NCBI GenBank assembly: GCA_977020255.1
Contig: CDROCS010002560.1
Span: 558,001-622,000 of the forward strand
DNA: 64,000 bases
Source of the DNA: Obrimoposthia wandeli
Lineage: Eukaryota
Reading direction: 5' to 3'
In this document: in pieces, positions 1-64,000 of the stretch
Numbering within the stretch: the first letter of the stretch is position 1
Layout of the letters: the number at the start of each line of letters is the position of its first letter
Made by a program: the position numbers and the translations under genes
The notes under the pieces: generated by a model
Databases searched by the model: none
Seen by the model: only the letters and a program-made list of their open reading frames with translations
What the model was told of the DNA's origin: nothing

Positions 1-249
1 GAGATTTTAATTAGATAATTTATTTTCATAATACATACATTGAAATGACGGTGAGGGGTGGGTACTGAAAGTAGCGAAGAAGGTCAATAAAAAGTTTTAA
101 ATATGTTAAGAAGTTGCCAGTTGTTTGGTCAGAGTGGTTGTTAGCAAAGTTGTTATGAAAAGTTTGAATTCAAATTAAAATGTTAATGATCAATAAAGAA
201 GTATTGGATGTCGATGGGTTTATGTTTTTATTTACTGGTCCCTCAAACA

Positions 250-1830
250 TACATCCACTTTTCAATCCTCTCCAATTTATCGGCAGTCAGAGTTGGTTGT
301 GTTGGTATTCCAGAACCAGAGGGTCCACACTCTAACGAAATAGAGTGCTACTATCTTAACACTATTGTCTTTCCGCATAGACTCGACTAGATTCTGATAT
401 TTGTTCATTACTTTGCTGTAACTATTATTTTGACTCATATTACTGTAAAAGGGAACTATAATTTCTACATGGTGGATACAGGTTCTGTCTTTCACCGTAT
501 TATCTTGCCTTGCTCGCTGAATATTGCCACTGTCATTCATAAACATAGTAGTCCATCAACGTAGTAGTTTCCTCCGTGGCAATAGTATCTCCGTCATATA
601 GGGCAAGTTTAAGTAAGGCATATACTTTTCGAACTACTATATTGTACCTTTGTACTTTCCAGTGATGCAATGTATAAAAGCCTACTATAGCATGTGATAG
701 TCTCTGTAATGGTTTGTTGTTTCTTGTACACCCATATCGGCAACAGTTAACTTCACGCTTACTAAAAACAGATTTAACATCCGAGCGTCCTACTTTGGTT
801 TTGTATATAAAATGCCATACTTTATGAGTGACTCTATTCTTCAGGATAAACCTGTTAATATCCGTATCAGATGTAGTGTTTCCATAAATCACTGATCCTG
901 GTTTATCATTGATTCTTACATGCTCAGTCTTAGCAATTGTGATTTAGTTGTGGAGATTGACACTGATTCATTTGTTATCGTCGCTTGTGAGTACAGTATT
1001 AACATTATCCTTCTTAATGCAAATTACTACTTCATCATTTTCACCATCTGTAGCCTGTCTAGAGATTATAATTTTTGAGATTCAACACCTTCTTGAATTT
1101 CTTGTGAGCCACAGTTTACCTTTCCCACTCATTTTTGGCCGTTTCCTGAATGACTTTTTCATTTACAGCTTGGTTCAGGCAACCCCAAAAATCTCTGCTT
1201 TCGGTATTCGTTTGTTTACTAAAGAGATTAGTTCGAGTCTAAAGGCTTGTTGTAATCCTCCACGTTATGCATTCACCATTTTGAAGAATTGGATTATGGC
1301 CTGAAATTATATTCATCCGTGATTCTTGGGATACCGAATCCTCCATGATCTTTATGGCCATGCAAGGTTCCTAGAGGGGTATTTTTAGTCCTGCAATTCT
1401 TCGGAGTTCTTTCCTCGCTTGCCGGTCATAAGCGTATTTTGTTATTCCATTAAAACTTCTATAATTGATGAATCTGTCGTTTGAGATGTTGTTTTGACTA
1501 AAACTGAATACAAACTTGGGGTATACAAAGCTGTTGTACGTCAAGATATTTTGGTGAGAGTACAATCTACTGTTCATGATCTTTATAGTCATGTCAAGAT
1601 TACCCTCAAATATATCCTCGTATTTATGTTTTTATATCCGCATTCCTGTTCATACCAAGGTACCTGTAAGCACTTTCGATAATTACCGCAGGTTTAGGGT
1701 TTCCGTCGAGTATGATCTTCTTGATTTCTTTCTTTGCATCTATATTATTGCAGCCCCTTAAGAAAATTCTGTGCATTCCACATTTGCCTGGTTTGAATCT
1801 CAATCGGATCTTGGTTGCAGTAAGGCAAGA
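250..1830 (-). mobile_element. Degenerate 3' half of an RLE-type (R2/NeSL-like) non-LTR retrotransposon (RT C-terminus, thumb, zinc knuckle, restriction-like endonuclease)
   Basis: Minus-strand translation across stops and frameshifts gives RLRFKPGKC (~1790-1810), AYRYLG (~1655-1672), LHGHKDHGGFGIPRI (~1325-1365), CCRYGC..LSHA (ORF 533-892) and HVEIIVPF..KYQNL..VRVWTLWFW (ORF 277-546). These appear in the order expected for R2-like ORFs. Confidence 0.8.
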
Positions 1831-2697
1831 ACATACGCATATGCTATAGTATCAAATTATATAGAACCAAGTTTGAACCCATTTAGCAGAACACCGTGTC
1901 TCTATTTATTTCAATAATATGAGTTAAATAAAAATTTGACTCCAGATAATCGTTTAAATTTATATCTTTATATTATTTATACACATTGATATTAACAAAG
2001 GGCCATTTGTAGCAATGCTTTATTCTAAATTTCTGTTTTTTCTCAAAATTTTATATTTGGAGATATGGCGTTTTGTCATATTGCTGCAGTTACAATATAT
2101 AACCCATACATTTACAAAAATTAAAAAACGTACAATTTACCAAAAAATTTTGGATGAAGATCCCTTTTAATATATTACTTTTGTCTTTTTTCATTGTTCT
2201 AGAAGTTCAAATTTAAAAGTTTCCATTGAACTTTTCTGTTCAACATTTATATATTTATTAAATTTTTGTTGTTTATTAATAAATAAGTTATTAATTGATA
2301 AATATCACAGATTTTTAAAATTGTATTATGAAATATCTAACAATTTTGCCATCAAGGCTTTGAAGTAAAAAGTAGATTTATTATTTTATTGAACTTATGT
2401 GATAAAAAGATAAAAAAAAATTGTTTTACAAATTTTATATTTAATTATATATTTCGCATCACAGTTTCTTTTTCTATTCTAAAATTTACAAAAAAAGTCA
2501 TGAATTTCTTTTTTCAATCTAGTATATGTGCCTAGTTGTTTTGTAAAATTAAATAGATAATAATATTCAACATTCCAATTATTTGGAAAGAAACGGTCAA
2601 CCATATGATGCAATAAACAAATTTTTTACTGATAAAAACATTTTCATTTTAAGCACAAATGATATAACAAAATCTTTATTACATAGTCGCAACATTC

Positions 2698-4035
2698 TTA
2701 AGCGTCCCATTTTTCGTAAACACTAATATAGCAGTCAAAAGATAACTGAATTTTCTCAAAGTCGGAAATCTTGCCACTTTTCTCGTCATTGATGATGTAC
2801 CACTGCTCGTCGTAGCGCACAAAGTTGTAGTAATGTCCGCTGTTGGGAGTGGGTCCCACATGGTTGACGACTGCCTGCAGCCGGTAGCACTGCGGCCTGG
2901 CCTCGACGTCGATCTTGATGTACTCGTCCAGCTTCATCTCACAGTCTATTTTGCCCTCTTCAGACACGCGACCCAGAGACACAATCAAGAAATCCGGTGC
3001 ATTCTTGAACCGGAGTTTTGTGCGGGCCACGGTGACCTTGTTGCAGTAGAGGCACTTGTTCTGCTCGTTTACAGTCACACTGTGCTGCAGCATCTCCTCA
3101 AACGTGTCTTCGTACGTCAGTAACAGAAGATGGCTGCCCACAATCCGCTCTTCTTCGCAGTCACTGCGGCCACATGCATCGCAAAACATGCGCATATCTT
3201 GCTTCAGCTCCAGATCCAAACTGAAGTCCAGTGACTTCATCTCTTCGTCGAGACGGTTCAGGAAACCGCCCAGGAATTCCAGGGCGCACTCTTGTTGGCC
3301 ATACTCGAAGAAACTCGAGAAATAGTTTAAACAATTCATTTTCTCTATTATATCGTAGGCAAACATTTTAATTTGTTCTTCTTTACATTTTAGAAAGTCT
3401 ATCATCAAACATATGGCAAATTTTGAATCTATATTATCTATCAGTTTTTGACTATTGAAAAGCGTCTCACGAAAGACATCGGCGAGAGCTTGCAACGAAG
3501 AGTTCACAAAGCAACTGACAAAGTTGTCATTGGCTATTGGAACTATGAACACATCATCACTGTCTACTTCGTCATCTTCGTCATCTTCGTCATCTTCGTC
3601 ATCTTCGTCATCTTCGTCATCTTCGTCATCTTCGTCATCTTTGTCATCTTTGTCATCTTCGATGTCTTCCTGCAAATCTGAAAATTGGGATTTGATTCTC
3701 GCAAGAATCTCTAACTCATCATCGCTTGTTGACAAATCAATGACATCTTCGTCTTTATAAGAAAACACATCTTCAGCCTCTCCGAATTGGTTGGTTTCTT
3801 CATCATTTTGCGAATCTTTTCCCACTTCTGACTTTGACTCGACCTCTAAACATTCTTTCTCAACTTCACTCGTCACAGATGCTTTCTGAGGATCTTCATA
3901 GTCCTTATCATCCTGAAACATTTCAACCATCTTTAGGCTTTTTAAGGAAACGTCGTCTTCAGTACTAATTTGATCATGCCCTCGTTTTCTAGAGTTAACA
4001 ATTTCTAAATCTTGGTGTGCAGATTCCATTGACAA
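2698..4035 (-). CDS. Intronless ubiquitin-specific protease (peptidase C19/USP) with acidic low-complexity N-terminus, 445 aa
   Basis: Open 445-aa ORF with Cys box NDNFVSCFVNSSLQAL, QQECALEF (QQD-box-like), CxxC pairs, His box HVGPTPNSGHYYNFVR and WYIINDEK. Confidence 0.85.
   Translation of the reverse strand: MSMESAHQDLEIVNSRKRGHDQISTEDDVSLKSLKMVEMFQDDKDYEDPQKASVTSEVEKECLEVESKSEVGKDSQNDEETNQFGEAEDVFSYKDEDVIDLSTSDDELEILARIKSQFSDLQEDIEDDKDDKDDEDDEDDEDDEDDEDDEDDEDDEVDSDDVFIVPIANDNFVSCFVNSSLQALADVFRETLFNSQKLIDNIDSKFAICLMIDFLKCKEEQIKMFAYDIIEKMNCLNYFSSFFEYGQQECALEFLGGFLNRLDEEMKSLDFSLDLELKQDMRMFCDACGRSDCEEERIVGSHLLLLTYEDTFEEMLQHSVTVNEQNKCLYCNKVTVARTKLRFKNAPDFLIVSLGRVSEEGKIDCEMKLDEYIKIDVEARPQCYRLQAVVNHVGPTPNSGHYYNFVRYDEQWYIINDEKSGKISDFEKIQLSFDCYISVYEKWDA
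3568..3660. repeat. 9-bp tandem repeat (GTCATCTTC)n encoding the D/E tract of the USP
   Basis: About 10 direct copies read directly; they translate to (DDE)n on the minus strand. Confidence 0.95.
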
Positions 4036-4269
4036 TAAAGATTTGGGAAATAAAATATGTATTTATAAACAATTTTTTTAAATCATTTAAATTTTATTGA
4101 AATAGATTAAAATACGGTTGAGAGAAGTTTTATGTCGTCATTATACAAAATAATTCCAAAGAGTTGCATCATCTAACTAAACAAAACTTTATTAAACAAA
4201 TCAAATATAAAACACCATATTAGCTTCACTCACAGTCCAAAGAGTCTGTATTTTACAGTCATCAGCATA

Positions 4270-4995
4270 ATATCTATTGAGTCGTATTAAATCATGATAC
4301 ATTATACACAAAGCCCTAATAGGACGCTTGAATGTTAAAGCTCTATTTAGTAAGTGTGAAGTTAACTGCTGCCAATATGGGTCTAAAAGAAACAACAAAT
4401 CATCACCAGAAACTGTATCCCATGCATTAGTTGGAAGCTAAAATATGAATCACTGGAAAGTACAGAGGTACGAGATGGTAGTTCGAGAAGTATATGCCTT
4501 GCTTAAACTTGCCCTAAATGACGGAGATACTATTGCCTTGAAGGAAACTACTACGGCGATGAATGACAGTGACTATATTCAGCTAGAAAGACCAGATATT
4601 ACGTTAAAAGACAGAACCTGTATCCACCATGTAGAAATTATAGTTCCCTTTTACAGTAATATGAGTCAAAATAATAGTTACAGCAAAGCAATGGACAAAT
4701 ATCAGAATCTAGTCGAGACTACGCGGAAAGACAATAGTGTTAAGATAGTAGCACTTTATTTCGTTAGAGTAGGGACTCTCGGGTTCTGGAATACCGAGAA
4801 CAGCCAACCTTTCCCGGATTACAAATATTCAGCTGCAGAAAGAAAGAAGATTAAAATACGAATCGCAAGTAAAGTCATAGAACATACTTAAGCCCAGTGT
4901 AATTGCTTTAGACTACATGGAGTTTTAGGAAATGTGAATACAATACCTGATCAAGTAGATGCTCTGACAGCCGAAAAGTTGGAGATGATTGAAAA
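4270..4995 (+). mobile_element. Second RLE-type non-LTR retrotransposon 3' fragment (endonuclease domain and 3' tail), inverted relative to 250-900
   Basis: ORF 4445-4891 has RPDITL..HVEIIVPF..DKYQNL..VRVGTLGFWN (PD..D/E-x-K RLE pattern) and is clearly homologous to ORFs 277-546 and 533-892. The tail ctctgacagccgaaaagttggagatgattgaaaagtg (~4972-5008) matches the reverse complement of ~254-292. Confidence 0.8.
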
Positions 4996-6281
4996 GTGAA
5001 TGTATATATTATAAAAATAAATTACCCAATTAAAATTTCTGACTAATACTTTTTGAAGAAATTTACATACCAGAAAATATAATATTTACTTTTCCAAAAC
5101 TCTGGAAATAATCAGAAAATGCAGTCACTACCTGGGAAACCACAAAGAAGTGTCGAACAAACAATCTCTCCTGGAGATTCATCGGTCCTACATGAAGTAG
5201 AAGACATCTTACGGTTAATTGCTATAGGGAATTTTAGTACCTGTATGTGTTTACTATGCATATAATTTTTATTATCCTTGCTTATCTATTCCATAGTTCT
5301 TCGTCTAAAATTGAAGCAATAGAAGAACCTAGATTATCTATAAAAGCCAGACTGGGATCAGTTTCAAGCTGGAAAGAATTTTCTTCGTATACATAATCAA
5401 GAATATAAAATCCCAAAAATATTTTTTAATTGATGAATATCAGATGTTGTTGAAATTTCAATTAGATAATTATTTTCCACTTTTGATATTTTCATAGAAT
5501 TCATATAATTTGATGCCTTTTTAATATATTACATGGTTTTCCTTTTGAAATTCTTTCCGGATAATGAAAAATATCTTACATATCTCAGAAGCAGATCCAT
5601 TCTATAATAAAGAAATTGATTAAAAACGATGCTTATAAAATATTTAGAAGATACAAATATTATGTAATGAAATTAAATAAAACTGATCACAATTTATTAC
5701 ATGCATAATGAAAGAAACGTGGTTAAAGAACAGAAATAGTTAAAACGTAGGGATATGAACACGGCCAATTTTCCACATAGGTAACTTTGTTCTAATTTCA
5801 TCCTTCTTGTAGCCATAAAGCCGAATTTTTATAGTATATTGCGTCTTTTTTTGGAAACACATGACATCTATTTCTCTTCCATATTCATCTAAAATGCTAC
5901 ATCAGCTCCGCAAATATAAAATTCGTTCTTATTGAATGTAAAACTTGGAACTGCCCTTTCTACTTTCTGTTTAAAATATTGAAAATTTGGTTTTTGAATA
6001 ATTGATAGATAATAGCTTAACTTTCTTCTTTTAATTGTCACAGGATTTACTAAAGCAAATTAGTTTAGCCTTTTTCGAGAATCTGACTTTGTATTTGAAA
6101 TATTGTTTCACTTCTTCATACATAATGCTTGTGATATAATCATTGAAAAATCCATTGAGAGACTAAACATAACTTTAGACAAAACTTTATTCTTTATAAA
6201 ATACGTAAATTCGACCAATAACGATCATAACAATTTTCAATTTTGTTATATTCAACCAAGTTATAAGTTTGTGTTTCGTGC

Positions 6282-6454
6282 TGTTTAAAACAAATACTTT
6301 AAACAACACAAAACACACACACCATTTATGATCACAAAATTTTCTCTTGTGAAGGACAAGCGGCATACCTTAAGTTTGTGGGATTTTTTAAATTAATTAT
6401 AATTTTTTGTTTACTTTTTACTTTCTCAATTTAACATATTTACATATTTTTACA
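6282..6454 (-). repeat. Putative 3' LTR of the BEL/Pao element
   Basis: On the minus strand a purine tract AAAGGTGAGAA is followed directly by TGT at 6454, and the segment ends ...TTTTAAACA at 6282. No second copy is visible to confirm it. Confidence 0.4.
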
Positions 6455-9400
6455 TTCTCTCACCTTTAATTCTACTAGGATCAAACTATATCATCCCTAT
6501 ATAATTTTAACTTACACAACCTTACCAGTACTTTTGTCTCTTCTTTACTCCTACTTTTATCTTCGCTACTCGAGCTTTGCCATCGTTTCCGGTTGCTAAA
6601 CTTAACACTTTCCCTAAAGGCCACTTCCCTCGCTCATTGATTTTGTCTAAGACCAATTCTAAATCATCAATTTTCAATGGCACTTTCTCATCCAGCCACA
6701 TTTGCCTTGGAGCCCACATTGGTACAACTTCTTCCATCTATCTTTTCCAAATTGCACTTTCCAGATTCTGAATTAATTTTTATCTCCAAACTATTCCTAA
6801 TCGTTCTCCTTCAAATTTCATTTCTGTAACAGCGTCTCCTATCAAAAATGATTTAGTGTTAGTGCTTCATTATCTTTCTCATATGCACTCTTATAACTAA
6901 TCGGCCTAGACAAGTAAACAGACAAATATACCTTTTTAACCTTACATTTAATCTTCCTTGTTTTGAATCTCAGACTGGGCAATGGAACCATTTCTTGAGT
7001 CATTTCTTTTGCCTTCCATTTTTTGACATACTTCACACTTGTGATCTACACTACTAATTAACCTTTGAACTTTCAATATCCAAAATCGTTTTTGGATTTC
7101 ATTCAATATATGGTGAATTTCTCTATAATGTCTTAAAGTTTCATGCTTTCTTTTGTGATTAATCTGGACAGCCAACTTTTGTCAGAAAGTATGATTGGAT
7201 ATTTCATCTCTTAGCTTAAAATCTCTGCATTTATTAGTCGGGTATATGCTCTCATAATGTTATCGTCACCTAAAAAGGTTTCAATTTAATTAATTTACTA
7301 ATGTTTCCTATTTCCTATCTTTGCACAAAACTTGTCATTTCTTCCGGAAAATACTTGTTTTGTTCTTCCTTTAACAACCTCTATCCAGCGATTTTTAATT
7401 CCTTGGCGGTTAATTCTCCACTTATTCTATACTCCTTTGAACTTCTAACATTGTTTATGAAACGTTCCCACTATGCCCGGACGCATGTTAACTTATAAAG
7501 ACTGACGTAAGTCTCAATATTGCATCAATTAACCTGACTTGTGAATAACGTGATTTCACAGTATATTTTTCTTTTCTGTATACTTTTTAATTTCCTCCAT
7601 GTTTAAATTGATCGACCAATTTTCTCGTGTCTCCTTCAAATAATCTGGCCCTTCCCACCACATGCGTCCATCGACTAACCTTTGCACTTCCGCTTCTCTG
7701 GATAATAAATCCGCCGGGTTCATCTTGGTTGGTACATATCTCCACTGTCCGATCTCCGTCTCATCCTGTATTATTCTCACTCTATTCGCTACAAATGGAT
7801 TACAATTACGTCTCGGTTGTTTGATTCAGCATAGTACATTCCTACTATACGACCAAAATACTATCTTACTTTTCATTACCTCCAGCGCTGCACAATCACC
7901 TTCGCTAATTTAACTCCTATTCCTGCCGCCATCAATTCTAGTCTTGGTACACTTTGTACCTTAACTGGCGCTACTTTAGTTTTCAAGGCAATAAACCTAA
8001 TCGTTGCCTTTCTGTTCTCTTTATTCCTAACATACTCTGCAGCTCCATACACTGTATTAGATGCATCTGTCAAAATGTGGATCTCTTCATACCCATCGTT
8101 GGTAATTAACCATCTTGGGATTCTTATTACTTTTCCCATTTTGCAATCTTTTACCCATTCTTTTACTGTCTTTGTCAATTCTGTGTTTAATTGATCATCC
8201 CAATCTACATTCCTTAACCAAATCTCCTGCATCACAATCTTTGCTCGTACTATAATTGGGCTCACGAAAATAAACGAAAAATTGACAACAAATTTAGGAA
8301 TATTTTTTGTCACCGTTTTTGTTTAGTTTATTATCTATTTCCGGAACTGCTTCTACTTCCCTAAACCTTTGTATGTCAAATTCTGTTCCCCTTTGACTAA
8401 ACATCATATGAGACATGGTCGTATGTTGACCAAACCCTCTCTTCCTTCCTACTTTTTCTATACCCGTCCATCCTAGTGGAGTTAGCCTAGCAATAGGCAT
8501 CTGTGGCTTTCCCACCACTTCTTTTATAAATCTCTGTAGCTTTACGTCGTCAACACCTATCGATACATCGACTTGAGCTCTCTTCCCCAACATCGGAAAA
8601 GAAGCACTCTGAAGATGTTTCCATTTATGATGGTTCTTATTTCCAGTTTATGATTTCCAAACCCTTCGTGATCTTCGGGATAGTTAACATTTTGACCATA
8701 TTACTGACCTTTCTATCGTGGCTTCTCACTTCCACAGTAACCTTCTCACTCTTTAACATTTCCATTCGTCCTCAGATGAATCTTCGGCATCTCTAATGTT
8801 GGCCCACTTAACTCCAAGGTCCGCGCCAAATCTACACTGATGTATGAACTGGTGCTTGCATCGTCTCCCATTACTTTTTTTCCATTATTATCGGCACGGT
8901 GTGTAAGGAGACAAATGTGTTATTCTCACATTCTCTCTGCCGAGTCATCATAGTGTAATATTTCCTTATACTTTCCTTCTCATTCTTGGGGAGCAACCAA
9001 TGGTGTTTTTCTTGGCATCCATCCATCCGACACAGTTTGTATGTTTTACATTTTTTCACCGTATGATTTTTTCTAAAACAATTCCTGCACATCTTCTCTT
9101 TCTTGACTCACACCTACCTAGCTTCCACTGTTAAATTTCTAAATTGCTCGCATTGATCAGTATAGTGATTAGCTCTAAATTTTGCGCATTCGGCTTTTGT
9201 GATTTGGATTATACTCACTTTTCCATTCTCTTTACTATTCGTTAAGAAAGTGTGATTCTGATGACGTGAGTCATTGTTTTAACTCGTGTATTTTTACATA
9301 ATCACCCGTTCGTCTTTTATAGGTTTCATGATTGTAGATTTTTTTGCATATACCTCTGACTTCTATTAACATCGTTTGTTCTCCTTAGCTTTTCCCATTT

Positions 9401-10430
9401 TTTGCCTGGCCCATATCTTTAACGTGCATACATTATTTTTCTTTCAATGTTGTTTTATACACTTATTCCAATCCATCACATTGGCAATTTTCTCAGTAAC
9501 TTATTGAACAAAAAATCATTTCCAAGATCGCTTTTTCTGTTTCCATATTTCACTCTGATTTATATTTTGTATATGAGCTGCACTAATGCATCAAGGTCAT
9601 GTTCTTCTCTCCATCGTACCACTCTAAATCTCCCCATTTCGTCCATTAACCCTCTGTAATTTCTTTCACTTCCTCCGTATCTCTCCTCTAACAATTTCAA
9701 TGCATCATCGTAACTTTCATCTATGAAATCAATTTGTGATTAATTTGTAAGGTTCCTGTTTAACATATTCCATCAGTTGTAACATCTTTTTTTGTTTTGG
9801 CACATTTGTTTGATCGATTACAGTGTCAAATATTGCTTGCCAACTTTCATATTCCTTATAGTCCCGAATAAGTATGGATTCTTTTTAAAACCTTTAAAGA
9901 TATTTTGATCGTATCTTCTTTCTCTATTATTTTCTTATTTTACTTTTACTGACTTTTTTTCGGTTCTGGTCTCGAATTCCTTTTCCGTTTTTTTAAATTT
10001 CAGTTTTTAATTTATTTTATTTTGGTATTATCTTTCTTACCTACCGCGATCTCCAATTCATTATTTTTCTGTTCACGGAATTTTCTAATTATCTATATAC
10101 TTTTGTCTCTTATCTTGGTCATAGGCCGTATCTCGAGCTTCTGTCCACTCATCTTTAGTTAATAATATTTCCATTCTGGTTATCCTTTCCTTTTGATCCA
10201 TCCCACCTTTCAGTTTCGGAATTACTCTGATGTTCACACTTTTATCACGTCGTCAGGTTTTATGTACTTGCCGTCCTATTCTAACCAGTACTCCCCTGGG
10301 TATTTTACTTTTCTCGTATCTATCTTCCACTACACCTCTCCGCGTACTCAATCACTCGGACTTTACCGCTCTCTATCTTTAATATCACTTGATTCCATAA
10401 TATCACCATTTCCTTCAACATTTTTCTTTT
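6282..10430 (-). mobile_element. Degenerate BEL/Pao LTR retrotransposon (gag, protease, RNase H, integrase, DUF5641-like C-terminus); RT absent
   Basis: Gag zinc knuckle CRNCFRKNHTVKKC..C..C..KHH (8871-9092); protease-like DDASTSSYIS (~8840-8870); IGVD..TPLGWT (8294-8593); WDD..LTDAS..YGA..KVAP..PRLEL (7876-8313); WRYVPTKMNPADLLSR (7556-7780); integrase Zn finger H..H..C..C (6948-7175); WPLGKV..G.DG..R (6522-6737). Confidence 0.9.
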
Positions 10431-10449
10431 CATCTTCATTGATCATCTT

Positions 10450-11457
<1,008 letters not shown>

Positions 11458-11769
11458 TGATCTCTGGATGATCTAGAGCTTTTGTCTTCTGAATAATCTA
11501 CCTAGCGACTATTTTTTGAAGATTTTTTGTTAAGTTTATTAGCCTCACTATCATAATTTTAATTACATATTCGGTTTCTTTCGTCGTAGCTTGACGTTGA
11601 ACATCATTAAAGTACACTGGGACTGTTATAACGGCTATTCTTTACTATTTTTCTAAGATAAGCATCTGTCGTCTCTTTCATTTTTATAAATACTATCGGT
11701 GAAATCACTTCTCGAAAAATCATTTTCTGATCTCCTTTATATTCCACTCGAAGTTTCGATTTTTAACTT

Positions 11770-11935
11770 TCATTAACTACTGTAAATGACCAATGTTTCA
11801 TATCACCTTGCACCGAAGAATCTTCAAATTTGTGACCAATTAGTCTTTTGGCATCAAAAACAGTATTATTAGGATTCATTTCAACTTGATTTTCAGCATC
11901 ATCTCCAATACGTCTTTCATTTTTACGCTCTGCTA
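11770..11935 (-). pseudogene. HSP70: Isolated Hsp70 ATPase-domain fragment
   Basis: [49 protein letters not shown] matches the conserved Hsp70/Hsc70 segment; the flanks are not Hsp70-like. Confidence 0.9.
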
Positions 11936-12588
11936 CCATTATTTTGGGTATAATCATGAATGAAATCAATTTACTATTTTAAATTCAAATCAGGGCCATA
12001 CAATCAATAACAGTTTTAATTAATCTCGGGAAACCAATAAATCTTTATAAAATTGCAATAAAATGAAAGAAGAATGCATGTTTGAATCTGAAATTTTCTT
12101 GCACTCAGATATTTGAAGTTTACATCGCTATGTGAAATGTTTTCCCATTGGTAAAGTTATGATATTGGGATTGAGAAATTTGGATTACCAGTAAACAGTT
12201 GAATCAATTTTAAAATATTATTTTATTATATTTGTAATGTTTTTTATAAACAAACCCGTTTAAATTACTAATTGTTTCAAATGAATAATACTATAAATAC
12301 AGACAATGAAGTGGATCATCTGGTCGACGTATTTTTCAGGATAAATTAGGGGTAAACAAATTTTATCAGAATTAAAAAATAATGATATAACAAGAGATAA
12401 CATTGATATATTGGTTAGATCACACGTTATTCGAGAATTTAGAAATCGTACACAAATAAATAAAAGTATAGCCAAATATTCATTAATTAATTTTTGTATT
12501 TCATCTACAATAGCTCTAAAATTGTACATTTCAATAAGGAAACTTCTATGATAGTATAAACAATATTAAAAATGAAAGAGAATATGTA

Positions 12589-13810
12589 ATGGAGCTAAAT
12601 AATAATGCTGTATTTCAAATAGTTGGTCCCAGTGGAAGTGGAAAGACACATTTCGTATGTAAATTGTTGCAAAATTAAACTCTTTTCAATTCTAGTTTCA
12701 AAAATATTTATTGGCATCATGGTGGAGGAGGGGAAAGCAGATTAACCAAAACAGAAGTTTGCAAGTTGAAGGGAATAAAATTTATTGAAGGATTTGAAGC
12801 GAAATGGTTCAAAAGATTGAACAAAGAAGATGTAATAATTAGTGGTGATTTGCATCAGGAAGCTAACAAGAAACCGGAATTGAATAATTTATTTACAAAA
12901 ATTGCAAGACATTCCAAAGTAACAGTTATATTTATCACTCAAAATCTTTTTCACCAAGGAAGTAATCATAAAACAAAAAATCTTTATGTGCATTACTAAG
13001 TATTATTTAAAAATCCAAGTGATCAAACAGTTGTAAATTCTGTGACCAGACAAGCATTTCCCCCATAAAAGAACTTTGTACTTAATACATTCCACGATGC
13101 TGCTAAAAAAAGCACATAGGTATATATTTATCGACTTGACACAATCTTTTCCTGATGATTTACGTGTCTTAAAATATATATTTAATTCTAAGGATGTAAC
13201 TGTTTATAAACAAACAGAGAACAATTATAAAAAAATTATTTGCACCGTATTTTAAGAAGTTGATTCTAAAACGTAAATGTAAAGTAAAGGCAAAGCCTAA
13301 AAATCGAGAATAAGAATCAGTAAGAAAAAATAAGTAAATAAATTAATCAAGTCTGTAATTCGAAGTAAAAGAAAACCTAAATGGCTTCGAATATAAACAA
13401 TATTAAACATGAACCTTTTTAAAACGATTAAAGTACAAAGAAACATACCTTATTTTATTTACATACTCAGTTTTAAAGTACATGGTACCCCCTACCGGGG
13501 GATGAATTAGACCGAACATATTCATCTACTCAATTAATTTGAAAATAAGAAATAAAAAGCAAAAAAATTATAAATATTTCAAAATTTTGATCAGAATTGG
13601 ATCGATGAAATATGTACTATATTTTCAAATTGTTGTAATGGAGAAGAAAGGGTTCAACCCAAAGATCCAAATAGCTACACAGGACTTCCAAATTTTACAA
13701 AAACAAAAAAACAGATATATTTTAACATGTATTGATGTACTTAAAATGTTTGCTCGTGCAGTTCCAGTTAAAGCAGTCTTTAGTTCAGTAAAACAAAAAT
13801 ACATTATGTT
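12589..13810 (+). mobile_element. Polinton/Maverick fragment 1: degenerate packaging ATPase, deleted small ORF and integrase remnant
   Basis: VGPSGSGKT Walker A (~12622-12650), FTKIARHSKVTVIFITQNLF, LFKNPSD; YILTCIDVLKMFARAVPVK (~13720-13775). Paralogous to 16490-17810. Confidence 0.85.
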
Positions 13811-14499
13811 CGTGACTTAATTTCAAATAAAACTCGAAATAAAGTTAAATGAAATAAAATAATTATTAATAAAAATGATTATGTTGATAATGATGTTGCG
13901 GTGATGAGGATTAGGTTGAAAATATGAATAATGTGAATAATAATAATTTATGTATCCATGTTAATGATTGTCATTGATGCATAAAACAATAATTACATGG
14001 TTGCTAATCTAATTAGAAAAATTAACGGAAAAAATAATAATCGAAGAAAGAATCGAAAGATATTTAAATACAAATCAATCAACAATTCTGAAACCATAAA
14101 TCAACCGTCCAGCAACTTCAATCTAACCAGACAAACTACTGATATCATTATCGACAAATCTGTGATAATCCATCCTGCTAATAAACTACAGCTATTCGCA
14201 ATTCTTGATATCATAATACACAAAACCCCCACAATAATTTTGGTGCCCAAATAAAATCAACCGAACAAATGCAACAAAACTCTCTTCAAGCAAACTGAAA
14301 ATTACTTTGGATCGTTAAAGTTTAACCAGGTAACAATTGAATTGCCATTCTATCATAATATTAATATTGATCAATTAAGATTCATCATTATTTTTATCTT
14401 TAAAATCAGTAATAAAAATTATATTTTTTATTTGCAATTGCAATTTACAATTTAAATTGATATACCAGTTATATTTGGAGACAGAATATACAAAATTTG

Positions 14500-14970
14500 C
14501 AATTTATATTTGAAGCAGAATTTACAATTTATATTTGAAGCAGAATTTACAATTTATATTTGAAAACAGAATTTACATTTATATTTGAAAAAATCGAAAA
14601 TTATATTTGAAAGCAGAATTTACAATTTAAATTGATACACCAGTTATATTTGGAAACAGAATCACAAATTATATTTGAAAGCAGAATTTACAATTTATAT
14701 TTGAAGCAGAATTTACAATTTATATTTGAAGCAGAATTTACAATTTATATTTGAAAGCAGAATTTACGATATAAATTTGAAAACAGAATTTACTTTTATA
14801 TTTGAACAAATCGCAAATTATATTTGAAAGCAGAATTTACAATTTAAATTTATACACCAGTTATATTTGGAAACAGAATCACAAATTATATTTGAAAGCA
14901 GAATTTACAATTTATATTTGAAAGCAGAATTTACGATATAAATTTGAAAACAGAATTTACATTTATATTT
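14500..14970. repeat. ~25-bp minisatellite GCAGAATTTACAATTTATATTTGAA with higher-order variants
   Basis: Many direct copies read directly. Confidence 0.9.
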
Positions 14971-15834
14971 GTTAAGAGAATATATTATTTGTCTAGGAAA
15001 TTATTTTGTTATTGCTTAGGTAGATATACCCTAACTTAACATAGCTAGATTCCCTGATCTATTGCTCAATATATCAGTATTTTAAATGATCATTCACCAA
15101 CAAATGAATTGTTCCAAAAACGTAAAAGCAAACAGACCCCTGCTCATTTTTTGTAACTTTTCCTTAAATCTTGATACTTTTGTTAGGATTAGGATTTTAA
15201 TAATTTTCAAAAAATAATTATTTATTTATAAAGGAAAATAAATCCTTGAAGTAAGGTTAAAAAATAAAATAAAATTGAAAACAGAAATTAAAATTAAATA
15301 TAATAGAATGAAAAGTATTTTAGGACCTTGAAGAGGTCAAGTGTTTAATGTGCTGGATATAAAGAAAAGTTTAGGGCCCAAAAAGGAAATCAAAATATTA
15401 ATTAACAATAAGAAAAGCAGTCAGTATCAATTAAGGAGCAAGGGAAAATCTACGATAAACTTGAAGACATAGAAGCACGCTGAGAATCTACCAGTTGCCG
15501 CTGTCTAGTAAGTACATTAATTATTTGACGAGTTTACTGCACTTAGGAGAATTAGAAACAACTACTGGGAAGCAGACAGCTGAATCAATCGCGGAACCTA
15601 CTCAAGCCACTGAAATCGTGACACGCTATATAAAGCAGGAAGAGTCACTCGGGAAAACACAAAAGTTGAAATTGTAGCACGGTCACTCGTTTGGAGAAAT
15701 AGGCGAGTTAAAAGAGTTTTCATAGAAAATCTTTACATTGAATTATAGACGTGATTAATAAAGAAACCAAATTGTATTATCCTAGAAGAGCGAAAGTGTA
15801 TTCTCAATAAAAGAACAGAAGACGTGAAGTAACA
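14970..15834 (+). mobile_element. Possible LTR of an unassigned LTR retrotransposon, followed by a repeat-containing leader to ~16480
   Basis: The minisatellite breaks at TGTTAAG (14970). TATATAAA (~15626), AATAAA (~15757 and ~15806) and ...GTAACA (15834) follow. No TSD or PBS confirmed. Confidence 0.3.
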
Positions 15835-16489
15835 CCAGAAGACGTCAAGGACACAACGGGATTACTAGCCGCGGGAAGACTGGATTACCGAGGTGATCGG
15901 ACAGGAGGTCTCATTGATCGAACCCCAGTTATTCGAGGTAAGCCGAGTCGGACTTGGTTCTAGTAAAAGTTAATTGTTCACATAAACTAGTAAAATAAAA
16001 TTGTTTTTCTATTCAGTGAAAATCATAAATTGTTCGTATATTGTATTAAAGTGAATTACTCGAATAAATTAGTAAAAATTAATTGTTCGCGTAATTTAGT
16101 AAAAGATTGTATTAAAGTGAATTACTCGGATAAATTAGTAAAAAATAATTTTTCACGTATTGTTCGTCTATATTTAGTAAAAGATAATTGGTCGTATATT
16201 CAGTTCAATTAAAGTTTTACATTAAAGTCGATAAAAAGTTTTAAATAATTACAGCTAAAACTAAAAGATTTGTTGGGGTTAAGGGACTACATTTAAAATT
16301 AAAAGTAGTTGATTATTAAAGAAAAGTATTTGATTATTAAAGAAGTTGATTTTCGAAGAATTAAGTGTATTCTAAATTGACTCTTATTGACGATATAAAG
16401 GAATTTGATTATTAAATAAGTTATTTTTAGAAGACTTCGATTGTAACATAAATTGATTCGAAGTTTGAACTAAACCCTTAAAATCGCAT

Positions 16490-16880
16490 AAAAAGATGTT
16501 ATAATAATTGATGATTTGTATCAGAAGGCTAACAAGGAATCTGACTTTAATAATTTATTTACAAAGATTGCAAGACTTCGTGAAGTAACAGTTATATTTA
16601 TCACTCAAAATCTGTTTCACCAATGAGGTCACCATAGAACAAGAAATCTTAATGTACATTACTTAATTTTATTTAAAAATCCTAGAGATCAAATAGTTGT
16701 TGATTTTGTGGTCAGACAGGCATTTCCTCAAAATAAGAACTTTCTAGTTGATTCATTCCACGATGCTGTTAACAAGCACATGGGTATATATTTATTGACT
16801 TTACACAAGCTTACCCAGATGATTTATGTGTTTTAACCGACATATTTAATTCTAAGGGAGTAACTGTTTATAAACAAATA
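16490..16880 (+). pseudogene. Polinton packaging ATPase, C-terminal half
   Basis: IIDDLY (Walker B)..FTKIARLREVTVIFITQNLFHQ*..LFKNPRD..RQAFP; in-frame stop; Walker A half missing. Confidence 0.85.
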
Positions 16881-17033
16881 GAGAACAATTATAAAAGATA
16901 AATTTACAATGCCTTTTAAGAAGTTGATAGTAAAACGTAAAGTAAAATCTAAGAAATCAAAATAAATAATCATTAAAAAAAACAGGTGAAAAAATTAATC
17001 AAATCTGTAGTTAGAAATTTAAAAAAAAATTAA

Positions 17034-17408
17034 ATGGCTTTGAATATAAACAATATTCAAATTAAACCTTTTTATTAAAATGAAGAAAATACAAAGAAGC
17101 ATACCCTATTTTAAAGCTTTAGTCAAAGCCTCTTCTAATAAGAGAATGATTATTCTTAAAGCATTTATATCTTTTGTTGTAGATGATTTATTGGATGTTT
17201 TGTATAATATATTTTTGGGTCGAGTAAAAGTTGAAAAACGGTAAAATATATTAAAGAAATAAAGAAATAATTTTCTAGATATTTCTAATGTAAAAGTAAA
17301 AAAAAGAAACGAAATATTATTCTTAAACAGAATGGTGGTTTCATAGGGGCTGTTATTCCAGTTGTTGCTTCAATTATCAGTAGTATTATAGCTGCGACAC
17401 GTTCATAA
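17034..17408 (+). pseudogene. Small conserved Polinton ORF ending in a QNGGFIGLLFPVVASII hydrophobic tail
   Basis: Lies between ATPase and integrase; the basic stretch plus QxGGF-hydrophobic tail is typical of Polinton core-like proteins. Frameshifted. Confidence 0.55.
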
Positions 17409-17440
17409 ACAATTATTTCTAAAATCAGCTAAAGATATGG

Positions 17441-18522
17441 GTGCTAACCCTTCTTTACCTAAATTTAAATCTTCTATCTATTCAAATTGTTGTAAAGGAG
17501 AAGATATTGTTCAATCCAAAAGATCCAATTGGCTACATAGGAGTTTCAAAATTAGCAAAAAGAACAAAACAAAATTACAAGAAAACACAAAAATGGCTGA
17601 GCGACCAGTTAGTCTACAGTCTGAACAAGCCGATGATAAGAAGGTTTCTAACTAGAGCTTACAAAACCAGCGGTCCTAATAATTTATAGCAAATGGATTT
17701 GATGGAGATGATCCCATATTCTTCCATTAATAAGGGATATCGATATATTTTAACATGTATTGATGTATTTAGCAGGTTTGCTCGTGCAATTCCAGTTAAA
17801 GCAAAGTCTTCAATAGCTATCCTTGAAGCCATTAAGGAAATATTAAAAGAGGACATTTCACAAAATGTGCAAACTGATTTAGGAAATAATTTTATAATAA
17901 GCAAGTTCAATCATTATTTAAACAAAATAATATAAATCATTACTCTGTGTTTTCACAATACAAAGCAGCAGTAGTAGAAAGATTTAATCGTACTCTAAGA
18001 GATCGAGTAAAAAAGTATTTCACAAAAGAAGGAAATAAAAAATAGATCCAAGTTTTACCTAAAATAATACATGCATATAATCACTCTGAACATAGAGGTC
18101 TCAAGGGAATGAGACCTGTTGATGTTACTAATAAAAACTCTATGGAGATTTGGATGAACAGGAATAAAAGAGAAAAAATTAAAAAAGCTAAATATAAGAA
18201 AAACGAATATGTTCGAATTTCGAAAATTAGCTTTACTCCATTTATTAAAAACTTTTATCAGAATTTGAGCGATGAAATATTTTGTATAAGTAAAATTGAT
18301 CAAAAGAGTAATCCAATAATGTATACTATTAAAGATGCTGACAATAATATCGTTCACGGTAAATTCTACGAGCAAGAACTACAAGTAATATCAAATAAAC
18401 CGAGCGTTTTCCGTATTCAAAAAATATTAAAATCTAAGGGTGCCGGTAAACATAAACAATACTATGTTAAATGGCATGGTTATTCAGATCCAACTTGGAT
18501 ATCAGCATCTAATATAATATAA
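17441..18522 (+). pseudogene. Polinton retroviral-like integrase with C-terminal chromodomain
   Basis: QMDL..YRYILTCIDVFSRFARAIPVK..QTDLG..KAAVVERFNRTL..YNHS.H..RPVDV..KFYEQELQ..YYVKWHGY..TWI; split by a stop and frameshifts (ORFs 17441, 17693, 18109). Confidence 0.95.
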
Positions 18523-18527
18523 AGTCT

Positions 18528-19560
18528 ATGTATATGGTTTTACCTAGTAACGGATGTCCGAAGACTCAACCAGATAATTACGCTAGTAGCTTTATTATCG
18601 ATTGGGAAAATTCTATAAATCTCCAAGGAGAATGGGAAGCGGCTTTAACAGAATTTTCTTTTTATTATTCTCCAATTACTATAAAAAAACTCACATATTT
18701 CGTTTACAAAAGAAGTTGATCATGAAAATCAATTGAAGTTATGATTGGGTTTGATAGTAAAGGAAAATTATATTACAATTGTATAGATAAAGAAGTGAAA
18801 GTAATTTATGAAAAAAACAAAGTCAGATTTAAAAATCGACTAAAACCTTTTTCAAAACCTATTCAAATTATATTTGGATCTAATAGAGAAGCTCTTCAAT
18901 TCGGTTTTGACAGTGTACATGTAGTAGGTATGAAGAGATCTGATATAGCCTCATTTAAATCGTTTAAAAATGTTCCTGATAGAGTAACAAAAGTGTTTTT
19001 AAGTTGAAACGAGACCACAGTATGTAGTGGAACTGAAAATGTTTTCAAAAGATTATATATTAAATAGTGAAGTGAATTTCTGTAAATTAATACAGAAGGA
19101 ATTTAGTGAATTTTTCGATAAATGTGTAACATTAAAAAATGGTAAAATAACGTTTACAGTAAAGAGCAATATAAAACGAGTTTCATTTGATGATAAACTC
19201 GCTAAAAACCTTGGTTTAAACAGAAATACATTTGAAACCCATACAATAAAAACCATAAAAGCTAAAAATAAGGCAAAACTTTTATATGTTGTAAAGCATT
19301 TATATATTTATACTAATTTAATAGAATCAACGCTTGTAGGAGGACAGCGAGTTCCACTTTTGAGAACAATATGGATATCTAAAAAGGAAACTAGAGATGG
19401 GGACGCTGTCGGTATGTGTATAGATCAACCAATGTATCTTCCAGTTTCTCTCTTTTCTATAAACAATATTGAAGTAAATATTAGAGATGATTCCGGACAA
19501 CTAATAGATTTCACGTACGGGGCCAAGAAAACAAAATGGCGAATCCAGCAATAATTGAAG
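18528..19560 (+). pseudogene. Polinton minor capsid (penton-like) protein
   Basis: N-terminal YMVLPSN..NYASSF..LQGEWEAALTEFSF and C-terminal LYIYTNLIE..VGG..PLLR..PMYLPV..IEVNIRDDSG; broken into three ORFs. Confidence 0.85.
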
Positions 19561-20862
19561 CTTATAGTCAAAGCCAACAAGGTGGAGAATTACCATATTT
19601 TGTTGGTAAACAATATGGATCTGGCTGGCTTAGAACATTAGGTAGATTTGACTTTCCTCTTTTAAAGAGACTCGGGTGATTTATATCAAAATAAGAAAGG
19701 ATTACCTTTCATCTAAGGACAATAAACTAATACCAATTTTTAAGAGCATGCACTTGATGAACTTAGTAGGTAGATGTGGCACTTCTGGCACAAAGCCCCA
19801 CACCCTGAGGACAAGTTCAGGTCAAATTGAGGACAAAAAATCTAGGTCAAGTGAGGACAAAAATTTTGAGGTCAACTTAAAGTCACGGTGAGGTCAAGAT
19901 GTGGGTCATGACCTCATGAGGTCATGGGAAAATCTAGGTCATGACCTCATAAGGTCACGGGCATGTCCTCATGAGGTCATGGGGGAAATCTAGGTCATGA
20001 CCTCATAAGGTCAAGGTCATCGGAAAAATCTAGATCATGTCCTCATGAGGTCAAGGTCTAGGTCATGAGCTCATATGCTAACTATGAGCCCAAGGTTATT
20101 TTCAAGATTCATGAGCCCATGTGCTCACTATGAGCTCATGTCATGAAAGATAGACATTTAACCACATCATCTAAAAGGATTATTATTAATCAATTATAAA
20201 TAGATGATTATTCAAATAATGTTTGAAAAAACACAATAGAGGGACAATAATCAATAGATATTTGCTCTTCTATTGTGTTTTCTAAACATATATAATCGAA
20301 TTAAATCAACAAAAATAAACCTTACTCGATATTGGGAGCAGCAGCAGCATAAAATATAAATAAAATAAAAATTTACCTGAATACTGCAGCTAAATCCAAT
20401 TCAGCAGCAGAACTGTTTATATTCACCGCACACATAGTCCAATACAAGCCAGAGAAAATCTCTGCCTTGTATTGAAGTGTACAGTAGGGAAGAGAAAATC
20501 ACACACTTACACAGATGTGATTTACAAATAATTACAAATAATTACACTTATTTGCAATATTTGTACACGTGACGTGCTTTGTCCCTTTGTGAATTATTTC
20601 TTTTCACATGTTGAGGACATGAGTCTTTCAAGACAACGACTATGAGTACATGGTTACTCACTCTAAAACTTTATTATTTCAAAATCAATTACTTTTAAAA
20701 CAAAGTAATAAAAAATGTACAAAATTTATTTACCTAAATTAAGCTATGTAAATTCCATCTAATATGTTTTCCATTTGCTTACATCACCAATACATGTGTG
20801 TGTGTGTGTGAATAATTAGACAGATGTTGACACTTGGAAACAGAATTAAATGTATGTATGTA

Positions 20863-21904
20863 TGTTGGGTCTTTAATTAAAATTAAATTAATTAAGAAAG
20901 TCAATTTAAATTGACATTTTATAAACTAATCTAAAGTGCCCACAATTAGGGAGGTTTTTCAAATTTCAGCCTCCGACGGGTTGTTAGCCCGTTTCGCCCT
21001 GCCGGGCTCTTCAGGAAGGCGGCTATTTTTTGATAAGAAATAAAAAGTGGTTTTGACCACCAAAGATTTTCCGCCCAGTCTCCCAGCCTAGCAGCAGATC
21101 TTCGCTACCGGGATTTTGCGGATCGGGTTTTTGACAATCTGCCAATGTGTCCAACCGGCCACCCGACCATTCGCCATCACCGTCGACATAGTTCTGCACC
21201 CAGTCGCTATCTGCAGCCGATCTGATTTTCGCCTACCCAACCACCCAACTAACAATTCTTCACTTTGGCGACAGTACATGCCATTTACTCTCTCGGTCGG
21301 CCCTCTTTTCCCAATGCGGTCTCACCTTCATCTCTTTGCTGACATTAATTGGAAAGTTACGGTTTCTTTATTTCTATTTTGAATCCCCATTTTAAATGTT
21401 CTATTGTGTATCTACAATTCCCCGGATTCGCCCCTTTCTTTTTCTGTGTGTGCTTATTCAAATTTATCTATTACTTTAGCTGTTATGTTCGAATATTTGG
21501 TGTGGAAGTGCAATACCGGGCGACCGATTTCTATTGGGTTTGGCGTGATCTGTAGGCGAATCAACTTCTAGTGTCTCCAGTTGACATTTGGACGATTGCT
21601 ATTTATAGCAATCGTCGTGTCGATTTTGATAATAAAATTATTAGCAGTTAAAAATTTGTCTTATTGATTACAAATTATAACATTTGTTTCTACAAATAAA
21701 AATTCTTAATTTATTAACTTATCAATTGTATGGAAAATATATGATAAACACAAAACAAATTTACTTGGATTTTTGATCGTTCCTGATAAAAAGTATTTTG
21801 GAATTGGATTTTTGATCGCTCCTGTTGAACGAAACACAAAAAACAAATTTACTAGGATTTTTGATCGTTCCTGTTGAAAAGCAATATCCTCAAAAACTAT
21901 AACA
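20863..21904 (-). mobile_element. LTR-like unit A carrying a hammerhead ribozyme; 4-bp TSD TGTA
   Basis: Ends are TGTTGGGTC...CTATAACA, with TGTA at 20859-20862 and 21905-21908. The opposite TIR arm (~26790-26830) shows the empty site. Confidence 0.85.
20969..21020 (-). ncRNA. Type I hammerhead ribozyme (copy A)
   Basis: Minus strand GCCUUC-CUGAAGA-GCCC(GGCA)GGGC-GAAAC-GGG(CUAACAA)CCC-GUC-GGAGGC has the full core and three paired stems. Predicted cut at 20974/20975. Confidence 0.9.
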
Positions 21905-22494
21905 TGTATGTATATGTAAACATATTTGATTACTAGTAGATTAACAAATACATCAGATGACATCCCTTGCACGTATATAAAATAAAGTTTAATCATGAAT
22001 GTATGCATGTGGGTATGTTTGTATGTAAAGCTTAATCATGTATGTATGTGTAACTACATCATATCAATAAATTTGTTTTAATGCATCAATTCCAATGCCC
22101 GAAAATTCAAATATATGTTTGTTATGGTTACAAGTATTTGTGATTTTTGCTACATCATAACAAGATATATTTACTAAAATGTGGACATAACTTCATCTTC
22201 TCTTGTCATCTAATGTTTTCTAAAGAAACTATGTAATCTTAGATGTTAAACTGAAATTAAAAATAGATCAATATTCTACATGTTATTGATTACAGATATT
22301 AAATCTCGATTAAGGTATTGATATTTCTAATGTAGAATTGAAACTTGGAATATATATATCATAAAACTACTAAGGTTATTCATAATAATTTATCAATATA
22401 ACTTGTATTCATAGATTTTATCATGCTTACAAAGTGTTATGTATTACTATCATTAGAAAATTATAGCTAAAGTAGATATCAAATATCAAATATC

Positions 22495-22762
22495 AACCTT
22501 TCTCCACAACCAATTCTCCCGAGTACGCCAAGATCATTCCAAGGTCATTCCATTCTTTTGTTTAAATGCATCATTTTTGGTGCTTTTCAAAATTTCATAA
22601 TTTATTTTTGGCGCCAAAAATATTTTTGAAATTTTGAATTTGGCGCCAAAAATAAATTATGAAATTTTGAAAAGCACCAAAAATGATGCATTTAAACAAA
22701 AGAATGGAATGACCTTGGAATGATCTTGGCGTACTCGGGAGAATTGGTTGTGGAGAAAGGTT
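22495..22762. repeat. Perfect fold-back, ~124-bp arms with ~20-nt loop
   Basis: 22495-22618 is the reverse complement of 22639-22762, with no mismatch seen. Confidence 0.95.
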
Positions 22763-22840
22763 AGGGTTATGGGTATGGCTTAGGGTTAGGGCTATGGCTG
22801 GGGTTAGGGTTAGGGATATGGGCGTGGTTAGGGTTAGGGT
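22761..22840 (+). repeat. Degenerate telomere-like (TTAGGG)n tract
   Basis: GGTTAGGGTTATGGG..TTAGGGTTAGGG..GGGGTTAGGGTTAGGG..GGTTAGGGTTAGGG. Confidence 0.85.
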
Positions 22841-22963
22841 GCTTTATAATTTGAGAGTTTCATTATGTCTTATTCATATATCCTTATATAGAACTCACAC
22901 GAGATATAAACAAAATGAGTAATTATAACATACATTTATGAATACAACCAAACAAATCCTCAA

Positions 22964-22993
22964 CCAATCATGTGAGGTTAGATAGAATATAAA
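22964..22993 (+). promoter_or_regulatory. Putative CCAAT (22964) and TATA (22988) promoter of the central ORF
   Basis: CCAAT, then TATAAA ~30 nt before ATG 23020; AATAAA at 23540 lies just after the stop. Confidence 0.4.
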
Positions 22994-23019
22994 CAATTCA
23001 GCCATTATTTCTGATCACA

Positions 23020-23523
23020 ATGTTGATAAACATCGAGAAGAAGATAGCAATATCAGTGAAGAGGATCAATTCCATTGCATTGAAGAAAAGAAGCAAGAAA
23101 CAGTCTATGGATTTTATTAAACAATTAGATATCTTCAGTGATCTCATCAAATTGAAGAAACCGAAATTTCAAGATCCTTATCATAAATTCGTATGGGATA
23201 TGTATTTACTTGAAAATCCTATAACATACCACTTCTCCAATCATGTCAATGTAACGAAAATCAAGTTTGACTATATCATCAGAGATATCTATGAAGAAGA
23301 TGTTATACAATTGAATGAACTCATGCAACAATTGGATATTGGATATAAAATCCATAGAAATTCTATATTGGTGAGAGCTGATGAAGGTATTTTTGCAGAT
23401 TATTGGAATGTTGAAAAGGATATGAAAAATGGAAAATGGACTCTATTCATAATGATTCAAGGATTTATGACCAAATGTGATGGAAGTTTAAAACCTATAT
23501 GGAAGATTACGAAGGATGTATAA
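23020..23523 (+). CDS. Uninterrupted 167-aa ORF of unknown function in the spacer of the non-autonomous element
   Basis: Open, non-repetitive protein-like composition, flanked by TATA and polyA signals. It is the only long ORF between the arms. No family recognised with confidence. Confidence 0.55.
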   Translation: MLINIEKKIAISVKRINSIALKKRSKKQSMDFIKQLDIFSDLIKLKKPKFQDPYHKFVWDMYLLENPITYHFSNHVNVTKIKFDYIIRDIYEEDVIQLNELMQQLDIGYKIHRNSILVRADEGIFADYWNVEKDMKNGKWTLFIMIQGFMTKCDGSLKPIWKITKDV

Positions 23524-25019
23524 TGTTATAGAAATTAATAATAAATATTTATGTTTTATCTTACGAATTTATGTCCAAATATAGACATATGCACATGCAC
23601 CAACTTCCCTTGTTCTTGTTATCCAATTAGAAGCTTGCAATATTTAGTCAATACTTGCATCAACCAATCAGAACATGGACATCTTTACATATATTATGTG
23701 TAAATATAAATATGTTCAGCAACTCTCCATAAACATCTTAACCACCATGAGATTTTCCTCTTCTTAACCCTATAAAATAATCTATTTTTAGTAACATTGT
23801 ATCATCTATTCTTATTGGTTAATCTGAGTCTCAGTTTTATATAAACAAAGATATATTTAAATAAACATGTAAGCTGATTTATAGCAACGTCATCATATTA
23901 TTCATGGAAACTCAAGAAGAAAAATCCAATATTATGATGTCATTTTCCGGAATATCAATGGATCAATGTCTACCCAACTGAATTACAATGGAATATACAA
24001 GATTGCACCCTGTGGCTTAGTGACTTCTGTTTGGACTCTATGGAATTAACTAATAAAGGTACGTATTTTCTCCTTTATATTTATTAATATTTTATAAGAA
24101 GTTCGAAAGTTAAGGATATATTGATGCGAATATTGATATTTATTGAATTAGATGATTTATGAAACGCTAGTAATGAATAGTAATATCTTAATAAAATGGT
24201 GAGAAACTATGCTATCTTTAGAAATATTAAACCTAGCCCCTAGATTCAATAATCAGTAGCTACTTGATAAAATAGATTAATCAATAAAATAGTTATGATG
24301 AATTATTGTTAAGGTTTTATTAGGATTTACAACATGTGTTATGATATAGATGAAATATGTGTATTATCGATAATTTTGGTATAAGATTCTTTGTATGCGA
24401 GCTTGTATGATAATCAAAACATCTAAGTCTTCTCTATATTTAACTATATTATTCCATTTTATAGTTTAAATCTCAATGACACATTAGAAAAATCATTATT
24501 CCTATTATCAACCACTTTATGATGGTTGATGATAGTGAGATTAGATGTTGATAATATTGATAAGTTCAGTTTTTCAATAATCAATATGTATGGAAATATA
24601 TGAATTTATGGTATTTGGTAATTTCTCTGAAAGTTAGGGATGAAAGTTTTTGAAAGAAGATTCATGATAGAGATGTTAGAAGATATGGATAGATATGTCT
24701 CGATTTATTGATTATTAGATTCATTCTTATAAAATTTCCAATGTTTTCCTTTACACCCTAACCTGATTATCTAACTCAAAAGTCTTAATATCTTAGTTTT
24801 TACAACAAAATGTTTAAAGTTAAACAACTACAACGTTGAATATTTTAAACAACTGCAACGTAGAATATTTCAATCAATCAACATTGATGTATAAGTAATG
24901 TTAAATTATGTCTGTTATTTAAAAAACATCATTTATGAATGCTTTAATGAAAGAGGTAGGGTTGATATTGGTCTGATTCTATGCTATTCTTTCCTTAAAC
25001 CCTAATACTTGTTATATTT

Positions 25020-25440
25020 TTTCATCTTAAACCTCTTAACATCCATGAGATTATCGTAACTACCACGTTATTTTCCTCCTTAAACCTCTCAACTTCCATG
25101 AGAATTCCCTAACTACTGGAAGATTTCCCTAATTACCATGAGATTTCCTCAACTATCATGGGATTATGCTAACTTTCATGTTATTTTCCTCCTTGAACCG
25201 CTCAACTTCCATGAGAATTCCCTAACTACTACAAGATTTCCCTAACTTCCATTAGATTTTCCTATCATGGGATTATCCTAACTTCCACGTTATTTTCATC
25301 CTTACACCACTCAACTTCCATGATATTTCCCTAACTTCCACGTTATTTTCCTCCTTAAACCATTCAACTTCCGTGAGAATTCCTTAACTTCCACGTTATT
25401 TTCCTCCTTAAACCACTCAACTTTCACGTGAGTTCCCTGT
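25020..25440. repeat. Degenerate ~40-bp tandem repeat (TTTTCCTCCTTAAACCACTCAACTTCCATGAGAATTCCCTAACT-like)
   Basis: Repeated units read directly. Confidence 0.8.
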
Positions 25441-26999
25441 TTCTCTTCTAGAAGCATCTAAATATTGTAAATTTTCTGAACATATCATTAATTTCCTGAA
25501 CACATCAATACTTTTAGAACATAATATAGAACATATAGTTGTTATTATGATAAACAATATCGATGTAAAATTGAAAAAGATAGAGATGTAATGATTAATA
25601 ATAATTAGAGTTTTGTATATACCTTGTATTTCTAGTAAGTATTCAGACATACATGCATACACACACCCAATAGTCTCTATGTTCTATTTTTTTTCTTGTT
25701 CTGTCAGCTTGTAAATTTTTGTAAGTATTCATACATACACACATATTACTATAGTCTAAGTTTAATATTCCCTGCTCAAGCAATCTACCAACAATCAGAA
25801 GACAGTCCAGTGGATTACTATACTCCAATTTCTCTCAGCTAAGTTTACTATGAGTTTGCTTGTTCAATCAATCTTCCACCAATCAGAATACACTCCAGTG
25901 GATTACTATTCTCCGTCCTTCTAGGTATGTTTACTATATTTGCTATACGTTGATTCTACCCCGTTGATATTTAGTATCTACTTTAGCTATAATTTTCTAA
26001 TGATAGTAATACATAACACTTTGTAAGCATGATAAAATCGATGAATACAAGCTATATTGATAAATTATTACGAATAACCTTAGTAGTCTTATGATATATA
26101 TATTCCAAGTTTCAATTCTACATTAGAAATATCAATATATTAATTGAGATTTAATATCTGTAATCAATAACATGGAGAATATTGATCTATTTTTAATTTC
26201 GGTTTAACATTTGAGATTACATAGTTTCTTTAGAAAACATTAGATGAGAAGAGAATATGAAGTTATGAAGAGATAAGATGAAGTGATGTCCACATTTTAG
26301 TAAATATATCTTGTTATGATATAGCAAAAATCACAAATACTTGTAACCATAACAAACATATATTTGAATTTTCGGGCATTGGAATTGATGCATTAAAACA
26401 AATTTTTTGATATGATGCCAGAAATCGTCTCCTCCCTAAAGCCAAGCGCCGGCTGGTCGCCGTAGTACTTTCTTTAGAAAAGTGGATGAATATGGGAATT
26501 GCTGCGATTTATTGCAGGAATTAGCCGTTGACACCCCGAAATCCCGGGACACTCTAGTTATGATGGTGATCAATGGTGTAAAAACTGGCGACTAACCCCT
26601 CGTCATGGTTTCGAACTGACGATTAACTGCCATTTATAATTAGACGTGCTTATGGTGAAAGGTCAACACATACATACGTGATTAAGCTTTACATACAAAC
26701 ATACACACCCGCATACATTCATGATTAAACTTTATTTTATATACGTCCAAGGGATGTCATCTGATGTATTTGTTAATCTACTAGTAATCAAATATGTTTA
26801 CATATACATACATACATACATTTAATTCTGTTTCCAAGTGTCAACATCTGTCTAATTATTCACACACACACATGTATGGGTGATGTAAGCAAATGGAAAA
26901 CATATTAGATGGAATTAACATAGCTTAATTTAGGTAAATAAATTTTGTAAATTTTTTATTACTTTGTTTTAAAAGAAATTGATTTTGAAATAATAAAGT

Positions 27000-27790
27000 T
27001 TTGAAGAAAATAAGTTTTTGAGGAAAATAGGTTTTTGAAGAAAATAAGTTTTTGAAGAAAATAAGTTTTTTGTAGAAAATAGGTTTTTGAAGAAAATAAG
27101 TTTTTGAAGAAAATAAGTTTTGATAAAAAAATTTCAGAAGCAAAAATTTTCATGTACAAAAGTTTTTGGTGAAAATGATGTACAAGTAATTTAAAAACTT
27201 TTTAATTTTGGCGCCAAAATGTTTTGAAAATTTAAACAAAAATTATTGAAAAAATAATTTTTAAACGTTTTGGAAATAATAAATTTTTGAAGGTTTTGAA
27301 CCCTTGAAGGTGTACCCTCGAAGGTCTAATGAAAGTCAGATCAATGCTATTAAATATATAACTTTGAAAAGTAGAAAAATACATTTTTGAAGGGTTTGGA
27401 CCCTTAAAGGTTAAGCCTCAAAGGTCTGAGTAAGTTTTGATCAAGCCTATTATATATAACTTTGAAAAGTAGAAAAATAAATTTTTGAAGGTTTGAACCC
27501 TTGAGGGTTCACTTTTGAAGGTTTTAGACCCTTTGAGAGAACCCTATTCGAGTAACCATATTAAAGAATAAGCTCAAAGTAGCAACTCGAAGAATCAGCA
27601 ATAATAAGTACCTTAAAAGAAGCAACTCAGAGAATTTCCTTAAAAGAAGCAACTCAAATAACTTCCTTAAAAGAAGCAACTCAAATAACTTCCTTAAAAG
27701 AAGCAACTCAGATAACATCCTTAAAAGAAGCAACTCAAATAACTTCCTTAAAAGAAGCAACTCAAATAACCTGCTCAAAGAAGATCCATC
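27000..27790. repeat. Tandem-repeat block present only in the right arm: ~17-bp AAAATAAGTTTTTGAAG array, ~100-bp units and 27-bp AAAAGAAGCAACTCAAATAACTTCCTT array
   Basis: Arrays at ~27000-27130, ~27280-27530 and ~27605-27775; absent at the corresponding left-arm position (~20664). Confidence 0.85.
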
Positions 27791-27932
27791 AAGAGTGAGT
27801 AACCATGTGCTCTTAGTCGTTGTCTTGAAAGACTCATGTCCTCAACATGTGAAAAGAAATAATTCACAAAGGGACAAAGCACGTCACGTGTACAAATATT
27901 GCAAATAAGTGTAATTATTTGTAATTATTTGT

Positions 27933-28006
27933 AAATCACACACTTACACAGATGTGATGAAAATGTCACGTGACATTTTCATCACATCTGTGTAAGTGTG
28001 TGATTT
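27933..28006. repeat. Perfect 74-bp palindrome within the right arm
   Basis: AAATCACACACTTACACAGATGTGATGAAAATGTCAC|GTGACATTTTCATCACATCTGTGTAAGTGTGTGATTT. Confidence 0.95.
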
Positions 28007-28999
28007 TCTCTTCCCTACTGTACACTTCAATACAAGGCAGAGATTTTCTCTGCCTTGTATTGGACTATGTGTGCGGTGAATGTAAACAGTTCTGCTGCTG
28101 AATTGGATTTAGCTGCAGTATTCAGGTAAATTTTTATTTTATTTATATTTTATGCTGCTGCTGCTCCCAATATCGAGTAAGGTTTATTTTTGTTGATTTA
28201 ATTTGATTATATATGTTTAGAAAACACAATAGAAGAGCAAATATATATTGATTATTGTCCTTCTATTGTGTTTTTTCAAACATTATTTGAATAATCATCT
28301 ATTTATAATTGATTAATAATAATCCTTTTAGATGATGTGGTTAGATGTCTATCTTTCATGACATGAGCTCATAGTGAGCACATGGGCTCATGAATCTTAT
28401 GATAACTTTGGGCTCATGGTGAGCACATGAGCTCATAATCTTGAAAATAACCTTGGGCTCATGGTGAGAACATGAGCTCATAACCTTGATGATAACTGTG
28501 GGCTCATGGTGAGCACATGAGCTCATAATCTTGAAAATAACCTTGGGCTCATAGTGAGCACATGAGCTCATAATCTTGAAAATAACCTTGGGCTCATAGT
28601 TAGCATATGAGCTCATGACCTAGACCTTGACCTCATGAGGACATGATCTAGATTTTTCCCATGACCTCATGAGGACATGCCCTTGAACTTATGAGGTCAT
28701 GACCTAGATTTTTCCCATGACCTCATGAGGTCATGACCCACATCTTGACCTCACCGTGACCTTAAGTTCACCTCAAAATTTTTGTCCTCAATTTGACCTG
28801 AACTTGTTCTCAGGGGGGGCTTTGTGCCAGAAGTGCCACATCTACTTACTGAACTTGATAATGTTTTTACTGAAGTTGCTAATTTGATTAGAAAAGGTAA
28901 TTCAAATGAAACCCAAGGAGGTAGTGGATTTAAACGTAAAAATAAGCAAAAAATCAATATAAACAAACGTAAGAAAGTTGAAGGAACAATATTTGCAAA

Positions 29000-30050
29000 A
29001 TGAGTTGCGCCAAAACCGAATTGTGTATTTTTGATAAACCACTTCCACAAGTAGTTGTAGATAATGCTTCCTTTGAAGAAATATTTCTAGTTAACTCTGT
29101 TTCAGGAACCACTTTAACCTATTTAGAATTTAATATTAATGGTTCCAATAGCGAGTATTTAGATTTGAAGGATACTTTGCTTTATGTTCAAATAAAAGTA
29201 TTAAATAGGGATGGTACTAATTTAGAGGAAAATGCAGATGTAACACCTGTAAATTATCTCTTTAATTCTTTATTTAGTGATGCCATTGTTACTCTTAATA
29301 ATGTCAAAATTGAAGGTGGAAATTCTTCCTATGCTCATAATGCTTTGATTGAAAGTATTTTGAATTATAGTACTGATACTCAAAATACTAATTTGGCAAC
29401 CATTGGTTATGATAAAACGGTTGCAACTCGCAAATAATGGATTGCAGGTTCTAAAGCTTACGAAATGTGTGGGTCTTTGAAATTGAATTTCTTTGAACAA
29501 CCGAAATATTTAATTCCCGGTGTTAATGTACATCTTCGTTTGAAACGCAATAAATGGAATTTTTCTTTGATAAGCACAGACGTTCTAGAACCTAAACTTG
29601 ATATTTTGGATGCAAAATTGTATGTCCGAAGAGTTAAAACCGAACAATCAGTTTTAATGGCATATAATATAGGAATGGAAAAAACAATGCTTGTTATCCT
29701 ATTAGAGAAACTAAACTTATATTCTATTCTTTAGGTACGTATACACAAGCTTTTAATAAGGATCAAATTTTTGGTGATGTAAGATTACCGAAATTCATTT
29801 TAATTTCTTTTCACAAAACTGCAAAGTTTCTAGGAAATTATACAACAGATGCAACTCAATTTGACAATCTTAATGTAGGTTCAGTGACACTTTCAAGAAA
29901 TACTGATTATCGCGAAACAAATAAAACAGATTTCGAAGGAAACGCTTATGCTTTCAAAGCAGCTTTAACACATCCTACTACGGTGCTTATATACGAAGTA
30001 TTTGATTCGGAAATACAAATCAATAAAAACAGAACTGTCATATTATAGAA
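29000..30050 (+). pseudogene. Polinton major capsid protein (double jelly-roll), decayed
   Basis: MSCAKTELCIFD..LEFNINGS..YLDLKDTLLYVQIK..NSLFSD..FFEQPKYLIPGVNVHLRLKRN..LYVRRVK..VLIYEVFDSEIQI; contains stops, frameshifts and an apparent internal deletion. Confidence 0.9.
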
Positions 30051-30149
30051 TGAAGTAAGATATTTTTAAAATTTATATTTATTAATTAATATATTATAGA
30101 ATGAAGTAAGATATTTTTAAAATTTATATTTATTAATTTTTATTTAGTT

Positions 30150-30475
30150 CAGTACAAGTACAAGAATCAGCAGAGAAGGTCCTGGTTGATAAATTCAATG
30201 GAGTTTATCCTATTGTTAATATTCCATTTTTTCAATCTGGAGGTTACATTATCAATACTCATACTTCGAATTTACCAGGAGAAGATTGGATAGCTATTTA
30301 TGTTAGAGAGTTGACAATACATCTATTTGATCCACTTGCAATGTATTATCCACACAAACTTGTTTCGACTATTCAAAAAGGACGAAGAAGAGTATTTTAC
30401 AACAAGATACAATATCAGGATCATGCGACGAGAAACTGTGGACATTTATGTATTTTATGGTTATCGTTTTAATGT
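30150..30475 (+). pseudogene. Polinton adenain-like cysteine protease
   Basis: YIINTHTSNLPGEDWIAIYV..FDPLA..QYQD..NCGHLC; the canonical catalytic His (G-E-H-W) reads D. Confidence 0.8.
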
Positions 30476-30696
30476 TTTATTTTGAATTATTTTTTAAATC
30501 CCTAAAAAAATATAAGGGTAAAATAATAAAAGACATAAGACGATTTTTTTAATACATTTATTAAACACAACATCACAACATCATAATAGCCCAACCTAAA
30601 AAAAGTATTGAAATAACAAAAAGTTAGAGTCCAAGGTACCATATGGATCTAAAATTTAAAAAAACTAAACAATAAAAATCAAAAAATGAAAACCGT

Positions 30697-32770
30697 TTAA
30701 ATTCGGAAGTGTCCATAAGCTAGGCTAGCGTTCTTTTCTACCCAAAAGCGCTTGTCGTCATTACTACTCAAATCGATTTTTGTTGATTTATGAGAATACA
30801 GTTGATGGGCTCTTGAAATAAATCTAGTTTGCTCAACGCTTTCAATACACCCAGTATCATAAACTTTCCGGTAGGCCTCATGTGTAAGATTGGTTCTTCC
30901 CACACCCTTTGCTCTCGTTGAACATGTATAATTAGATGCATATAAACTGTAGCATTTAGGGAGTAGGAAAATACAATCATCATACGAAACCTGTCCCTCG
31001 CTTTCATCCTTAAATTTCCTGATAATATCCTTTAAACTCATATAGTGTAGAGGATGGTTAGCGGAATATTTATAGGTATCTAATAAGTTGTCCCTAAACA
31101 TTACCGGTAATAATTGATTATCTAAACTAACATTTTTACATTCTAAAAAGAAAGAGTCAGTGTCCCCAGCTGCGATTTTGATCTCACAATTGAATTCTTG
31201 TTGATATTTCTCTAATTCTATGTATTGAAGCTCGTACATTCTGATTTTAGAAATGTCTAAAACCGTTTGACCCATATAACTCGGTCGATCGATACAAATA
31301 CTCTGTTTTCCTAATAACACTGCTACCAAGTCATCTGCAATTGTAAAACTAGGCTTGAAGTTGTACTTGCTAGTATATGTTATTAGTTTACGCTCATAAT
31401 TGCAAAATCGTAGACAAATACGTTTCCGCAAGTCCTCTACAGTTTTTCCAAAGAGACTATTACTTTTTAACTTGTAAAAATCTCGATCGAATTTGCTAGT
31501 GGCCAAATTACGTTTTCTTGAATTCTTCTCAATATAGTCTTTAAACACAAAGTTTTGACTGAAGCTTATAGCACGATGAATTCGAGTAACTTTCGCTCCC
31601 AACTTTAAGTAGAATTGAAGAAGCCGCCAATGCACAGCATAATTCAACTTGTCTTCATGTGTTAACAATAATTTCTTAACCTTTGAATAAGATGAGCATT
31701 GATGAACAGGCGCTACTGGAAGATCATCTAATTTATCATGCACATTGGAAGGGATTGTTAAGTCAAGGTCAACCAAATAGCCGACGTCTGATGAAACTGT
31801 ATCAACAGTAGCCAAATATGTCATCAACTAATTCAACTCTTCCTCATCATAAACCCACTTAAAGTTGGCATGAGGTAGAGGTTGAGTAAGCGCCCACCCA
31901 TACAAATTATTAATATCGATGTACAGAATCTCCGTGAATTGATTTTTGACAACATGATGTTTGTTGACAAAAGCCATTCCACTGAGTATACCATAATCAT
32001 ACATTTGATATATCGCGGGATCTTGCAGTAACTTGATATTAATTTTAAGAGTTTTTATTGCTGTTGCCCATGAAAGACCAGGTAAACTAAAGAAATTCAT
32101 GGGATCTAGTCCATATTCTGCTAAAGATTTTACACAAAAGGACTCAAAAACATCAGCTAAACAATAAATGTCTAACTTCATATAATAAAGCATATATTCT
32201 AGAAGATTTCTTTACCCCTTTTGCCAACACGCTATACAGAAAGCAAAAGTTATCACTGTTTTGTACGTTAACAATGGAACGTGAAAGTTGAAGAGATCTA
32301 GGTGAAGGAATGTATGAACTCCTTGAAAGATATATCATGTCAGTGAAGTTTGTTAGAACAAAGCTAAAATCGTGAATTCTAACAAGAGTCCATCCACTAC
32401 TTAACTCGCTATAATTAACAATTTTTTCATCTAGGTTTCTTCCAATTTCATTTACATAATTATCATAGAAAACAGTTGCTTTATGTGAAATTACCCAAGT
32501 TTTAACTCCTCATTGATATTTTTAAACTGCACTGTTGCGCAAAATTGAACCTTATCATGTCCTAATTTAGTCACTTCTGATTTTAAAAGACTTTCAATAT
32601 TTGAATCTACACCTACGTTTAATAAAATTGTATTTCCTAATGGCACCTTAACTATAACATATTTATTATTTAGGTGATACTCTACAGTAGCACCGTTTTC
32701 CCTACGTTTCTTTGGTGGGACCTTATTAAGAAATTGGCCTCGCCTCTTTCTTCCGTTTGTCGCTGACAAA
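30697..32770 (-). pseudogene. Protein-primed family B DNA polymerase (pPolB), internally deleted
   Basis: LDIYCLADVFE..YIDINNLYGWALTQPLP..KLKSNSLFGKT..AAGDTDSFF..PKCYS..DDKR; N-terminal QNSDNFCFLYSVLA is joined almost directly to the late exonuclease motif. Confidence 0.92.
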
Positions 32771-33262
32771 CCTGCCCCTAATTGAATGGGAAGACAACTA
32801 TTTATATTAACAGTTGATGCTGGTGCTGCTTATGTTGAGGCAATCGCAGCTGATGTAGACGGTGCTACTGTAGTAAGTCAAAAGACCCAAATTTGTAGAA
32901 AATACATTTGTTTATAACGAAAAAAAAACATTTATCAAAGAATTATTAAAATAACGAAGTACTCAGGATTCATTTTTCACGTTAAGATTGGTATATATTG
33001 TCAATTATCCTATGAATATTAAAATTAATTATATTAAATGTAAACATACCTAAATATTTCGAAATTAAATTACATATTTTATCTCCAACAATTTCCGGAG
33101 TATCATTTTTTGAGAAGTAATTTTTTTGTCATAATCTTCCATTAAATCTGGAGATAATTTAATGTATAATTTATTCCAATTTATTATATTATCCATTTTA
33201 CAAAAATACATTACATATAAAATTGTTTATATTTAATATGCTTATGTAAAATATTTAGACAA

Positions 33263-33616
33263 TTATGTAACATAAAAATAATCAAATAAGGACAAAGAAA
33301 AAATCATATTCAAAAATTTATTCCGGTTTATTCTGGAGGATTCTCTTTCTTGCAGCTCGCCACCAGTCCTCCATCTCTTCTCTTCTTTTTCATCCAGTTT
33401 CTTTTTTTCCAATTCAATTTTCTTATTCCTATCCAGGATCCGTTGTCGTTCTGCTAGCCGCCTGTCCTGAATCTCCACCCTACGATTCCACTCGGTCGCG
33501 ACAGCAGCGTAGAGATTCTGATTGAGGACCCTCTTTCTTAAATCCCCTTTCTTCTCATTTCTCCTGATATTTTCTTCTATCTTCGTCACGAGACTTTTCA
33601 TTTTAATAAATTCCAT
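33263..33616 (-). CDS. 117-aa charged, coiled-coil-like Polinton accessory ORF
   Basis: Open ORF rich in E/K/R inside the Polinton; no family recognised. Confidence 0.35.
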   Translation of the reverse strand: MEFIKMKSLVTKIEENIRRNEKKGDLRKRVLNQNLYAAVATEWNRRVEIQDRRLAERQRILDRNKKIELEKKKLDEKEEKRWRTGGELQERESSRINRNKFLNMIFSLSLFDYFYVT

Positions 33617-34039
33617 TTTTTTAATTATGAAGAGGTTAATAAATTTGAACTTAAATTTATTTATTTAAGATATTTTTAATCCAATCACATTCAATTAAAT
33701 GATATATTTTTATTTGTCAAACGAGAGTTTAATAAATCTATAACTAATCATTGTATTTCTTTATAAATTTTAAATGTTATCTATTTGAAAATAAAAAAAA
33801 TAATAAAAAATTTAAAAACATGTAGAATTATTCCTAATTAATCCAATCACATTCGATAAGTTAATTATTTTTTTCAACTTGATAATTTAATAAACTTAAA
33901 GATAGTATTTTAATATTACTAAATTTTTAAAGAAATTTTAAATTTTAAAAAAATTTATTTTTAATAAATATAAAGAAGAAAACGAAACACTAGAAATTAA
34001 TTTTATATATTATATTATTTTTAAAAAACTTCACAAAGT

Positions 34040-35620
34040 CATCATTGGGATCATCCTCATCGAAATCCCTCCGACTGCGTTTTATCGAAGTAAGCGGTAC
34101 TGGCTCCTTCTTATTTGGTCGGCCAGGTTTCTTTTTCGGCTTCACCGGTTGTTGTGCAGCAACATTTTGGGAGGAGGTGTGCAGCCTTCCTCTTCTGCAG
34201 AGCTTTCTTCAGTTTCTCCTCCTTCTCACGCTGAAGCTGACGTGATATGGCATCCTGCTGCTCTCGCGAATCTGGAAGCCTAGCCAGTTGTAGTGTATCC
34301 AGTTCCGCAAGGAATTCGTCCAATCCAGCTTCATCCCAGGCCCTCTTCAAGTTCTGGCTGGTTGTTGGACGAGGAGAAGCAGTCTCCCAAGCCCTGGCCA
34401 AATTTTGGGTGATGTTTAATAGAGCCCTTGTTGTCTTCTGCAGGCGTCGTTGACTGGGAGGCGGACTAATCTCGATCGGAGAGACTGGGATCCTCTCGTA
34501 CAGAATTGGCCCGTCGTCCACTGGAGATGGGAGAATCTCCTGCCGTACAATCACCGCCTCAGAAGAATTTCGAATTGTAGTGCAACATTTTCTCGAGCTC
34601 TTCGTCTTCTTCACCTCTGTTCGCTTCGTCCGTTTCTTGGGGAATGGAGTAATTTCTCCCCAAGTCTCCTCAATTATCCGGACGGGTTCCTGCAAAAAAC
34701 ATTGATAGAATTTTTAACTAAAAAAATATAATTAAATATTAAAAAATTTACCTCTATAATCGGATATATGGAAGTTTTTCCTGCCGCTCCATCAATACCT
34801 CGGTAAATTTGAGCAGACAATATGTCATCTTTTTAGGGCTCCTCATCTTCCGCACAGCAACCCGCTTCATTCGTCTCTGCGGGAAAGGAGAAATTTTCCC
34901 TCACGTCTTCTTAGTTAATTGTATTGGTTCCTGCAACAAAAAACATCAATAAAATTTAAACATATAAATAATTGACCTCAATGACAGGCAGTTTTGACCC
35001 GATGGCGTCGCGGTTTCTTAACCGCCGCTTGCTTCCTATTCACCGGTTGAATAGGCGGCGCCTCTTCGAGAAAGTTCTCCACCTATGTGAATTATTAAAT
35101 TTAATATCAAATTAAAATATAATTTACCTTAACATTATCTGGAGACGCTAGGTATTGGAGCTCACTCCTTGGCAGCTCCTGGCTGCATTGACTCGCCAAG
35201 TACTGCGGTTCTATGAGCCTCTCCGCCGTGGTCACTGACGGTGCCAAATCGAGTTGAAGTTTCAGAAAATGAAATTAAAAAACATTTTAAATAAATTAAT
35301 AGACTAACCTCATTCGTCGCCTTTATTCTCCTAACAGCACGTATCGGAGATTGTGGCCTTCTGAATGGTTCAGGCACCATATTGTCGGCTATCGGAGTTG
35401 GAGTAGCAGAGTGAGTGAGACCATCCCAATCGTCAGTGAACAGGTGCCACTCGTCCTCGTCCAATTCTGCCACCATCGAATCGTTGGCTCCTGAGGCTCC
35501 GATACTTGGATGTATCCATTCGTAGAACGCGAGAAAAAAAAATTGACCATGTATATATGTATTGATCTTCAGGCCACCGCTGGACCGAAGGCACGCGTTG
35601 ACCCTTAGGCACTTTCTCAC
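34040..35620 (-). pseudogene. Spliced Polinton accessory gene with four short AT-rich introns, decayed
   Basis: GT..AG introns at 35127-35083 (45 nt), 34976-34931 (46 nt) and 34751-34690 (62 nt). A fourth has donor GTTAGT at 35308 and an apparently mutated acceptor (~35262); splicing it keeps the frame open. Exons are GC-richer than the introns. Confidence 0.6.
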
Positions 35621-35830
35621 TCTTAGGGAGCACTATGAGATTTTCAATTTTAAAAGGTGTTAAATGGGGTTAATTAGTTTTTAGGGTGTTGGGCGGGTTG
35701 GGGAGGTAGAAAATTTCACTCCACACACACATACACGAAACGTCCCTCCACACACATACACGGTTTTAAAGGACAGTGGTAGCTCCCCGGGCGGGGGGAG
35801 GCTGTATTAGACCGGACACATCCCCCTACT

Positions 35831-36350
35831 AACCATCTAGCCGACTTAGCAGATAAGATCTACAATGTTAACAATACAGAACATGTTAGCGCAATAAACA
35901 TTCAGAAACAACAAATTCAACACCCAGAACCAGGCAATATACTAACCAGAATACTTGAAAATTTAAACGATAGTATACAAGCAAATAACTAATTACTACA
36001 ACAACTATTTATATTTACTAACAACAATAAAACACAAAACAACAACAATTTCGACAACAACTTAACTAATGAACACCGCCACAACCCAAGAGAAGATTCG
36101 AGAAACAACGCAAGAAACAATTCACCCCATTTCAGACCCAATCATACATATAACACAACACAATACCCCAAAAATAATTCACCACATTCCAGACACAACA
36201 AACAACCCACTCCAGAAATACATCACCATATTCCAATACAAACAACAATCACACAAGCAACACATACGAAAATGATATATTATGCTATTACCATAAAACA
36301 TAAGGATCCTGAGCATACAAACGCGAAAAACCATATGCATATTCAAAAAA
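35831..36350 (+). mobile_element. Ty3/Gypsy gag C-terminal remnant abutting the Polinton terminus
   Basis: Starts NHLADLADKIYNV directly after CTACT, continues N/Q/H-rich, and ends LCYYHKT*GS*AYKREKP (degenerate CxxH..G..A..C..PC gag motif). Confidence 0.6.
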
Positions 36351-36410
36351 AACATGAGACCAGGTACTTCTGCATCAAATTATGCTGGTCTAATCATCAT
36401 ATTCAAATTC

Positions 36411-36626
36411 AGTGTCGTTTCTAACTCATTGATTGAGAAGACTTTAACCCTTGACCCTTCTCTACCTAAGTCATGAGCTAATGAGCTATGAGTTGAACCC
36501 TTACCATCAAGGGTCAAAGTGAAAGTGTCTTGACCTTTGACCCCTGATGACAAGGGTTCAGCTCATAGTTCATTAACTCATGACTCAAGAGGGAGTCTGT
36601 TGAGCCAATGAGTTACAAACGACACT
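36411..36626. mobile_element. 216-bp fold-back MITE-like element
   Basis: TIRs AGTGTCGTTTCTAACTCATTG / CAATGAGTTACAAACGACACT with nested internal inverted repeats; no TSD seen. Confidence 0.65.
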
Positions 36627-38689
36627 TTATACTACTTATTTTATACTTAAATATTTTCATAAATTTCAAATTTGGGCTCTAACACATGGTATTATTCCTA
36701 GATACATATATAGATACCTTAAGTGCTTCAATAGTATTCAAATATTTAACAAAAGAATTCCTTCTGTACTCGTAAGACAAAAATGATCATTTAGGTTTAT
36801 TTCTGGCATACATGTTTTGGCTCATATCTTCAGATAGGAAGAATACTTCATGATCGTACAAAAATAAATGACCATACTGGTATCTTGAGCAGAAGGGAAA
36901 TAATAGCATCAACATTTGATCTTTCATGACTGAAGTAGTCAAAATCTCAAATAAGCCTTATTTCTTGTCTTTGAAGTTTATGTATGATACTGTTTGTTTA
37001 AAGATTCAATTTTTTCTGAAACTTTTGTGGTTTGTGTATATTTCGTAGAAACCTTTTAATATGTCCTTCTCTGATTTTTTAGAAAGCTCATTCAGCTGTA
37101 CTGGTAATTTCCAAATAATCACAGTTTGACTTAAACTGATTTTGAAGACATATAACTTATAAATTGTATGCTATCCTAAAATCGGATGCATTTGATATAA
37201 ATTTTATACTGTGTGAAAACGTTGGAGGTTACCCAATACGGGTTTGTTTTTCAAAAATATTCTACAATTCATGTTAATCCATTTTTTGCAGTTTCTTAGT
37301 ATGTTGAATTACAATATTTTACTAAATAAAATGTTAAATTTCTTTAAAACAAATTTTAAACAATTTACTAAAATTTACTAAAATTTAGTTTTTAATTTCT
37401 GTATTATTTTTTATTTGGATAATATAAAAAGTAAAAATAAAACGAGTAACGAATCATTCAATTTCAAATATTCAATATTTTAATTGATATAATATTATGT
37501 ATATATATGATTTTATATATATAATTTATAATTTGTTTAAATTCTTCAAATTTAAACATTTTAAATGTAAATTTTTAAAAAAAATTAGGCGTTTAAAACA
37601 TATTATTTAAAGTTTGATACATTAATTATGTTTTTAATGAATATTTAAATTCATACTAATCATATGAAATAAATTATTTTATGTTTGAAATATTAGTTTA
37701 GAGTTTCTGTTATAAAAGGTATTTTACTTTAAATTTATAAATTTTTTTTAAGCATACTAGAGTTTTTTTAATTTTTTTTTTTAAAAAATGGATGTTCTAA
37801 AACTATGGCTTTTTAACATAAATGAAATATAATTAAATGAATACCAGGAATCTAACAAACTATAGATTAAATTATAATACAAAAAAAAATAAAAAATACA
37901 GTAATCGTCGGAATGAAAAGGGGATTCTCAACTAATGACAAGATTTTATTGTGCTGTCAGCTCTTTGTAAATGTGATAAAATTTATAATTAAATTTTAAT
38001 AAATTTATTTCATTTAATATTACACTAAAATATATCAAATCTTTAGAAATAAAACTTGTTACTTCAACAGTATTCATATTGTTTCCAAATGCACAATACT
38101 TTTTTTGGTCAAGAACTCTTGATGTAGATTCACTCCTTCAAAGCATATATGGACCCCAATTATTTAAATAACAACTACCATTTTTAATATAGTAATAATT
38201 ATTTTGAATTCTTTTAGTAACAGTCAAATTTTTGTGATCTTTGAGTTTTATTTTTATTTATAAATTCTTAAATGCGAAGTGTGATGACTACTTCTATGTA
38301 TGAGATTGTTTTCAATCAAAAATATATTTCTTTACTTGGTTTTCATAAACTTATATTTTTTCTTTATGTATATATTGGGGTGTTGGGTTTTAACAAAAAT
38401 ATTTTCATATTCGGCAGATATAAATGAAAACTGAATTATTTTTTAAAACAAAAATTCATATTAAAACGTAAATTAGTAAATTAATAGTTATGATAAAGGC
38501 AAATAATAATCACCAAATCAATCTATAACTCAACAACTGAGGCACCCATCAAGTAAAAAATATATCTTAATGAATTTAACAATTCAATTAACATTTAGAA
38601 TGAATAAACTAAAGTTCACTTTTAAATTAGTGTTACATTTGATAATTGTTATATTTTTAATGGATTATTATTTTCAACTAATTCATTTG

Positions 38690-38930
38690 TAAACATTTCT
38701 GTCTTCAGTAATAACAGCAACAATAATAATCAAAAATAGCAATAAAAATAATGATCAGTAAAAATTCTGTTTTAATCAATAAATGAAATAATAATTTCTG
38801 TTTTCAATAATAACAGTAATAAATATGGTCAGCAATAATTTTTGTTTTCCGTAATAACAGTAATAATTATGGTAAGCAATAATTTCTGAATTCTGTAATA
38901 ACAGTAATAAATATGGTCAGCAATAATTAT
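38690..38930. repeat. Degenerate AATAACAGTAATAAATATGGTCAGC-like tandem repeat
   Basis: Several imperfect copies read directly. Confidence 0.6.
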
Positions 38931-40564
38931 TCTTTTTGTTGCAATTTACGAATTGGTTTTAGAAATTATATCAAATCTCTCTATACTAAAAAAATTTATA
39001 TTTTTATTTCAGTCGTAAGTGACATTATATAAATTTGCAGACACACATACTTAAACACACATATGGACGCACTATACAGATAGAGGCAGTAAAATAACAT
39101 ATGTGTGTTTGTGGTGCACTTAAAATTGCACTGTAAATAAAATCGATAATGGATGCAATAATTCCTTTTGTGTTATCTCCTTCATCGCGGGCAATTTTTC
39201 CATCGCGAAGCAAAAGATAAAATCTGGTCATCGCTGTCTTAAAAAATCGCTTTTCGACTGTGGGCACTTTGATAAATTAATTTAAATCTTCAATTGGCAT
39301 ATTTCAATTGCCAACATTAGTAAATATAGTTAGTTTAATGTTTACTTTAAAAAATTAAAATAATTACTACTCACTGTTAGTTTCTAAAAAATTCAAAGTT
39401 TATCAACAAAATAAAACACTTGTAGATCAGCTTTTGTGTAGAAACTGCTGTACATGTATACATTTTCTTATTTTGTTAGAATCACGAAACTGTTATTAGA
39501 GTAACGGCAAATACTATTCCACAAATAGCGGTTTCCTAACATTGCTTCGATAAGATCAATGTAGTAAGTTTGAATTTTGATGAGATATCATGGGATTTTG
39601 TAAAAAAATCAGATCATAGTTGAGATGAACACAAAATTACTTAGAATCAATTATTGGTTTAATGTATCTGATGATATACTGTCGGAGAAAACTATGGTTT
39701 TCCAGTTTGTGAAATTGATGTAAGGTTAACTGGTTCTTCAAATCAAGTGTAGCTTATTTCCTTTTTCATGAGCTGTCAATGAAAATAAAATTCCACATGG
39801 CTCAATTGTCAACTTTCTCTTTGCCAAATGCCTCCATTTCTTTGATTTTCTTAAACTGTTTTTTTTGTAATATTATGAAATCTTTATCCTCTTATATGAC
39901 TTGCCTTCAAAATTGGTTTTCATAGAATTTGTTTTTTAAAATATCTATTTACTGCTTTACTTGTTTCTATAGAATGTTTCTCTTAAAAATTATTCGACAA
40001 TGAAATTTAACTAAATATATTGAAACCCGGTGAATAAACCCCACCAATTTTAACCAAAATTCGTGTCAAAATTTTGGCTTTCTTTAAACTTATTTAAAAT
40101 ATGAAACCTGAAGATTATATTTTAGTGGGGTTTAACAGTTTGTAAAGCAGAAATATTTATTTACGAAAATCAATGTTTTGAGATATTTTTGTTATGATTT
40201 ATTATTTTTCAACATGGTAAATATTAATCAATTTTATTGATTAATTTTGACATCTTTGATTTTCATCAAATTCGTTTAATAACTATATTTTCTGAAGTTT
40301 ATACAAAATTATAAATGTGTTATCTCTGAATGGTTTTATTATATTCTCCAAATTAAATATTTATTTTTGTAAGCATAAAATTTTCCAATTCATATATTTG
40401 TAAGCATAAAAATTTTCAATTCATATATTTGTAAGCATAAAAGTTTTCAATTCATATATGTTGGGTCTTTAATTAAAATTAATTAAAATAAATTAGTCAA
40501 TTTAAATTGACATTCTTTAAAATTATCTAAAGTGCCCACAATTAGGGAGGTTTATCAAATCTCA

Positions 40565-40616
40565 GCCTCCGACGGGTTGTTAGCCCGTTTCGCCTTGCCA
40601 GGCTCATCAGGAAGGC
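40565..40616 (-). ncRNA. Type I hammerhead ribozyme (copy B)
   Basis: Minus strand GCCUUC-CUGAUGA-GCCU(GGCA)AGGC-GAAAC-GGG(CUAACAA)CCC-GUC-GGAGGC; stem II carries a compensatory C-G to U-A change relative to copy A. Confidence 0.92.
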
Positions 40617-40874
40617 GGCGAAAAAAGCGGTTGATAAAAGGGATTCTTATCATAAAAATATTACCGCCCAGTAGCAGCGACCTATTCCCTTCATGATCAT
40701 CCGGAGAGGCAACAACCTTCTATCATCCTCTCGGCAACATTCAATCATCCCATAATCCCTACTAATCTCCCCGCCGGCCAGGCGCTACCTGCCGTGGACT
40801 TTCAGCCAGCAGTGCAGACAGCGACTACATCTCGATGCAATTTCCCTCTGGCTGAAAACCAACAACGTGACAGC

Positions 40875-41305
40875 GAATTGCGGGAACAAATGTCACCCAG
40901 AAACAGCCTCATCCACGTGTACCCAGAGCACAGTTTGAAAGAAGCGGCTGACATCATACAAAGCCACAATATCCACAGATTGCCGGTCCTCGACCCCAAT
41001 AACGGCAATGTTCTCAATACTGTCACTAACTACCAGATATTCCATTTTTTCTACAGGAAAATTATGGTGCAGGGCAAATTTTGGAAATAACAAATGGACG
41101 CAAATGAGAGAGAGAATATGTAAAAATGTGTTGTTTATTTTACAATTATCAGAAGCCAGCGTGTTTCACCAATCCGAGGTTCATGCATGAGACCCCCTTC
41201 ACTCTTGGCCTCGGCTGCTATGACGACCGAATCGCCACTGTACGTCCGGCCCAGACGGTGTTCGAGGCTCTGACTATTTTCAGCAACACACACACTTTCC
41301 CTCTG
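40875..41305 (+). pseudogene. PRKAG: Captured AMPK gamma-subunit (CBS-domain) fragment: two exon pieces and an 86-nt intron
   Basis: LIHVYPEHSLKEAADIIQSHNIHRLPVLDPNNGNVLNTVTNYQIFHFF, then intron GT 41067..AG 41152 (phase 0), then KPACF..LGLGCYDDRIATVRPAQTVFEALTIF. Collinear with AMPK-gamma IHRLPVIDP..GN..KPEF..IGTY..IA.V..V..AL.IF. Confidence 0.8.
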
Positions 41306-42135
41306 TGAATTTATAGATCAGTCTGCTGATCCTATACAGACAACTCCAATTTAATTTTATCGTAAAACATTTCGATTGGTCGATATTACCAGATAAAAAT
41401 ACATGTGTCTATGTCCCTATATTGGCATGCCCTCGCCTGTCCCTCTCACCAATGTCACTGCACACCCCTGCCTTCTCCTTCAGTCAATCTGACATTTGGG
41501 CGATTGCTATTTATAGCAATCGTCGTGTGGATTTAGATCAATCAATTCTCATTTTTACAAATTTGTCATTTCAGTTTTCATTAACACAATTATTATTGCC
41601 AAGAATTTGAAATTTATATACAATTTGACTTGAAATTTTGATTATATTTTATGCCCACGAAGTTGAAATTTATATCCAATTACAAATTATAACATTCAGT
41701 TTTCATTAACACAAAAAATATATATCAATTAGAAAACGATTCAATTGGAATTTATCGGGATAACAATTTAAACATTTAAAGAGTTTTAATTATCAAAGAG
41801 AAGAAAAACGATTCAATTGGAATTTATCTGGATAACAATTAAATATTATTGGAAAATTTATTGATCAGTCATTACTAATATAACCTTCGGATCAGTCTTT
41901 TCAATTATAACATATATTTGTAAGCATAAAAGTTTTCAATTCATATATTTGTAAGCATAAAAGTTTTCAATTCATATATTTGTAAGCATAAAAGTTTTCA
42001 ATTCATATATTTGTAAGCATAAAAGTTTTCAATTCATATATTTGTAAGCATAAAAGTTTTCAATTCATATATTTGTAAGCATAAAAGTTTTCAATTCATA
42101 TATTTGTAAGCATAAAAGTTTTCAATTCATATATT

Positions 42136-43124
42136 TGTAATGATGAAAATTTTTGTAATACTGAATATTTAATGATCATTCTGAACGACGATTGCCATAA
42201 ATAGCAATCGTCCAAATGTCACGCCAGTCGGGATCAGCCACTGGTCATGGAGGGAGGCGCTGTGGCACTGTGCGAATGGAACGACGATTTCCATTGCCCA
42301 AATGTTAAACGACTATTTTAAGACGGCAGCTGCAGATTGTGATAGTAGTGGCTGTTTGGGTGACGAGGTCAGGGTTGGCAACAGTGAAAGCAACAACCGT
42401 TTGATAATAACTCTCTGTCTCTGACTTTTTATTATCATTTGAACACATTCACCTAGCAGTGTGCATCCCAAATATCCAACCGCTGCACACACACTGGACA
42501 AATCTGGGCAGAGAGGAGAAGTACCGATATTTCCCGGCTCTGCACACACTCACATGTGCAGCCGGGAAAATCTACCGCCTGTCGAACTCTGGGCAGGCGG
42601 AAAAATTTTAATTAAAACATACACACACATGTGCACAATATATAAGTAAGTGAGTGAGTAGGGAGAGTGAGTGAACAAGGGATTGAGTGAGCGATTGAGT
42701 GAGTAGTGAGAGTGAGTGAGTGAGTTGAGTGATGTGTTAATGTTGAGTGAGTGTGTGTGTGTGTGAATGGTGCACTTGCGCACACTAACACCACATGTCG
42801 ACGATATTCGTCGGCACATGAAAGGGGGAATCTTTCCCTCTTTTTTATTATTGTTATCTCTGGCTTCGCGGAATCCACCGCGAAGTTAGAGATAACAAGC
42901 CATCTCCCTGATGAGCCCGGCAGGGCGAAACGGGCTTTTTTCTCGTCGGAGATTGAATATACAAAATGCCAAAGTGTACAATTTAAAATCGGAACTTTTC
43001 CCTAATTAAGGAAAGTTCCCAATTAATTTTTAATTAATTAATTCCCTTTTTCCTTTTATTTCTTTAAAAATTTTATATTTTTATTTTTCTTTTTTAAACA
43101 AATAGTTAATATATTTTCCCAACA
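42136..43124 (+). mobile_element. LTR-like unit C (inverted relative to A and B) carrying a hammerhead ribozyme
   Basis: Ends are TGTAATG...TTCCCAACA (reverse complement begins TGTTGGG, as in A and B). It shares the 26-bp palindrome (~42187-42212). Flanks are TATT and TATG (3/4 TSD match). Confidence 0.75.
42902..42953 (+). ncRNA. Type I hammerhead ribozyme (copy C)
   Basis: AUCUCC-CUGAUGA-GCCC(GGCA)GGGC-GAAAC-GGG(CUUUUUU)CUC-GUC-GGAGAU; stem I differs in sequence from A and B but still pairs. Confidence 0.9.
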
Positions 43125-44911
43125 TATGGATATAAAGATTAATTAAGCGCTAAACTTAAGTAGTTCTTATTTAATATTATTAATGTAAACAATATTATAA
43201 ATTTATATTTAAATGGTTTACGTTATTAAGCTTTTAAAATTTCTGAATATTTATTTATTATTGAAAGGATTTTCAGGTTCATTTATTAATTTAAATAATT
43301 TTCAACGAATAAAAATTTGAAAATTATTTCAATGTAAATTATATATTTTTGACTTTCCAAAACGAAGTTTCAGAAGTTTTTCGTTAAATTTTTAATAATG
43401 TCAAATGTTTTTAAAAATTTATTTATATCGAAATCAAAATTTAATTTTTAAATGCTAAATCTTATTTGCATAATTGTATAAAAAATTGTCTTATTTGGAG
43501 TGCAAAACTAGACATTAAAGTTCCTAACTAAGGGCCAACATACTAGTATAGTAGTGGTTTGTATATTGTGATATACATATAAAATATGATATATACTTTT
43601 TAATCACATGTGTGACATTGATCCTGTTTATAAGGAAGATAAAACTATCTATATAGTCTTCAGTTTTACCGGATTTAATTATTTGAAAATAATAAATTAC
43701 TCAAAACTAATCTTCTAGATCAATTAATGAATAACTGGGATATTTGAATTAATAATTTAAGGGGAACGATAGCATTGATAGTAATAGTATAACTTTCTGA
43801 AACTTTTAAATGGTTAATTACTTCATAAATAATAAAAGAATTTCTGCATCTATCACGCCATTTCAATAATGATAAGTAACATCTTAGTTGACTGTACAAT
43901 TTTAATTCAAATTTGGACTTTACAGTGTAAATAATAAAAATTTTCAAACTTTTATTATTTTAATGTTACTATTGTCTGAGGTAAAAGCATAAGCTTCAGA
44001 ACTAATTAAATATGTTATAATATTTTTTTAAACTTACATTTTAAAATACTTTACTTGCTGGAATAATATAAAAACTTACTCAATACTTTACAAAATTGTT
44101 GAGAAATAAATGTTATAGGCTTTTGCAACAATTATATTTTGTTGTTTGAAGTTTTTCTTGTTTTATAATGTGATCTCTTAAAATAACGATAAAAAAAGTT
44201 CGAGAGAAGATAATACTATTTTCATTGTGTAATAAATTGAACTTTCATCAAATTTAAGATATTCTTTACTAAAGTTGTATATGTTTGATGAGTTTTACAG
44301 AATAATTTTTAATATTAAAAGAAATTATTTCCAATATTTATTTTAGAAATAAAACTTAACCGGATGATTACGTTTATGAGTTAAAACTTATTAAATTGAT
44401 TCTTTAAAAGAATAATTATCTTTCTTATAAAACAATTAATGTTTAATTTTAATATACAAATCAAAAACGAGTATTTTATAAATTTAAAAAATCGTCCTTA
44501 AATATTATTGAAAGGTATTCGGCAAACTAATGAATGAATTACAATTTAAAAAATGTTTTAAATTTATTTAACAATATTGTTATTATTTTTAAAAGGGATA
44601 TTTTAGTTGTTGTTATTAAAAATAGTTTTCTAATATAAAAAATCAGTAAAATATATTCCAAAATATTCCATTTAAATTAAAATTTAATCATTTCTATATC
44701 TATTTGTCATGTGATCAGATTAGTTCAATACAAATTTAAATAACGCGGGAAAATAATCTAAATAAAAAAAGAATTAGTTTACTCACTGAACCTTAGTAAC
44801 TTTTTTGATCAACACTTAGTTTTAGATATAAAATTTATTATTATGCAATCTAGTTTTTAATATTATAAATTGTGACAAATAAAACTGTATACATTTTAAT
44901 TTTTTTGACAT

Positions 44912-45475
44912 ATGTCCATATCAATAGAAACCTTGCAGGAAGAAGTTGCATATTTAAAAAGTGAATTAGATCATGTAAATGAATTGAAAAATGAATCAGC
45001 CACATATGGACTTAGTTTATTAGAAGATAATGAAATTCTTCGAAAGAAATTGTACCAAAATGAGCAATCTTTAGGTGATCTGAAATATGAAAATGAAGTT
45101 TATAAGAAAGAAGTGGAAGATAAAAGTAAACTTTTGAGAAAAGCAAGTGTGGTAGGCATTGAAGAAGAAGACGAGATAATGATTCATTCTTCGAATATGG
45201 AAAATCAGCTACGAGACCGAATTAGAGATCTGGAAATAGAATTACGGACAGTGAAAGGAAATTACCAGAGACAAATGGACGACAATGATAAATTTGCCCA
45301 GCAACTTTTGGAAAAAGAGACTCAGTTAACTGAGTACGATAAACAGCGCAGAGAATTGCGAAATGAGATAAAGAATTTGAAAAATAAAGAGACTCAAATG
45401 ATATCAGACAACAGTGATTTGGCAGAAGAAAATTTATTTCTTCAGAAGCAAGTTTTACAGCTGAGAAAAACTCAG
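44912..45475 (+). CDS. BicD: BicD exon 1
   Basis: N-terminal coiled coil; donor CAG|GTAAGT at 45476. Confidence 0.9.
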
Positions 45476-48400
45476 GTAAGTAATTCTGACAGGTATTTTT
45501 TATTTTTAAATTTCGAATTTTATAGTTTACAGTATTGTAGAACTTTCTTTTCTGACACATTTTCACAAAATGAACAGTTTATACTTTAATATAAAAAAAC
45601 TTTAAATGTCTATTTTTTTAAAACAAATTATAAATCTTTGATTTTAAACATTTTTTCCTTAAGGTGGAGTTTGAAAGTATCAAGCACGAGCTGAAGAACT
45701 GTAATGAAGAGAACGAAATTTTGCACGGTCAGTTGGAAGAAATCAACCGTTTACTGCAAATCAACGGGAAATCGCTGGAGAATGCTCTGGAGTCTTTACA
45801 GCTGGAGCGCGAACAGAAACACGCTATCAAGAAGGAGCTCGATCACCGGATTAACTCGGAGTCAATATATCAGCTCAATAGTTTGCACAATGACATCCGC
45901 ATGGCAGCTCAGGGCAACGTTTTGGGTCTACAACATAACGATTCTGTAGAGATGGGTAAGTCTATTGTGTATATTCATGTTTAACATCATCTATTTATGC
46001 AATGTCATCTGAGATATTTGATATGAACTCCATTTTGAATGGTTTTCATTTTGTTCGATACTATTACAAACAAATTTTTATGTTGATAAGTAAGATGCAT
46101 GATATAGTTTAGTTTGAAGACATATCGCACCGAAAATCATAGCAATAAAAGACTTGACTTTTTGATTTTCAATTCCTGGAAATTTAAATTTTGAATTTTC
46201 ATAAGATAGAAAATTGCAAAATAAATACACAATAACTTTTTAAAACAGAAAAGTAGCGGTTTTCATTTGATAATATACAAAAGTTTTTTGTTTATATATA
46301 ATTATGGTTTTAACATAATTACGTTATTATTATTATAAATATTTCCATAAATAATACTTTAATCTTCTTTTCTTATTTTCCTTCTATTGACTACTAATTG
46401 TATTTCGCGATTTACTAGAAATTGGAGTTGTGGCAGTTATTTTGAATCACCTTGTATATAGTGCAAAGCAAAGTCTATTTCACTAAAGAAGTTCAAATTG
46501 TTGGAAAACAGTCATAAAAAAGTAAATCGAAAGATGAACAGACATAAATTATTAACATTGAAAATGATTGTAAATTCAAATCCATTTTATCACATCCGGA
46601 GACATTGAAAAGGAAATACAAATAATTGTGATTGGATGTTTTTATATAACATAATACATGGTCTATACGATAAACTATATACTACAAATGTATATTGACT
46701 TGTTTTTAAATATAAAATATTCTATAACTAATTTTTTTATAATCTTTTCTTACTAAACATTTATGAGTAAAACTTGAACGCTGGTTAAATTTACTATTTA
46801 CTACCGTATATACTCACGTGTAAGCCTTATTATAAGCGTATTAACCTTAAATTGGAACTGCTAAAACAGAGTGTTGGCTTATACTTGCATACACAAAATA
46901 TACACCTCGTTCATTGATCAATAAACTAGCAAATAAATAAATCAAACATAGAGAAATACTAATATTGACAAATAATGGTGGGGGCTTATATGCGGGTACA
47001 TACGATAATAGCGTAGAAATAGTGTTTAGTAATTGTTTTTTTGTTTAATTACAAATTACAAAACACGCTATAATAATTATTATCTGTTTATTTTACTACA
47101 GTATAACACCGTTATATAGAATTTCAAAGAAGCTCAAAAAGTGACAAGAAGTTGACCTTTCAATTGTAATTTCCAAATTATTTAAACAAGAAAACAATGG
47201 TTGAAGTTTGTTAAATTAACCAGTAAAGTTTTAATTGCGCCTTTCGAGGTTCGAGGATTTGGGAAATTAGTTACTCAGACATGCATTTGTCCATTACCCC
47301 TTGATTCCGAGTTCTCAATTTGTAAAACTTCGTTCAGATAATTGGTACCATTCTGATCTTGAGTTAAGAAATGTAAGTTTAAAATAGTAAATGCAAAATA
47401 GTTCGCCACTAAGTCAAAGCTATTTGTATTACGCTTTTTATTAAAATATCATACTATACCACATGCTTCAATTCGAACTTGGGAGAAATGTGAAGTATGA
47501 AGTCCTTCCACATCCTCCATACTCACCGGACTGGGCTCCCACCGATCTTTTAAAATCTTTTCAAGCCTTTATTGTCATTTATGGATGGAAATAAATTTAA
47601 TAATATAGAGAGTCGAACGTATGCAACTTCTTCGAGTCTAGAAATCAAGATTTTTTCAAACAGGTATATAACTCTACAGTTTTTTTAAAGTTACCTAATA
47701 TCTTGTCTGTTTTACTAGCTGTATCGGTGAGATTAAATCCCAAATCTTTACCTTTAACACTTTGTTTAATTTCTTTCCATGTGCGATAAGTATATATGTT
47801 AATAACCGTTATAACACGACTATATATTATTGAAACAATTATATAATACGACTTACAATTTTCTAAGGTCACTGCTATATGTATCTATTCATTTCAGGGA
47901 AATCGAATATTTAATTTCAAAGATCTGTATCGATTTATGATTCTCACGCTTGATGGTTTTATATTTAGACAGAGACGATGCAATGGTAAATAGTAACTTT
48001 TGCACTTTTCAATGTGACATTCTAAGTACAATGGTCTGAGAAGGCCGTGTACTAACATCTTAGAAACTCTTTCAGAATTGTGACATAAGAGGGTGGGTAC
48101 TTGTTCTTGAGTTTTGCGAATAAACACTGTCTATAATTAGCACAAGGAACCGTTCCATATTCAAAATATATTAACTAGATTTATTATGGATTAGTTTTTG
48201 CAGTCGAACTTATCACTACAACAAAATTCTTTTCTCAAAAAATCAAATTGTTAAATTGCAACTTTAGAACAGGGAATTTTAAGTGAATAAATAAAAATCT
48301 CGTGTGGACAGGCGCCAAGAAAAGCAATGTCAAAACGGTTTTGACAAATTTGTAAGCAAAGAAAATTTAATTTTTTAAGGAAAGATTTTAGTTAAACTAG

Positions 48401-51400
48401 ACTTTTCTTTATTTACTCGATATGTCTTCCTCTACCGTCTCCAAAAAGTTCAAATATGGGCGATGTTGATTAATATTTAAACGAATAGGAAAGATTTCTT
48501 AATTAACAATTTAGATATTTTAAAATAATTTCAAATTCCCATAGAAAAAATTGACTTCCATCTAGCTGCTGTATTTGAGTCTTGTCAATGCATGCTGTAC
48601 AAAATTATGATTTCGTGAAGATTTTGTTTTCGAAAAGAGCTTGTAATACATTGTATTTTTTGACTTGAATTTCTTTTGTAATTTTTCAAAAAATTATTTT
48701 AACATCCTTCAACCAATTTAATACGATTTTGTTACGAATTTTTAAAACGAGTAACCCTATGATAACTACCGCAAAAGTTGCTTCAAAATTTAGGTGATAC
48801 ATTTCCATAGACCATTCATAGACATACACTTTAATGCTAGATGCAGAATCATATATTCCGGTAAATTATTGTATCAAAGTATTTGCTTTTAGCATTTTTG
48901 AAATCAATTGAATCACAGATTTACCTATGTCTCATCATACCTGCTCTACTAAAGATGTCAGCAGCAAAGCATTCCTACAAAAACAATGAAAATGGAAGTG
49001 CTACTGGTAACAAACTTGTTCAAGAATTTAATATGCGTGAAATCAATAGTAATTCTGTTAAAATCGTTGTTCTAAAATTTGAATAAACTGGAAGTGTGCA
49101 AGATGCTACGAGGTCAGCAATTCTGCCCATTACTATGACGGATGAGAAGGGAGATGAGTTGAAAGCTTCTTGAAACGTTGTCCTCAAAAATAAAGTAATG
49201 CAGGTAGCCGTTTGTCAAAGAAGTGTGGAGATTACAGCAGAAGAATAACTTAACTCCACATATTTCACGTTGAAATTGTGAGAAAGATTTCTTGAGATGA
49301 TCACTGATCCTTATTTTCTTGATACAATTTGGGACAATGATGAAGTCATATTATGGTAAGTTGGTCAAACTATAAGTAGATCATTTTGTATCTTAATGAG
49401 TTAAGTCAGTATATGTTTATTATGTAGTATGCATCTCCAGTATATGGGTCAATTAACGTACAAAATTTATCAAAGATTAATTCGATGAGTGTTATGAATA
49501 AGTAGGTCAATTATTAAAGTCTTTAAGTAGATCAATGAGTATGTGCAGTAGGTCAATGGGTGTAGTAAATAGGTAAAGTACTTATTGTGGTGCACAGACG
49601 CGACTGTACCGACGTCAGCAGAGAACAGTGGTGCTGCAGAAGCAGAAGCCACATTGTTCTCGGAGCTGCAGCAGTGTAACAGCAGCACTAGTGCCCGGCT
49701 CGAAGCCGATGACCAAGAGCGCGTGGAGCTGGCCAGGCTGCTGATGGAAACGCGAGCCCAGCTTGAGCTGTCGCAGCGCGAGTGCCAGCAACACCTGGAT
49801 ACGAGTGCGGATCTACACAGTCAACTGGAGGCCATCACGAGCCTGGACAAGCTGGCAGCGGCGGCCATGTCAGAGGGAGGGACGGCGGGAGAGAGTGGCA
49901 TGGCGGCCAGCTTCTGCAGTGAGTCGGCCGCTGGTGGTGGGGACGACACGAGCAGCCCAGCGGAATTGAGGGAGGAGCTGACTCGAGTGCGTAAGACGGC
50001 ACATCAGCTGGAGAACCGCTACAAGATGGGGCTGAAACAAATGTCGTGCATGCAGCACGAGCTGAAGAGGTGCGTCACTGTGAAGTTGCCCCGAAATCGA
50101 TGGTTATGTGTGCCTATAGATATCCGGATCCGGGTCGACTGAGGCCAAACTAGAGTAGCAACAGCGGAGCACAGATTATAGTAAATACATTGCGTCAGAT
50201 TTATGCTTCACACAGTTCGACTATTTATCTACTTTCCAAATTTAACAAATCTCAGCTTTTAACCCGTCTTGACAAAAAAAAATGTTTTAAGAGTTCCTTT
50301 TGATGCGAGTTTAGGAGACAAACAACAAATTTAAGTAGTCAAGATTGCGCTCATCTCTCGAATATTCTCACCGAGCTTTCTTTGGTTAACTCCCAAATAA
50401 TGATATGCAGACAGGACCTGGTCTGTAAGTGACTGCAGCATATGACACCGGTCAGCGGTAGTTTCTTCGATGTTGTATTGGCTGAAAATCGCATAATCTC
50501 AATGTTAAATGAGCACGTTGCAGAAATTGCCTTGTCTAAATTAGGGTTTCTCAACCGTTTTTGGCAAAAGCCCAACCCCTGAAAAAATAAGCAGCATTTG
50601 AATATCTATTAGCGTTCGTTCCATATGTAATATGACATAGTAAGGGTACCAGATTGATTATATGCTTTTAAGAAAACGGAAACTGTTTGTGACATGTGCT
50701 TTACGTCCAACCAAATAGTCAATGCTATCCCTGTGGCTCTTGCCCTGCTATGTCATATCAGTTTAGATTTTTGTCTAGAACTATCTCTTGTCATCACCGA
50801 ACCACGTCCATGCGACTTTGAGTCTCACTTTGTATTCTGGCGACGGCACCGAATCCCTTCTCAATCAAGTAAGAGATAGGAAGTGGTAGCGCAAACCGCT
50901 TCGGGTGACAAATGGTATCACCAATTTGCGAACACAGAATTTTGTCAGTCTTTCATCTCTTTCTGAAAAGTCATATACACGTGGTTTCTTATTTTTTTGC
51001 ATGCATAAAACTCTTTCGTGATGTAATATCAATTGAAGTTGTAACAGTTATTAATTAGTAAAGATCTAATAATTAACATAAGCTTGCAAATGTTTTATGG
51101 ATTTAAACTTCTAAATTTAAAGTTAGTTGGGTTTTTATAAAGCTGTTTATTTTTCTATTGTACTAAAATTTACTTTATTTTTGACTTCATTATATATCAG
51201 TATCTCATGGTAGACCCACAACAGTTCACAAAAACTGAAGTCGGGAATCACAATGTTTGTTGTCAGAATCCCCCTGCCCTCCCTAAATATTGTAATTGAA
51301 CTGCTAGAAACCATCACTACTTTCGGGAAAAAATACTGTTGTCTGCATTTTACTGGTACCGTATATACTCACATATATGACGCCCTTTTCACTGGGTTTA

Positions 51401-54400
51401 AAATTCAAAAGTATCGTGTGTCTTTTTTTCCATGAACATAATTTGAAATTGAGGGAAGATAAGAGGAAGATAATGATATTGTTTTTACTGAATTGGAGGA
51501 CTACTGAAAGCGTATCAGATGAGCCTTATAGGCGGTTTATTTATCAATACAAGTGATGAGAATGAAGATACGTTTATAATGACTTTCTGAGAATGACATT
51601 GAGAACTTGGTTTATATTGTTTTTTTCCAATTAAAGATATTGTTTACATTTCTTTATTTCTCCTTTTATTATTACATCATTTTGATGCGCCTTGTGCGTT
51701 GTGCAAACCTTTACCTTCCCTCCATAAACTAAGGGTTCGTCCTATAGGCGAGTATATACAATACACTGTTTCTTAACACATAAATTATACACTATTTTAA
51801 TTTTTGCTGATCTACCGTAATTTCTATTCATTATTTTTACCTTACTTTAATATCAATGTTTAAAAAACTATGTCGCGTTTTTGGCATTTCTTGCATAAAA
51901 TACATATTACTACCTACAAATGATCATTAGTAATTCATTATATTTTGTGACAACTTATAACAAACGCATTTAACCTCACGTTTTTTGTCTATAACGAACT
52001 TCAAGAGATTGTCATTTTTTCTTATCTATGTATAGAAGTTTGTTATAAATAAGAAAGTTATAGACAATACCCATTGCATTTGCAATTAGTGGACTGATGC
52101 AGCCTTTTTGTTGTAAACATTAGCTTAAAGGAAATGGCCACTACTTCTAATTTGTTGGTAGAATGGTACGGTTTTTACACGATGCTATATGCGAATGTTT
52201 TGTATTGAAGTAAATTTATTTTGCAATTATTTTTGAATGTAATGTCAAACACATCAAGCTGAAATTGAGTACATTATACCCCTTTTAACAAACTGGTTTA
52301 TAACAAAATTCTCTTCTAATTTACAATGCTAGACAGTCCCAGTTAAATTTGTAGGTAATAAATATGCATAAGCCAACTTATTCTCTAACAGACTAGGCTC
52401 AGACAGATACATTTTTCTGGTCTTTTCAATGTTGTTTTAAGCGGATTATGCTGTATTTGTTCGAAAGCAAATTAAGTTTGATAAACAGGGCACTGGTACA
52501 AGACAACCTTCATACGCGATGTTGTCTGGTTGAGCAGCTGTGCAATAAACTACAAACTTGAGTCAATTTGAGTTCACTTGAGTAGACACTCAAATGAGCC
52601 TCAATTCCTCCCGGGTCAAAACACAAAAGCCCTGTTCTACAGCGGACTGGTAGTCTAATTTATGTCTACTCGTTATTGTGTGTCCTCGATTTCTTCTTCT
52701 TTGCCTGATCTGGCTCGAATATCGATCTGTGATCGAGTGTGTTGATCAATATATTGAGGTACATTTCAGTTGGATTTCGAGTTCTGTCTACTTACCAAAA
52801 TGTGTCTACTTTTTGTGGAATTTTCTTTTATACTTTTGAAGATATTAGTGAATTTTTTTAAATCGATTTTGCTTATTTTATTACGCTGACCCATCTTCTA
52901 AGGATAAAATACATGACAAAACAAAATACGAAAATAACTACATTTATGAAAATTGAATTATAACTCTTTAAATCACTTTTTTTCCACAGTGCATCTTTTT
53001 TAGGATAAGTTAGTTATCCACACTTTTGTGTATATCACTTTGTATGAGATATTTTCCAATGAAAAATTTGAATTTTAACTTTATGTTTGTAGTCAACCCA
53101 TTTATGTGAAAAAGATTTTAAATATTTATCTATTTTAAATATTTCTCTCTTTACTTAACACAAAGGTATTTATTGTTAATATTCTGACACTTTTAATTAT
53201 ATCAGAAACTGTCTGTTGCTTTAAATCGAACTGTACAGATCAATTTTTTACAACTTTTTCAACATTTCGTTCATTTCAACAAAAATTAACACCCCTGGTA
53301 ATATGTATTTAAACATACATTAAAAAAGAATATGATAATTTAAGTTTGTTTATATAATTGTTTTCAACAAAACTCCTATCTCGATTAGTCTCCCAAGGTC
53401 ACAATCAATTGAAATTATTTAATTCTCCTACTGACTAACAGAGAAGCTTTCATAGGAAATCACAGACTAGGAAATCACATAGTATAATTCATATCATATC
53501 CAACCTTTATTTTTTAGGACTTGATGTTTTATGAAAAAAAATTATCCATATCAATAAATTTAAACCATATAGTCCTTTAAGGCAACATTCGATTTAGAAA
53601 ATCTAAATAATTATCAAGTTTAAAATCTTAAATCGTTGTATTATAAATTATTTTAAGTGAAATATATTTATTTTTCACTTTTGCACAAATGCAGATATAA
53701 ACTATACCAATAATTTTGGGTAAATAAAGGATCAATATGATAACTATTACTTTACTCTGAAAATTGACATGGGACTTCAATACTTCATGATACATTTTTC
53801 GCAGTAGATGTGCAAACAGACAGCTTTTTCGTCACAGTGTTCTACAAAATATCGGTTCAATAAGATTTGTTATATACAAGTGAATTTTAAATACCAATTT
53901 GTCAGTGTCTAAAACATCAATTTCCAATTCTCCATTCTCTTTTTCCCATGTTTAGATGTTTTCATCTCTTCAGTTCGACGTTGAGTCAGCTGACAAAGGA
54001 ACTTATATTTTTTATAATATTTTAAAATTTACTTATGTATCCTAAAACAATGTGGTTAGGAAACATTCCCACCATATCCATTATTTTAAAATATATTTAT
54101 ATGCATATTAATTTTTTTGTTTAAGTTAAAATTGTAACATTTTTAAAATTGATATTATTAATAACTCATAATTATCTAAGTTTTTAGTGATAAATTTTAC
54201 CCTTAGCAACGTAGAATTTAAACGTTATAATTATTTCTAAATTTAAAACATTTATTTATAATTCGGTTAATGTTTTAATTTTGTGTTATATATGCTTCAA
54301 TAAGAGCCTTGCACTTGTACTTAAAGAGTGTCAATTTCAGGGAAAGATCTCGAAGAAAGACCACTTGTGAACTGTGAGCTTTTAAACATTATATCTGTAT

Positions 54401-57400
54401 CAATCATATCAACCGTCTTGATTCTATTATCATATTTTGTAATGCTTCGTCAAACTTTTTACGATGAAATTATAAAATATATATTCTTACTATTTGCAAT
54501 TACTTCTCAGGTACCACATGCGTGAGAATGTGGATCAGACATTGCACACAGAGAAGGAGTTGCGTCAGGAAATTGTGCGTATGCGTGAAGAGTTGGACTC
54601 GACGGCGCAAAAGCTCAAGTTGAGACACGAGGAGCTCGAGTCGCTGACGACGCGGGAAGGCCGAGTTCGTGCCGATGTGGCTCACTCCGTCAGGACGCTG
54701 CGCGGATCACTCGCATCCATGTCATGCGTTTATCGGGACATGTGTCTTCTCATCAAGGAGACGCCCGCAAAATGGATTCAGGTAGATGACTTGCCTCACT
54801 GATACATACTTTTGGATTGTCTTCATTTTTGCAATATTTAATTATTTATTTATTGATTGCTATTGATTTAATTAATATGGTTAATGTGACTCTCATCTGA
54901 CAGGATCTTCTAACGAGCTACAATGAAGACGAGTCGGGTTCTGCGACGTCGAGCAGTGCCAGCAGCAGCGATGTCAACAATGACGACGAGTTGGCCAAGG
55001 AGGTGGAGAACTACCAGAACATCATGTCGCACTTGCGCGGCAGCCTCGGCAGCTTGTTGGAGCACGTGCAGCAGCTGCACAAAAGCCGCGACAACATCAA
55101 CAAAAGTGCTGCTGGCGGTAGCAGCAATCATCCGGCCGAGATCGAGGAACTGCAGGGTCAGGTCACCAAGCTGAAGTCAATGTTGACCACCAAGCGCGAT
55201 CAGATCAACACGCTGCGCAATGTGCTGCGCGCCAATAAATCCACCGCAGAAACTGCACTAGCGAACCTGAAGCAAAAGTACGAAAACGAGAAGGTGCTCG
55301 TCACTGACACCATGGTGAAGCTGCGCAACGAGCTCAAAGCCCTTAAAGAGGACGCAGCCACTTTTGCCTCCTTGCGGGCCATGTTTGCGCAACGCTGTGA
55401 CGAGTATGTCACTCAGCTTGACGAGCTACAGCAACAGTTGCAGGTTGGTTCATGTGGCATTTGTGCTGGGGCAGATTGCGCCATTGATCACATATCGAGC
55501 TCACACCACTTAGTTCCTGCTGCTATTCACCAAAACAATTTAATACAGTTAATACAGTTGTACGTAGTTTCGTAGAAAGTTGTTTCTAAACAAAATTGGC
55601 TTAATATTTCGTATGTATATGTGCGCAAGGGACATTTTTATACATCACATGTGGGTAGATTTGTAAAATCAATTTTAGGACTTTTCTACAAATCGACAAG
55701 AACAATTTAGAATGTCCTAATTAGTGATGAAAAAAACCAAGAAACAAAAAAACGAAAAAAATGTTTTTTTTAATTTGAAAGAATATAATATTTGTTTAAA
55801 TAATATGATATTGGCAACTATGCCTCGTGTTTTGAAATGAGATATTTTGAAGAACTTTGATTTAGTGGAACGCACTGATGAAAAGCACAAAAGTAAGTTA
55901 TGATTTACTAATATTTTTTTAACTCGACTTGCTGAACATTTAAAGAAATGTCAAATGAATTTCTGAAAAAGAGCCAGAACCAATAGTTCTATTTCTCTTG
56001 CAACATCAGAGAAGTCCATGGTATCAACGTCAACATGGTTTGATTTAATTTCAAATCAGGATATTACAGATATTAAAAAAAGAATAGCTCGTTGGGTCTA
56101 CAGGCAAAATTATCCTCTTGATACTACATTGTCGGAGGATTTTAAGGCCATATTTCAAATTGCTAGACCATCATTCGTAGCACATATTCCATCGATAACT
56201 GATTTCTCTGGACGACTTCTCACTGAAGACGTGCCACATATATCCATCTCCAGCTTGTTTAAAATCACCTTAGTTTCATTCAAATGCTCACATTTTGTTT
56301 CGCAATTGTGTAACAAAAGAGTCACGAGAACATAACCGCAATTCTATACAGTGTCTCGCCAAGAAGGCTTAAACGGTGCAGTGTATCGATAAATGACAGT
56401 GATACCTATGTATATTTGTTGTTTATCTGATTACTTTGATTTTAGCTCTACGTCACAACTACTTCTACCACTGTTATTCAGCAAGGTTCACAACAACACG
56501 ACTTAATGAGTTTTCACCAGACCATATCATAGCATTTCCTTTTATGTACAATTTAAACAATTAGTCCAACAATGAAAAATCTGAAGCTTAGTTTATCGTT
56601 TTCTGAATTTATAATATATATACCACACTTTTTATCTTCGGATACTTATTTCTTCTACGGCTGTTAACGCATATTCCAGAAATGTGGTTAAATTTGCCTC
56701 TTGAAGTTTTGTAAATTGTAATTTTCACAAATTTCTTGTTTTTTCTTTGAATTTCACATGTTTGATTTATATTTTGTAAATTCTCACGTTTACCACTCTG
56801 AATTTTATAGGTTTTTATTAGATCATATATATATATATATGCTGGCTGTTTCTTTAATAAACAATTCTTTAGGTGTTGTTTTACAGTGTATTTATTCCAC
56901 AGAAAACCGTTTAAAAGCCGTGTAAAAAAGACAGACTCCATACCGTGTAAAGTAGAAAAACTGCAATATAATCCGGGTAAAAGAGAAAAAAGCGTGCAAA
57001 AATAGAAAAAACTACACTTTTGTGTACACTTTTTGTCTTGATTCCACAAATTTTCCTAAAAAGGTAAGAACAGTGCTATCTAATTTACAGTGTTTTAAAC
57101 TTATCCTGCAATCAGGTCAAATCCGTGTTATAAATCAATGTAAAAACGGATATTTAAGAACGAAAAAAAATCTCTCCGAACAGTGCTTGTCTAGGCACCG
57201 ATTTTGGGAGTGCTCCAATCGCCTGTTTGTTTTATCGATGTCGGTGACTAACTCGAGACGCTATTTGATCAGCCCTGCATTGCAGTGTTTATTGTCTATC
57301 GGCACTGTCCAATCGATATTTAACTTTGCATTGGCATTAACAGATATGCTCAGTCACTCACACCGATATGATTAATTCTTCTGGATAGCTCATGAACTTT

Positions 57401-60400
57401 CAAACATGTGACTGAATTGATAAGTCTGGACAACGTTTTTTCAAATTTAAAATTCTACCTTGTCTATTTAAATACTTAGATTTACTGGTTCGTGAATGAG
57501 CATATAAAACCTTTCTGATTTGGATGAAATTTGCAGAAATTTGCAGATATTAAAGTATTTTAAAATGTAGGATGTTTCCAAACATTCTTTAGAGAAACCC
57601 AAAAATTGGCCCTCCTGAATATTGCTTCTCTATAAATGCCATTTAGCAAGGAAATTGTTCACCATGCTCATCACCTAAATTTTCTGGAAAAAATCTAAAA
57701 GAGAATGAAAAAAAGACATGTAATGACATAGCCGTCGCAGATGTTGTATTCGATGTATTTTTAAATATACACCATTTTAATTAGTAAAATATTTTCTGTT
57801 TGGTTGTCAGTTCTGGCGTGGATGAGAGACTTTTCGTTTTGGAATTTTATAGCAATTCCACTGCCCTTGAAAGCGTCTTTCCATCTCAGCAATATACTGA
57901 TAGAAACATCACCCATGTTCTTCACTGAATGCTCCTAAATTCTCTGGACTAGTGATGAAAAAACCGAAGAAACAAAAAAACGAAAAAAACGTTTTTTTAA
58001 ATCGAAAGAATATAATATTTTATATGCCTGGTGTTTAAAATGAGATATTTTGAAGAACTTTGATTTAGTGGAACGCACTGATGGAAAGCACAAAAGTAAG
58101 TTATGATTTACTAATTTTATATGTTATTTTAGTTTTTATGTGAAAATCTTACACTAAGGAGCTAACAGCAGCAAGTTCAACTTGACTTGTTGAACATTTA
58201 AAGAAATGTCAAATGAATTTCAGAAAAAGAGCCAGAACCAATAGTTCTACTTTTCTTGCAACATCAGAGAAGTCCATGGTATCAACGTCAACATGGTTTG
58301 ATTCAATATCTCAATAAAGATATTACAGTTATTCAAAAAAGAATAGCTCGTTGGGTCTACAGGCAAACGTGTCAGGATGAACGTGTTAAAAAATTAGCAT
58401 ATTTGTATTTTAATAAATCACATAGTTAAGTACGCGGTACATTCAATAAGTCCCTAGCCTACCATAGAAAAAAATATAGATACAATCCTTAATATTTTCA
58501 TATAACTACATAATTAGATATAGGTAAAACTATATACTTTATTTTAATGTGTTACTTTTGTTTATATTTTTATTGGCACATTTTCAAATTTATGACAAAT
58601 CAAGTGGAATAAAGGAGTGTTATCAAGTTTTTTGTTTTGCAAGGACTAAACGCAACTGAAATAAATAATATGCTTCAAGATAATTACAAGGGTGATTCTT
58701 CATGTTATGCTACTGTGAAAACGTGTCAAGTATTTTAATAATGGTCGCACTTCTGTGTTTGATGATGAAAGAACGGGAAGAATTCAAGAGATTCCAGATC
58801 AAGTTAAGGAAAATTTAATTAAGATCGTGAATGATGAACGCATAATCTTTTTTTAAATGCTGTCCATTCGTTTTAATATCAGTGTGGGAAGCCTTCACAC
58901 AATGGTGAAAGATATGGGTATTCGAAAACTGTGTTCAAAATTTGTGCTCAGATTTTTGAATGGCGAAATGATGAATTGTCGATTGGAGTGCTGTGTTGAA
59001 AGTTTGCAACTTTATGAACAGTAGGGTGACCGTTTCCTAAGTAACATTGTAACAACTGATGAAACAACTCTTTCTATGTACTTGCCCGAATCTCGTCGTG
59101 AATCCAAGTAATATAAGTTTCCAAATTAGAAGCCGTCAAACAAAATGAGATCGGAACAGACGTAAAGCACGAAACACACATTTATGGCTATTGCAGGATA
59201 ATGCGCCAGTGCACACTGCAAACCTCACATGACATACAATTCTGGAGATGGGCTTTTCTCTACTGAATCATAACACTATAGCCCAGATCTCGCACCTAGT
59301 GACTTCTACATGTTCCGGTATCTTAAGAAGCATTAAGTTCGGCAACAGAGATGATTTGATCAACAATGTTCGTGATTTTTTAATAATTGTGAGCCTGGTT
59401 TCTTTGAAAGGCTTTTAAGGAGCTAATCATCCGCTGGAAAAAATGGATCATATGTCGAAAAATAGACTATAGTTACATTTTGTTGTAAAATAAATATATA
59501 TTTGATTACTTTCTTTTTTCTATGGTAGGCTAGGGACTTATTGAACGTACCACGTAGTTTTTTTATTTTTTAATTATTTATTTGTTCATTATTGTTTTTG
59601 AATTACCAAAAAAAGTATTATTAATTATTAAAACAAATAGAAACGATAATTTTTTTAGATTTTCATTTTTTTACAGTATAATTTAATACAAATTATATTC
59701 TAAAGAAATTAGGTAATATTTTCAAGTATATTGAAAAAAATTTATGGAAACGAAAAAAACGTTTTTTACGTTTAAAAAAAACGTTTTTTTGCATCACTTC
59801 TCTGGACAATACATTTTAATTTTTTGTTAGTTTATTATATGAAAAAAATTATTTTCTAAATCCAATTTTTTTGAAAAATTGTTCCATCACAAATTGATTT
59901 TAACTTAAATCATTATATATAATTTTTTTAAAAAAATTCGTTAATCTTATAATTTTAAAATTTTGTGACAATAATCATTATAATAAGAACTTATTTTTTG
60001 TTTTTATCAATTATAATAGTAAATAAACAAATATCAAAACGTAGTTTCATCAACAACCCTCAATGGTTTTGTTACATTTGTGGCAAATTGGCGATTAAAA
60101 TTCAACATTGAATTTTAGGCAATCTTGGTATTCTGTATATGGATGATTTCCCTCTTTTCTCTCCAGACTAATATTGTAGCACATGGGATTTTTTTCTTGA
60201 GCTGAAACGTTGAATGCTGCTGTATCATTACAGGCGGCTGAGGACGAGAAGCGCACAGTGAACAGTCTGCTACGGATGGCCATCACTCAGAAACTGTCGC
60301 TGACTCAGCGTCTGGAGGATCTGGAGATGGACCGCGAGCGAAGTCAGCTGCATCACCACTCCTATCAATCACCAGTGCAGCCGCTACCGCCCGTGGCGCC

Positions 60401-61000
60401 TCCGCAGCAGCAACTAATGAGGGGCCACATGGCCGCTGGTGGGTTACCCTCTACTGCGCTGTATCGGGCTTCTCTGACCCAGCAGCATCACCCGCTGTCG
60501 AGCCACTACCACCATCCACAACAACAGCCCTCGCCGCTGCCACATGGTCAACAGGCCGCCCAGCAGCAACAGTATAGCAACTACTATCATCCCAGGTGCG
60601 CATGTCTGCCTCTGTTTGCGTGGGTTATGGTCAAATTTGCATCATTTATCAAATCTAATTTATGACAAACAATGATGCTCGCAGAACCAACATAATGAGA
60701 GCGCCCCAATACGGCCAGTACGCGGGTCCCCAGCAGCAGCCACCGCAGCCGCAGTACATACACCACGCTGCGGGCATGTGTCGTACCCCTAGCAGTGGCT
60801 CTGGTGGTGGCATGGTGGTGACGTCACATCCTCTGGCGGCGATGCCGGTGGGTCCGCCCTCGCTTTCTTCGTCCTCCTCCATGGCCGCCACCCCCGGCAG
60901 TTCCACCTCGCATGCACTCACCGTCATCACGCCACCTCAGTCCAGTCCTGCCACCAGCCACAAGCCTTCTGTCGCCGCAGTCGCCGCTAACAATAACAAG
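44912..61000 (+). CDS. BicD: Bicaudal-D family dynein cargo adaptor, spliced gene; the last exon(s) were not located
   Basis: Exons 44912-45475, 45664-45955, 49598-50069, 54511-54781, 54904-55443, 60234-60595 and 60685-61000, all GT-AG with compatible phases. Diagnostic motifs: [108 protein letters not shown]. Confidence 0.95.
45664..45955 (+). CDS. BicD: BicD exon 2
   Basis: TTAAG|GTGGAG acceptor; [21 protein letters not shown]; donor GTAAGT at 45956. Confidence 0.92.
46802..47007. mobile_element. pogo/Tigger-like MITE
   Basis: TIRs TACCGTATATACTCACGTGTAAGCC / GGCTTATATGCGGGTACATACGATA. Confidence 0.7.
47400..47660 (+). mobile_element. mariner transposase C-terminal remnant
   Basis: [17 protein letters not shown] (YSPDLAPxD motif) at ~47495-47550. 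Confidence 0.85.
48950..49350 (+). mobile_element. Possible highly degenerate Tc1/mariner transposase remnant
   Basis: [20 protein letters not shown] resembles the F..I.FSDE first-aspartate region; otherwise decayed. Confidence 0.4.
49598..50069 (+). CDS. BicD: BicD exon 3
   Basis: CACAG acceptor, phase 1; LFSELQ; donor GTGCGT at 50070. Confidence 0.8.
51357..51763. mobile_element. Second pogo/Tigger-like MITE
   Basis: TIRs TACCGTATATACTCAC.. / ..GCGAGTATATACAATA, similar to 46802-47007. Confidence 0.65.
54511..54781 (+). CDS. BicD: BicD exon 4
   Basis: TTCTCAG acceptor, phase 2; [12 protein letters not shown]; donor GTAGAT at 54782. Confidence 0.85.
54904..55443 (+). CDS. BicD: BicD exon 5 (conserved CC3 cargo-binding region)
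   Basis: GACAG acceptor; [30 protein letters not shown]; donor GTTGGT at 55444. Confidence 0.95.
55722..56235 (+). mobile_element. hAT element 5' fragment (BED finger end and transposase N-terminus)
   Basis: Starts TAGTGATGAAAAAAACC; RLAEHLKKC; [26 protein letters not shown]; near-identical to 57950-58365. No right end found. Confidence 0.7.
57950..59799 (+). mobile_element. Non-autonomous hAT element with 8-bp TSD CTCTGGAC, interrupted by a mariner
   Basis: TSD at 57942-57949 and 59800-59807; ends TAGTGATG..CATCACTT. Confidence 0.85.
58433..59554 (+). mobile_element. mariner element, internally deleted, TA TSD
   Basis: TIRs CGCGGTACATTCAATAAGTCCCTAGCCTACCATAGAAAAAA and its inverse ending 59554; TA on both sides; RSVIKFF, IVTTDET, DNAPVHT and [13 protein letters not shown] motifs with stops. 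Confidence 0.92.
60234..60595 (+). CDS. BicD: BicD exon 6
   Basis: TTACAG acceptor; [35 protein letters not shown]; donor GTGCGC at 60596. Confidence 0.92.
60685..61000 (+). CDS. BicD: BicD exon 7 (low-complexity tail)
   Basis: GCAG acceptor, phase 2 compatible; GC-rich open frame; donor AAG|GTGAGA at 61001. Confidence 0.7.
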
Positions 61001-64000
61001 GTGAGATCTCGCTTTGTGCTGCTAATCATGTGTATCTCTCAACATATATACCGTAATTTCACTAATAATACAAACACCTTATTCAGCTTCCCTTTCCAAT
61101 TTTTACATCAGATTTAATTTATTAACACGAACCATGATAAGTTAACGAAAGAAACATATTAGCATATCGATTCACGTAATTATTGTTTCAGTATTGATTC
61201 TAGGTTATTGATGGTACATTCTGTAATTAACACTTATATTAAATGGGATATTCTGATTTCACAGTCAATGATACAGTAAAATTGATAATTCAGTCAGATA
61301 CTTATGGCTCTGGGGTATTCATCTGACAACGTAGTCACTCACTCCAAAACTTGGCGGCACAATAGGAATATTTTTTGTAAAATATTGATCCCTAAATTGC
61401 GAAAAATTTCCTTTTGAGCTTATATAAACAGTGCAGGCTGCGTGTAGATAACGAGGGCCAACACAGAAAACCACCTCAGATAACATTGTCTGTATACTAA
61501 TACGTCTTTGTTTTAATATAATTTTAATAATGCCTGATATTACATGTCTAGGAATCTTAAATCAGTTTTAAAAAATCCGCAACATCTGTTGAATCTCTTT
61601 ATCGAAATTTGCTAATGAAGTTATGAAGTATATTTTTTAACTATTTATAAGCTTTTATAACTATTATACAAATGTTAAAATAACAGATGAAATAATATAA
61701 AACTGGTTAAAATATTACTTCGTAACTTTGTTAAATCTTTTAATATGTTAGCTATTAAATGGACTCAAATCCCTTTATGGATGATTTTGTTGTTGTTTCA
61801 TATTTGTTTGCATTGTGTTGTATTTAATTTTAGAATTTTGTCACTATTTTGTAATATTAAAGATGAATAGAACTCAAATGTGATTCACTATATACTATAC
61901 ATTAAATTTAACCTGCGATCATAGATAAAGTAAAAATGTTTTCATAGAACCTGTTTCACTTTGTAACAAATTTGAACAGCTGTGAGAGAATTAAGATTTC
62001 TGGATCAAATTATGACACACATTGTTCAAATTATTAGAGTTAATTCAGAAATTAGATTTATAAATAACACGGCGTAACACGAGTTTCGTTTTTGATTTAA
62101 AACTATTATTTTCTGATTCTGTAGGGCAAAATAAAGTGATAATGAGTAATCATCAATTTCTGAGTTCAGAATTTCAATTTATTGCTTTTTCCTCTTTTGT
62201 TTAAAAATTTATGGCTTTTCACAGTATTTCCATTAAAATAAATTAATCCTGCAAACTGTAATATTAATAACTTTACTTTAACACGATTATAAGGAAATAA
62301 AGTTATGGAGCTAAATTGAAAGAACCACAAATTTTGTATAGAAATGACACAAAAATCCATAATTAAATTAATACAAAAATACGTTTTTCTGTGATATTGA
62401 CTGCTGTATTTAAGTTTACTGTCACACAGAAGGTTCCAGATTTAGTCTTCCATCATAATTTGAACCTCCTTGTAGCGCTCCTTGAAAAAGCTCATTGTCG
62501 TGAAATCTGACACCTTATTCTTCTGAGCAGTCCCCAATGTTTTTGAATTCATCAAAATGAGCGTGTGGGACTTGTAGTTTCAGTGACATCCGGCAGCCTA
62601 TCTTTTGATTATAATTTTAGGTGTTAGTATTATTGGGGAAAATTGCCGATGTTGTGTTGGGCCTAGGTGGTTTTCGTGAGATCCGTCAGAAGTGCACTGA
62701 GTACAAGCTCACTACTCTGTACGAGAACCGAGTAGAAGCGCAGTGAAAACCCATTGTGTTTAGGACGAGTCTAGTAGCCGAGTAACTAAGGCAGACATCG
62801 ACCCAGCAATTTTTGTGTCAGTTATGGATTTTTTGACCAGATACATTTACAAATTTATGTAATAGTGATTTGCGTACAAATTGGGGTGAGGACAATTGAC
62901 TAGACCAGACACTCCCAGCCAGTGTTTGTGTATAATTTAGAAAGTCAGAATTGTATTCTGTTTTAAATTGTTTTTTTCCAGGGTATTTGTATAAAATAAA
63001 ATTCGACAATTTGTCTAAATCGAGGTTTTTAAATTAGCCTTTGGACACCATTGCATCCCACTTCTCGACACTATCTTGGCTGTCTCAACTGTCATCTTCA
63101 TATACAATCGGCATAAATCACATATCGATAAATCGAATTATCTGCGTCACATTCCTCAGCCGTCTCTTCGATCTGGGGTCATTTTGCGTCACAACTCTCT
63201 TGAGGAGACAGCCAATCACATACAGAGACAACAATCTTCTAGACAAGTTTATTTTCTCTCAGACCACTCTTTCTGATATGTCAATTAATGAGACATTATT
63301 TTACTCAGAAATTTCTGCTTTTCCCCTTTATGGGTGTATACTCAAATTTCCAACTTCGATTATTCAGAAAATTGCATTCAAATACACATTGCATTGGGTG
63401 ACAACAAATGAAATTTCGTATTTTTATACAACACTTTAGGACTTTTACTTTTTTTTTATTGAATTTTATTAATCCAAATAAGAACCAGAATCGTGGAAAC
63501 ATATTTGCCGCTCGTTCCTTTACGGAATTTGGCTATATTTTAGCCGTGGGACGCGTAACTCGTAAAAGAACGTGTTCTATTAAGAATATAATTCTGTAAA
63601 TAACGCCTAAATTCATTTGTTAAGAGAAGGCGTTCTTTGCTATTTTTTGGAGCGATCAAGTTTCATTATGAGAATGCATTCTTATGATTAAGAAGAGAAC
63701 ATGTTATTATGATATTTCTCATTCCCTTTGGTCGCGTAACGTTTAGTTATAAAAGGTCCGTTGAGAATATATTTTTAAAAGAACGTGCAAATCTTTTACA
63801 GATGGGGCTAAAAAGAGAATGAAGTAATGTTTCAAAACTAAACTGAATTAACCTGTCCAAGTTATTTAGACCTATCAAATCAAAGTGTAACTGTAAGATA
63901 TGATCAATATAATTTAACTTTATTAGGAATATAATGCCAAGAGTGAATTTATTAACAGAGGAAGAAAAGGCAGAAAATAGATAATAACTGAAAATGTATC

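Follow-up and report, generated by a model that had tools for sequence, protein, structure and literature searches.

The window (the whole stretch of 64,000 nucleotides that was analysed) contains a decayed Polinton of a family here termed A, in whose capsid cluster an element of 9,086 bp (19765–28850), a member of a family here termed N, is inserted. The element starts with AGTAGGTAGATGTGG, ends with CCACATCTACTTACT and interrupts a gene located between two genes which we take to be minor-capsid-like and major-capsid-like. The features of the host and the insertion site are:

5287..35830, unstranded: decayed host Polinton of family A, with its right terminus, AGTAGGGGGATGTG, at 35830
5287–6124: SSB-like accessory genes of this host, homologues of the ORF in the spacer of the inserted element
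19536..19764, plus strand: 5′ part of the interrupted host gene, between the minor- and major-capsid-like genes, with its own stop at 19677–19679
19759..19764, unstranded: left copy of the target site duplication (TSD) GAACTT, an exact match to the right copy
28851..28856, unstranded: right copy of the TSD GAACTT, an exact match to the left copy
28851..29003, plus strand: 3′ part of the host gene, with a TGA stop (29001–29003) that overlaps the major-capsid-like ATG at 29000

Empty sites were found by BLAST of each flank, which replaced a fuzzy 30-mer search that gave no result. In all eight uninterrupted sister copies of the host family (8/8), the two flanks lie close together with a single GAACTT at this site, which indicates that GAACTT is a true target duplication. 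The 9.1-kb insertion in a Polinton that was proposed by the initial annotation is therefore real, and the AG...CT-type ends ascribed to it are seen at both of its termini (AGTAGG/AGTAAG), within the terminal inverted repeats (TIRs). Among the matches listed from short contigs of four sequencing runs, no piece bridges the left junction, which weighs neither for nor against the insertion. Excision of the element was also said to restore an open frame; the TGA does overlap the major-capsid ATG as described, but the left part, read from the ATG at 19536, stops after 47 codons, upstream of the insertion. A 125-amino-acid frame of this gene is present in four of the eight uninterrupted sisters.

The host contains ATPase (twice), an rve-chromo integrase, the capsid cluster and, on the minus strand, pPolB; its left terminus was not found within the window. 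Stops or frame shifts are located in the ATPase, integrase, minor and major capsid and pPolB genes, and the interrupted gene itself carries a stop. The termini of family A differ from those of N, only the first ~14 bp being alike, and pairwise differences are 1.6% for the N ORF, 2.4–3.4% for a further Polinton family, B, and 4.7–5.4% for A, such that the ages overlap and A is the most diverged. The claim that the element knocked out its own helper is thus unsupported, because family A does not share the ends of N and this copy is broken at many further places; as a candidate helper, A was ruled out by these ends, its greater age and the number of its broken genes.

Arms, spacer and accessory gene of the element

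The inserted element consists of two inverted arms and a spacer, with the following features:

19765..19926, plus strand: left terminus common to family B (94% over 162 bp), then subterminal repeats of 16–56 bp
19765..20865, plus strand: outer part of the left arm, an inverted copy of 28850–26806 with deletions (arm alignment)
20858..21903, unstranded: insert private to the left arm, absent from other N copies
21904..22489, plus strand: inner part of the left arm, an inverted copy of 26813–26666 and 26417–25964 (arm alignment)
22495..22762, unstranded: near-perfect hairpin of 268 bp (arms of 124 bp, 100% complementary), which opens the spacer
22759..22840, plus strand: degenerate TTAGGG-like repeats after the hairpin, longer in other copies
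23020..23523, plus strand: 167-aa ORF of a Polinton accessory gene family, with a predicted OB fold of T7 gp2.5/ASFV CP312R type
25019..25438, unstranded: 53-bp tandem array in the spacer (repeat search), whose length varies among copies
25964..28850, minus strand: right arm and right terminus, with 17-, 100-, 27- and 45-bp tandem arrays, matching the common N arm

The TIRs were initially put at ~1.7 kb, and ~1.7 kb of the left arm does align inverted to the right arm (five blocks, 81–97% identity), but both arms are interrupted and span 2.7 kb (left, 19765–22489) and 2.9 kb (right, 25964–28850). The spacer between them measures 3,474 bp, in agreement with the earlier figure of ~3.5 kb. With long modular TIRs that contain tandem repeats and vary in length, the element belongs to the structural class of foldback elements. 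Pieces of the private insert recur at 40454–40619 and 41490–41567 of the window, and the hairpin is built on a GGCGCC-repeat region, at which the left arm or other DNA meets the core in many copies. An assembly artefact as the source of the inverted arms is scarcely conceivable, even with a 0% difference between own arms in five of nine elements, because the arms of this copy differ by 1.6%, as well as by indels and by inserts private to one arm, and elements of the same build are present, between other flanks, on many contigs; the TSD is also exact.

The spacer carries a gene (ORF 23020–23523), which belongs to an accessory gene family found in five or more of this genome's Polinton families. 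Its homologues are 26% (family B), 19% (family A, two paralogues) and 22–28% (other families) identical to it, and it groups with the L137 homologue of another family (SH-aLRT 95) in a quick protein tree in which 44 of 81 inner branches are open. A structure model of the ORF (pLDDT 73; a single-sequence fold, at pLDDT 40, was unusable) has ASFV CP312R as its best match other than coiled coils (Z 6.3, rmsd 4.0, 125 aligned), followed by T7 gp2.5 (Z 5.6, rmsd 3.3, 99 aligned), DUF2815 (Z 5.3, rmsd 2.9, 90 aligned) and Enc34 SSB (Z 4.9), although the Z-scores to these four gp2.5-type proteins are all below 8 and many OB folds also match. A Foldseek search of PDB with the model returned nothing at E 0.001, sequence profiles from both alignments gave no SSB match in Pfam or PDB sequences, and Pfam, a word-indexed protein search and Atlas returned nothing usable for the ORF. 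Giant-virus proteins are among the matches of the model (E 6e-4 to 1e-2), and homologues outside number 96, for 10 of which 12 members are listed under uninformative names.

From the model, the 167-aa protein is predicted to be a ssDNA-binding protein like T7 gp2.5 and ASFV CP312R, whose fold (PMC4889955 and PMC10136805) is the same as that predicted here. It differs from them in sequence (4–10% identity) and in the absence of an acidic C-terminal tail, the protein ending a few residues past the last strand; such a tail is typical of many phage SSBs, according to PMC4889955. The same paper holds a 2016 generalisation that the SSBs of protein-primed viruses have no relationship to OB folds (PMC4889955), to which this accessory gene would run contrary by giving Polintons an OB-fold SSB of T7/giant-virus type. 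The ORF is lost or broken in most sampled N copies, and is thus dispensable in cis. Selection on the ORF among copies was considered and set aside, the distinct codon variants comprising 21 synonymous and 87 others, a synonymous share of 0.19 where 0.25 is expected.

A dispersed family with the ends of family B

When the element was searched with 125 ORF pieces taken from families A and B, nothing similar to pPolB, integrase, ATPase or capsid genes was found in it; the sole gene-length match region (23143–23520) is that of the accessory gene. Protease, capsid and ATPase genes are absent according to the ORF list and the same pieces. The initial annotation was accordingly right in placing no pPolB, integrase or capsid gene in the spacer. 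N is a dispersed, multi-copy family of several hundred copies of 5–13 kb (605 exact matches to an arm 24-mer, 347 to an ORF 24-mer; 59 distinct insertion flanks). Among paired copies with an N end, a 6-bp TSD flanks 13 of 16 (exact in 11, with one mismatch in two) and is lacking in the other three; in pairs with B ends only, it is exact in 11/13 and has one mismatch in 1/13. The first ~160 bp of N is 94% identical (162 bp) to the ends of B, a gene-bearing family of 15–17 kb, in which elements of 13.8–16.5 kb carry frames for ATPase, integrase, capsid and pPolB, and the terminal motif has 4,557 exact matches, compared with 0 for the reversed control. The checks suggested by the initial annotation on a family, on 6-bp TSDs and on a partner with the same ends thus all gave the outcome it expected, and the lack of core genes, the B-type ends and the 6-bp TSD bear out the reading of a non-autonomous Polinton-ended element that would need to be moved in trans.

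Beyond ~360 bp from the end, no similarity between N and B DNA was found, so N is not a deletion derivative of B, a candidate that is also ruled out by the 26% identity of the ORF. As judged from sequence, B is likely the helper of N. The Polinton ends and 6-bp TSDs point to an rve integrase with pPolB as the likely mover. A, B and a third family (D) all share the first 14 bp, which makes other helpers possible, and some N-type DNA bears the ends of the third family. Taking these features together, N is quite probably an abundant non-autonomous Polinton family that has the ends of B, is likely replicated and integrated by B, builds fold-back arms and lands nearly at chance. A more far-reaching version, which we hold only tentatively, would make N a long-lived Polinton satellite, with its own interior, an SSB gene of another lineage and fold-back arms, which changes helper (B or D) by swapping ends and possibly uses helper capsids.

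It is unlikely that N copies are instead internally deleted remains of a further, unsampled autonomous Polinton family, as might be expected from the grouping of the accessory gene retained in the core with the L137 homologue and from the existence of more Polinton families in this genome. In 20 stretches around long N-armed elements and in other sampled N contigs, core genes are 83–100% identical to B proteins or lie within nested A, with the one exception of a short, 55% identical pPolB-like piece in contig C276, and even the closest homologue shares less than 30% identity with the ORF. Far less probable is an ordinary foldback transposon with an unrelated transposase and AGT ends by chance. 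The arms of N, which are long, modular and contain tandem arrays, are reminiscent of foldback elements such as Tetris (PMC4079207), but over 160 bp the terminus matches that of a gene-bearing Polinton family at 94% identity, N and B have TSDs of the same length (6 bp), there are chimeras with B genes, and the sole ORF is a Polinton gene. Tetris elements are, like N, non-autonomous, with modular long TIRs, tandem repeats and many rearranged forms (PMC4079207); what sets N apart is its Polinton ends and 6-bp TSDs.

N shares AGT...ACT-type ends, 6-bp TSDs and TIRs with vertebrate Polintons/Mavericks, for which PMC8097293 gives a 6-bp TSD, TIRs of 46–1,447 bp and intact lengths of 13–25 kb, a range that B fits. 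N differs in its lack of core genes, its AGTAGG rather than (AGT)2 start, the length of its arms (2.7–2.9 kb in this copy, with a sister reaching 6.5 kb) and in copy numbers, which are hundreds to thousands here compared with a median of eight (PMC8097293). Polinton-1N1_DR is a Repbase Polinton name in PMC9341505. The polB-less, cargo-carrying, mobile butterfly polintons with ~2-kb TIRs retain capsid and other core genes, whereas N has none (bioRxiv 10.1101/2025.02.07.637071). Hundreds of gene-poor N copies would mark ~160 bp of end as the minimum required in cis. Non-autonomous Polintons are a known kind, with Kapitonov and Jurka 2006 and Polinton-1N1_DR of Repbase reportedly as examples. The Repbase families reportedly likewise have Polinton ends, lack core genes and are moved in trans; N shares only the ends with its likely helper and has its own interior, one diverged accessory gene, variable fold-back arms and chimeras, features by which it may differ from them.

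Fold-back arms and proposed template switching

Within a single N element, the median difference between the two arms is 0% (0–3.6%, nine elements, 370 bp), whereas arms of different elements differ by 8.2%; the ends of B follow the same trend more weakly (3.7% vs 7.0%). N left arms stop at varied points, the extreme being a full palindrome of 13 kb. These variable lengths, and the best match of each arm to the opposite arm of its own copy, suggest fold-back copying. Chimeras of N and B that are bounded by one TSD occur and would be indirect evidence of mobilisation in trans. The chimeras include C52, C47, C194 and C276: in C52, an N arm and core are joined to the ATPase half of B (TSD TACACA), and in C194, 750 bp of the B integrase sits at the centre of an N palindrome. 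Assembly polishing may inflate own-arm identity.

In the mechanism that we propose, the protein-primed polymerase of B would start at the ends common to N and B, and the integrase of B would insert the N product. During strand-displacement copying, the nascent strand may switch template to itself or to a Polinton that replicates alongside. Such switches, many of them near the GGCGCC-repeat/hairpin region, would yield left arms that vary freely in length, complete palindromes, N–B chimeras and swapped ends. The sole N gene would encode a ssDNA-binding protein that came down from a different Polinton lineage. Snap-back or copy-back defective viral genomes are helper-dependent, keep their termini and acquire variable mirror arms by template switching; N differs from these in being integrated and heritable and in having an interior unrelated to that of its helper. 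Fold-back arms, chimeras and swapped ends may thus be a record of template switching between co-replicating linear genomes, and such a record argues for an extrachromosomal strand-displacement stage. We know of no direct observation of Polinton replication.

Landing sites in other Polintons

Ends lie in Polinton DNA in 20/59 cases for N (34%), 14/45 for B (31%) and 13/41 for A (32%), compared with 248 of 1,320 random windows (18.8%) and two of 28 flanks of a mariner-like control. The three rates are equal (Fisher p 0.83 and 1.0), and the suspected enrichment of N insertions in other Polintons is therefore not specific to N. When all Polinton ends are pooled, 47/145 are in Polinton DNA, compared with 248/1,320 random windows and 2/28 mariner-like flanks (p 0.005), which indicates that Polinton landing is not purely random. 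N flanks are located in A (14), in B (6) or in neither (39), and preferential insertion into the likely helper B was rejected on these counts.

A targeted parasite that seeks and disables Polintons, perhaps via integration into co-replicating helper DNA, would account for the excess of N in Polinton DNA over random windows (binomial p 0.004) and over mariner-like flanks (p 0.008). We regard this as quite improbable, since B and A have the same rate, most of the N landings in Polinton DNA are in A rather than B, and A inserts into N as well; p rises to 0.19 when the background is set at its upper bootstrap bound (27.9%), and the mariner-like control is possibly older than the Polinton burst. 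On the preferred reading of a B-driven family, the Polinton in which this copy landed is unrelated to it and heavily broken, and the landing was likely nearly at chance in a genome whose DNA is ~1/5 Polinton. Nesting itself is ordinary in so Polinton-rich a genome.

Insertion and its Polinton host

The 9,086-bp element of the non-autonomous Polinton family N ends in AGTAGGTAGATGTGG and CCACATCTACTTACT and is bracketed by GAACTT at 19759–19764 and 28851–28856. In host family A, each of the eight natural copies with both flanks together contains a single GAACTT, and therefore the element is a true insertion and the 6-bp target-site duplication (TSD) described in the initial annotation is real. 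The same annotation correctly read the frame in the right flank as stopping at 29001–29003, over the ATG of a major-capsid-like gene, but the left part of the interrupted gene carries its own stop (19677–19679), so that this gene is broken independently of the insertion. A 125-aa frame for it is present in four of eight sister copies. The minor and major capsid labels of the host genes are our assumption, based on gene position and sequence motifs; the Pfam assignments among the host genes are limited to pieces of ATPase, rve, chromo and pPolB, mostly below the cut-off. Other features of the window are as follows:

292–810 and 4302–4808: ~500-bp inverted repeat (84%), enclosing the next feature
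2698–4029 (−): intron-less ORF of 443 aa, ubiquitin C-terminal hydrolase (Pfam UCH, E 1e-21)
11763–11978 (−): 71-aa frame at one edge of the 5.8-kb stretch interrupting the host; presumably an Hsp70 gene piece, judging from a sequence motif
12824–13457 and 16490–17113: two copies of the host ATPase region (80% identity), flanking a 25-bp array (14494–14971)
44912–60665: Bicaudal-D gene exons
58428–59559: decayed element with 46-bp TIRs, which we take to be mariner-like; its family is the nesting control

Nesting was scored in 300-bp windows against A, B (a gene-bearing Polinton family) and N references, with the same scoring for all, and with 40 stretches chosen by a fixed rule (L116–L155) as background. 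Matches to A, B or N occupy 248 of 1,320 random windows (18.8%; bootstrap 10.8–27.9%), a share far beyond vertebrate Polinton copy numbers as reported. Flanks lie in Polinton DNA for 20 of 59 N insertions (14 in A, 6 in B), 14 of 45 B insertions, 13 of 41 A insertions and 2 of 28 mariner-like insertions, counted as distinct insertions: each 25-bp flank was used once, each pair contributed a single end, and ends whose flank was shorter than 200 bp were removed along with four of unclear family, in a sample that mixes best-match with contig-order lists and includes the window locus. The rate for N is no different from that for B (p 0.83) or A (p 1.0), which argues against the proposed enrichment inside Polintons as a special trait of N; nesting of N in a Polinton is close to ordinary. 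Pooled Polinton ends reach ~1.7 times the background and exceed the mariner-like control (p 0.005), an excess for which clustering, age or target bias may be responsible. Insertions of A into N occur at contigs C220, C315 and C35. The host copy has stops or frame shifts in the ATPase, integrase, both capsid genes and pPolB; given these breaks, the suggestion that the insertion knocked out a helper falls. Miniature elements with family A ends and TSDs are present at C1989:150244–150425 (182 bp), C2663:47065–47534 (470 bp) and C315:56468–57874 (1,407 bp).

Family N and its relation to family B

The insertion is real, as is the abundant family N, which has an interior of its own along with fold-back arms and chimeras. 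In this animal genome (1.35 Gb), there are 4,557 exact matches to a 30-letter terminal pattern (reversed control, 0), of which those sampled belong mostly to family B and otherwise to N. Sampled B elements are 13.8–16.5 kb long and carry frames for ATPase, integrase, capsid and pPolB, every one of them split into several pieces; N copies free of nested elements span 5.3–13.4 kb. An N arm 24-mer has 605 exact matches and an N ORF 24-mer 347, a tandem array among the latter, indicating several hundred N copies. The 6-bp TSD recurs in other copies: among 16 pairs with an N end, 11 have exact 6-bp TSDs, two have one-mismatch 6-mers, two have inverted flanks and one has none, and the corresponding numbers for 13 B-only pairs, which include two rows duplicating one insertion, are 11, one, zero and one.

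The first 162 bp are 94% identical between N and B, which also have subterminal repeats in common up to ~360 bp, beyond which no further DNA similarity was found; host family A shares with N the first ~14 bp alone. N is tied to B by chimeras. At C52:587449–600641, an N arm and core are fused to the ATPase half of B within one 6-bp TSD, C47:173707–181510 is a similar chimera with one 6-bp TSD, and C194:460213–473564 is an N palindrome with 750 bp of B integrase in its centre and one 6-bp TSD. In pairwise comparison, copies of the N ORF differ by 1.6% (57 copies, a sample biased to best matches), those of the N arm by 4.3% (63 copies), those of B genes by 2.4–3.4% (18 and 8 copies) and those of A genes by 4.7–5.4% (8 and 10 copies). 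Family N appears helper-dependent, with B as its probable mover: pPolB and integrase of B would act on N, as suggested by the shared ends, the chimeras and the pairwise differences together with the known Polinton scheme (PMC8097293). A third Polinton family, with other ends, has 26 exact ends in the genome, seven of which are joined to N-like DNA (four perhaps from one duplicated insertion). N-type arms and core lie inside third-family ends at C632:115931–132519 and C5665:29053–38805 (stretches L322, L323, L347, L348), which suggests end swapping.

Non-autonomous Polintons as such are already known. Polinton-1N1_DR of zebrafish is named (PMC9341505), Tlr1 is regarded as a non-autonomous Polinton (PMC5499653), mobile polintons without polB are described (bioRxiv 10.1101/2025.02.07.637071) and non-autonomous Polintons are remarked as absent in anole (PMC3014272); a term search of PMC8502044 for non-autonomous, defective and satellite forms found none. 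The main texts searched include no description of a fold-back Polinton satellite at high copy number, and such families may already be described in Repbase entries and subscription papers. Further related literature includes PMC6431247, bioRxiv 10.1101/2024.01.15.575659 and PMC4079207.

At C924:134730–150199, at least 18 ORF-motif matches lie ~565 bp apart, so that a portion of the N core is repeated in tandem. Some B or N ends contain a different second Polinton-type terminus ~200 bp inside (L216:1030, L220:1041, L225:8586).

Arms and fold-back structure

The TIRs of ~1.7 kb initially assigned to the window element stand as aligned length, since the left arm can be aligned with the right over ~1.7 kb in five blocks (81–97% identity), but both arms are interrupted. 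With its 1-kb insert the left arm covers 2.7 kb and, with its arrays, the right arm 2.9 kb; the spacer between them is 3,474 bp. Over a 370-bp stretch in nine N elements with both arms recovered, the two arms of one element differ by a median of 0% (0–3.6%) and arms of different elements by 8.2%, and an element's own arm is the nearest relative in seven of the nine. Assembly polishing could contribute to the zero differences. The first 160 bp of B follow the same trend more weakly (3.7% own vs 7.0% between; 8 elements).

In N, the left arm repeats the right end in inverted orientation, with stop points that vary from copy to copy, the longest yielding a full palindrome of 13 kb centred in the ORF. 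The left arm often joins the core at a GGCGCC-repeat region, which forms a 268-bp hairpin in the window copy. Fold-back copying during strand displacement would account for both the variable stops and the own-arm identity, and is probably how N arms arise. Paired N ends at C209:133666–142406 and C522:62472–73488 have mutually inverted outer flanks in place of a TSD, and at the former the mirror continues past the N termini.

The 167-aa gene of the spacer

The spacer contains an ORF of 167 aa (23020–23523), overlooked in the initial annotation, that is likely, judging from its modelled fold, a gene for an ssDNA-binding protein (SSB). Searches of Pfam, Atlas and a word-indexed protein set gave no match. 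Homologues of the ORF are small genes close to the left end in B (26%), in A (two paralogues, 19%) and in other Polinton families of this genome (22–28%); a profile search of 1.84 billion representatives recovers 96 proteins at E 0.001. The predicted model (pLDDT 73, 10-row alignment) best matches ASFV CP312R (Z 6.3), T7 gp2.5 (Z 5.6) and DUF2815 (Z 5.3), in a ranking that leaves out coiled-coil rows on the N-terminal helix, followed by Enc34 SSB (Z 4.9) and many lower OB folds. In a viral library, giant-virus proteins rank at the top, with baculovirus SSBs and ranavirus p31K lower. CP312R is termed an ssDNA-binding protein in PMC10136805. No sequence-profile link to SSBs was found in Pfam or PDB sequences; because of this, and because all Z scores are below 8, we assign the protein as an SSB with moderate confidence.

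No paper on a Polinton OB-fold SSB was found in the literature searched (main texts), and neither SSB nor OB-fold occurs in PMC11161782 by term search. According to PMC4889955, the SSBs that protein-primed viruses encode are not OB folds. The frame is intact in 20 of 46 full-length N copies, which vary in an apparently neutral way, indicating that the ORF is dispensable in cis. In a quick tree, the 167-aa protein clusters with a homologue from another family (L137), not with those of B or A.

Follow-up and report, generated by a model that had tools for sequence, protein, structure and literature searches.

Three related units, A, B, and C, lie upstream of the BicD (Bicaudal-D) gene in the window, the 64,000-nucleotide stretch of Obrimoposthia wandeli DNA that we analyzed. 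Each contains one hammerhead motif:

20969–21020, minus strand: hammerhead A, type I, predicted cut 20975/20974, 112 nt from the 3′ end of unit A
40565–40616, minus strand: hammerhead B, type I, predicted cut 40571/40570, 112 nt from the 3′ end of unit B
42902–42953, plus strand: hammerhead C, type I, predicted cut 42947/42948, 177 nt from the 3′ end of unit C

All three have the type I features (a core of CUGANGA, GAAA, and NUH, three helices, and an open helix I). The original prediction had described an intact core, CUGA(A/U)GA-G...C-GAAA-C...GUC, in every copy; stem II as CCC/GGG in A and C and CCU/AGG in B; stem I as GCCUUC/GGAGGC in A and B and AUCUCC/GGAGAU in C; and a 5-bp stem III with a 7-nt loop. 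Each of these was present as described, with one G-U pair within stem III of C. The proposed cut sites also agree with ours, and the strands, which had not been given, are now assigned.

A type I descriptor matched the window exactly three times, at A, B, and C. In order-1 Markov simulations (n = 150), it matched 0.02 times on average and once at most, and three matches were reached in 0/150. In a search with covariance models, which had been suggested as a check, no Rfam match reached the gathering score; at E ≤ 10, the single match was to Hammerhead_3 (RF00008) near C, at 23.8 bits versus a gathering score of 48.5, with no Hammerhead_1 row. Across the three copies, 54 of 54 stem cells were paired. 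Two-sided changes occurred in 3 of 18 pairs and were equaled by 21 of 500 shuffles, a modest signal from three related sequences.

On the ribozyme strand, the three units share one order: an AT-rich segment, a 37-bp TATA-containing palindrome, a GC-richer middle, the hammerhead, and a tail of 112–177 nt. Identity among the units is 95–97% in the palindrome and 78–95% in the hammerhead, with the middles at shuffle level. The termini read TGTNR on both strands and form an exact inverted repeat of just 4 bp. Such ends are Gypsy-like, as the available text of PMC2836005 gives TGTNR for most Gypsy LTR elements. Unit A comprises the following:

20863–21904, minus strand: unit A, solo-LTR-like, 1042 bp, TGTTATA...CCCAACA ends, 4-bp TGTA duplication
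21582–21618, minus strand: conserved 37-bp palindrome of A, with TATAAATA at its center

A paralogous empty site near 26800–26815, with flanks 96% identical, contains four TGTA units versus the 3+2 that flank A. Because the insertion site is a microsatellite, the TGTA duplication is ambiguous by itself. An initiator-like TCA directly follows the palindrome, and together they form a putative core promoter of A.

Unit B contains additional, gene-like features:

40459–41912, minus strand: unit B, solo-LTR-like, 1454 bp, TGTTATA...CCCAACA ends, exact 4-bp TATA duplication
41490–41526, minus strand: 37-bp TATA palindrome of B, from sequence comparison
40866–41066, plus strand, antisense to the ribozyme strand: AMPK-gamma-like (CBS) exon 1, from Pfam, PDB, and tblastn
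41067–41152, plus strand: retained 86-nt GT-AG intron, predicted to be spliceable
41153–41308, plus strand: AMPK-gamma-like exon 2 with a stop at its end, colinear with exon 1

The TATA duplication was verified against the uninterrupted 31-bp minisatellite unit. A contig from run X2 matches through 41912 and continues with 52 unlike letters, leading there into another flank, which places a boundary of B at 41912. A parse with a 2-bp duplication (ATGTT...AACAT ends) fits the window text and was rejected, as it is contradicted by the contig departing right after 41912.

Exon 1 matched the Pfam CBS domain (E 1.3e-7), and its best PDB matches were AMPK gamma-1 (E 4.9e-9); weak similarity may begin as early as ~40760. 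Using tblastn, 138 of 150 proteins matched at exon 1 and 9 of 150 matched both exons colinearly, with a frame change between the two blocks that results from the 86-nt length of the intron. Exon 2 searched alone gave no AMPK match. With the cargo exon as query, word-based protein searching also gave no match, while exhaustive searching did. The fragment is present in roughly 10–25 copies. Judged from these alignments, the middle of B holds a captured host gene fragment, consisting of two exons and an intron, in antisense to the ribozyme strand.

Unit B is nested inside C in the opposite orientation and splits a minisatellite of C into two parts:

40318–43124, plus strand: unit C, probable full extent, ~1349 bp without B, TGTTATC...CCCAACA ends
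40362–40458, plus strand: left part of the 31-bp minisatellite, within the AT-rich 5′ segment of C (TRF row 40362–40459)
41913–42140, plus strand: right part of the 31-bp minisatellite (TRF row 41911–42140)
42185–42221, plus strand: 37-bp palindrome of C, with CATAAATA at its center, from sequence comparison
42792–42898, plus strand: three stable hairpins immediately 5′ of hammerhead C, the last of 21 bp

The flanks of C, AATG and TATG, agree in three of the four letters of a target duplication. A contig from run X3 joins 40371 to the palindrome via 32 other letters. We read C as interrupted by B, with a start at 40318, and not as 5′-truncated at ~42136. This 5′ boundary is less certain than those of A and B. 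The region containing the hairpins (42770–43030) gave a folding z of −10.7, equaled by 0 of 200 shuffles, and A and B have no such hairpins 5′ of their hammerheads.

We consider it reasonably likely that A–C represent solo LTRs from a retroelement family of high copy number. Its members would depend on a Gypsy/Ty3-type integrase, carry a type I hammerhead in the LTR, and be the animal equivalent of the LTR retrozymes of plants. This LTR-like setting, the notable part of the observation, was absent from the original prediction. The TG...CA ends (in A and B, and in C if it starts at 40318) and the 4-bp duplications of A and B support this reading. In all three units, the hammerhead lies downstream of the putative LTR promoter, whose function is suggested by its motif. 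Retention of the intron in B is what one would expect of a fragment carried in antisense through an RNA intermediate; it fits capture at the DNA level equally well. Helitrons and DIRS elements were rejected on characteristic features of these classes. Helitrons make no target duplication, and a hairpin at the very end also counted among the features used.

The same ends and intron bear on the possibility that the units are non-autonomous DNA "pack" elements, mobilized without an RNA intermediate by a Ginger2-type integrase-like transposase acting on short TGTT...AACA ends, with the TATA element driving a cargo transcript that the hammerhead ends. TGTNR ends and 4-bp duplications are also found in Ginger2 elements, as is a preference for RTATAY (PMC2836005, available text), which the B target, ATATAT, matches; all three units are single, and B retains its intron. 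However, Ginger2 terminal inverted repeats are ~50–180 bp in that source as against an exact 4 bp in A–C, the targets of A and C fit RTATAY less well, and the asymmetric layout from promoter to ribozyme is LTR-like. We therefore regard these DNA elements as unlikely.

To place the units within the genome, we used depth and contigs from DNA sequencing runs, of which four are listed, all of one sample and study and possibly the window's own source, which inform copy number and boundaries and not independent occurrence. Summed depth over the hammerhead was ~1e6, compared to 36–113 on single-copy contigs and flanks in run X4. High depth continues from the hammerhead to the CA terminus and falls there; near the 3′ end of C, it drops from 193,064 to 113 across 43127/43128 (run X4). 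This DNA contig depth suggests thousands of hammerhead-bearing copies. Depth over the palindrome was ~2e4, which is 30–50 times below the hammerhead and about 4–10 times below the 3′ tails, so many hammerhead copies may carry different 5′ sequences or be laid out differently. The G-U wobble of stem III is peculiar to C: at position 42943, nearly all of the depth has another letter.

A–C are not stand-alone host ribozymes. Domestication of individual loci by the host, with the ribozymes kept for regulation near Bicaudal-D, would account for the intact cores and for the position of the units upstream of that gene, but it is hard to reconcile with the thousands of related copies, with the nesting and the duplications at insertion sites, and with a wobble pair that C alone has, and we judge it extremely improbable.

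No two-LTR copy, no primer binding site (PBS) or polypurine tract (PPT), and no internal region was found in the window, where each of the three units is flanked by host-like DNA at either end, and no two-LTR arrangement occurred among the listed short-contig matches. The window also contained no tandem hammerhead repeat, no tRNA within the units, and no reverse transcriptase (RT) or GIY-YIG Pfam match among the 20 of its 29 ORFs that were scanned. A decayed BEL/Pao element at ~6.5–10.5 kb has no DNA in common with A–C. In 3/3 units, AATAAA was absent from the stretch that runs from the ribozyme to the 3′ terminus; ATTAAA occurs near the ends of A and B.

We also considered an autonomous Gypsy-type retrotransposon as the source of the solo LTRs, one in which the hammerhead replaces polyadenylation or defines the genomic RNA. 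LTRs of 1–1.45 kb, far above the ~350 bp of plant retrozymes (PMC4918200, available text), and the lack of AATAAA in all three units are consistent with such an element. Yet cleavage within the 5′ LTR would be expected to strip the mRNA cap and the 5′ copy of R, ATTAAA is found near the ends of A and B, and no coding internal region was seen in the window, making this very unlikely.

The original prediction held that the conserved stems reflect selection on structure. The hammerhead of C is 78–79% identical to those of A and B with all pairs kept, while the middle and tail are at shuffle level (0.43–0.48). In loose contig ends from other family copies, loop III is altered and stem III is still paired. 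Selection on structure is thus supported, but not for three host loci: because A–C belong to a high-copy mobile family, the most plausible target of selection is the lineages of the amplifying element, and not loci A–C for the host.

Conservation could instead have been maintained in another family of higher abundance, with the hammerhead and tail a Penelope-derived or non-LTR-retrozyme module that travels as a passenger of the LTR. In the available text of PMC7229834 and the preprint 10.64898/2026.07.22.740005, animal type I hammerheads are tied to Penelope-like elements (PLEs) and tandem retrozymes; insertion of a SINE into TRIM LTRs has been proposed (PMC10886601, in part); and hammerhead depth far exceeds palindrome depth. 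However, the high depth extends to the CA terminus, and neither a tandem hammerhead repeat in the window nor an RT or GIY-YIG match in the 20/29 scanned ORFs was found. Nor would a passenger be expected to show compensatory stem I changes that divide C from A and B when the tails have diverged to noise. A passenger origin is, in our estimation, quite unlikely.

The original prediction also proposed that the motifs could fold and cleave as monomers. For 52-mers of A and B, the hammerhead fold was the minimum free energy (MFE) structure, with probabilities of 0.33 (A) and 0.21 (B); for the 52-mer of C, it lay 2.5 kcal/mol above the MFE (probability 0.003). In an 81-nt context, B and C were predicted to misfold. 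Monomer folding is thus predicted for A and B but not for C. A–C had been contrasted with the many animal hammerheads that have a very short stem III. The stable helix III of A–C is not unusual: most invertebrate type I hammerheads have one and cleave as monomers (PMC7761336, available text).

In all three copies, GGC in loop II is complementary to GCC just 5′ of stem I, a candidate tertiary contact that is invariant across A, B, and C. Phage hammerheads that share stem II had the same loop II/GCC register in 4/4 matches (three distinct loci). We examined covariation in a phage set of at least 125 matches, at least 114 of them distinct and at least 94 with a 4-bp stem II, with 91 tested after duplicate removal. 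Among these listed hammerheads, loop II paired with the upstream sequence in 4 of 91 versus 2.0 expected, which was not significant (p 0.13). Within a subset with NGCA loops, chosen afterwards, 3/3 were paired, AGCA/GCU included.

If A–C are solo LTRs, their replication might proceed as follows. RNA polymerase II would initiate ~25 nt downstream of the TATA box. In the transcript of a two-LTR parent, the hammerhead of each LTR would then cleave, aided by pairing of loop II GGC with GCC. The product would be a unit-length RNA with a 5′-OH and a 2′,3′-cyclic phosphate and without terminal redundancy, which a host ligase could circularize. The RT of a helper element would then copy across the junction and its integrase would insert the DNA, and LTR-LTR recombination or short cDNAs would leave solo LTRs. 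The stretch from promoter to ribozyme would be free to vary and able to acquire host DNA, with B as an example. We propose, tentatively and as a possibility that we rate below an even chance, that this genome is heavily colonized by circular-RNA LTR retroelements that combine a type I ribozyme with a Gypsy-dependent cycle, and that their promoter-ribozyme cargo bay amplifies antisense host fragments.

The closest parallels come from sources available in part. Plant LTR retrozymes have 4-bp duplications, solo LTRs, LTRs of ~350 bp, and no coding capacity (Cervera/Urbina/de la Pena 2016, PMC4918200), and in NbRZ1, the LTR contains a promoter, a start, and then the hammerhead downstream (PMC12029980). 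A–C resemble them in the hammerhead placed in the LTR after a promoter, the 4-bp duplications, Gypsy-like ends, solo LTRs, and non-coding nature. However, plant LTR retrozymes are type III with LTRs of about 300–400 bp, whereas A–C are type I, 1042–1454 bp, and from an animal, are known here as solo copies alone, and, in B, carry captured host exons within the LTR. Metazoan non-LTR retrozymes are 150–450-bp tandem repeats with no LTRs and duplications of >4 bp (PMC7229834; Li et al. 2026, preprint 10.64898/2026.07.22.740005). They share with A–C canonical type I hammerheads, a stable helix III, many copies, and an invertebrate genome, but A–C are dispersed, single, and 1–1.45 kb, with TG...CA ends and 4-bp duplications.

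Similarly, the pLTRs of Penelope-like elements and Terminons have a type I hammerhead near the element end, but PLE hammerheads are described as minimal, without helix III or tertiary contacts (PMC7761336, PMC8557442), whereas A–C have a helix III of 5 bp, a candidate tertiary module, and precise TG...CA ends, with no RT or GIY-YIG match in 20/29 ORFs. Like the proposed element, the TRIMs Cassandra, Helenus, and Ajax are LTR elements that are non-autonomous and whose LTR contains a structured-RNA module, and Helenus, from animals, has 4-bp duplications (Kojima 2024, PMC10886601). The TRIM module is a Pol III promoter of tRNA or 5S type, while that of A–C is a ribozyme. Ginger2 shares TGTNR ends and 4-bp AT-rich duplications with A–C but has 50–180-bp terminal inverted repeats and a transposase, neither of which A–C contain (Bao et al. 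2010, PMC2836005).

Beyond this genome, the full hammerhead pattern had no match in metagenome contigs or prokaryote genomes, and a relaxed type I pattern matched one GC-rich locus that is unrelated to A–C outside the motif. The 37-bp palindrome had no match in viral contigs; the four viral pattern matches were phage type II hammerheads with only the ribozyme core in common with A–C. Within the full texts searched, no animal LTR element was described as containing a hammerhead, although an earlier annotation may exist in Repbase/Dfam, a supplement, or a subscription paper; the pairing of hammerhead and LTR is described only for plants in the partly available sources found.

These sources divide hammerhead retroelements into type III, LTR-associated elements of plants and type I, non-LTR, Penelope-tied elements of animals. 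If our reading is correct, a type I hammerhead fixed in animal Gypsy-like LTRs would break this split and suggest more than one origin of LTR retrozymes. Dispersed "solo" animal hammerheads, which tandem-repeat pipelines would miss, would gain a testable job. The antisense AMPK-gamma fragment of B would represent gene-fragment transduction within a ribozyme-bearing LTR, and antisense AMPK-gamma transcripts from B-type copies could act on the host gene.

Three type I hammerheads, A, B, and C, were found at the positions given in the original prediction:

20969-21020, minus strand: type I hammerhead A
40565-40616, minus strand: type I hammerhead B
42902-42953, plus strand: type I hammerhead C

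These were the sole matches to a type I descriptor in the window; 150 simulated windows contained a mean of 0.02 hammerheads, and three were attained in none of the 150. All 18 stem pairs were standard in all three copies (54/54 cells). The stems had been described as covarying, and three pairs, two in stem I and one in stem II, did change on both sides. However, since 21 of 500 shuffles equalled this number and the three sequences are related, the evidence for covariation is modest. When the proposed covariance-model check was carried out with Rfam, A, B, and C were not called, as the scan returned no match at gathering score; the single match below it was to a type III hammerhead near C (23.8 bits).

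The ribozymes sit within discrete insertions that resemble solo LTRs:

20863-21904, minus (ribozyme) strand: unit A, 1042 bp, TGTTATA...CCCAACA
40459-41912, minus (ribozyme) strand: unit B, 1454 bp, TGTTATA...CCCAACA
40318-43124, plus strand: unit C (probable extent), best 5′ end TGTTATC at 40318, 3′ end CCCAACA at 43124

The repeat that A interrupts also occurs without an insertion at 26666-27002 (96% identity to the flanks of A), with four TGTA units where three plus two surround A. B splits one 31-bp minisatellite unit and is flanked by an exact TATA duplication, and a contig from another insertion diverges from the alignment immediately past 41912. At the 3′ end of C (43124), depth in X4, one of four DNA sequencing runs of one sample, drops from 193,064 to 113; the flanks of C are AATG and TATG. 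If C begins at 40318, the minisatellite belongs to its 5′ segment and B is a nested insertion, a reading supported by a contig that joins 40371 to the palindrome described below via 32 other letters. An 11-mer at this proposed 5′ end (40318-40328) occurs just once more, at 42852-42862, where it opens a 21-bp hairpin before hammerhead C. It could be an LTR-end relic, the start of a shorter ancestral LTR (candidate 42852-43124, which lacks a duplication), or an RNA pairing partner.

The most likely reading, somewhat more probable than not, is that A, B, and C are solo LTRs of a Gypsy-dependent element. That they are a Ginger2-like DNA pack element is fairly unlikely: their terminal inverted repeats, at just 4 bp, fail the repeat test for that class.

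To assess copy number, we aligned contigs from the four runs on 40300-43300. Summed depth at the ribozymes in X4 was about 0.95-1.09 million, whereas single contigs had 36-51 and the right flank 111-113. Because overlapping short contigs inflate these sums, we read them only as thousands of hammerhead-bearing copies, the same order as three hammerheads per 64 kb. Depth reached about 20,000 at the palindrome and 75,000-193,000 at 3′ tails, a gap that may stem from how little sequence can be aligned there or from copies with different 5′ parts.

All three units have the same module order on one strand: an AT-rich 5′ segment with a GC content of about 0.25, the 37-bp palindrome, a middle of 560-870 nt (GC 0.44-0.46), the hammerhead, and finally a tail that is again AT-rich. 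The predicted cut lies 112 (A), 112 (B), and 177 nt (C) from the unit end. The palindrome centers on TATAAATA in A and B and CATAAATA in C, and it ends in TCA ~25 nt farther on. Pairwise identity is 0.95-0.97 in the palindrome and 0.78-0.95 in the hammerhead; the middles (0.43-0.48) and C's tail (0.46-0.48) are at shuffled-control level. The strongest evidence of selection comes from these two conserved islands, in units that cannot be aligned elsewhere. The proposed selection on structure is supported, but it points to the element's own life cycle; host domestication of the ribozymes is highly improbable.

The TATA palindromes (21582-21618, 41490-41526, and 42185-42221) have 9-bp arms and an 8-bp asymmetric spacer. 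Their conservation beyond that of the ribozyme is unusual for a core promoter, and they could serve in RNA dimerization or recombination. Three strong hairpins immediately precede the ribozyme of C (z -10.7).

The ribozymes had also been proposed to fold and cleave as monomers. Folding was predicted for the 52-mers of A and B, where the hammerhead is the minimum-energy structure (probabilities 0.33 and 0.21), but in C it lies 2.5 kcal/mol above the minimum (0.003), and once flanks are included, misfolding is predicted for both B and C. The G-U pair in C's stem III is private to C; in loose ends of contigs from other family copies, loop III is altered and stem III kept or longer. As none of the loop III variants seen is palindromic, predicted action as a monomer fits better than as a dimer.

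Loop II GGCA is complementary to GCC directly 5′ of stem I, and UGA follows stem I, in all three copies. Searching with the core alone turned up four type II hammerheads in phages (three distinct loci), all with the identical loop II/GCC register. These four, on IMG/VR contigs L001-L004, have a 24-nt core and stem II in common with copy C but no similarity outside the ribozyme. A broader loop II pairing test was not significant (4/91 paired, p 0.13); NGCA loops, a subset chosen post hoc, paired in 3/3. Pseudoknots between stems I and II speed cleavage (part of PMC3088659), and a tertiary contact of loop II with GCC is likely in A, B, and C.

The middle of B contains two colinear AMPK-gamma-like exons on the strand opposite the ribozyme, with an 86-nt GT-AG intron between them. 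Of 150 proteins compared, 138 matched exon 1 and nine matched both exons; no further AMPK exons occur elsewhere in the window. Contigs over this cargo have depth 1,024-1,123 and show no other letters, which corresponds to some 10-25 copies; amplification of the fragment therefore followed its capture. The retained antisense intron would be compatible with RNA passage and equally with DNA-level capture.

Other features of the window include:

18046-18522: chromodomain ORF, part of Polinton/Maverick-like remains
30697-32211: DNA polymerase B pieces (weak Pfam matches)
44909-60665, plus strand: Bicaudal-D gene exons, the first about 1.8 kb beyond unit C

The broken Polinton/Maverick-like remains (about 18000-35000) are interrupted by other repeats and presumably include capsid-like pieces (28982-30048). 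Degenerate GGTTAG telomere-like repeats (22759-22840) come right after a 268-bp near-perfect palindrome (22495-22762; 96%), which is probably a foldback/MITE. A ubiquitin C-terminal hydrolase ORF, possibly captured cargo, consists of one exon (454 aa; Pfam UCH, E 1e-21) and is flanked by two inverted fragments, 84% identical (set at 292-810, 2698-4062, and 4302-4808), which we take to resemble a non-LTR retrotransposon at its endonuclease end. A decayed BEL/Pao retrotransposon (about 6500-10500; Peptidase_A17, E 5e-33) is unrelated to A-C. The host is an invertebrate; Bicaudal-D relatives among the named matches listed are mostly from molluscs and rotifers, none close.

As solo LTRs of a Gypsy-dependent element, the units would derive from a parent whose transcription begins at the TATA module in the 5′ LTR. 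Ribozymes of both LTRs would cut the transcript, and the unit-length RNA would be ligated into a circle. A helper would reverse-transcribe across the circle junction (an autonomous Gypsy element is very unlikely), integration would yield the 4-bp duplication, and the internal part would later be lost to leave a solo LTR. We infer the RNA steps and the two-LTR parent; parts of PMC4918200 describe the same cycle for plant retrozymes, and a section of PMC12029980 places their LTR promoter upstream of the ribozyme.

The proposed working resembles that of plant LTR retrozymes; however, those have a type III ribozyme and a short LTR. Animal non-LTR retrozymes share the ribozyme type but are tandem and LTR-less, and an origin of the hammerhead as a passenger, brought in from a PLE or a tandem retrozyme, is unlikely. 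Excerpts of PMC7229834, PMC7761336, PMC12029980, and a 2026 preprint state this plant-LTR/animal-non-LTR split. The main text of PMC5408684, on rotifer LTR elements, leaves ribozymes unmentioned, and our literature search, spanning few subscription papers and no repeat databases, found no animal LTR with a hammerhead.

What the first reader, a model, noticed from the sequence alone, without database searches (positions are those of the whole stretch)
20863..43124. Family of LTR-like, hammerhead-bearing cassettes with conserved ends and swapped cargo (candidate metazoan LTR-type retrozyme)
Seen: three units (A 20863-21904, B 40459-41912, C 42136-43124 inverted) share TGT..ACA ends (TGTTGGG at one end), a 26-bp palindrome and a full type I hammerhead 100-170 bp from the TGTTGGG end. 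The 550-870 bp between palindrome and ribozyme show no similarity between copies. A and B have exact 4-bp TSDs, with the empty sites reconstructable inside this window. Established: TG..CA ends with 4-bp TSDs are Ty3/Gypsy integrase signatures. Plant retrozymes are LTR-type with type III hammerheads, whereas animal type I hammerheads are mostly known from Penelope-like pseudo-LTRs and short non-LTR retrozymes. Inference: these are solo LTRs, or complete minimal elements, of an integrase-mobilised animal family that carries a self-cleaving RNA and exchanges its internal segment.
Basis: partly seen in the sequence, partly recalled or inferred. Interest (0 to 1): 0.88.

Follow-up and report, generated by a model that had tools for sequence, protein, structure and literature searches.

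The report
Hammerhead-bearing mobile cassettes with swapped cargo
Three copies of a small non-coding mobile element in an unidentified animal genome share a self-cleaving hammerhead RNA, a TATA-centred palindrome and LTR-like TG..CA ends, but carry unrelated inner segments, one of them a captured piece of a host gene. They may be the first LTR-type ribozyme element seen in an animal, but that is not shown.

Summary
Units A (20863-21904), B (40459-41912) and C (42136-43124, inverted) share four things:
- a TGTTGGG terminus;
- a complete type I hammerhead (15/15 pairs in all copies, 3 compensatory pairs);
- a 26-bp palindrome inside a 37-nt near-invariant block;
- an ACA far end.

The 370-820 bp between these modules are unrelated.

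A and B are proven insertions. A's empty site survives as a 96% paralogue at 26666-27002, and B interrupts a 31-bp satellite. The duplicated stretch is at most 6 nt, which gives 4 bp only if the ends are read as TGT..ACA. C has no clean duplication.

New points:
- B's cargo is two consecutive exons plus an 86-nt intron of an AMPK-gamma-like CBS gene, antisense to the ribozyme.
- On the ribozyme strand the palindrome centre reads TATAAATA. Conservation stops at a TCA 26 nt downstream, so the cargo may be what gets transcribed.
- The last ~220 bp of A and B are also unrelated to each other.

Best reading (about 0.45): solo LTRs, or LTR-like units, inserted by a retroviral-type integrase. No paired LTRs, PBS, PPT or coding partner could be found or searched for. 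A Penelope/TPRT-mobilised element (0.25) and a DNA-level capture element (0.15) remain open. No other copies were found in any public collection, and the host organism is unidentified.

The parts
20863..21904 (-). Unit A, 1042 bp. The strand given is the hammerhead-sense strand. Flanked by TGTA (20859-20862 and 21905-21908).
   Evidence: The empty-site paralogue at 26666-27002 shows it is an insertion.
20969..21020 (-). Type I hammerhead of A. Predicted cleavage is after C20975.
   Evidence: Rfam RF00163, 24.3 bits, E 0.0034. Canonical minimum-energy fold. Pair counts.
21071..21078 (-). CTGGGCGG motif (ribozyme strand) that opens the conserved 3' module of A.
   Evidence: Shared with B at 40664-40671, and with C at 42589-42600 in a form carrying a 4-nt insertion.
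21079..21581 (.). Cargo of A: 503 bp, 46% GC, non-coding, unique in the window.
21582..21618 (-). 37-nt near-invariant block of A containing the 26-bp palindrome (21591-21616). On the ribozyme strand its centre is TATAAATA, and the conserved block ends at a TCA 26 nt downstream.
21683..21904 (.). Terminal 222-bp AT-rich segment of A, after an internal ACAAATTATAACA (21670-21682). It holds three ~46-bp repeats and ends ATAACA.
26666..27002 (-). Paralogous empty site of unit A, reading (ATGT)4 ATATGTAAAC. It lies in the right arm of a large inverted duplication.
40459..41912 (-). Unit B, 1454 bp, inserted in a 31-bp satellite. Flanked by TATA (40455-40458 and 41913-41916).
40565..40616 (-). Type I hammerhead of B. 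Predicted cleavage is after C40571. Helix II carries a C-G to U-A compensatory change.
40672..41489 (+). Cargo of B: 818 bp holding a fragment of an AMPK-gamma-like CBS-domain gene. Exon to 41066, GT..AG intron 41067-41152, exon 41153-41305. The fragment is sense on + and so antisense to the hammerhead.
   Evidence: Pfam CBS E 6e-8. Best PDB matches are AMPK gamma-1, E 1.4e-8. Both exons align collinearly to the same homologues.
41490..41526 (-). Conserved block of B with its palindrome (41499-41524).
41695..41912 (.). Terminal 218-bp segment of B, after an internal ACAAATTATAACA (41682-41694). Not similar to the corresponding segment of A. Ends ATAACA.
42136..43124 (+). Unit C, 989 bp, inverted relative to A and B and head-to-head with B across 223 bp of satellite. 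It lacks the ~220-bp terminal segment and has no clean TSD.
42187..42212 (+). Palindrome of C (centre CATAAATA). A second partial copy without the TATA lies at about 42276-42314.
42222..42588 (.). Cargo of C: 367 bp, 49% GC, non-coding. It is followed by the CTGGGCAGGCGG motif (42589-42600) and about 300 bp holding a (GTGA)n-like repeat and two strong hairpins.
42902..42953 (+). Type I hammerhead of C. Predicted cleavage is after C42947. Helix I has two compensatory pairs relative to A and B.
   Evidence: Rfam RF00163, 32.4 bits, E 1.6e-5. Pair counts.
41913..42140 (.). 31-bp satellite, 7.4 identical copies, between B and C. The same satellite at 94% lies at 40362-40458. It gives B's empty site.

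Best explanation
A, B and C are copies of one family of non-coding, non-autonomous mobile elements. I think they are most likely solo LTRs, or LTR-like units, of a retroelement inserted by a retroviral-type (DDE) integrase.

Read on the hammerhead strand, each unit has three modules:
1. A 5' module. It is AT-rich and has short tandem repeats in A and B. It ends in a palindrome whose centre is TATAAATA, followed by 18 conserved nt that run up to a TCA 26 nt from the start of the TATA. This looks like a TATA-plus-initiator promoter.
2. A variable segment of 370-820 bp that starts where conservation stops. It is GC-richer than the genome. In B it is a genomic piece of a host CBS-domain gene in antisense.
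3. A 3' module. It starts at CTGGGCGG, continues with a local hairpin and a monomer-competent type I hammerhead (helix III of 5 bp), then 106-171 nt of AT-rich tail ending CCCAACA.

Proposed working. The promoter module transcribes the variable segment. The hammerhead then cuts the RNA 112-177 nt before the element's end. In a full element with two such repeats, the two cuts would release a unit-length RNA, as in plant retrozymes. Integrase recognises the TG..CA tips and makes a 4-bp staggered cut, preferring alternating pyrimidine-purine targets (TGTA, TATA).

Shown:
- insertion with a short duplication;
- the module structure;
- an intact ribozyme with covariation;
- unrelated cargo;
- a host gene fragment with its intron.

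Inferred:
- LTR identity and integrase;
- promoter and start site;
- self-cleavage in vivo;
- any circular RNA.
For: - A is absent from a 96%-identical paralogous site, and the filled site has at most 6 extra nt.
- B splits a satellite with 6-7 duplicated nt.
- With the conserved tips taken as TGT..ACA, both give 4 bp (TGTA, TATA). Plant retrozymes likewise show 4-bp TSDs (PMC4918200).
- The 7-nt tip TGTTGGG is kept in C although the neighbouring ~100 nt are unrelated. By my own estimate from base frequencies, the chance of that 7-mer in C's tail is about 0.006. This argues for end recognition by an enzyme.
- The ends share only 4 nt in inverted orientation (TGTT..AACA), as in LTRs.
- There are no internal terminal repeats.
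- The hammerhead forms 15/15 pairs in all copies, with 3 compensatory pairs. Structures slid by 1-3 columns pair only 31-52%.
- The conserved block ends exactly at TCA, 26 nt after the start of the TATA.
- Enhancer-like tandem repeats lie upstream.
- Degenerate BEL/Pao-type retroelement coding remnants (Pao peptidase; one integrase zinc-finger hit) lie elsewhere in the window, so LTR retroelements have been present in this genome.
- Solo LTRs carrying hammerheads are common in plants.
- LTRs that carry small-RNA modules are known in animals (PMC10886601).
Against: - No paired LTRs, PBS, PPT or coding partner are linked to any copy. The flanks are microsatellite, satellite or host sequence.
- The duplication is equally well read as 5 or 6 nt with other tips. 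The 4-bp reading needs the target to be A-TRTA-T in both cases.
- C has no clean duplication.
- A transcribed segment of 0.5-1 kb inside an LTR, replaced wholesale between copies whose ends are 90% identical, is unusual for LTRs.
- Known animal type I hammerheads belong to Penelope-like elements and their derivatives.
- There are only three copies, all from one window, and none was found elsewhere.
Confidence: 0.45

Rival explanations
1. The units are non-autonomous derivatives of Penelope-like elements, or of another target-primed retroelement. On this view they are dispersed relatives of animal non-LTR retrozymes. They are copied from the hammerhead-sense RNA, whose conserved 3' module with ribozyme and CCCAACA end is what the reverse transcriptase recognises. 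Template switching supplies the variable 5' parts.
For: - Animal type I hammerheads are, as far as published, tied to Penelope-like elements and retrozymes, with the ribozyme near the 3' end.
- Penelope-like elements prefer (TA)n and AT-rich targets and often sit as head-to-head pairs with one 5'-truncated copy. Here the targets are (ATGT)n and a TA-rich satellite.
- B and C are head-to-head, and C lacks the outer ~220 bp.
- All three 3' junctions read CCCAACATA, which could be target microhomology.
- C's satellite junction has a 7-nt overlap (tttgtaa).
Against: - No RT or GIY-YIG domain was found in any ORF of 72 aa or more.
- There is no 30-40-bp tail and no pseudo-LTR redundancy.
- A and B have the same short duplication and the same defined far end (ATAACA), with an internal copy of that end. 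That is not expected from random 5' truncation.
- The hammerhead has a 4-bp helix II and a 5-bp helix III. Penelope min-hammerheads have a long helix II and a minimal helix III.
- B and C differ throughout, so they are not products of one insertion event.
- A promoter-like module upstream of the putative start would be lost on simple retrotransposition.
Confidence: 0.25
2. The units are non-autonomous DNA-level elements moved by an unknown transposase. Their interiors were replaced by filler or captured DNA during repair, as in Pack-type elements. The hammerhead is a passenger, or a processing or terminator signal, in the terminal region.
For: - Conserved terminal regions with abrupt loss of similarity and unrelated interiors are the typical signature of class II deletion-and-filler derivatives.
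- B's cargo keeps an intron, so it came from DNA or unspliced RNA.
- The ~220-bp end segments are also swapped, with an internal copy of the end motif.
- The duplication could be 6 bp.
Against: - There are no terminal inverted repeats beyond 4 nt and no shared subterminal motifs at the two ends.
- From my own knowledge of transposon classification, no known eukaryotic cut-and-paste superfamily combines near-absent TIRs with 4-6-bp duplications.
- Helitrons capture genes but make no duplication.
- Covariation in the ribozyme argues that it is selected, not a passenger.
Confidence: 0.15
3. This is not a mobile family. The shared blocks would be leftovers of local segmental duplication or chance matches.
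For: The window is rich in duplications and satellites.
Against: - A is precisely absent from its paralogous site, and B precisely interrupts a satellite.
- The motif counts are far above shuffled expectation.
- The shared blocks keep order and orientation in three places with unrelated flanks.
Confidence: 0.02

Closest known systems
Plant LTR retrozymes (Cervera, Urbina and de la Pena 2016, PMC4918200)
   Same: - Non-coding, non-autonomous elements with a hammerhead inside a repeat that has TG..CA-type ends and 4-bp duplications.
- Many copies are solo LTRs.
- Interiors are highly variable.
- Little sequence is shared apart from the ribozyme and the end boxes.
   Different: - The plant ribozyme is type III; this one is type I.
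- Plant LTRs are about 330 bp; these units are 1.0-1.45 kb.
- Plant elements have a PBS (tRNA-Met) and a PPT and occur as pairs giving 600-1000-nt circular RNAs. None of that is seen here.
- The host here is an animal.
Animal non-LTR retrozymes (Cervera and de la Pena 2020, PMC7229834; Li et al. 2026 preprint, 10.64898/2026.07.22.740005)
   Same: - Type I hammerhead with a 6-bp helix I and a 4-bp helix II.
- AT-rich and non-coding.
- Found in animals.
   Different: - Those are tandem arrays of 150-400-bp units with larger duplications, and mostly a 1-2-bp helix III that needs dimers.
- These are dispersed single units with a 5-bp helix III, short duplications and defined TG..CA tips.
Pseudo-LTRs of Penelope-like elements (PMC4209133, PMC8557442, PMC11167929)
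   Same: - Hammerhead near the 3' end of a repeat.
- AT-rich or microsatellite targets.
- Inverted neighbouring copies.
   Different: - No RT/GIY-YIG ORF, tail or partial-tandem structure here.
- Different ribozyme architecture.
- The maximal duplication is the same short length (6 nt) in A and B.
LTR elements whose LTRs carry small-RNA modules (Cassandra, Helenus, Ajax; PMC10886601)
   Same: Non-autonomous LTR elements, also found in animals, whose LTRs embed a functional RNA-gene-like module. Solo LTRs with short duplications are frequent.
   Different: Their module is a tRNA- or 5S-like Pol III unit, not a ribozyme. Swapped cargo is not described for them.
Gene-fragment-capturing transposons (Pack-MULEs, Helitrons). 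Comparison from my own knowledge, not tested here.
   Same: Conserved ends around unrelated interiors that include intron-bearing host gene fragments.
   Different: - Pack-MULEs have long TIRs and 9-bp duplications.
- Helitrons make no duplication and end in a hairpin plus CTRR.
- Neither carries a hammerhead.

Membership tests
Hammerhead ribozyme, type I (Rfam RF00163) | Conserved core CUGANGA ... GAAA ... UH, with three helices and helix I open | tested here: met
   All core positions are present in A, B and C. 15/15 pairs form and 3 pairs are compensatory. The minimum-energy fold of A and B is the three-way junction.
Hammerhead ribozyme, type I (Rfam RF00163) | Score at or above Rfam's gathering threshold (34 bits) | tested here: not met
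   24.3 bits (A), 32.4 bits (C), and B not listed. The shortfall comes from the 11-nt insertion in loop 3 relative to the model, not from the core.
Hammerhead ribozyme, type I (Rfam RF00163) | Self-cleavage at the predicted site | not testable with these tools
   Needs an in vitro transcription and cleavage assay.
LTR of an LTR retroelement (solo LTR) | 5'-TG ... CA-3' termini with a short inverted match | tested here: met
   TGTTGGG..ATAACA in A and B; TGTTGGG..TTACA in C. The boundary can shift by 1-2 nt within the duplicated stretch.
LTR of an LTR retroelement (solo LTR) | Target-site duplication of fixed length, 4-6 bp | tested here: met
   A: at most 6 nt against the paralogous empty site. 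B: 6-7 nt against the satellite. The exact length is unresolved. C matches only 3 of 4.
LTR of an LTR retroelement (solo LTR) | Other copies occur as direct pairs around an interior with a PBS and PPT (and gag-pol in the autonomous partner) | not testable with these tools
   None in the window. No eukaryotic genome collection is on hand, and pattern scans of the viral, metagenome and prokaryote collections found no copy.
LTR of an LTR retroelement (solo LTR) | U3-R-U5 signals (promoter, start site, 3'-end signal) | tested here: inconclusive
   TATAAATA plus a TCA 26 nt downstream on the ribozyme strand. No clear poly(A) signal. Orientation is not established.
Plant-type LTR retrozyme | Type III hammerhead in ~330-bp LTRs, two per element, delimiting a 600-1000-nt RNA with a PBS and PPT | tested here: not met
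   Type I ribozyme, units of 1.0-1.45 kb, one ribozyme per unit, no PBS or PPT.
Animal non-LTR retrozyme | Tandem repeats of 150-400 bp, each with a type I hammerhead | tested here: not met
   Single dispersed units; no tandem array of the unit.
Penelope-like element pseudo-LTR | Linked RT plus GIY-YIG ORF, partial-tandem structure and a 30-40-bp tail | tested here: not met
   Neither domain appears in ORFs of 72 aa or more. There is no terminal redundancy. This holds for this window only; the rest of the genome is untested.
Penelope-like element pseudo-LTR | Min-hammerhead architecture (long helix II, helix III absent or 1-2 bp) | tested here: not met
   Helix II is 4 bp and helix III is 5 bp with a 7-nt loop (definition).
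Cut-and-paste DNA transposon (Pack-type) | Terminal inverted repeats | tested here: not met
   Only 4 nt (TGTT/AACA). BLAST finds no inverted match between the ends.

The most novel reading that the evidence does not exclude
An animal has an integrase-mobilised, LTR-type counterpart of plant retrozymes. Its repeat is a self-contained expression cassette: a TATA promoter, an exchangeable transcribed segment and a monomer-active type I hammerhead. The cassette picks up host sequences, here an intron-bearing AMPK-gamma-like fragment in antisense, and would express them as ribozyme-terminated RNAs.
Probability: 0.25. Interest if true: 0.85.

Novelty: new variant of a known kind. Interest (0 to 1): 0.6.

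Why it matters
The literature I could search describes animal hammerheads only in Penelope-like elements and their tandem non-LTR derivatives, and LTR-type retrozymes only in plants. A dispersed animal element with LTR-like tips, a short duplication of equal maximal length in two copies and a monomer-competent hammerhead would show one of two things. Either ribozyme-bearing LTR elements arose twice, or they are older than thought.

It would also link self-cleaving RNAs to gene-fragment capture. The module layout gives directly testable predictions: the transcript start, the cleavage site, and circular or cyclic-phosphate-ended RNAs.

If instead the family proves to be Penelope-derived, it is still an unusual non-tandem, cargo-swapping form.

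Tried and rejected
- **Rfam.** At gathering thresholds the whole window gave no hit. Only E-value mode recovers A and C.
- **Fourth hammerhead-like match.** The match at 53950-53973 has a broken core and no helices. It is chance.
- **Search for more copies.** The palindrome and ribozyme patterns found nothing in viral contigs. The ribozyme pattern found nothing in metagenomes. The palindrome pattern gave 15 prokaryote-like metagenome hits with no flank similarity. Prokaryote genomes gave four unrelated bacterial hammerheads that happen to share helix II.
- **Host identification.** The UCH ORF gave one weak fungal hit. The BicD exon gave at best 82-86% over about half its length, with named hits from rotifers, arthropods, molluscs and vertebrates. 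Cluster members carried no names. The contigs fetched (L020, L021) share only 73% DNA identity in one exon. PolB relatives reach at most 56%. The host stays unidentified.
- **Satellite derived from the element's end.** Rejected; the alignment scores are within shuffled expectation.
- **Homology of the ~220-bp end segments of A and B.** Rejected; the score is about one standard deviation above shuffles.
- **PBS or PPT next to outer or internal ends.** No TGG-type site. Only weak A-rich runs lie before the internal TGTTATAA.
- **C/D-box snoRNA at C's end.** E-values of 0.6-6, and the feature is absent from the homologous region of A and B. Treated as chance.
- **tRNA genes.** None.
- **Second exon of B's cargo.** It gave no AMPK-gamma match against PDB. 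It was confirmed only by collinear matches to homologues of the first exon.

Full report
**1. What is there**

The window is AT-rich (32% GC) and comes from an animal. It holds a multi-exon Bicaudal-D gene at 44.9-60.7 kb and a UCH-type peptidase ORF. The species could not be identified.

Pairwise BLAST shows:
- A and B share their first 161 bp at 90.7%.
- A and B share a 79-bp stretch around the palindrome at 82%.
- A and B share an 18-nt stretch containing ACAAATTATAACA.
- C shares only the hammerhead region (80-91%) and the palindrome block (97% with A over 37 nt).
- Nothing else matches, and no further copy or cargo copy exists in the window.

**2. The ribozyme**

A strict core pattern finds A, B and C and one chance near-match, against 0.03 expected. 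The near-match at 53950 has no hammerhead features.

Rfam's type I model aligns A (24.3 bits) and C (32.4 bits) end to end, but below the 34-bit gathering score. The gathering-mode scan of the whole window is empty. The deficit is due to a long loop 3.

Measured against the canonical structure:
- All 15 pairs form in all three copies.
- Two pairs of helix I (C against A and B) and one pair of helix II (B against A and C) changed on both sides.
- Slid control structures pair only 31-52%.
- Helix I is 6 bp, helix II is 4 bp with a GGCA loop, and helix III is 5 bp with a 7-nt loop.

The literature describes most animal type I hammerheads as having a helix III of 1-2 bp and needing dimers. It describes Penelope min-hammerheads as having a long helix II. 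This ribozyme should therefore be able to act alone, which fits one ribozyme per unit.

The minimum-energy folds of A and B are the three-way junction. In longer contexts each copy has a non-conserved hairpin just upstream. A and B also have a competing GGAGG/CCUCC hairpin downstream.

**3. Module map, read on the ribozyme strand**

*The 5' module.* A 37-nt block is nearly invariant in the three copies. It holds the 12+2+12 palindrome, whose centre reads TATAAATA (CATAAATA in C). The alignment stays conserved for 18 more nt and stops exactly at ..ATGTCA. The A of that TCA lies 26 nt from the first T of the TATA.

Upstream there are about 60 nt of weaker similarity. In A and B this is preceded by an internal TGTTATAATTTG, and then by a further 222 or 218 bp that start with TGTTAT at the element's tip. 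These outer segments have tandem repeats (3 x ~46 bp in A, 2 x ~72 bp in B). They are not alignable between A and B.

C ends close to where A has the internal motif.

*The cargo.* A has 503 bp, B 818 bp and C 367 bp. All are 46-49% GC against 32% for the window, and they are mutually unrelated. A and C show no coding signal.

*The 3' module.* It starts at CTGGGCGG (CTGGGCAGGCGG in C). Then come 50 nt with a hairpin, or about 300 nt in C with a (GTGA)n-like repeat and two strong hairpins. Then come the hammerhead and a 106-171-nt AT-rich tail ending CCCAACA.

Between A/B and C the tail is unalignable except for the terminal 7-mer and one 9-mer.

**4. B's cargo is a host gene fragment**

The + strand ORF 40794-41090 has a CBS domain (Pfam, E 6e-8). 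Its best solved relatives are AMPK gamma-1 chains (E 1.4e-8).

A library-wide search gave 217 relatives. In 49 of them a second piece (41153-41305) aligns directly after the first. For example, residues 3-59 then 65-107 of P0255, and 168-219 then 222-261 of P0278.

The 86 nt between the pieces (41067-41152) start GT and end AG, and both exon edges are in phase 0. So the cargo is a genomic, intron-bearing piece of an AMPK-gamma-like gene. It lies antisense to the hammerhead.

The capture was therefore from DNA or unspliced RNA. If the element moves through hammerhead-sense RNA, the intron would not be spliced out.

**5. Proof of insertion and the duplication**

*Unit A.* Joining A's flanks gives a sequence that matches 27002-26666 on the other strand at 94-96% right across the junction. 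The flanks belong to a large inverted duplication (19765-22489 against 28850-25964), and only the left arm has A.

The empty site reads (ATGT)4 then ATATGTAAAC. The filled site has 3.5 units on one side and 2 on the other. At most 6 nt (ATGTAT) are duplicated, assuming the microsatellite itself did not change.

*Unit B.* B interrupts a 31-bp satellite whose unit is known from ten other copies. Seven nt (CATATAT) occur on both sides, and the first C can belong to the element, which again leaves 6 (ATATAT).

This requires the target to have been A-TRTA-T both times. That is plausible for an enzyme that prefers alternating pyrimidine-purine sites, but it is not forced. Readings of 5 or 6 bp with tips shifted by one base fit equally well.

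*Unit C.* C abuts the satellite on one side only. With TGT..ACA tips its flanks match in 3 of 4 positions (TATT and TATG on the + strand). Other registers give 3-5-nt matches in this TA-rich context. I treat C's duplication as unresolved.

C may be truncated, or the very recent expansion of the satellite (7.4 identical units) may have overwritten its end.

**6. What kind of element**

*For a retroviral-type integrase, meaning a solo LTR or LTR-like unit:*
- The tips are defined and conserved, even where the neighbouring sequence is not.
- The inverted match at the ends is only 4 nt.
- The maximal duplication is the same short length (6 nt) in the two testable copies.
- The targets are alternating pyrimidine-purine.
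- The size is within the LTR range.
- The layout is TATA plus enhancer-like repeats.
- Degenerate BEL/Pao-type retroelement coding remnants lie elsewhere in the window.

Plant retrozymes are a direct precedent for hammerheads in LTRs, with 4-bp duplications and many solo LTRs. Animal LTR elements that carry small-RNA modules in their LTRs are also known.

*Against it:*
- No pair, PBS, PPT or partner was seen.
- The wholesale replacement of a 0.4-0.8-kb stretch inside an LTR is unusual.

*The Penelope-type alternative:*
- It has the strongest prior, because published animal hammerheads belong there.
- It fits the AT-rich targets and the head-to-head B/C pair.
- However, the window has no RT or GIY-YIG domain in ORFs of 72 aa or more.
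- It also has no tail or partial-tandem redundancy, the ribozyme architecture is different, and both ends are defined.

*A DNA-level capture element:*
- It explains the mosaic best.
- It lacks terminal inverted repeats.

My weights are 0.45 for the LTR reading, 0.25 for Penelope/TPRT and 0.15 for a DNA-level element. The remainder is unassigned.

**7. How it may work (inference)**

The promoter-like module would start transcription at the TCA. The RNA would then begin with the cargo and run into the 3' module, where the hammerhead cuts after the GUC. The cut lies 112-177 nt before the element's end.

For a solitary unit this yields a cargo RNA with a 2',3'-cyclic phosphate end and a short 5'-OH tail fragment. 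It may also help terminate transcription before the flank.

For a full element with two repeats, two cuts would free a unit-length RNA that a ligase could circularise, as proposed for plant retrozymes.

B would express RNA antisense to an AMPK-gamma-like gene.

None of these steps is shown. The strand that is actually transcribed is unknown, and the palindromic TATA could work in either direction.

**8. Search for relatives**

Exact-pattern scans found no member of the family in viral contigs, metagenome contigs or prokaryote genomes. No eukaryotic genome collection was available. Copy number, partner and taxonomic spread are therefore unknown.

Three copies in 64 kb suggests an abundant family. 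It may be catalogued in a repeat library that I cannot query.

**9. Verdict**

I rate this a new variant of a known kind (hammerhead-bearing non-autonomous mobile elements), with interest 0.6. The rating is held down by the missing genome-wide evidence and held up by four points:
- the clean empty sites;
- the covarying, monomer-type ribozyme;
- the promoter-cargo-ribozyme layout;
- the captured host gene fragment.

Noticed in passing
window 30697-32193 (-), 12766-12999 (+), 17693-18522 (+): Maverick/Polinton-like remnants. A protein-primed family B DNA polymerase ORF has a GDTDS motif and PF03175 relatives at up to 56% identity. There is a weak A32-like ATPase hint, and an integrase core plus chromodomain. 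Parts of the 12.8-13.8 kb region are repeated at 16.5-17.8 kb.
   Followed up: partly
window 7876-8313 (-): Pao/BEL retrotransposon peptidase (PF05380, E 4e-33) lies in a degenerate stretch with strong negative GC skew (6-12 kb). One ORF in the batch scanned (position not reported) hits an integrase zinc-binding domain. No LTR pair was found around this stretch.
   Followed up: partly
window 19765-22489 vs 28850-25964: A large inverted duplication at 81-96% identity, with a 268-bp near-perfect palindrome at 22495-22762 next to the left arm. The right arm has extra insertions (about 27003-27791 and 26418-26665). The left arm starts with a cluster of ggtcatgacctcatgaggtca-type palindromes (19.85-20.1 kb). 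Its nature is unknown; it could be a foldback element or long TIRs.
   Followed up: partly
window 40362-40458 and 41911-42140: A 31-bp satellite. The copies to the right of B are 100% identical (7.4 units) and those to the left are 94%. This suggests very recent expansion on one side, which may have removed C's outer end.
   Followed up: partly
window 42132-42203 (+): C's outer end weakly matches four C/D-box snoRNA families (best 26.2 bits, E 0.58), with AUGAUGA and CUGA boxes. The homologous regions of A and B lack the boxes, so this is probably chance.
   Followed up: partly
window 42276-42314 and 42645-42766: C has a second partial copy of the palindrome block, lacking the TATA centre, about 100 bp inside its cargo. 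It also has a (GTGA)n-like microsatellite and two very stable hairpins (z = -7.5) between the CTGGGC..GCGG motif and the hammerhead.
   Followed up: partly
L016 (Dehalococcoidia MAG contig CAXXBX010000061.1), 465-7382: Six hammerhead-core matches lie within 8 kb of a bacterial MAG contig, three of them with the same helix II sequence as here. The flanks show a different topology, so the shared helix II is coincidental.
   Followed up: no
window 2698-4035 (-): A 445-aa single-exon UCH-type ubiquitin hydrolase ORF with a long acidic D/E run. It has almost no close relatives in the 5.8-billion-protein collection (one fungal hit, E 2e-4). The host lineage therefore seems poorly sampled.
   Followed up: no
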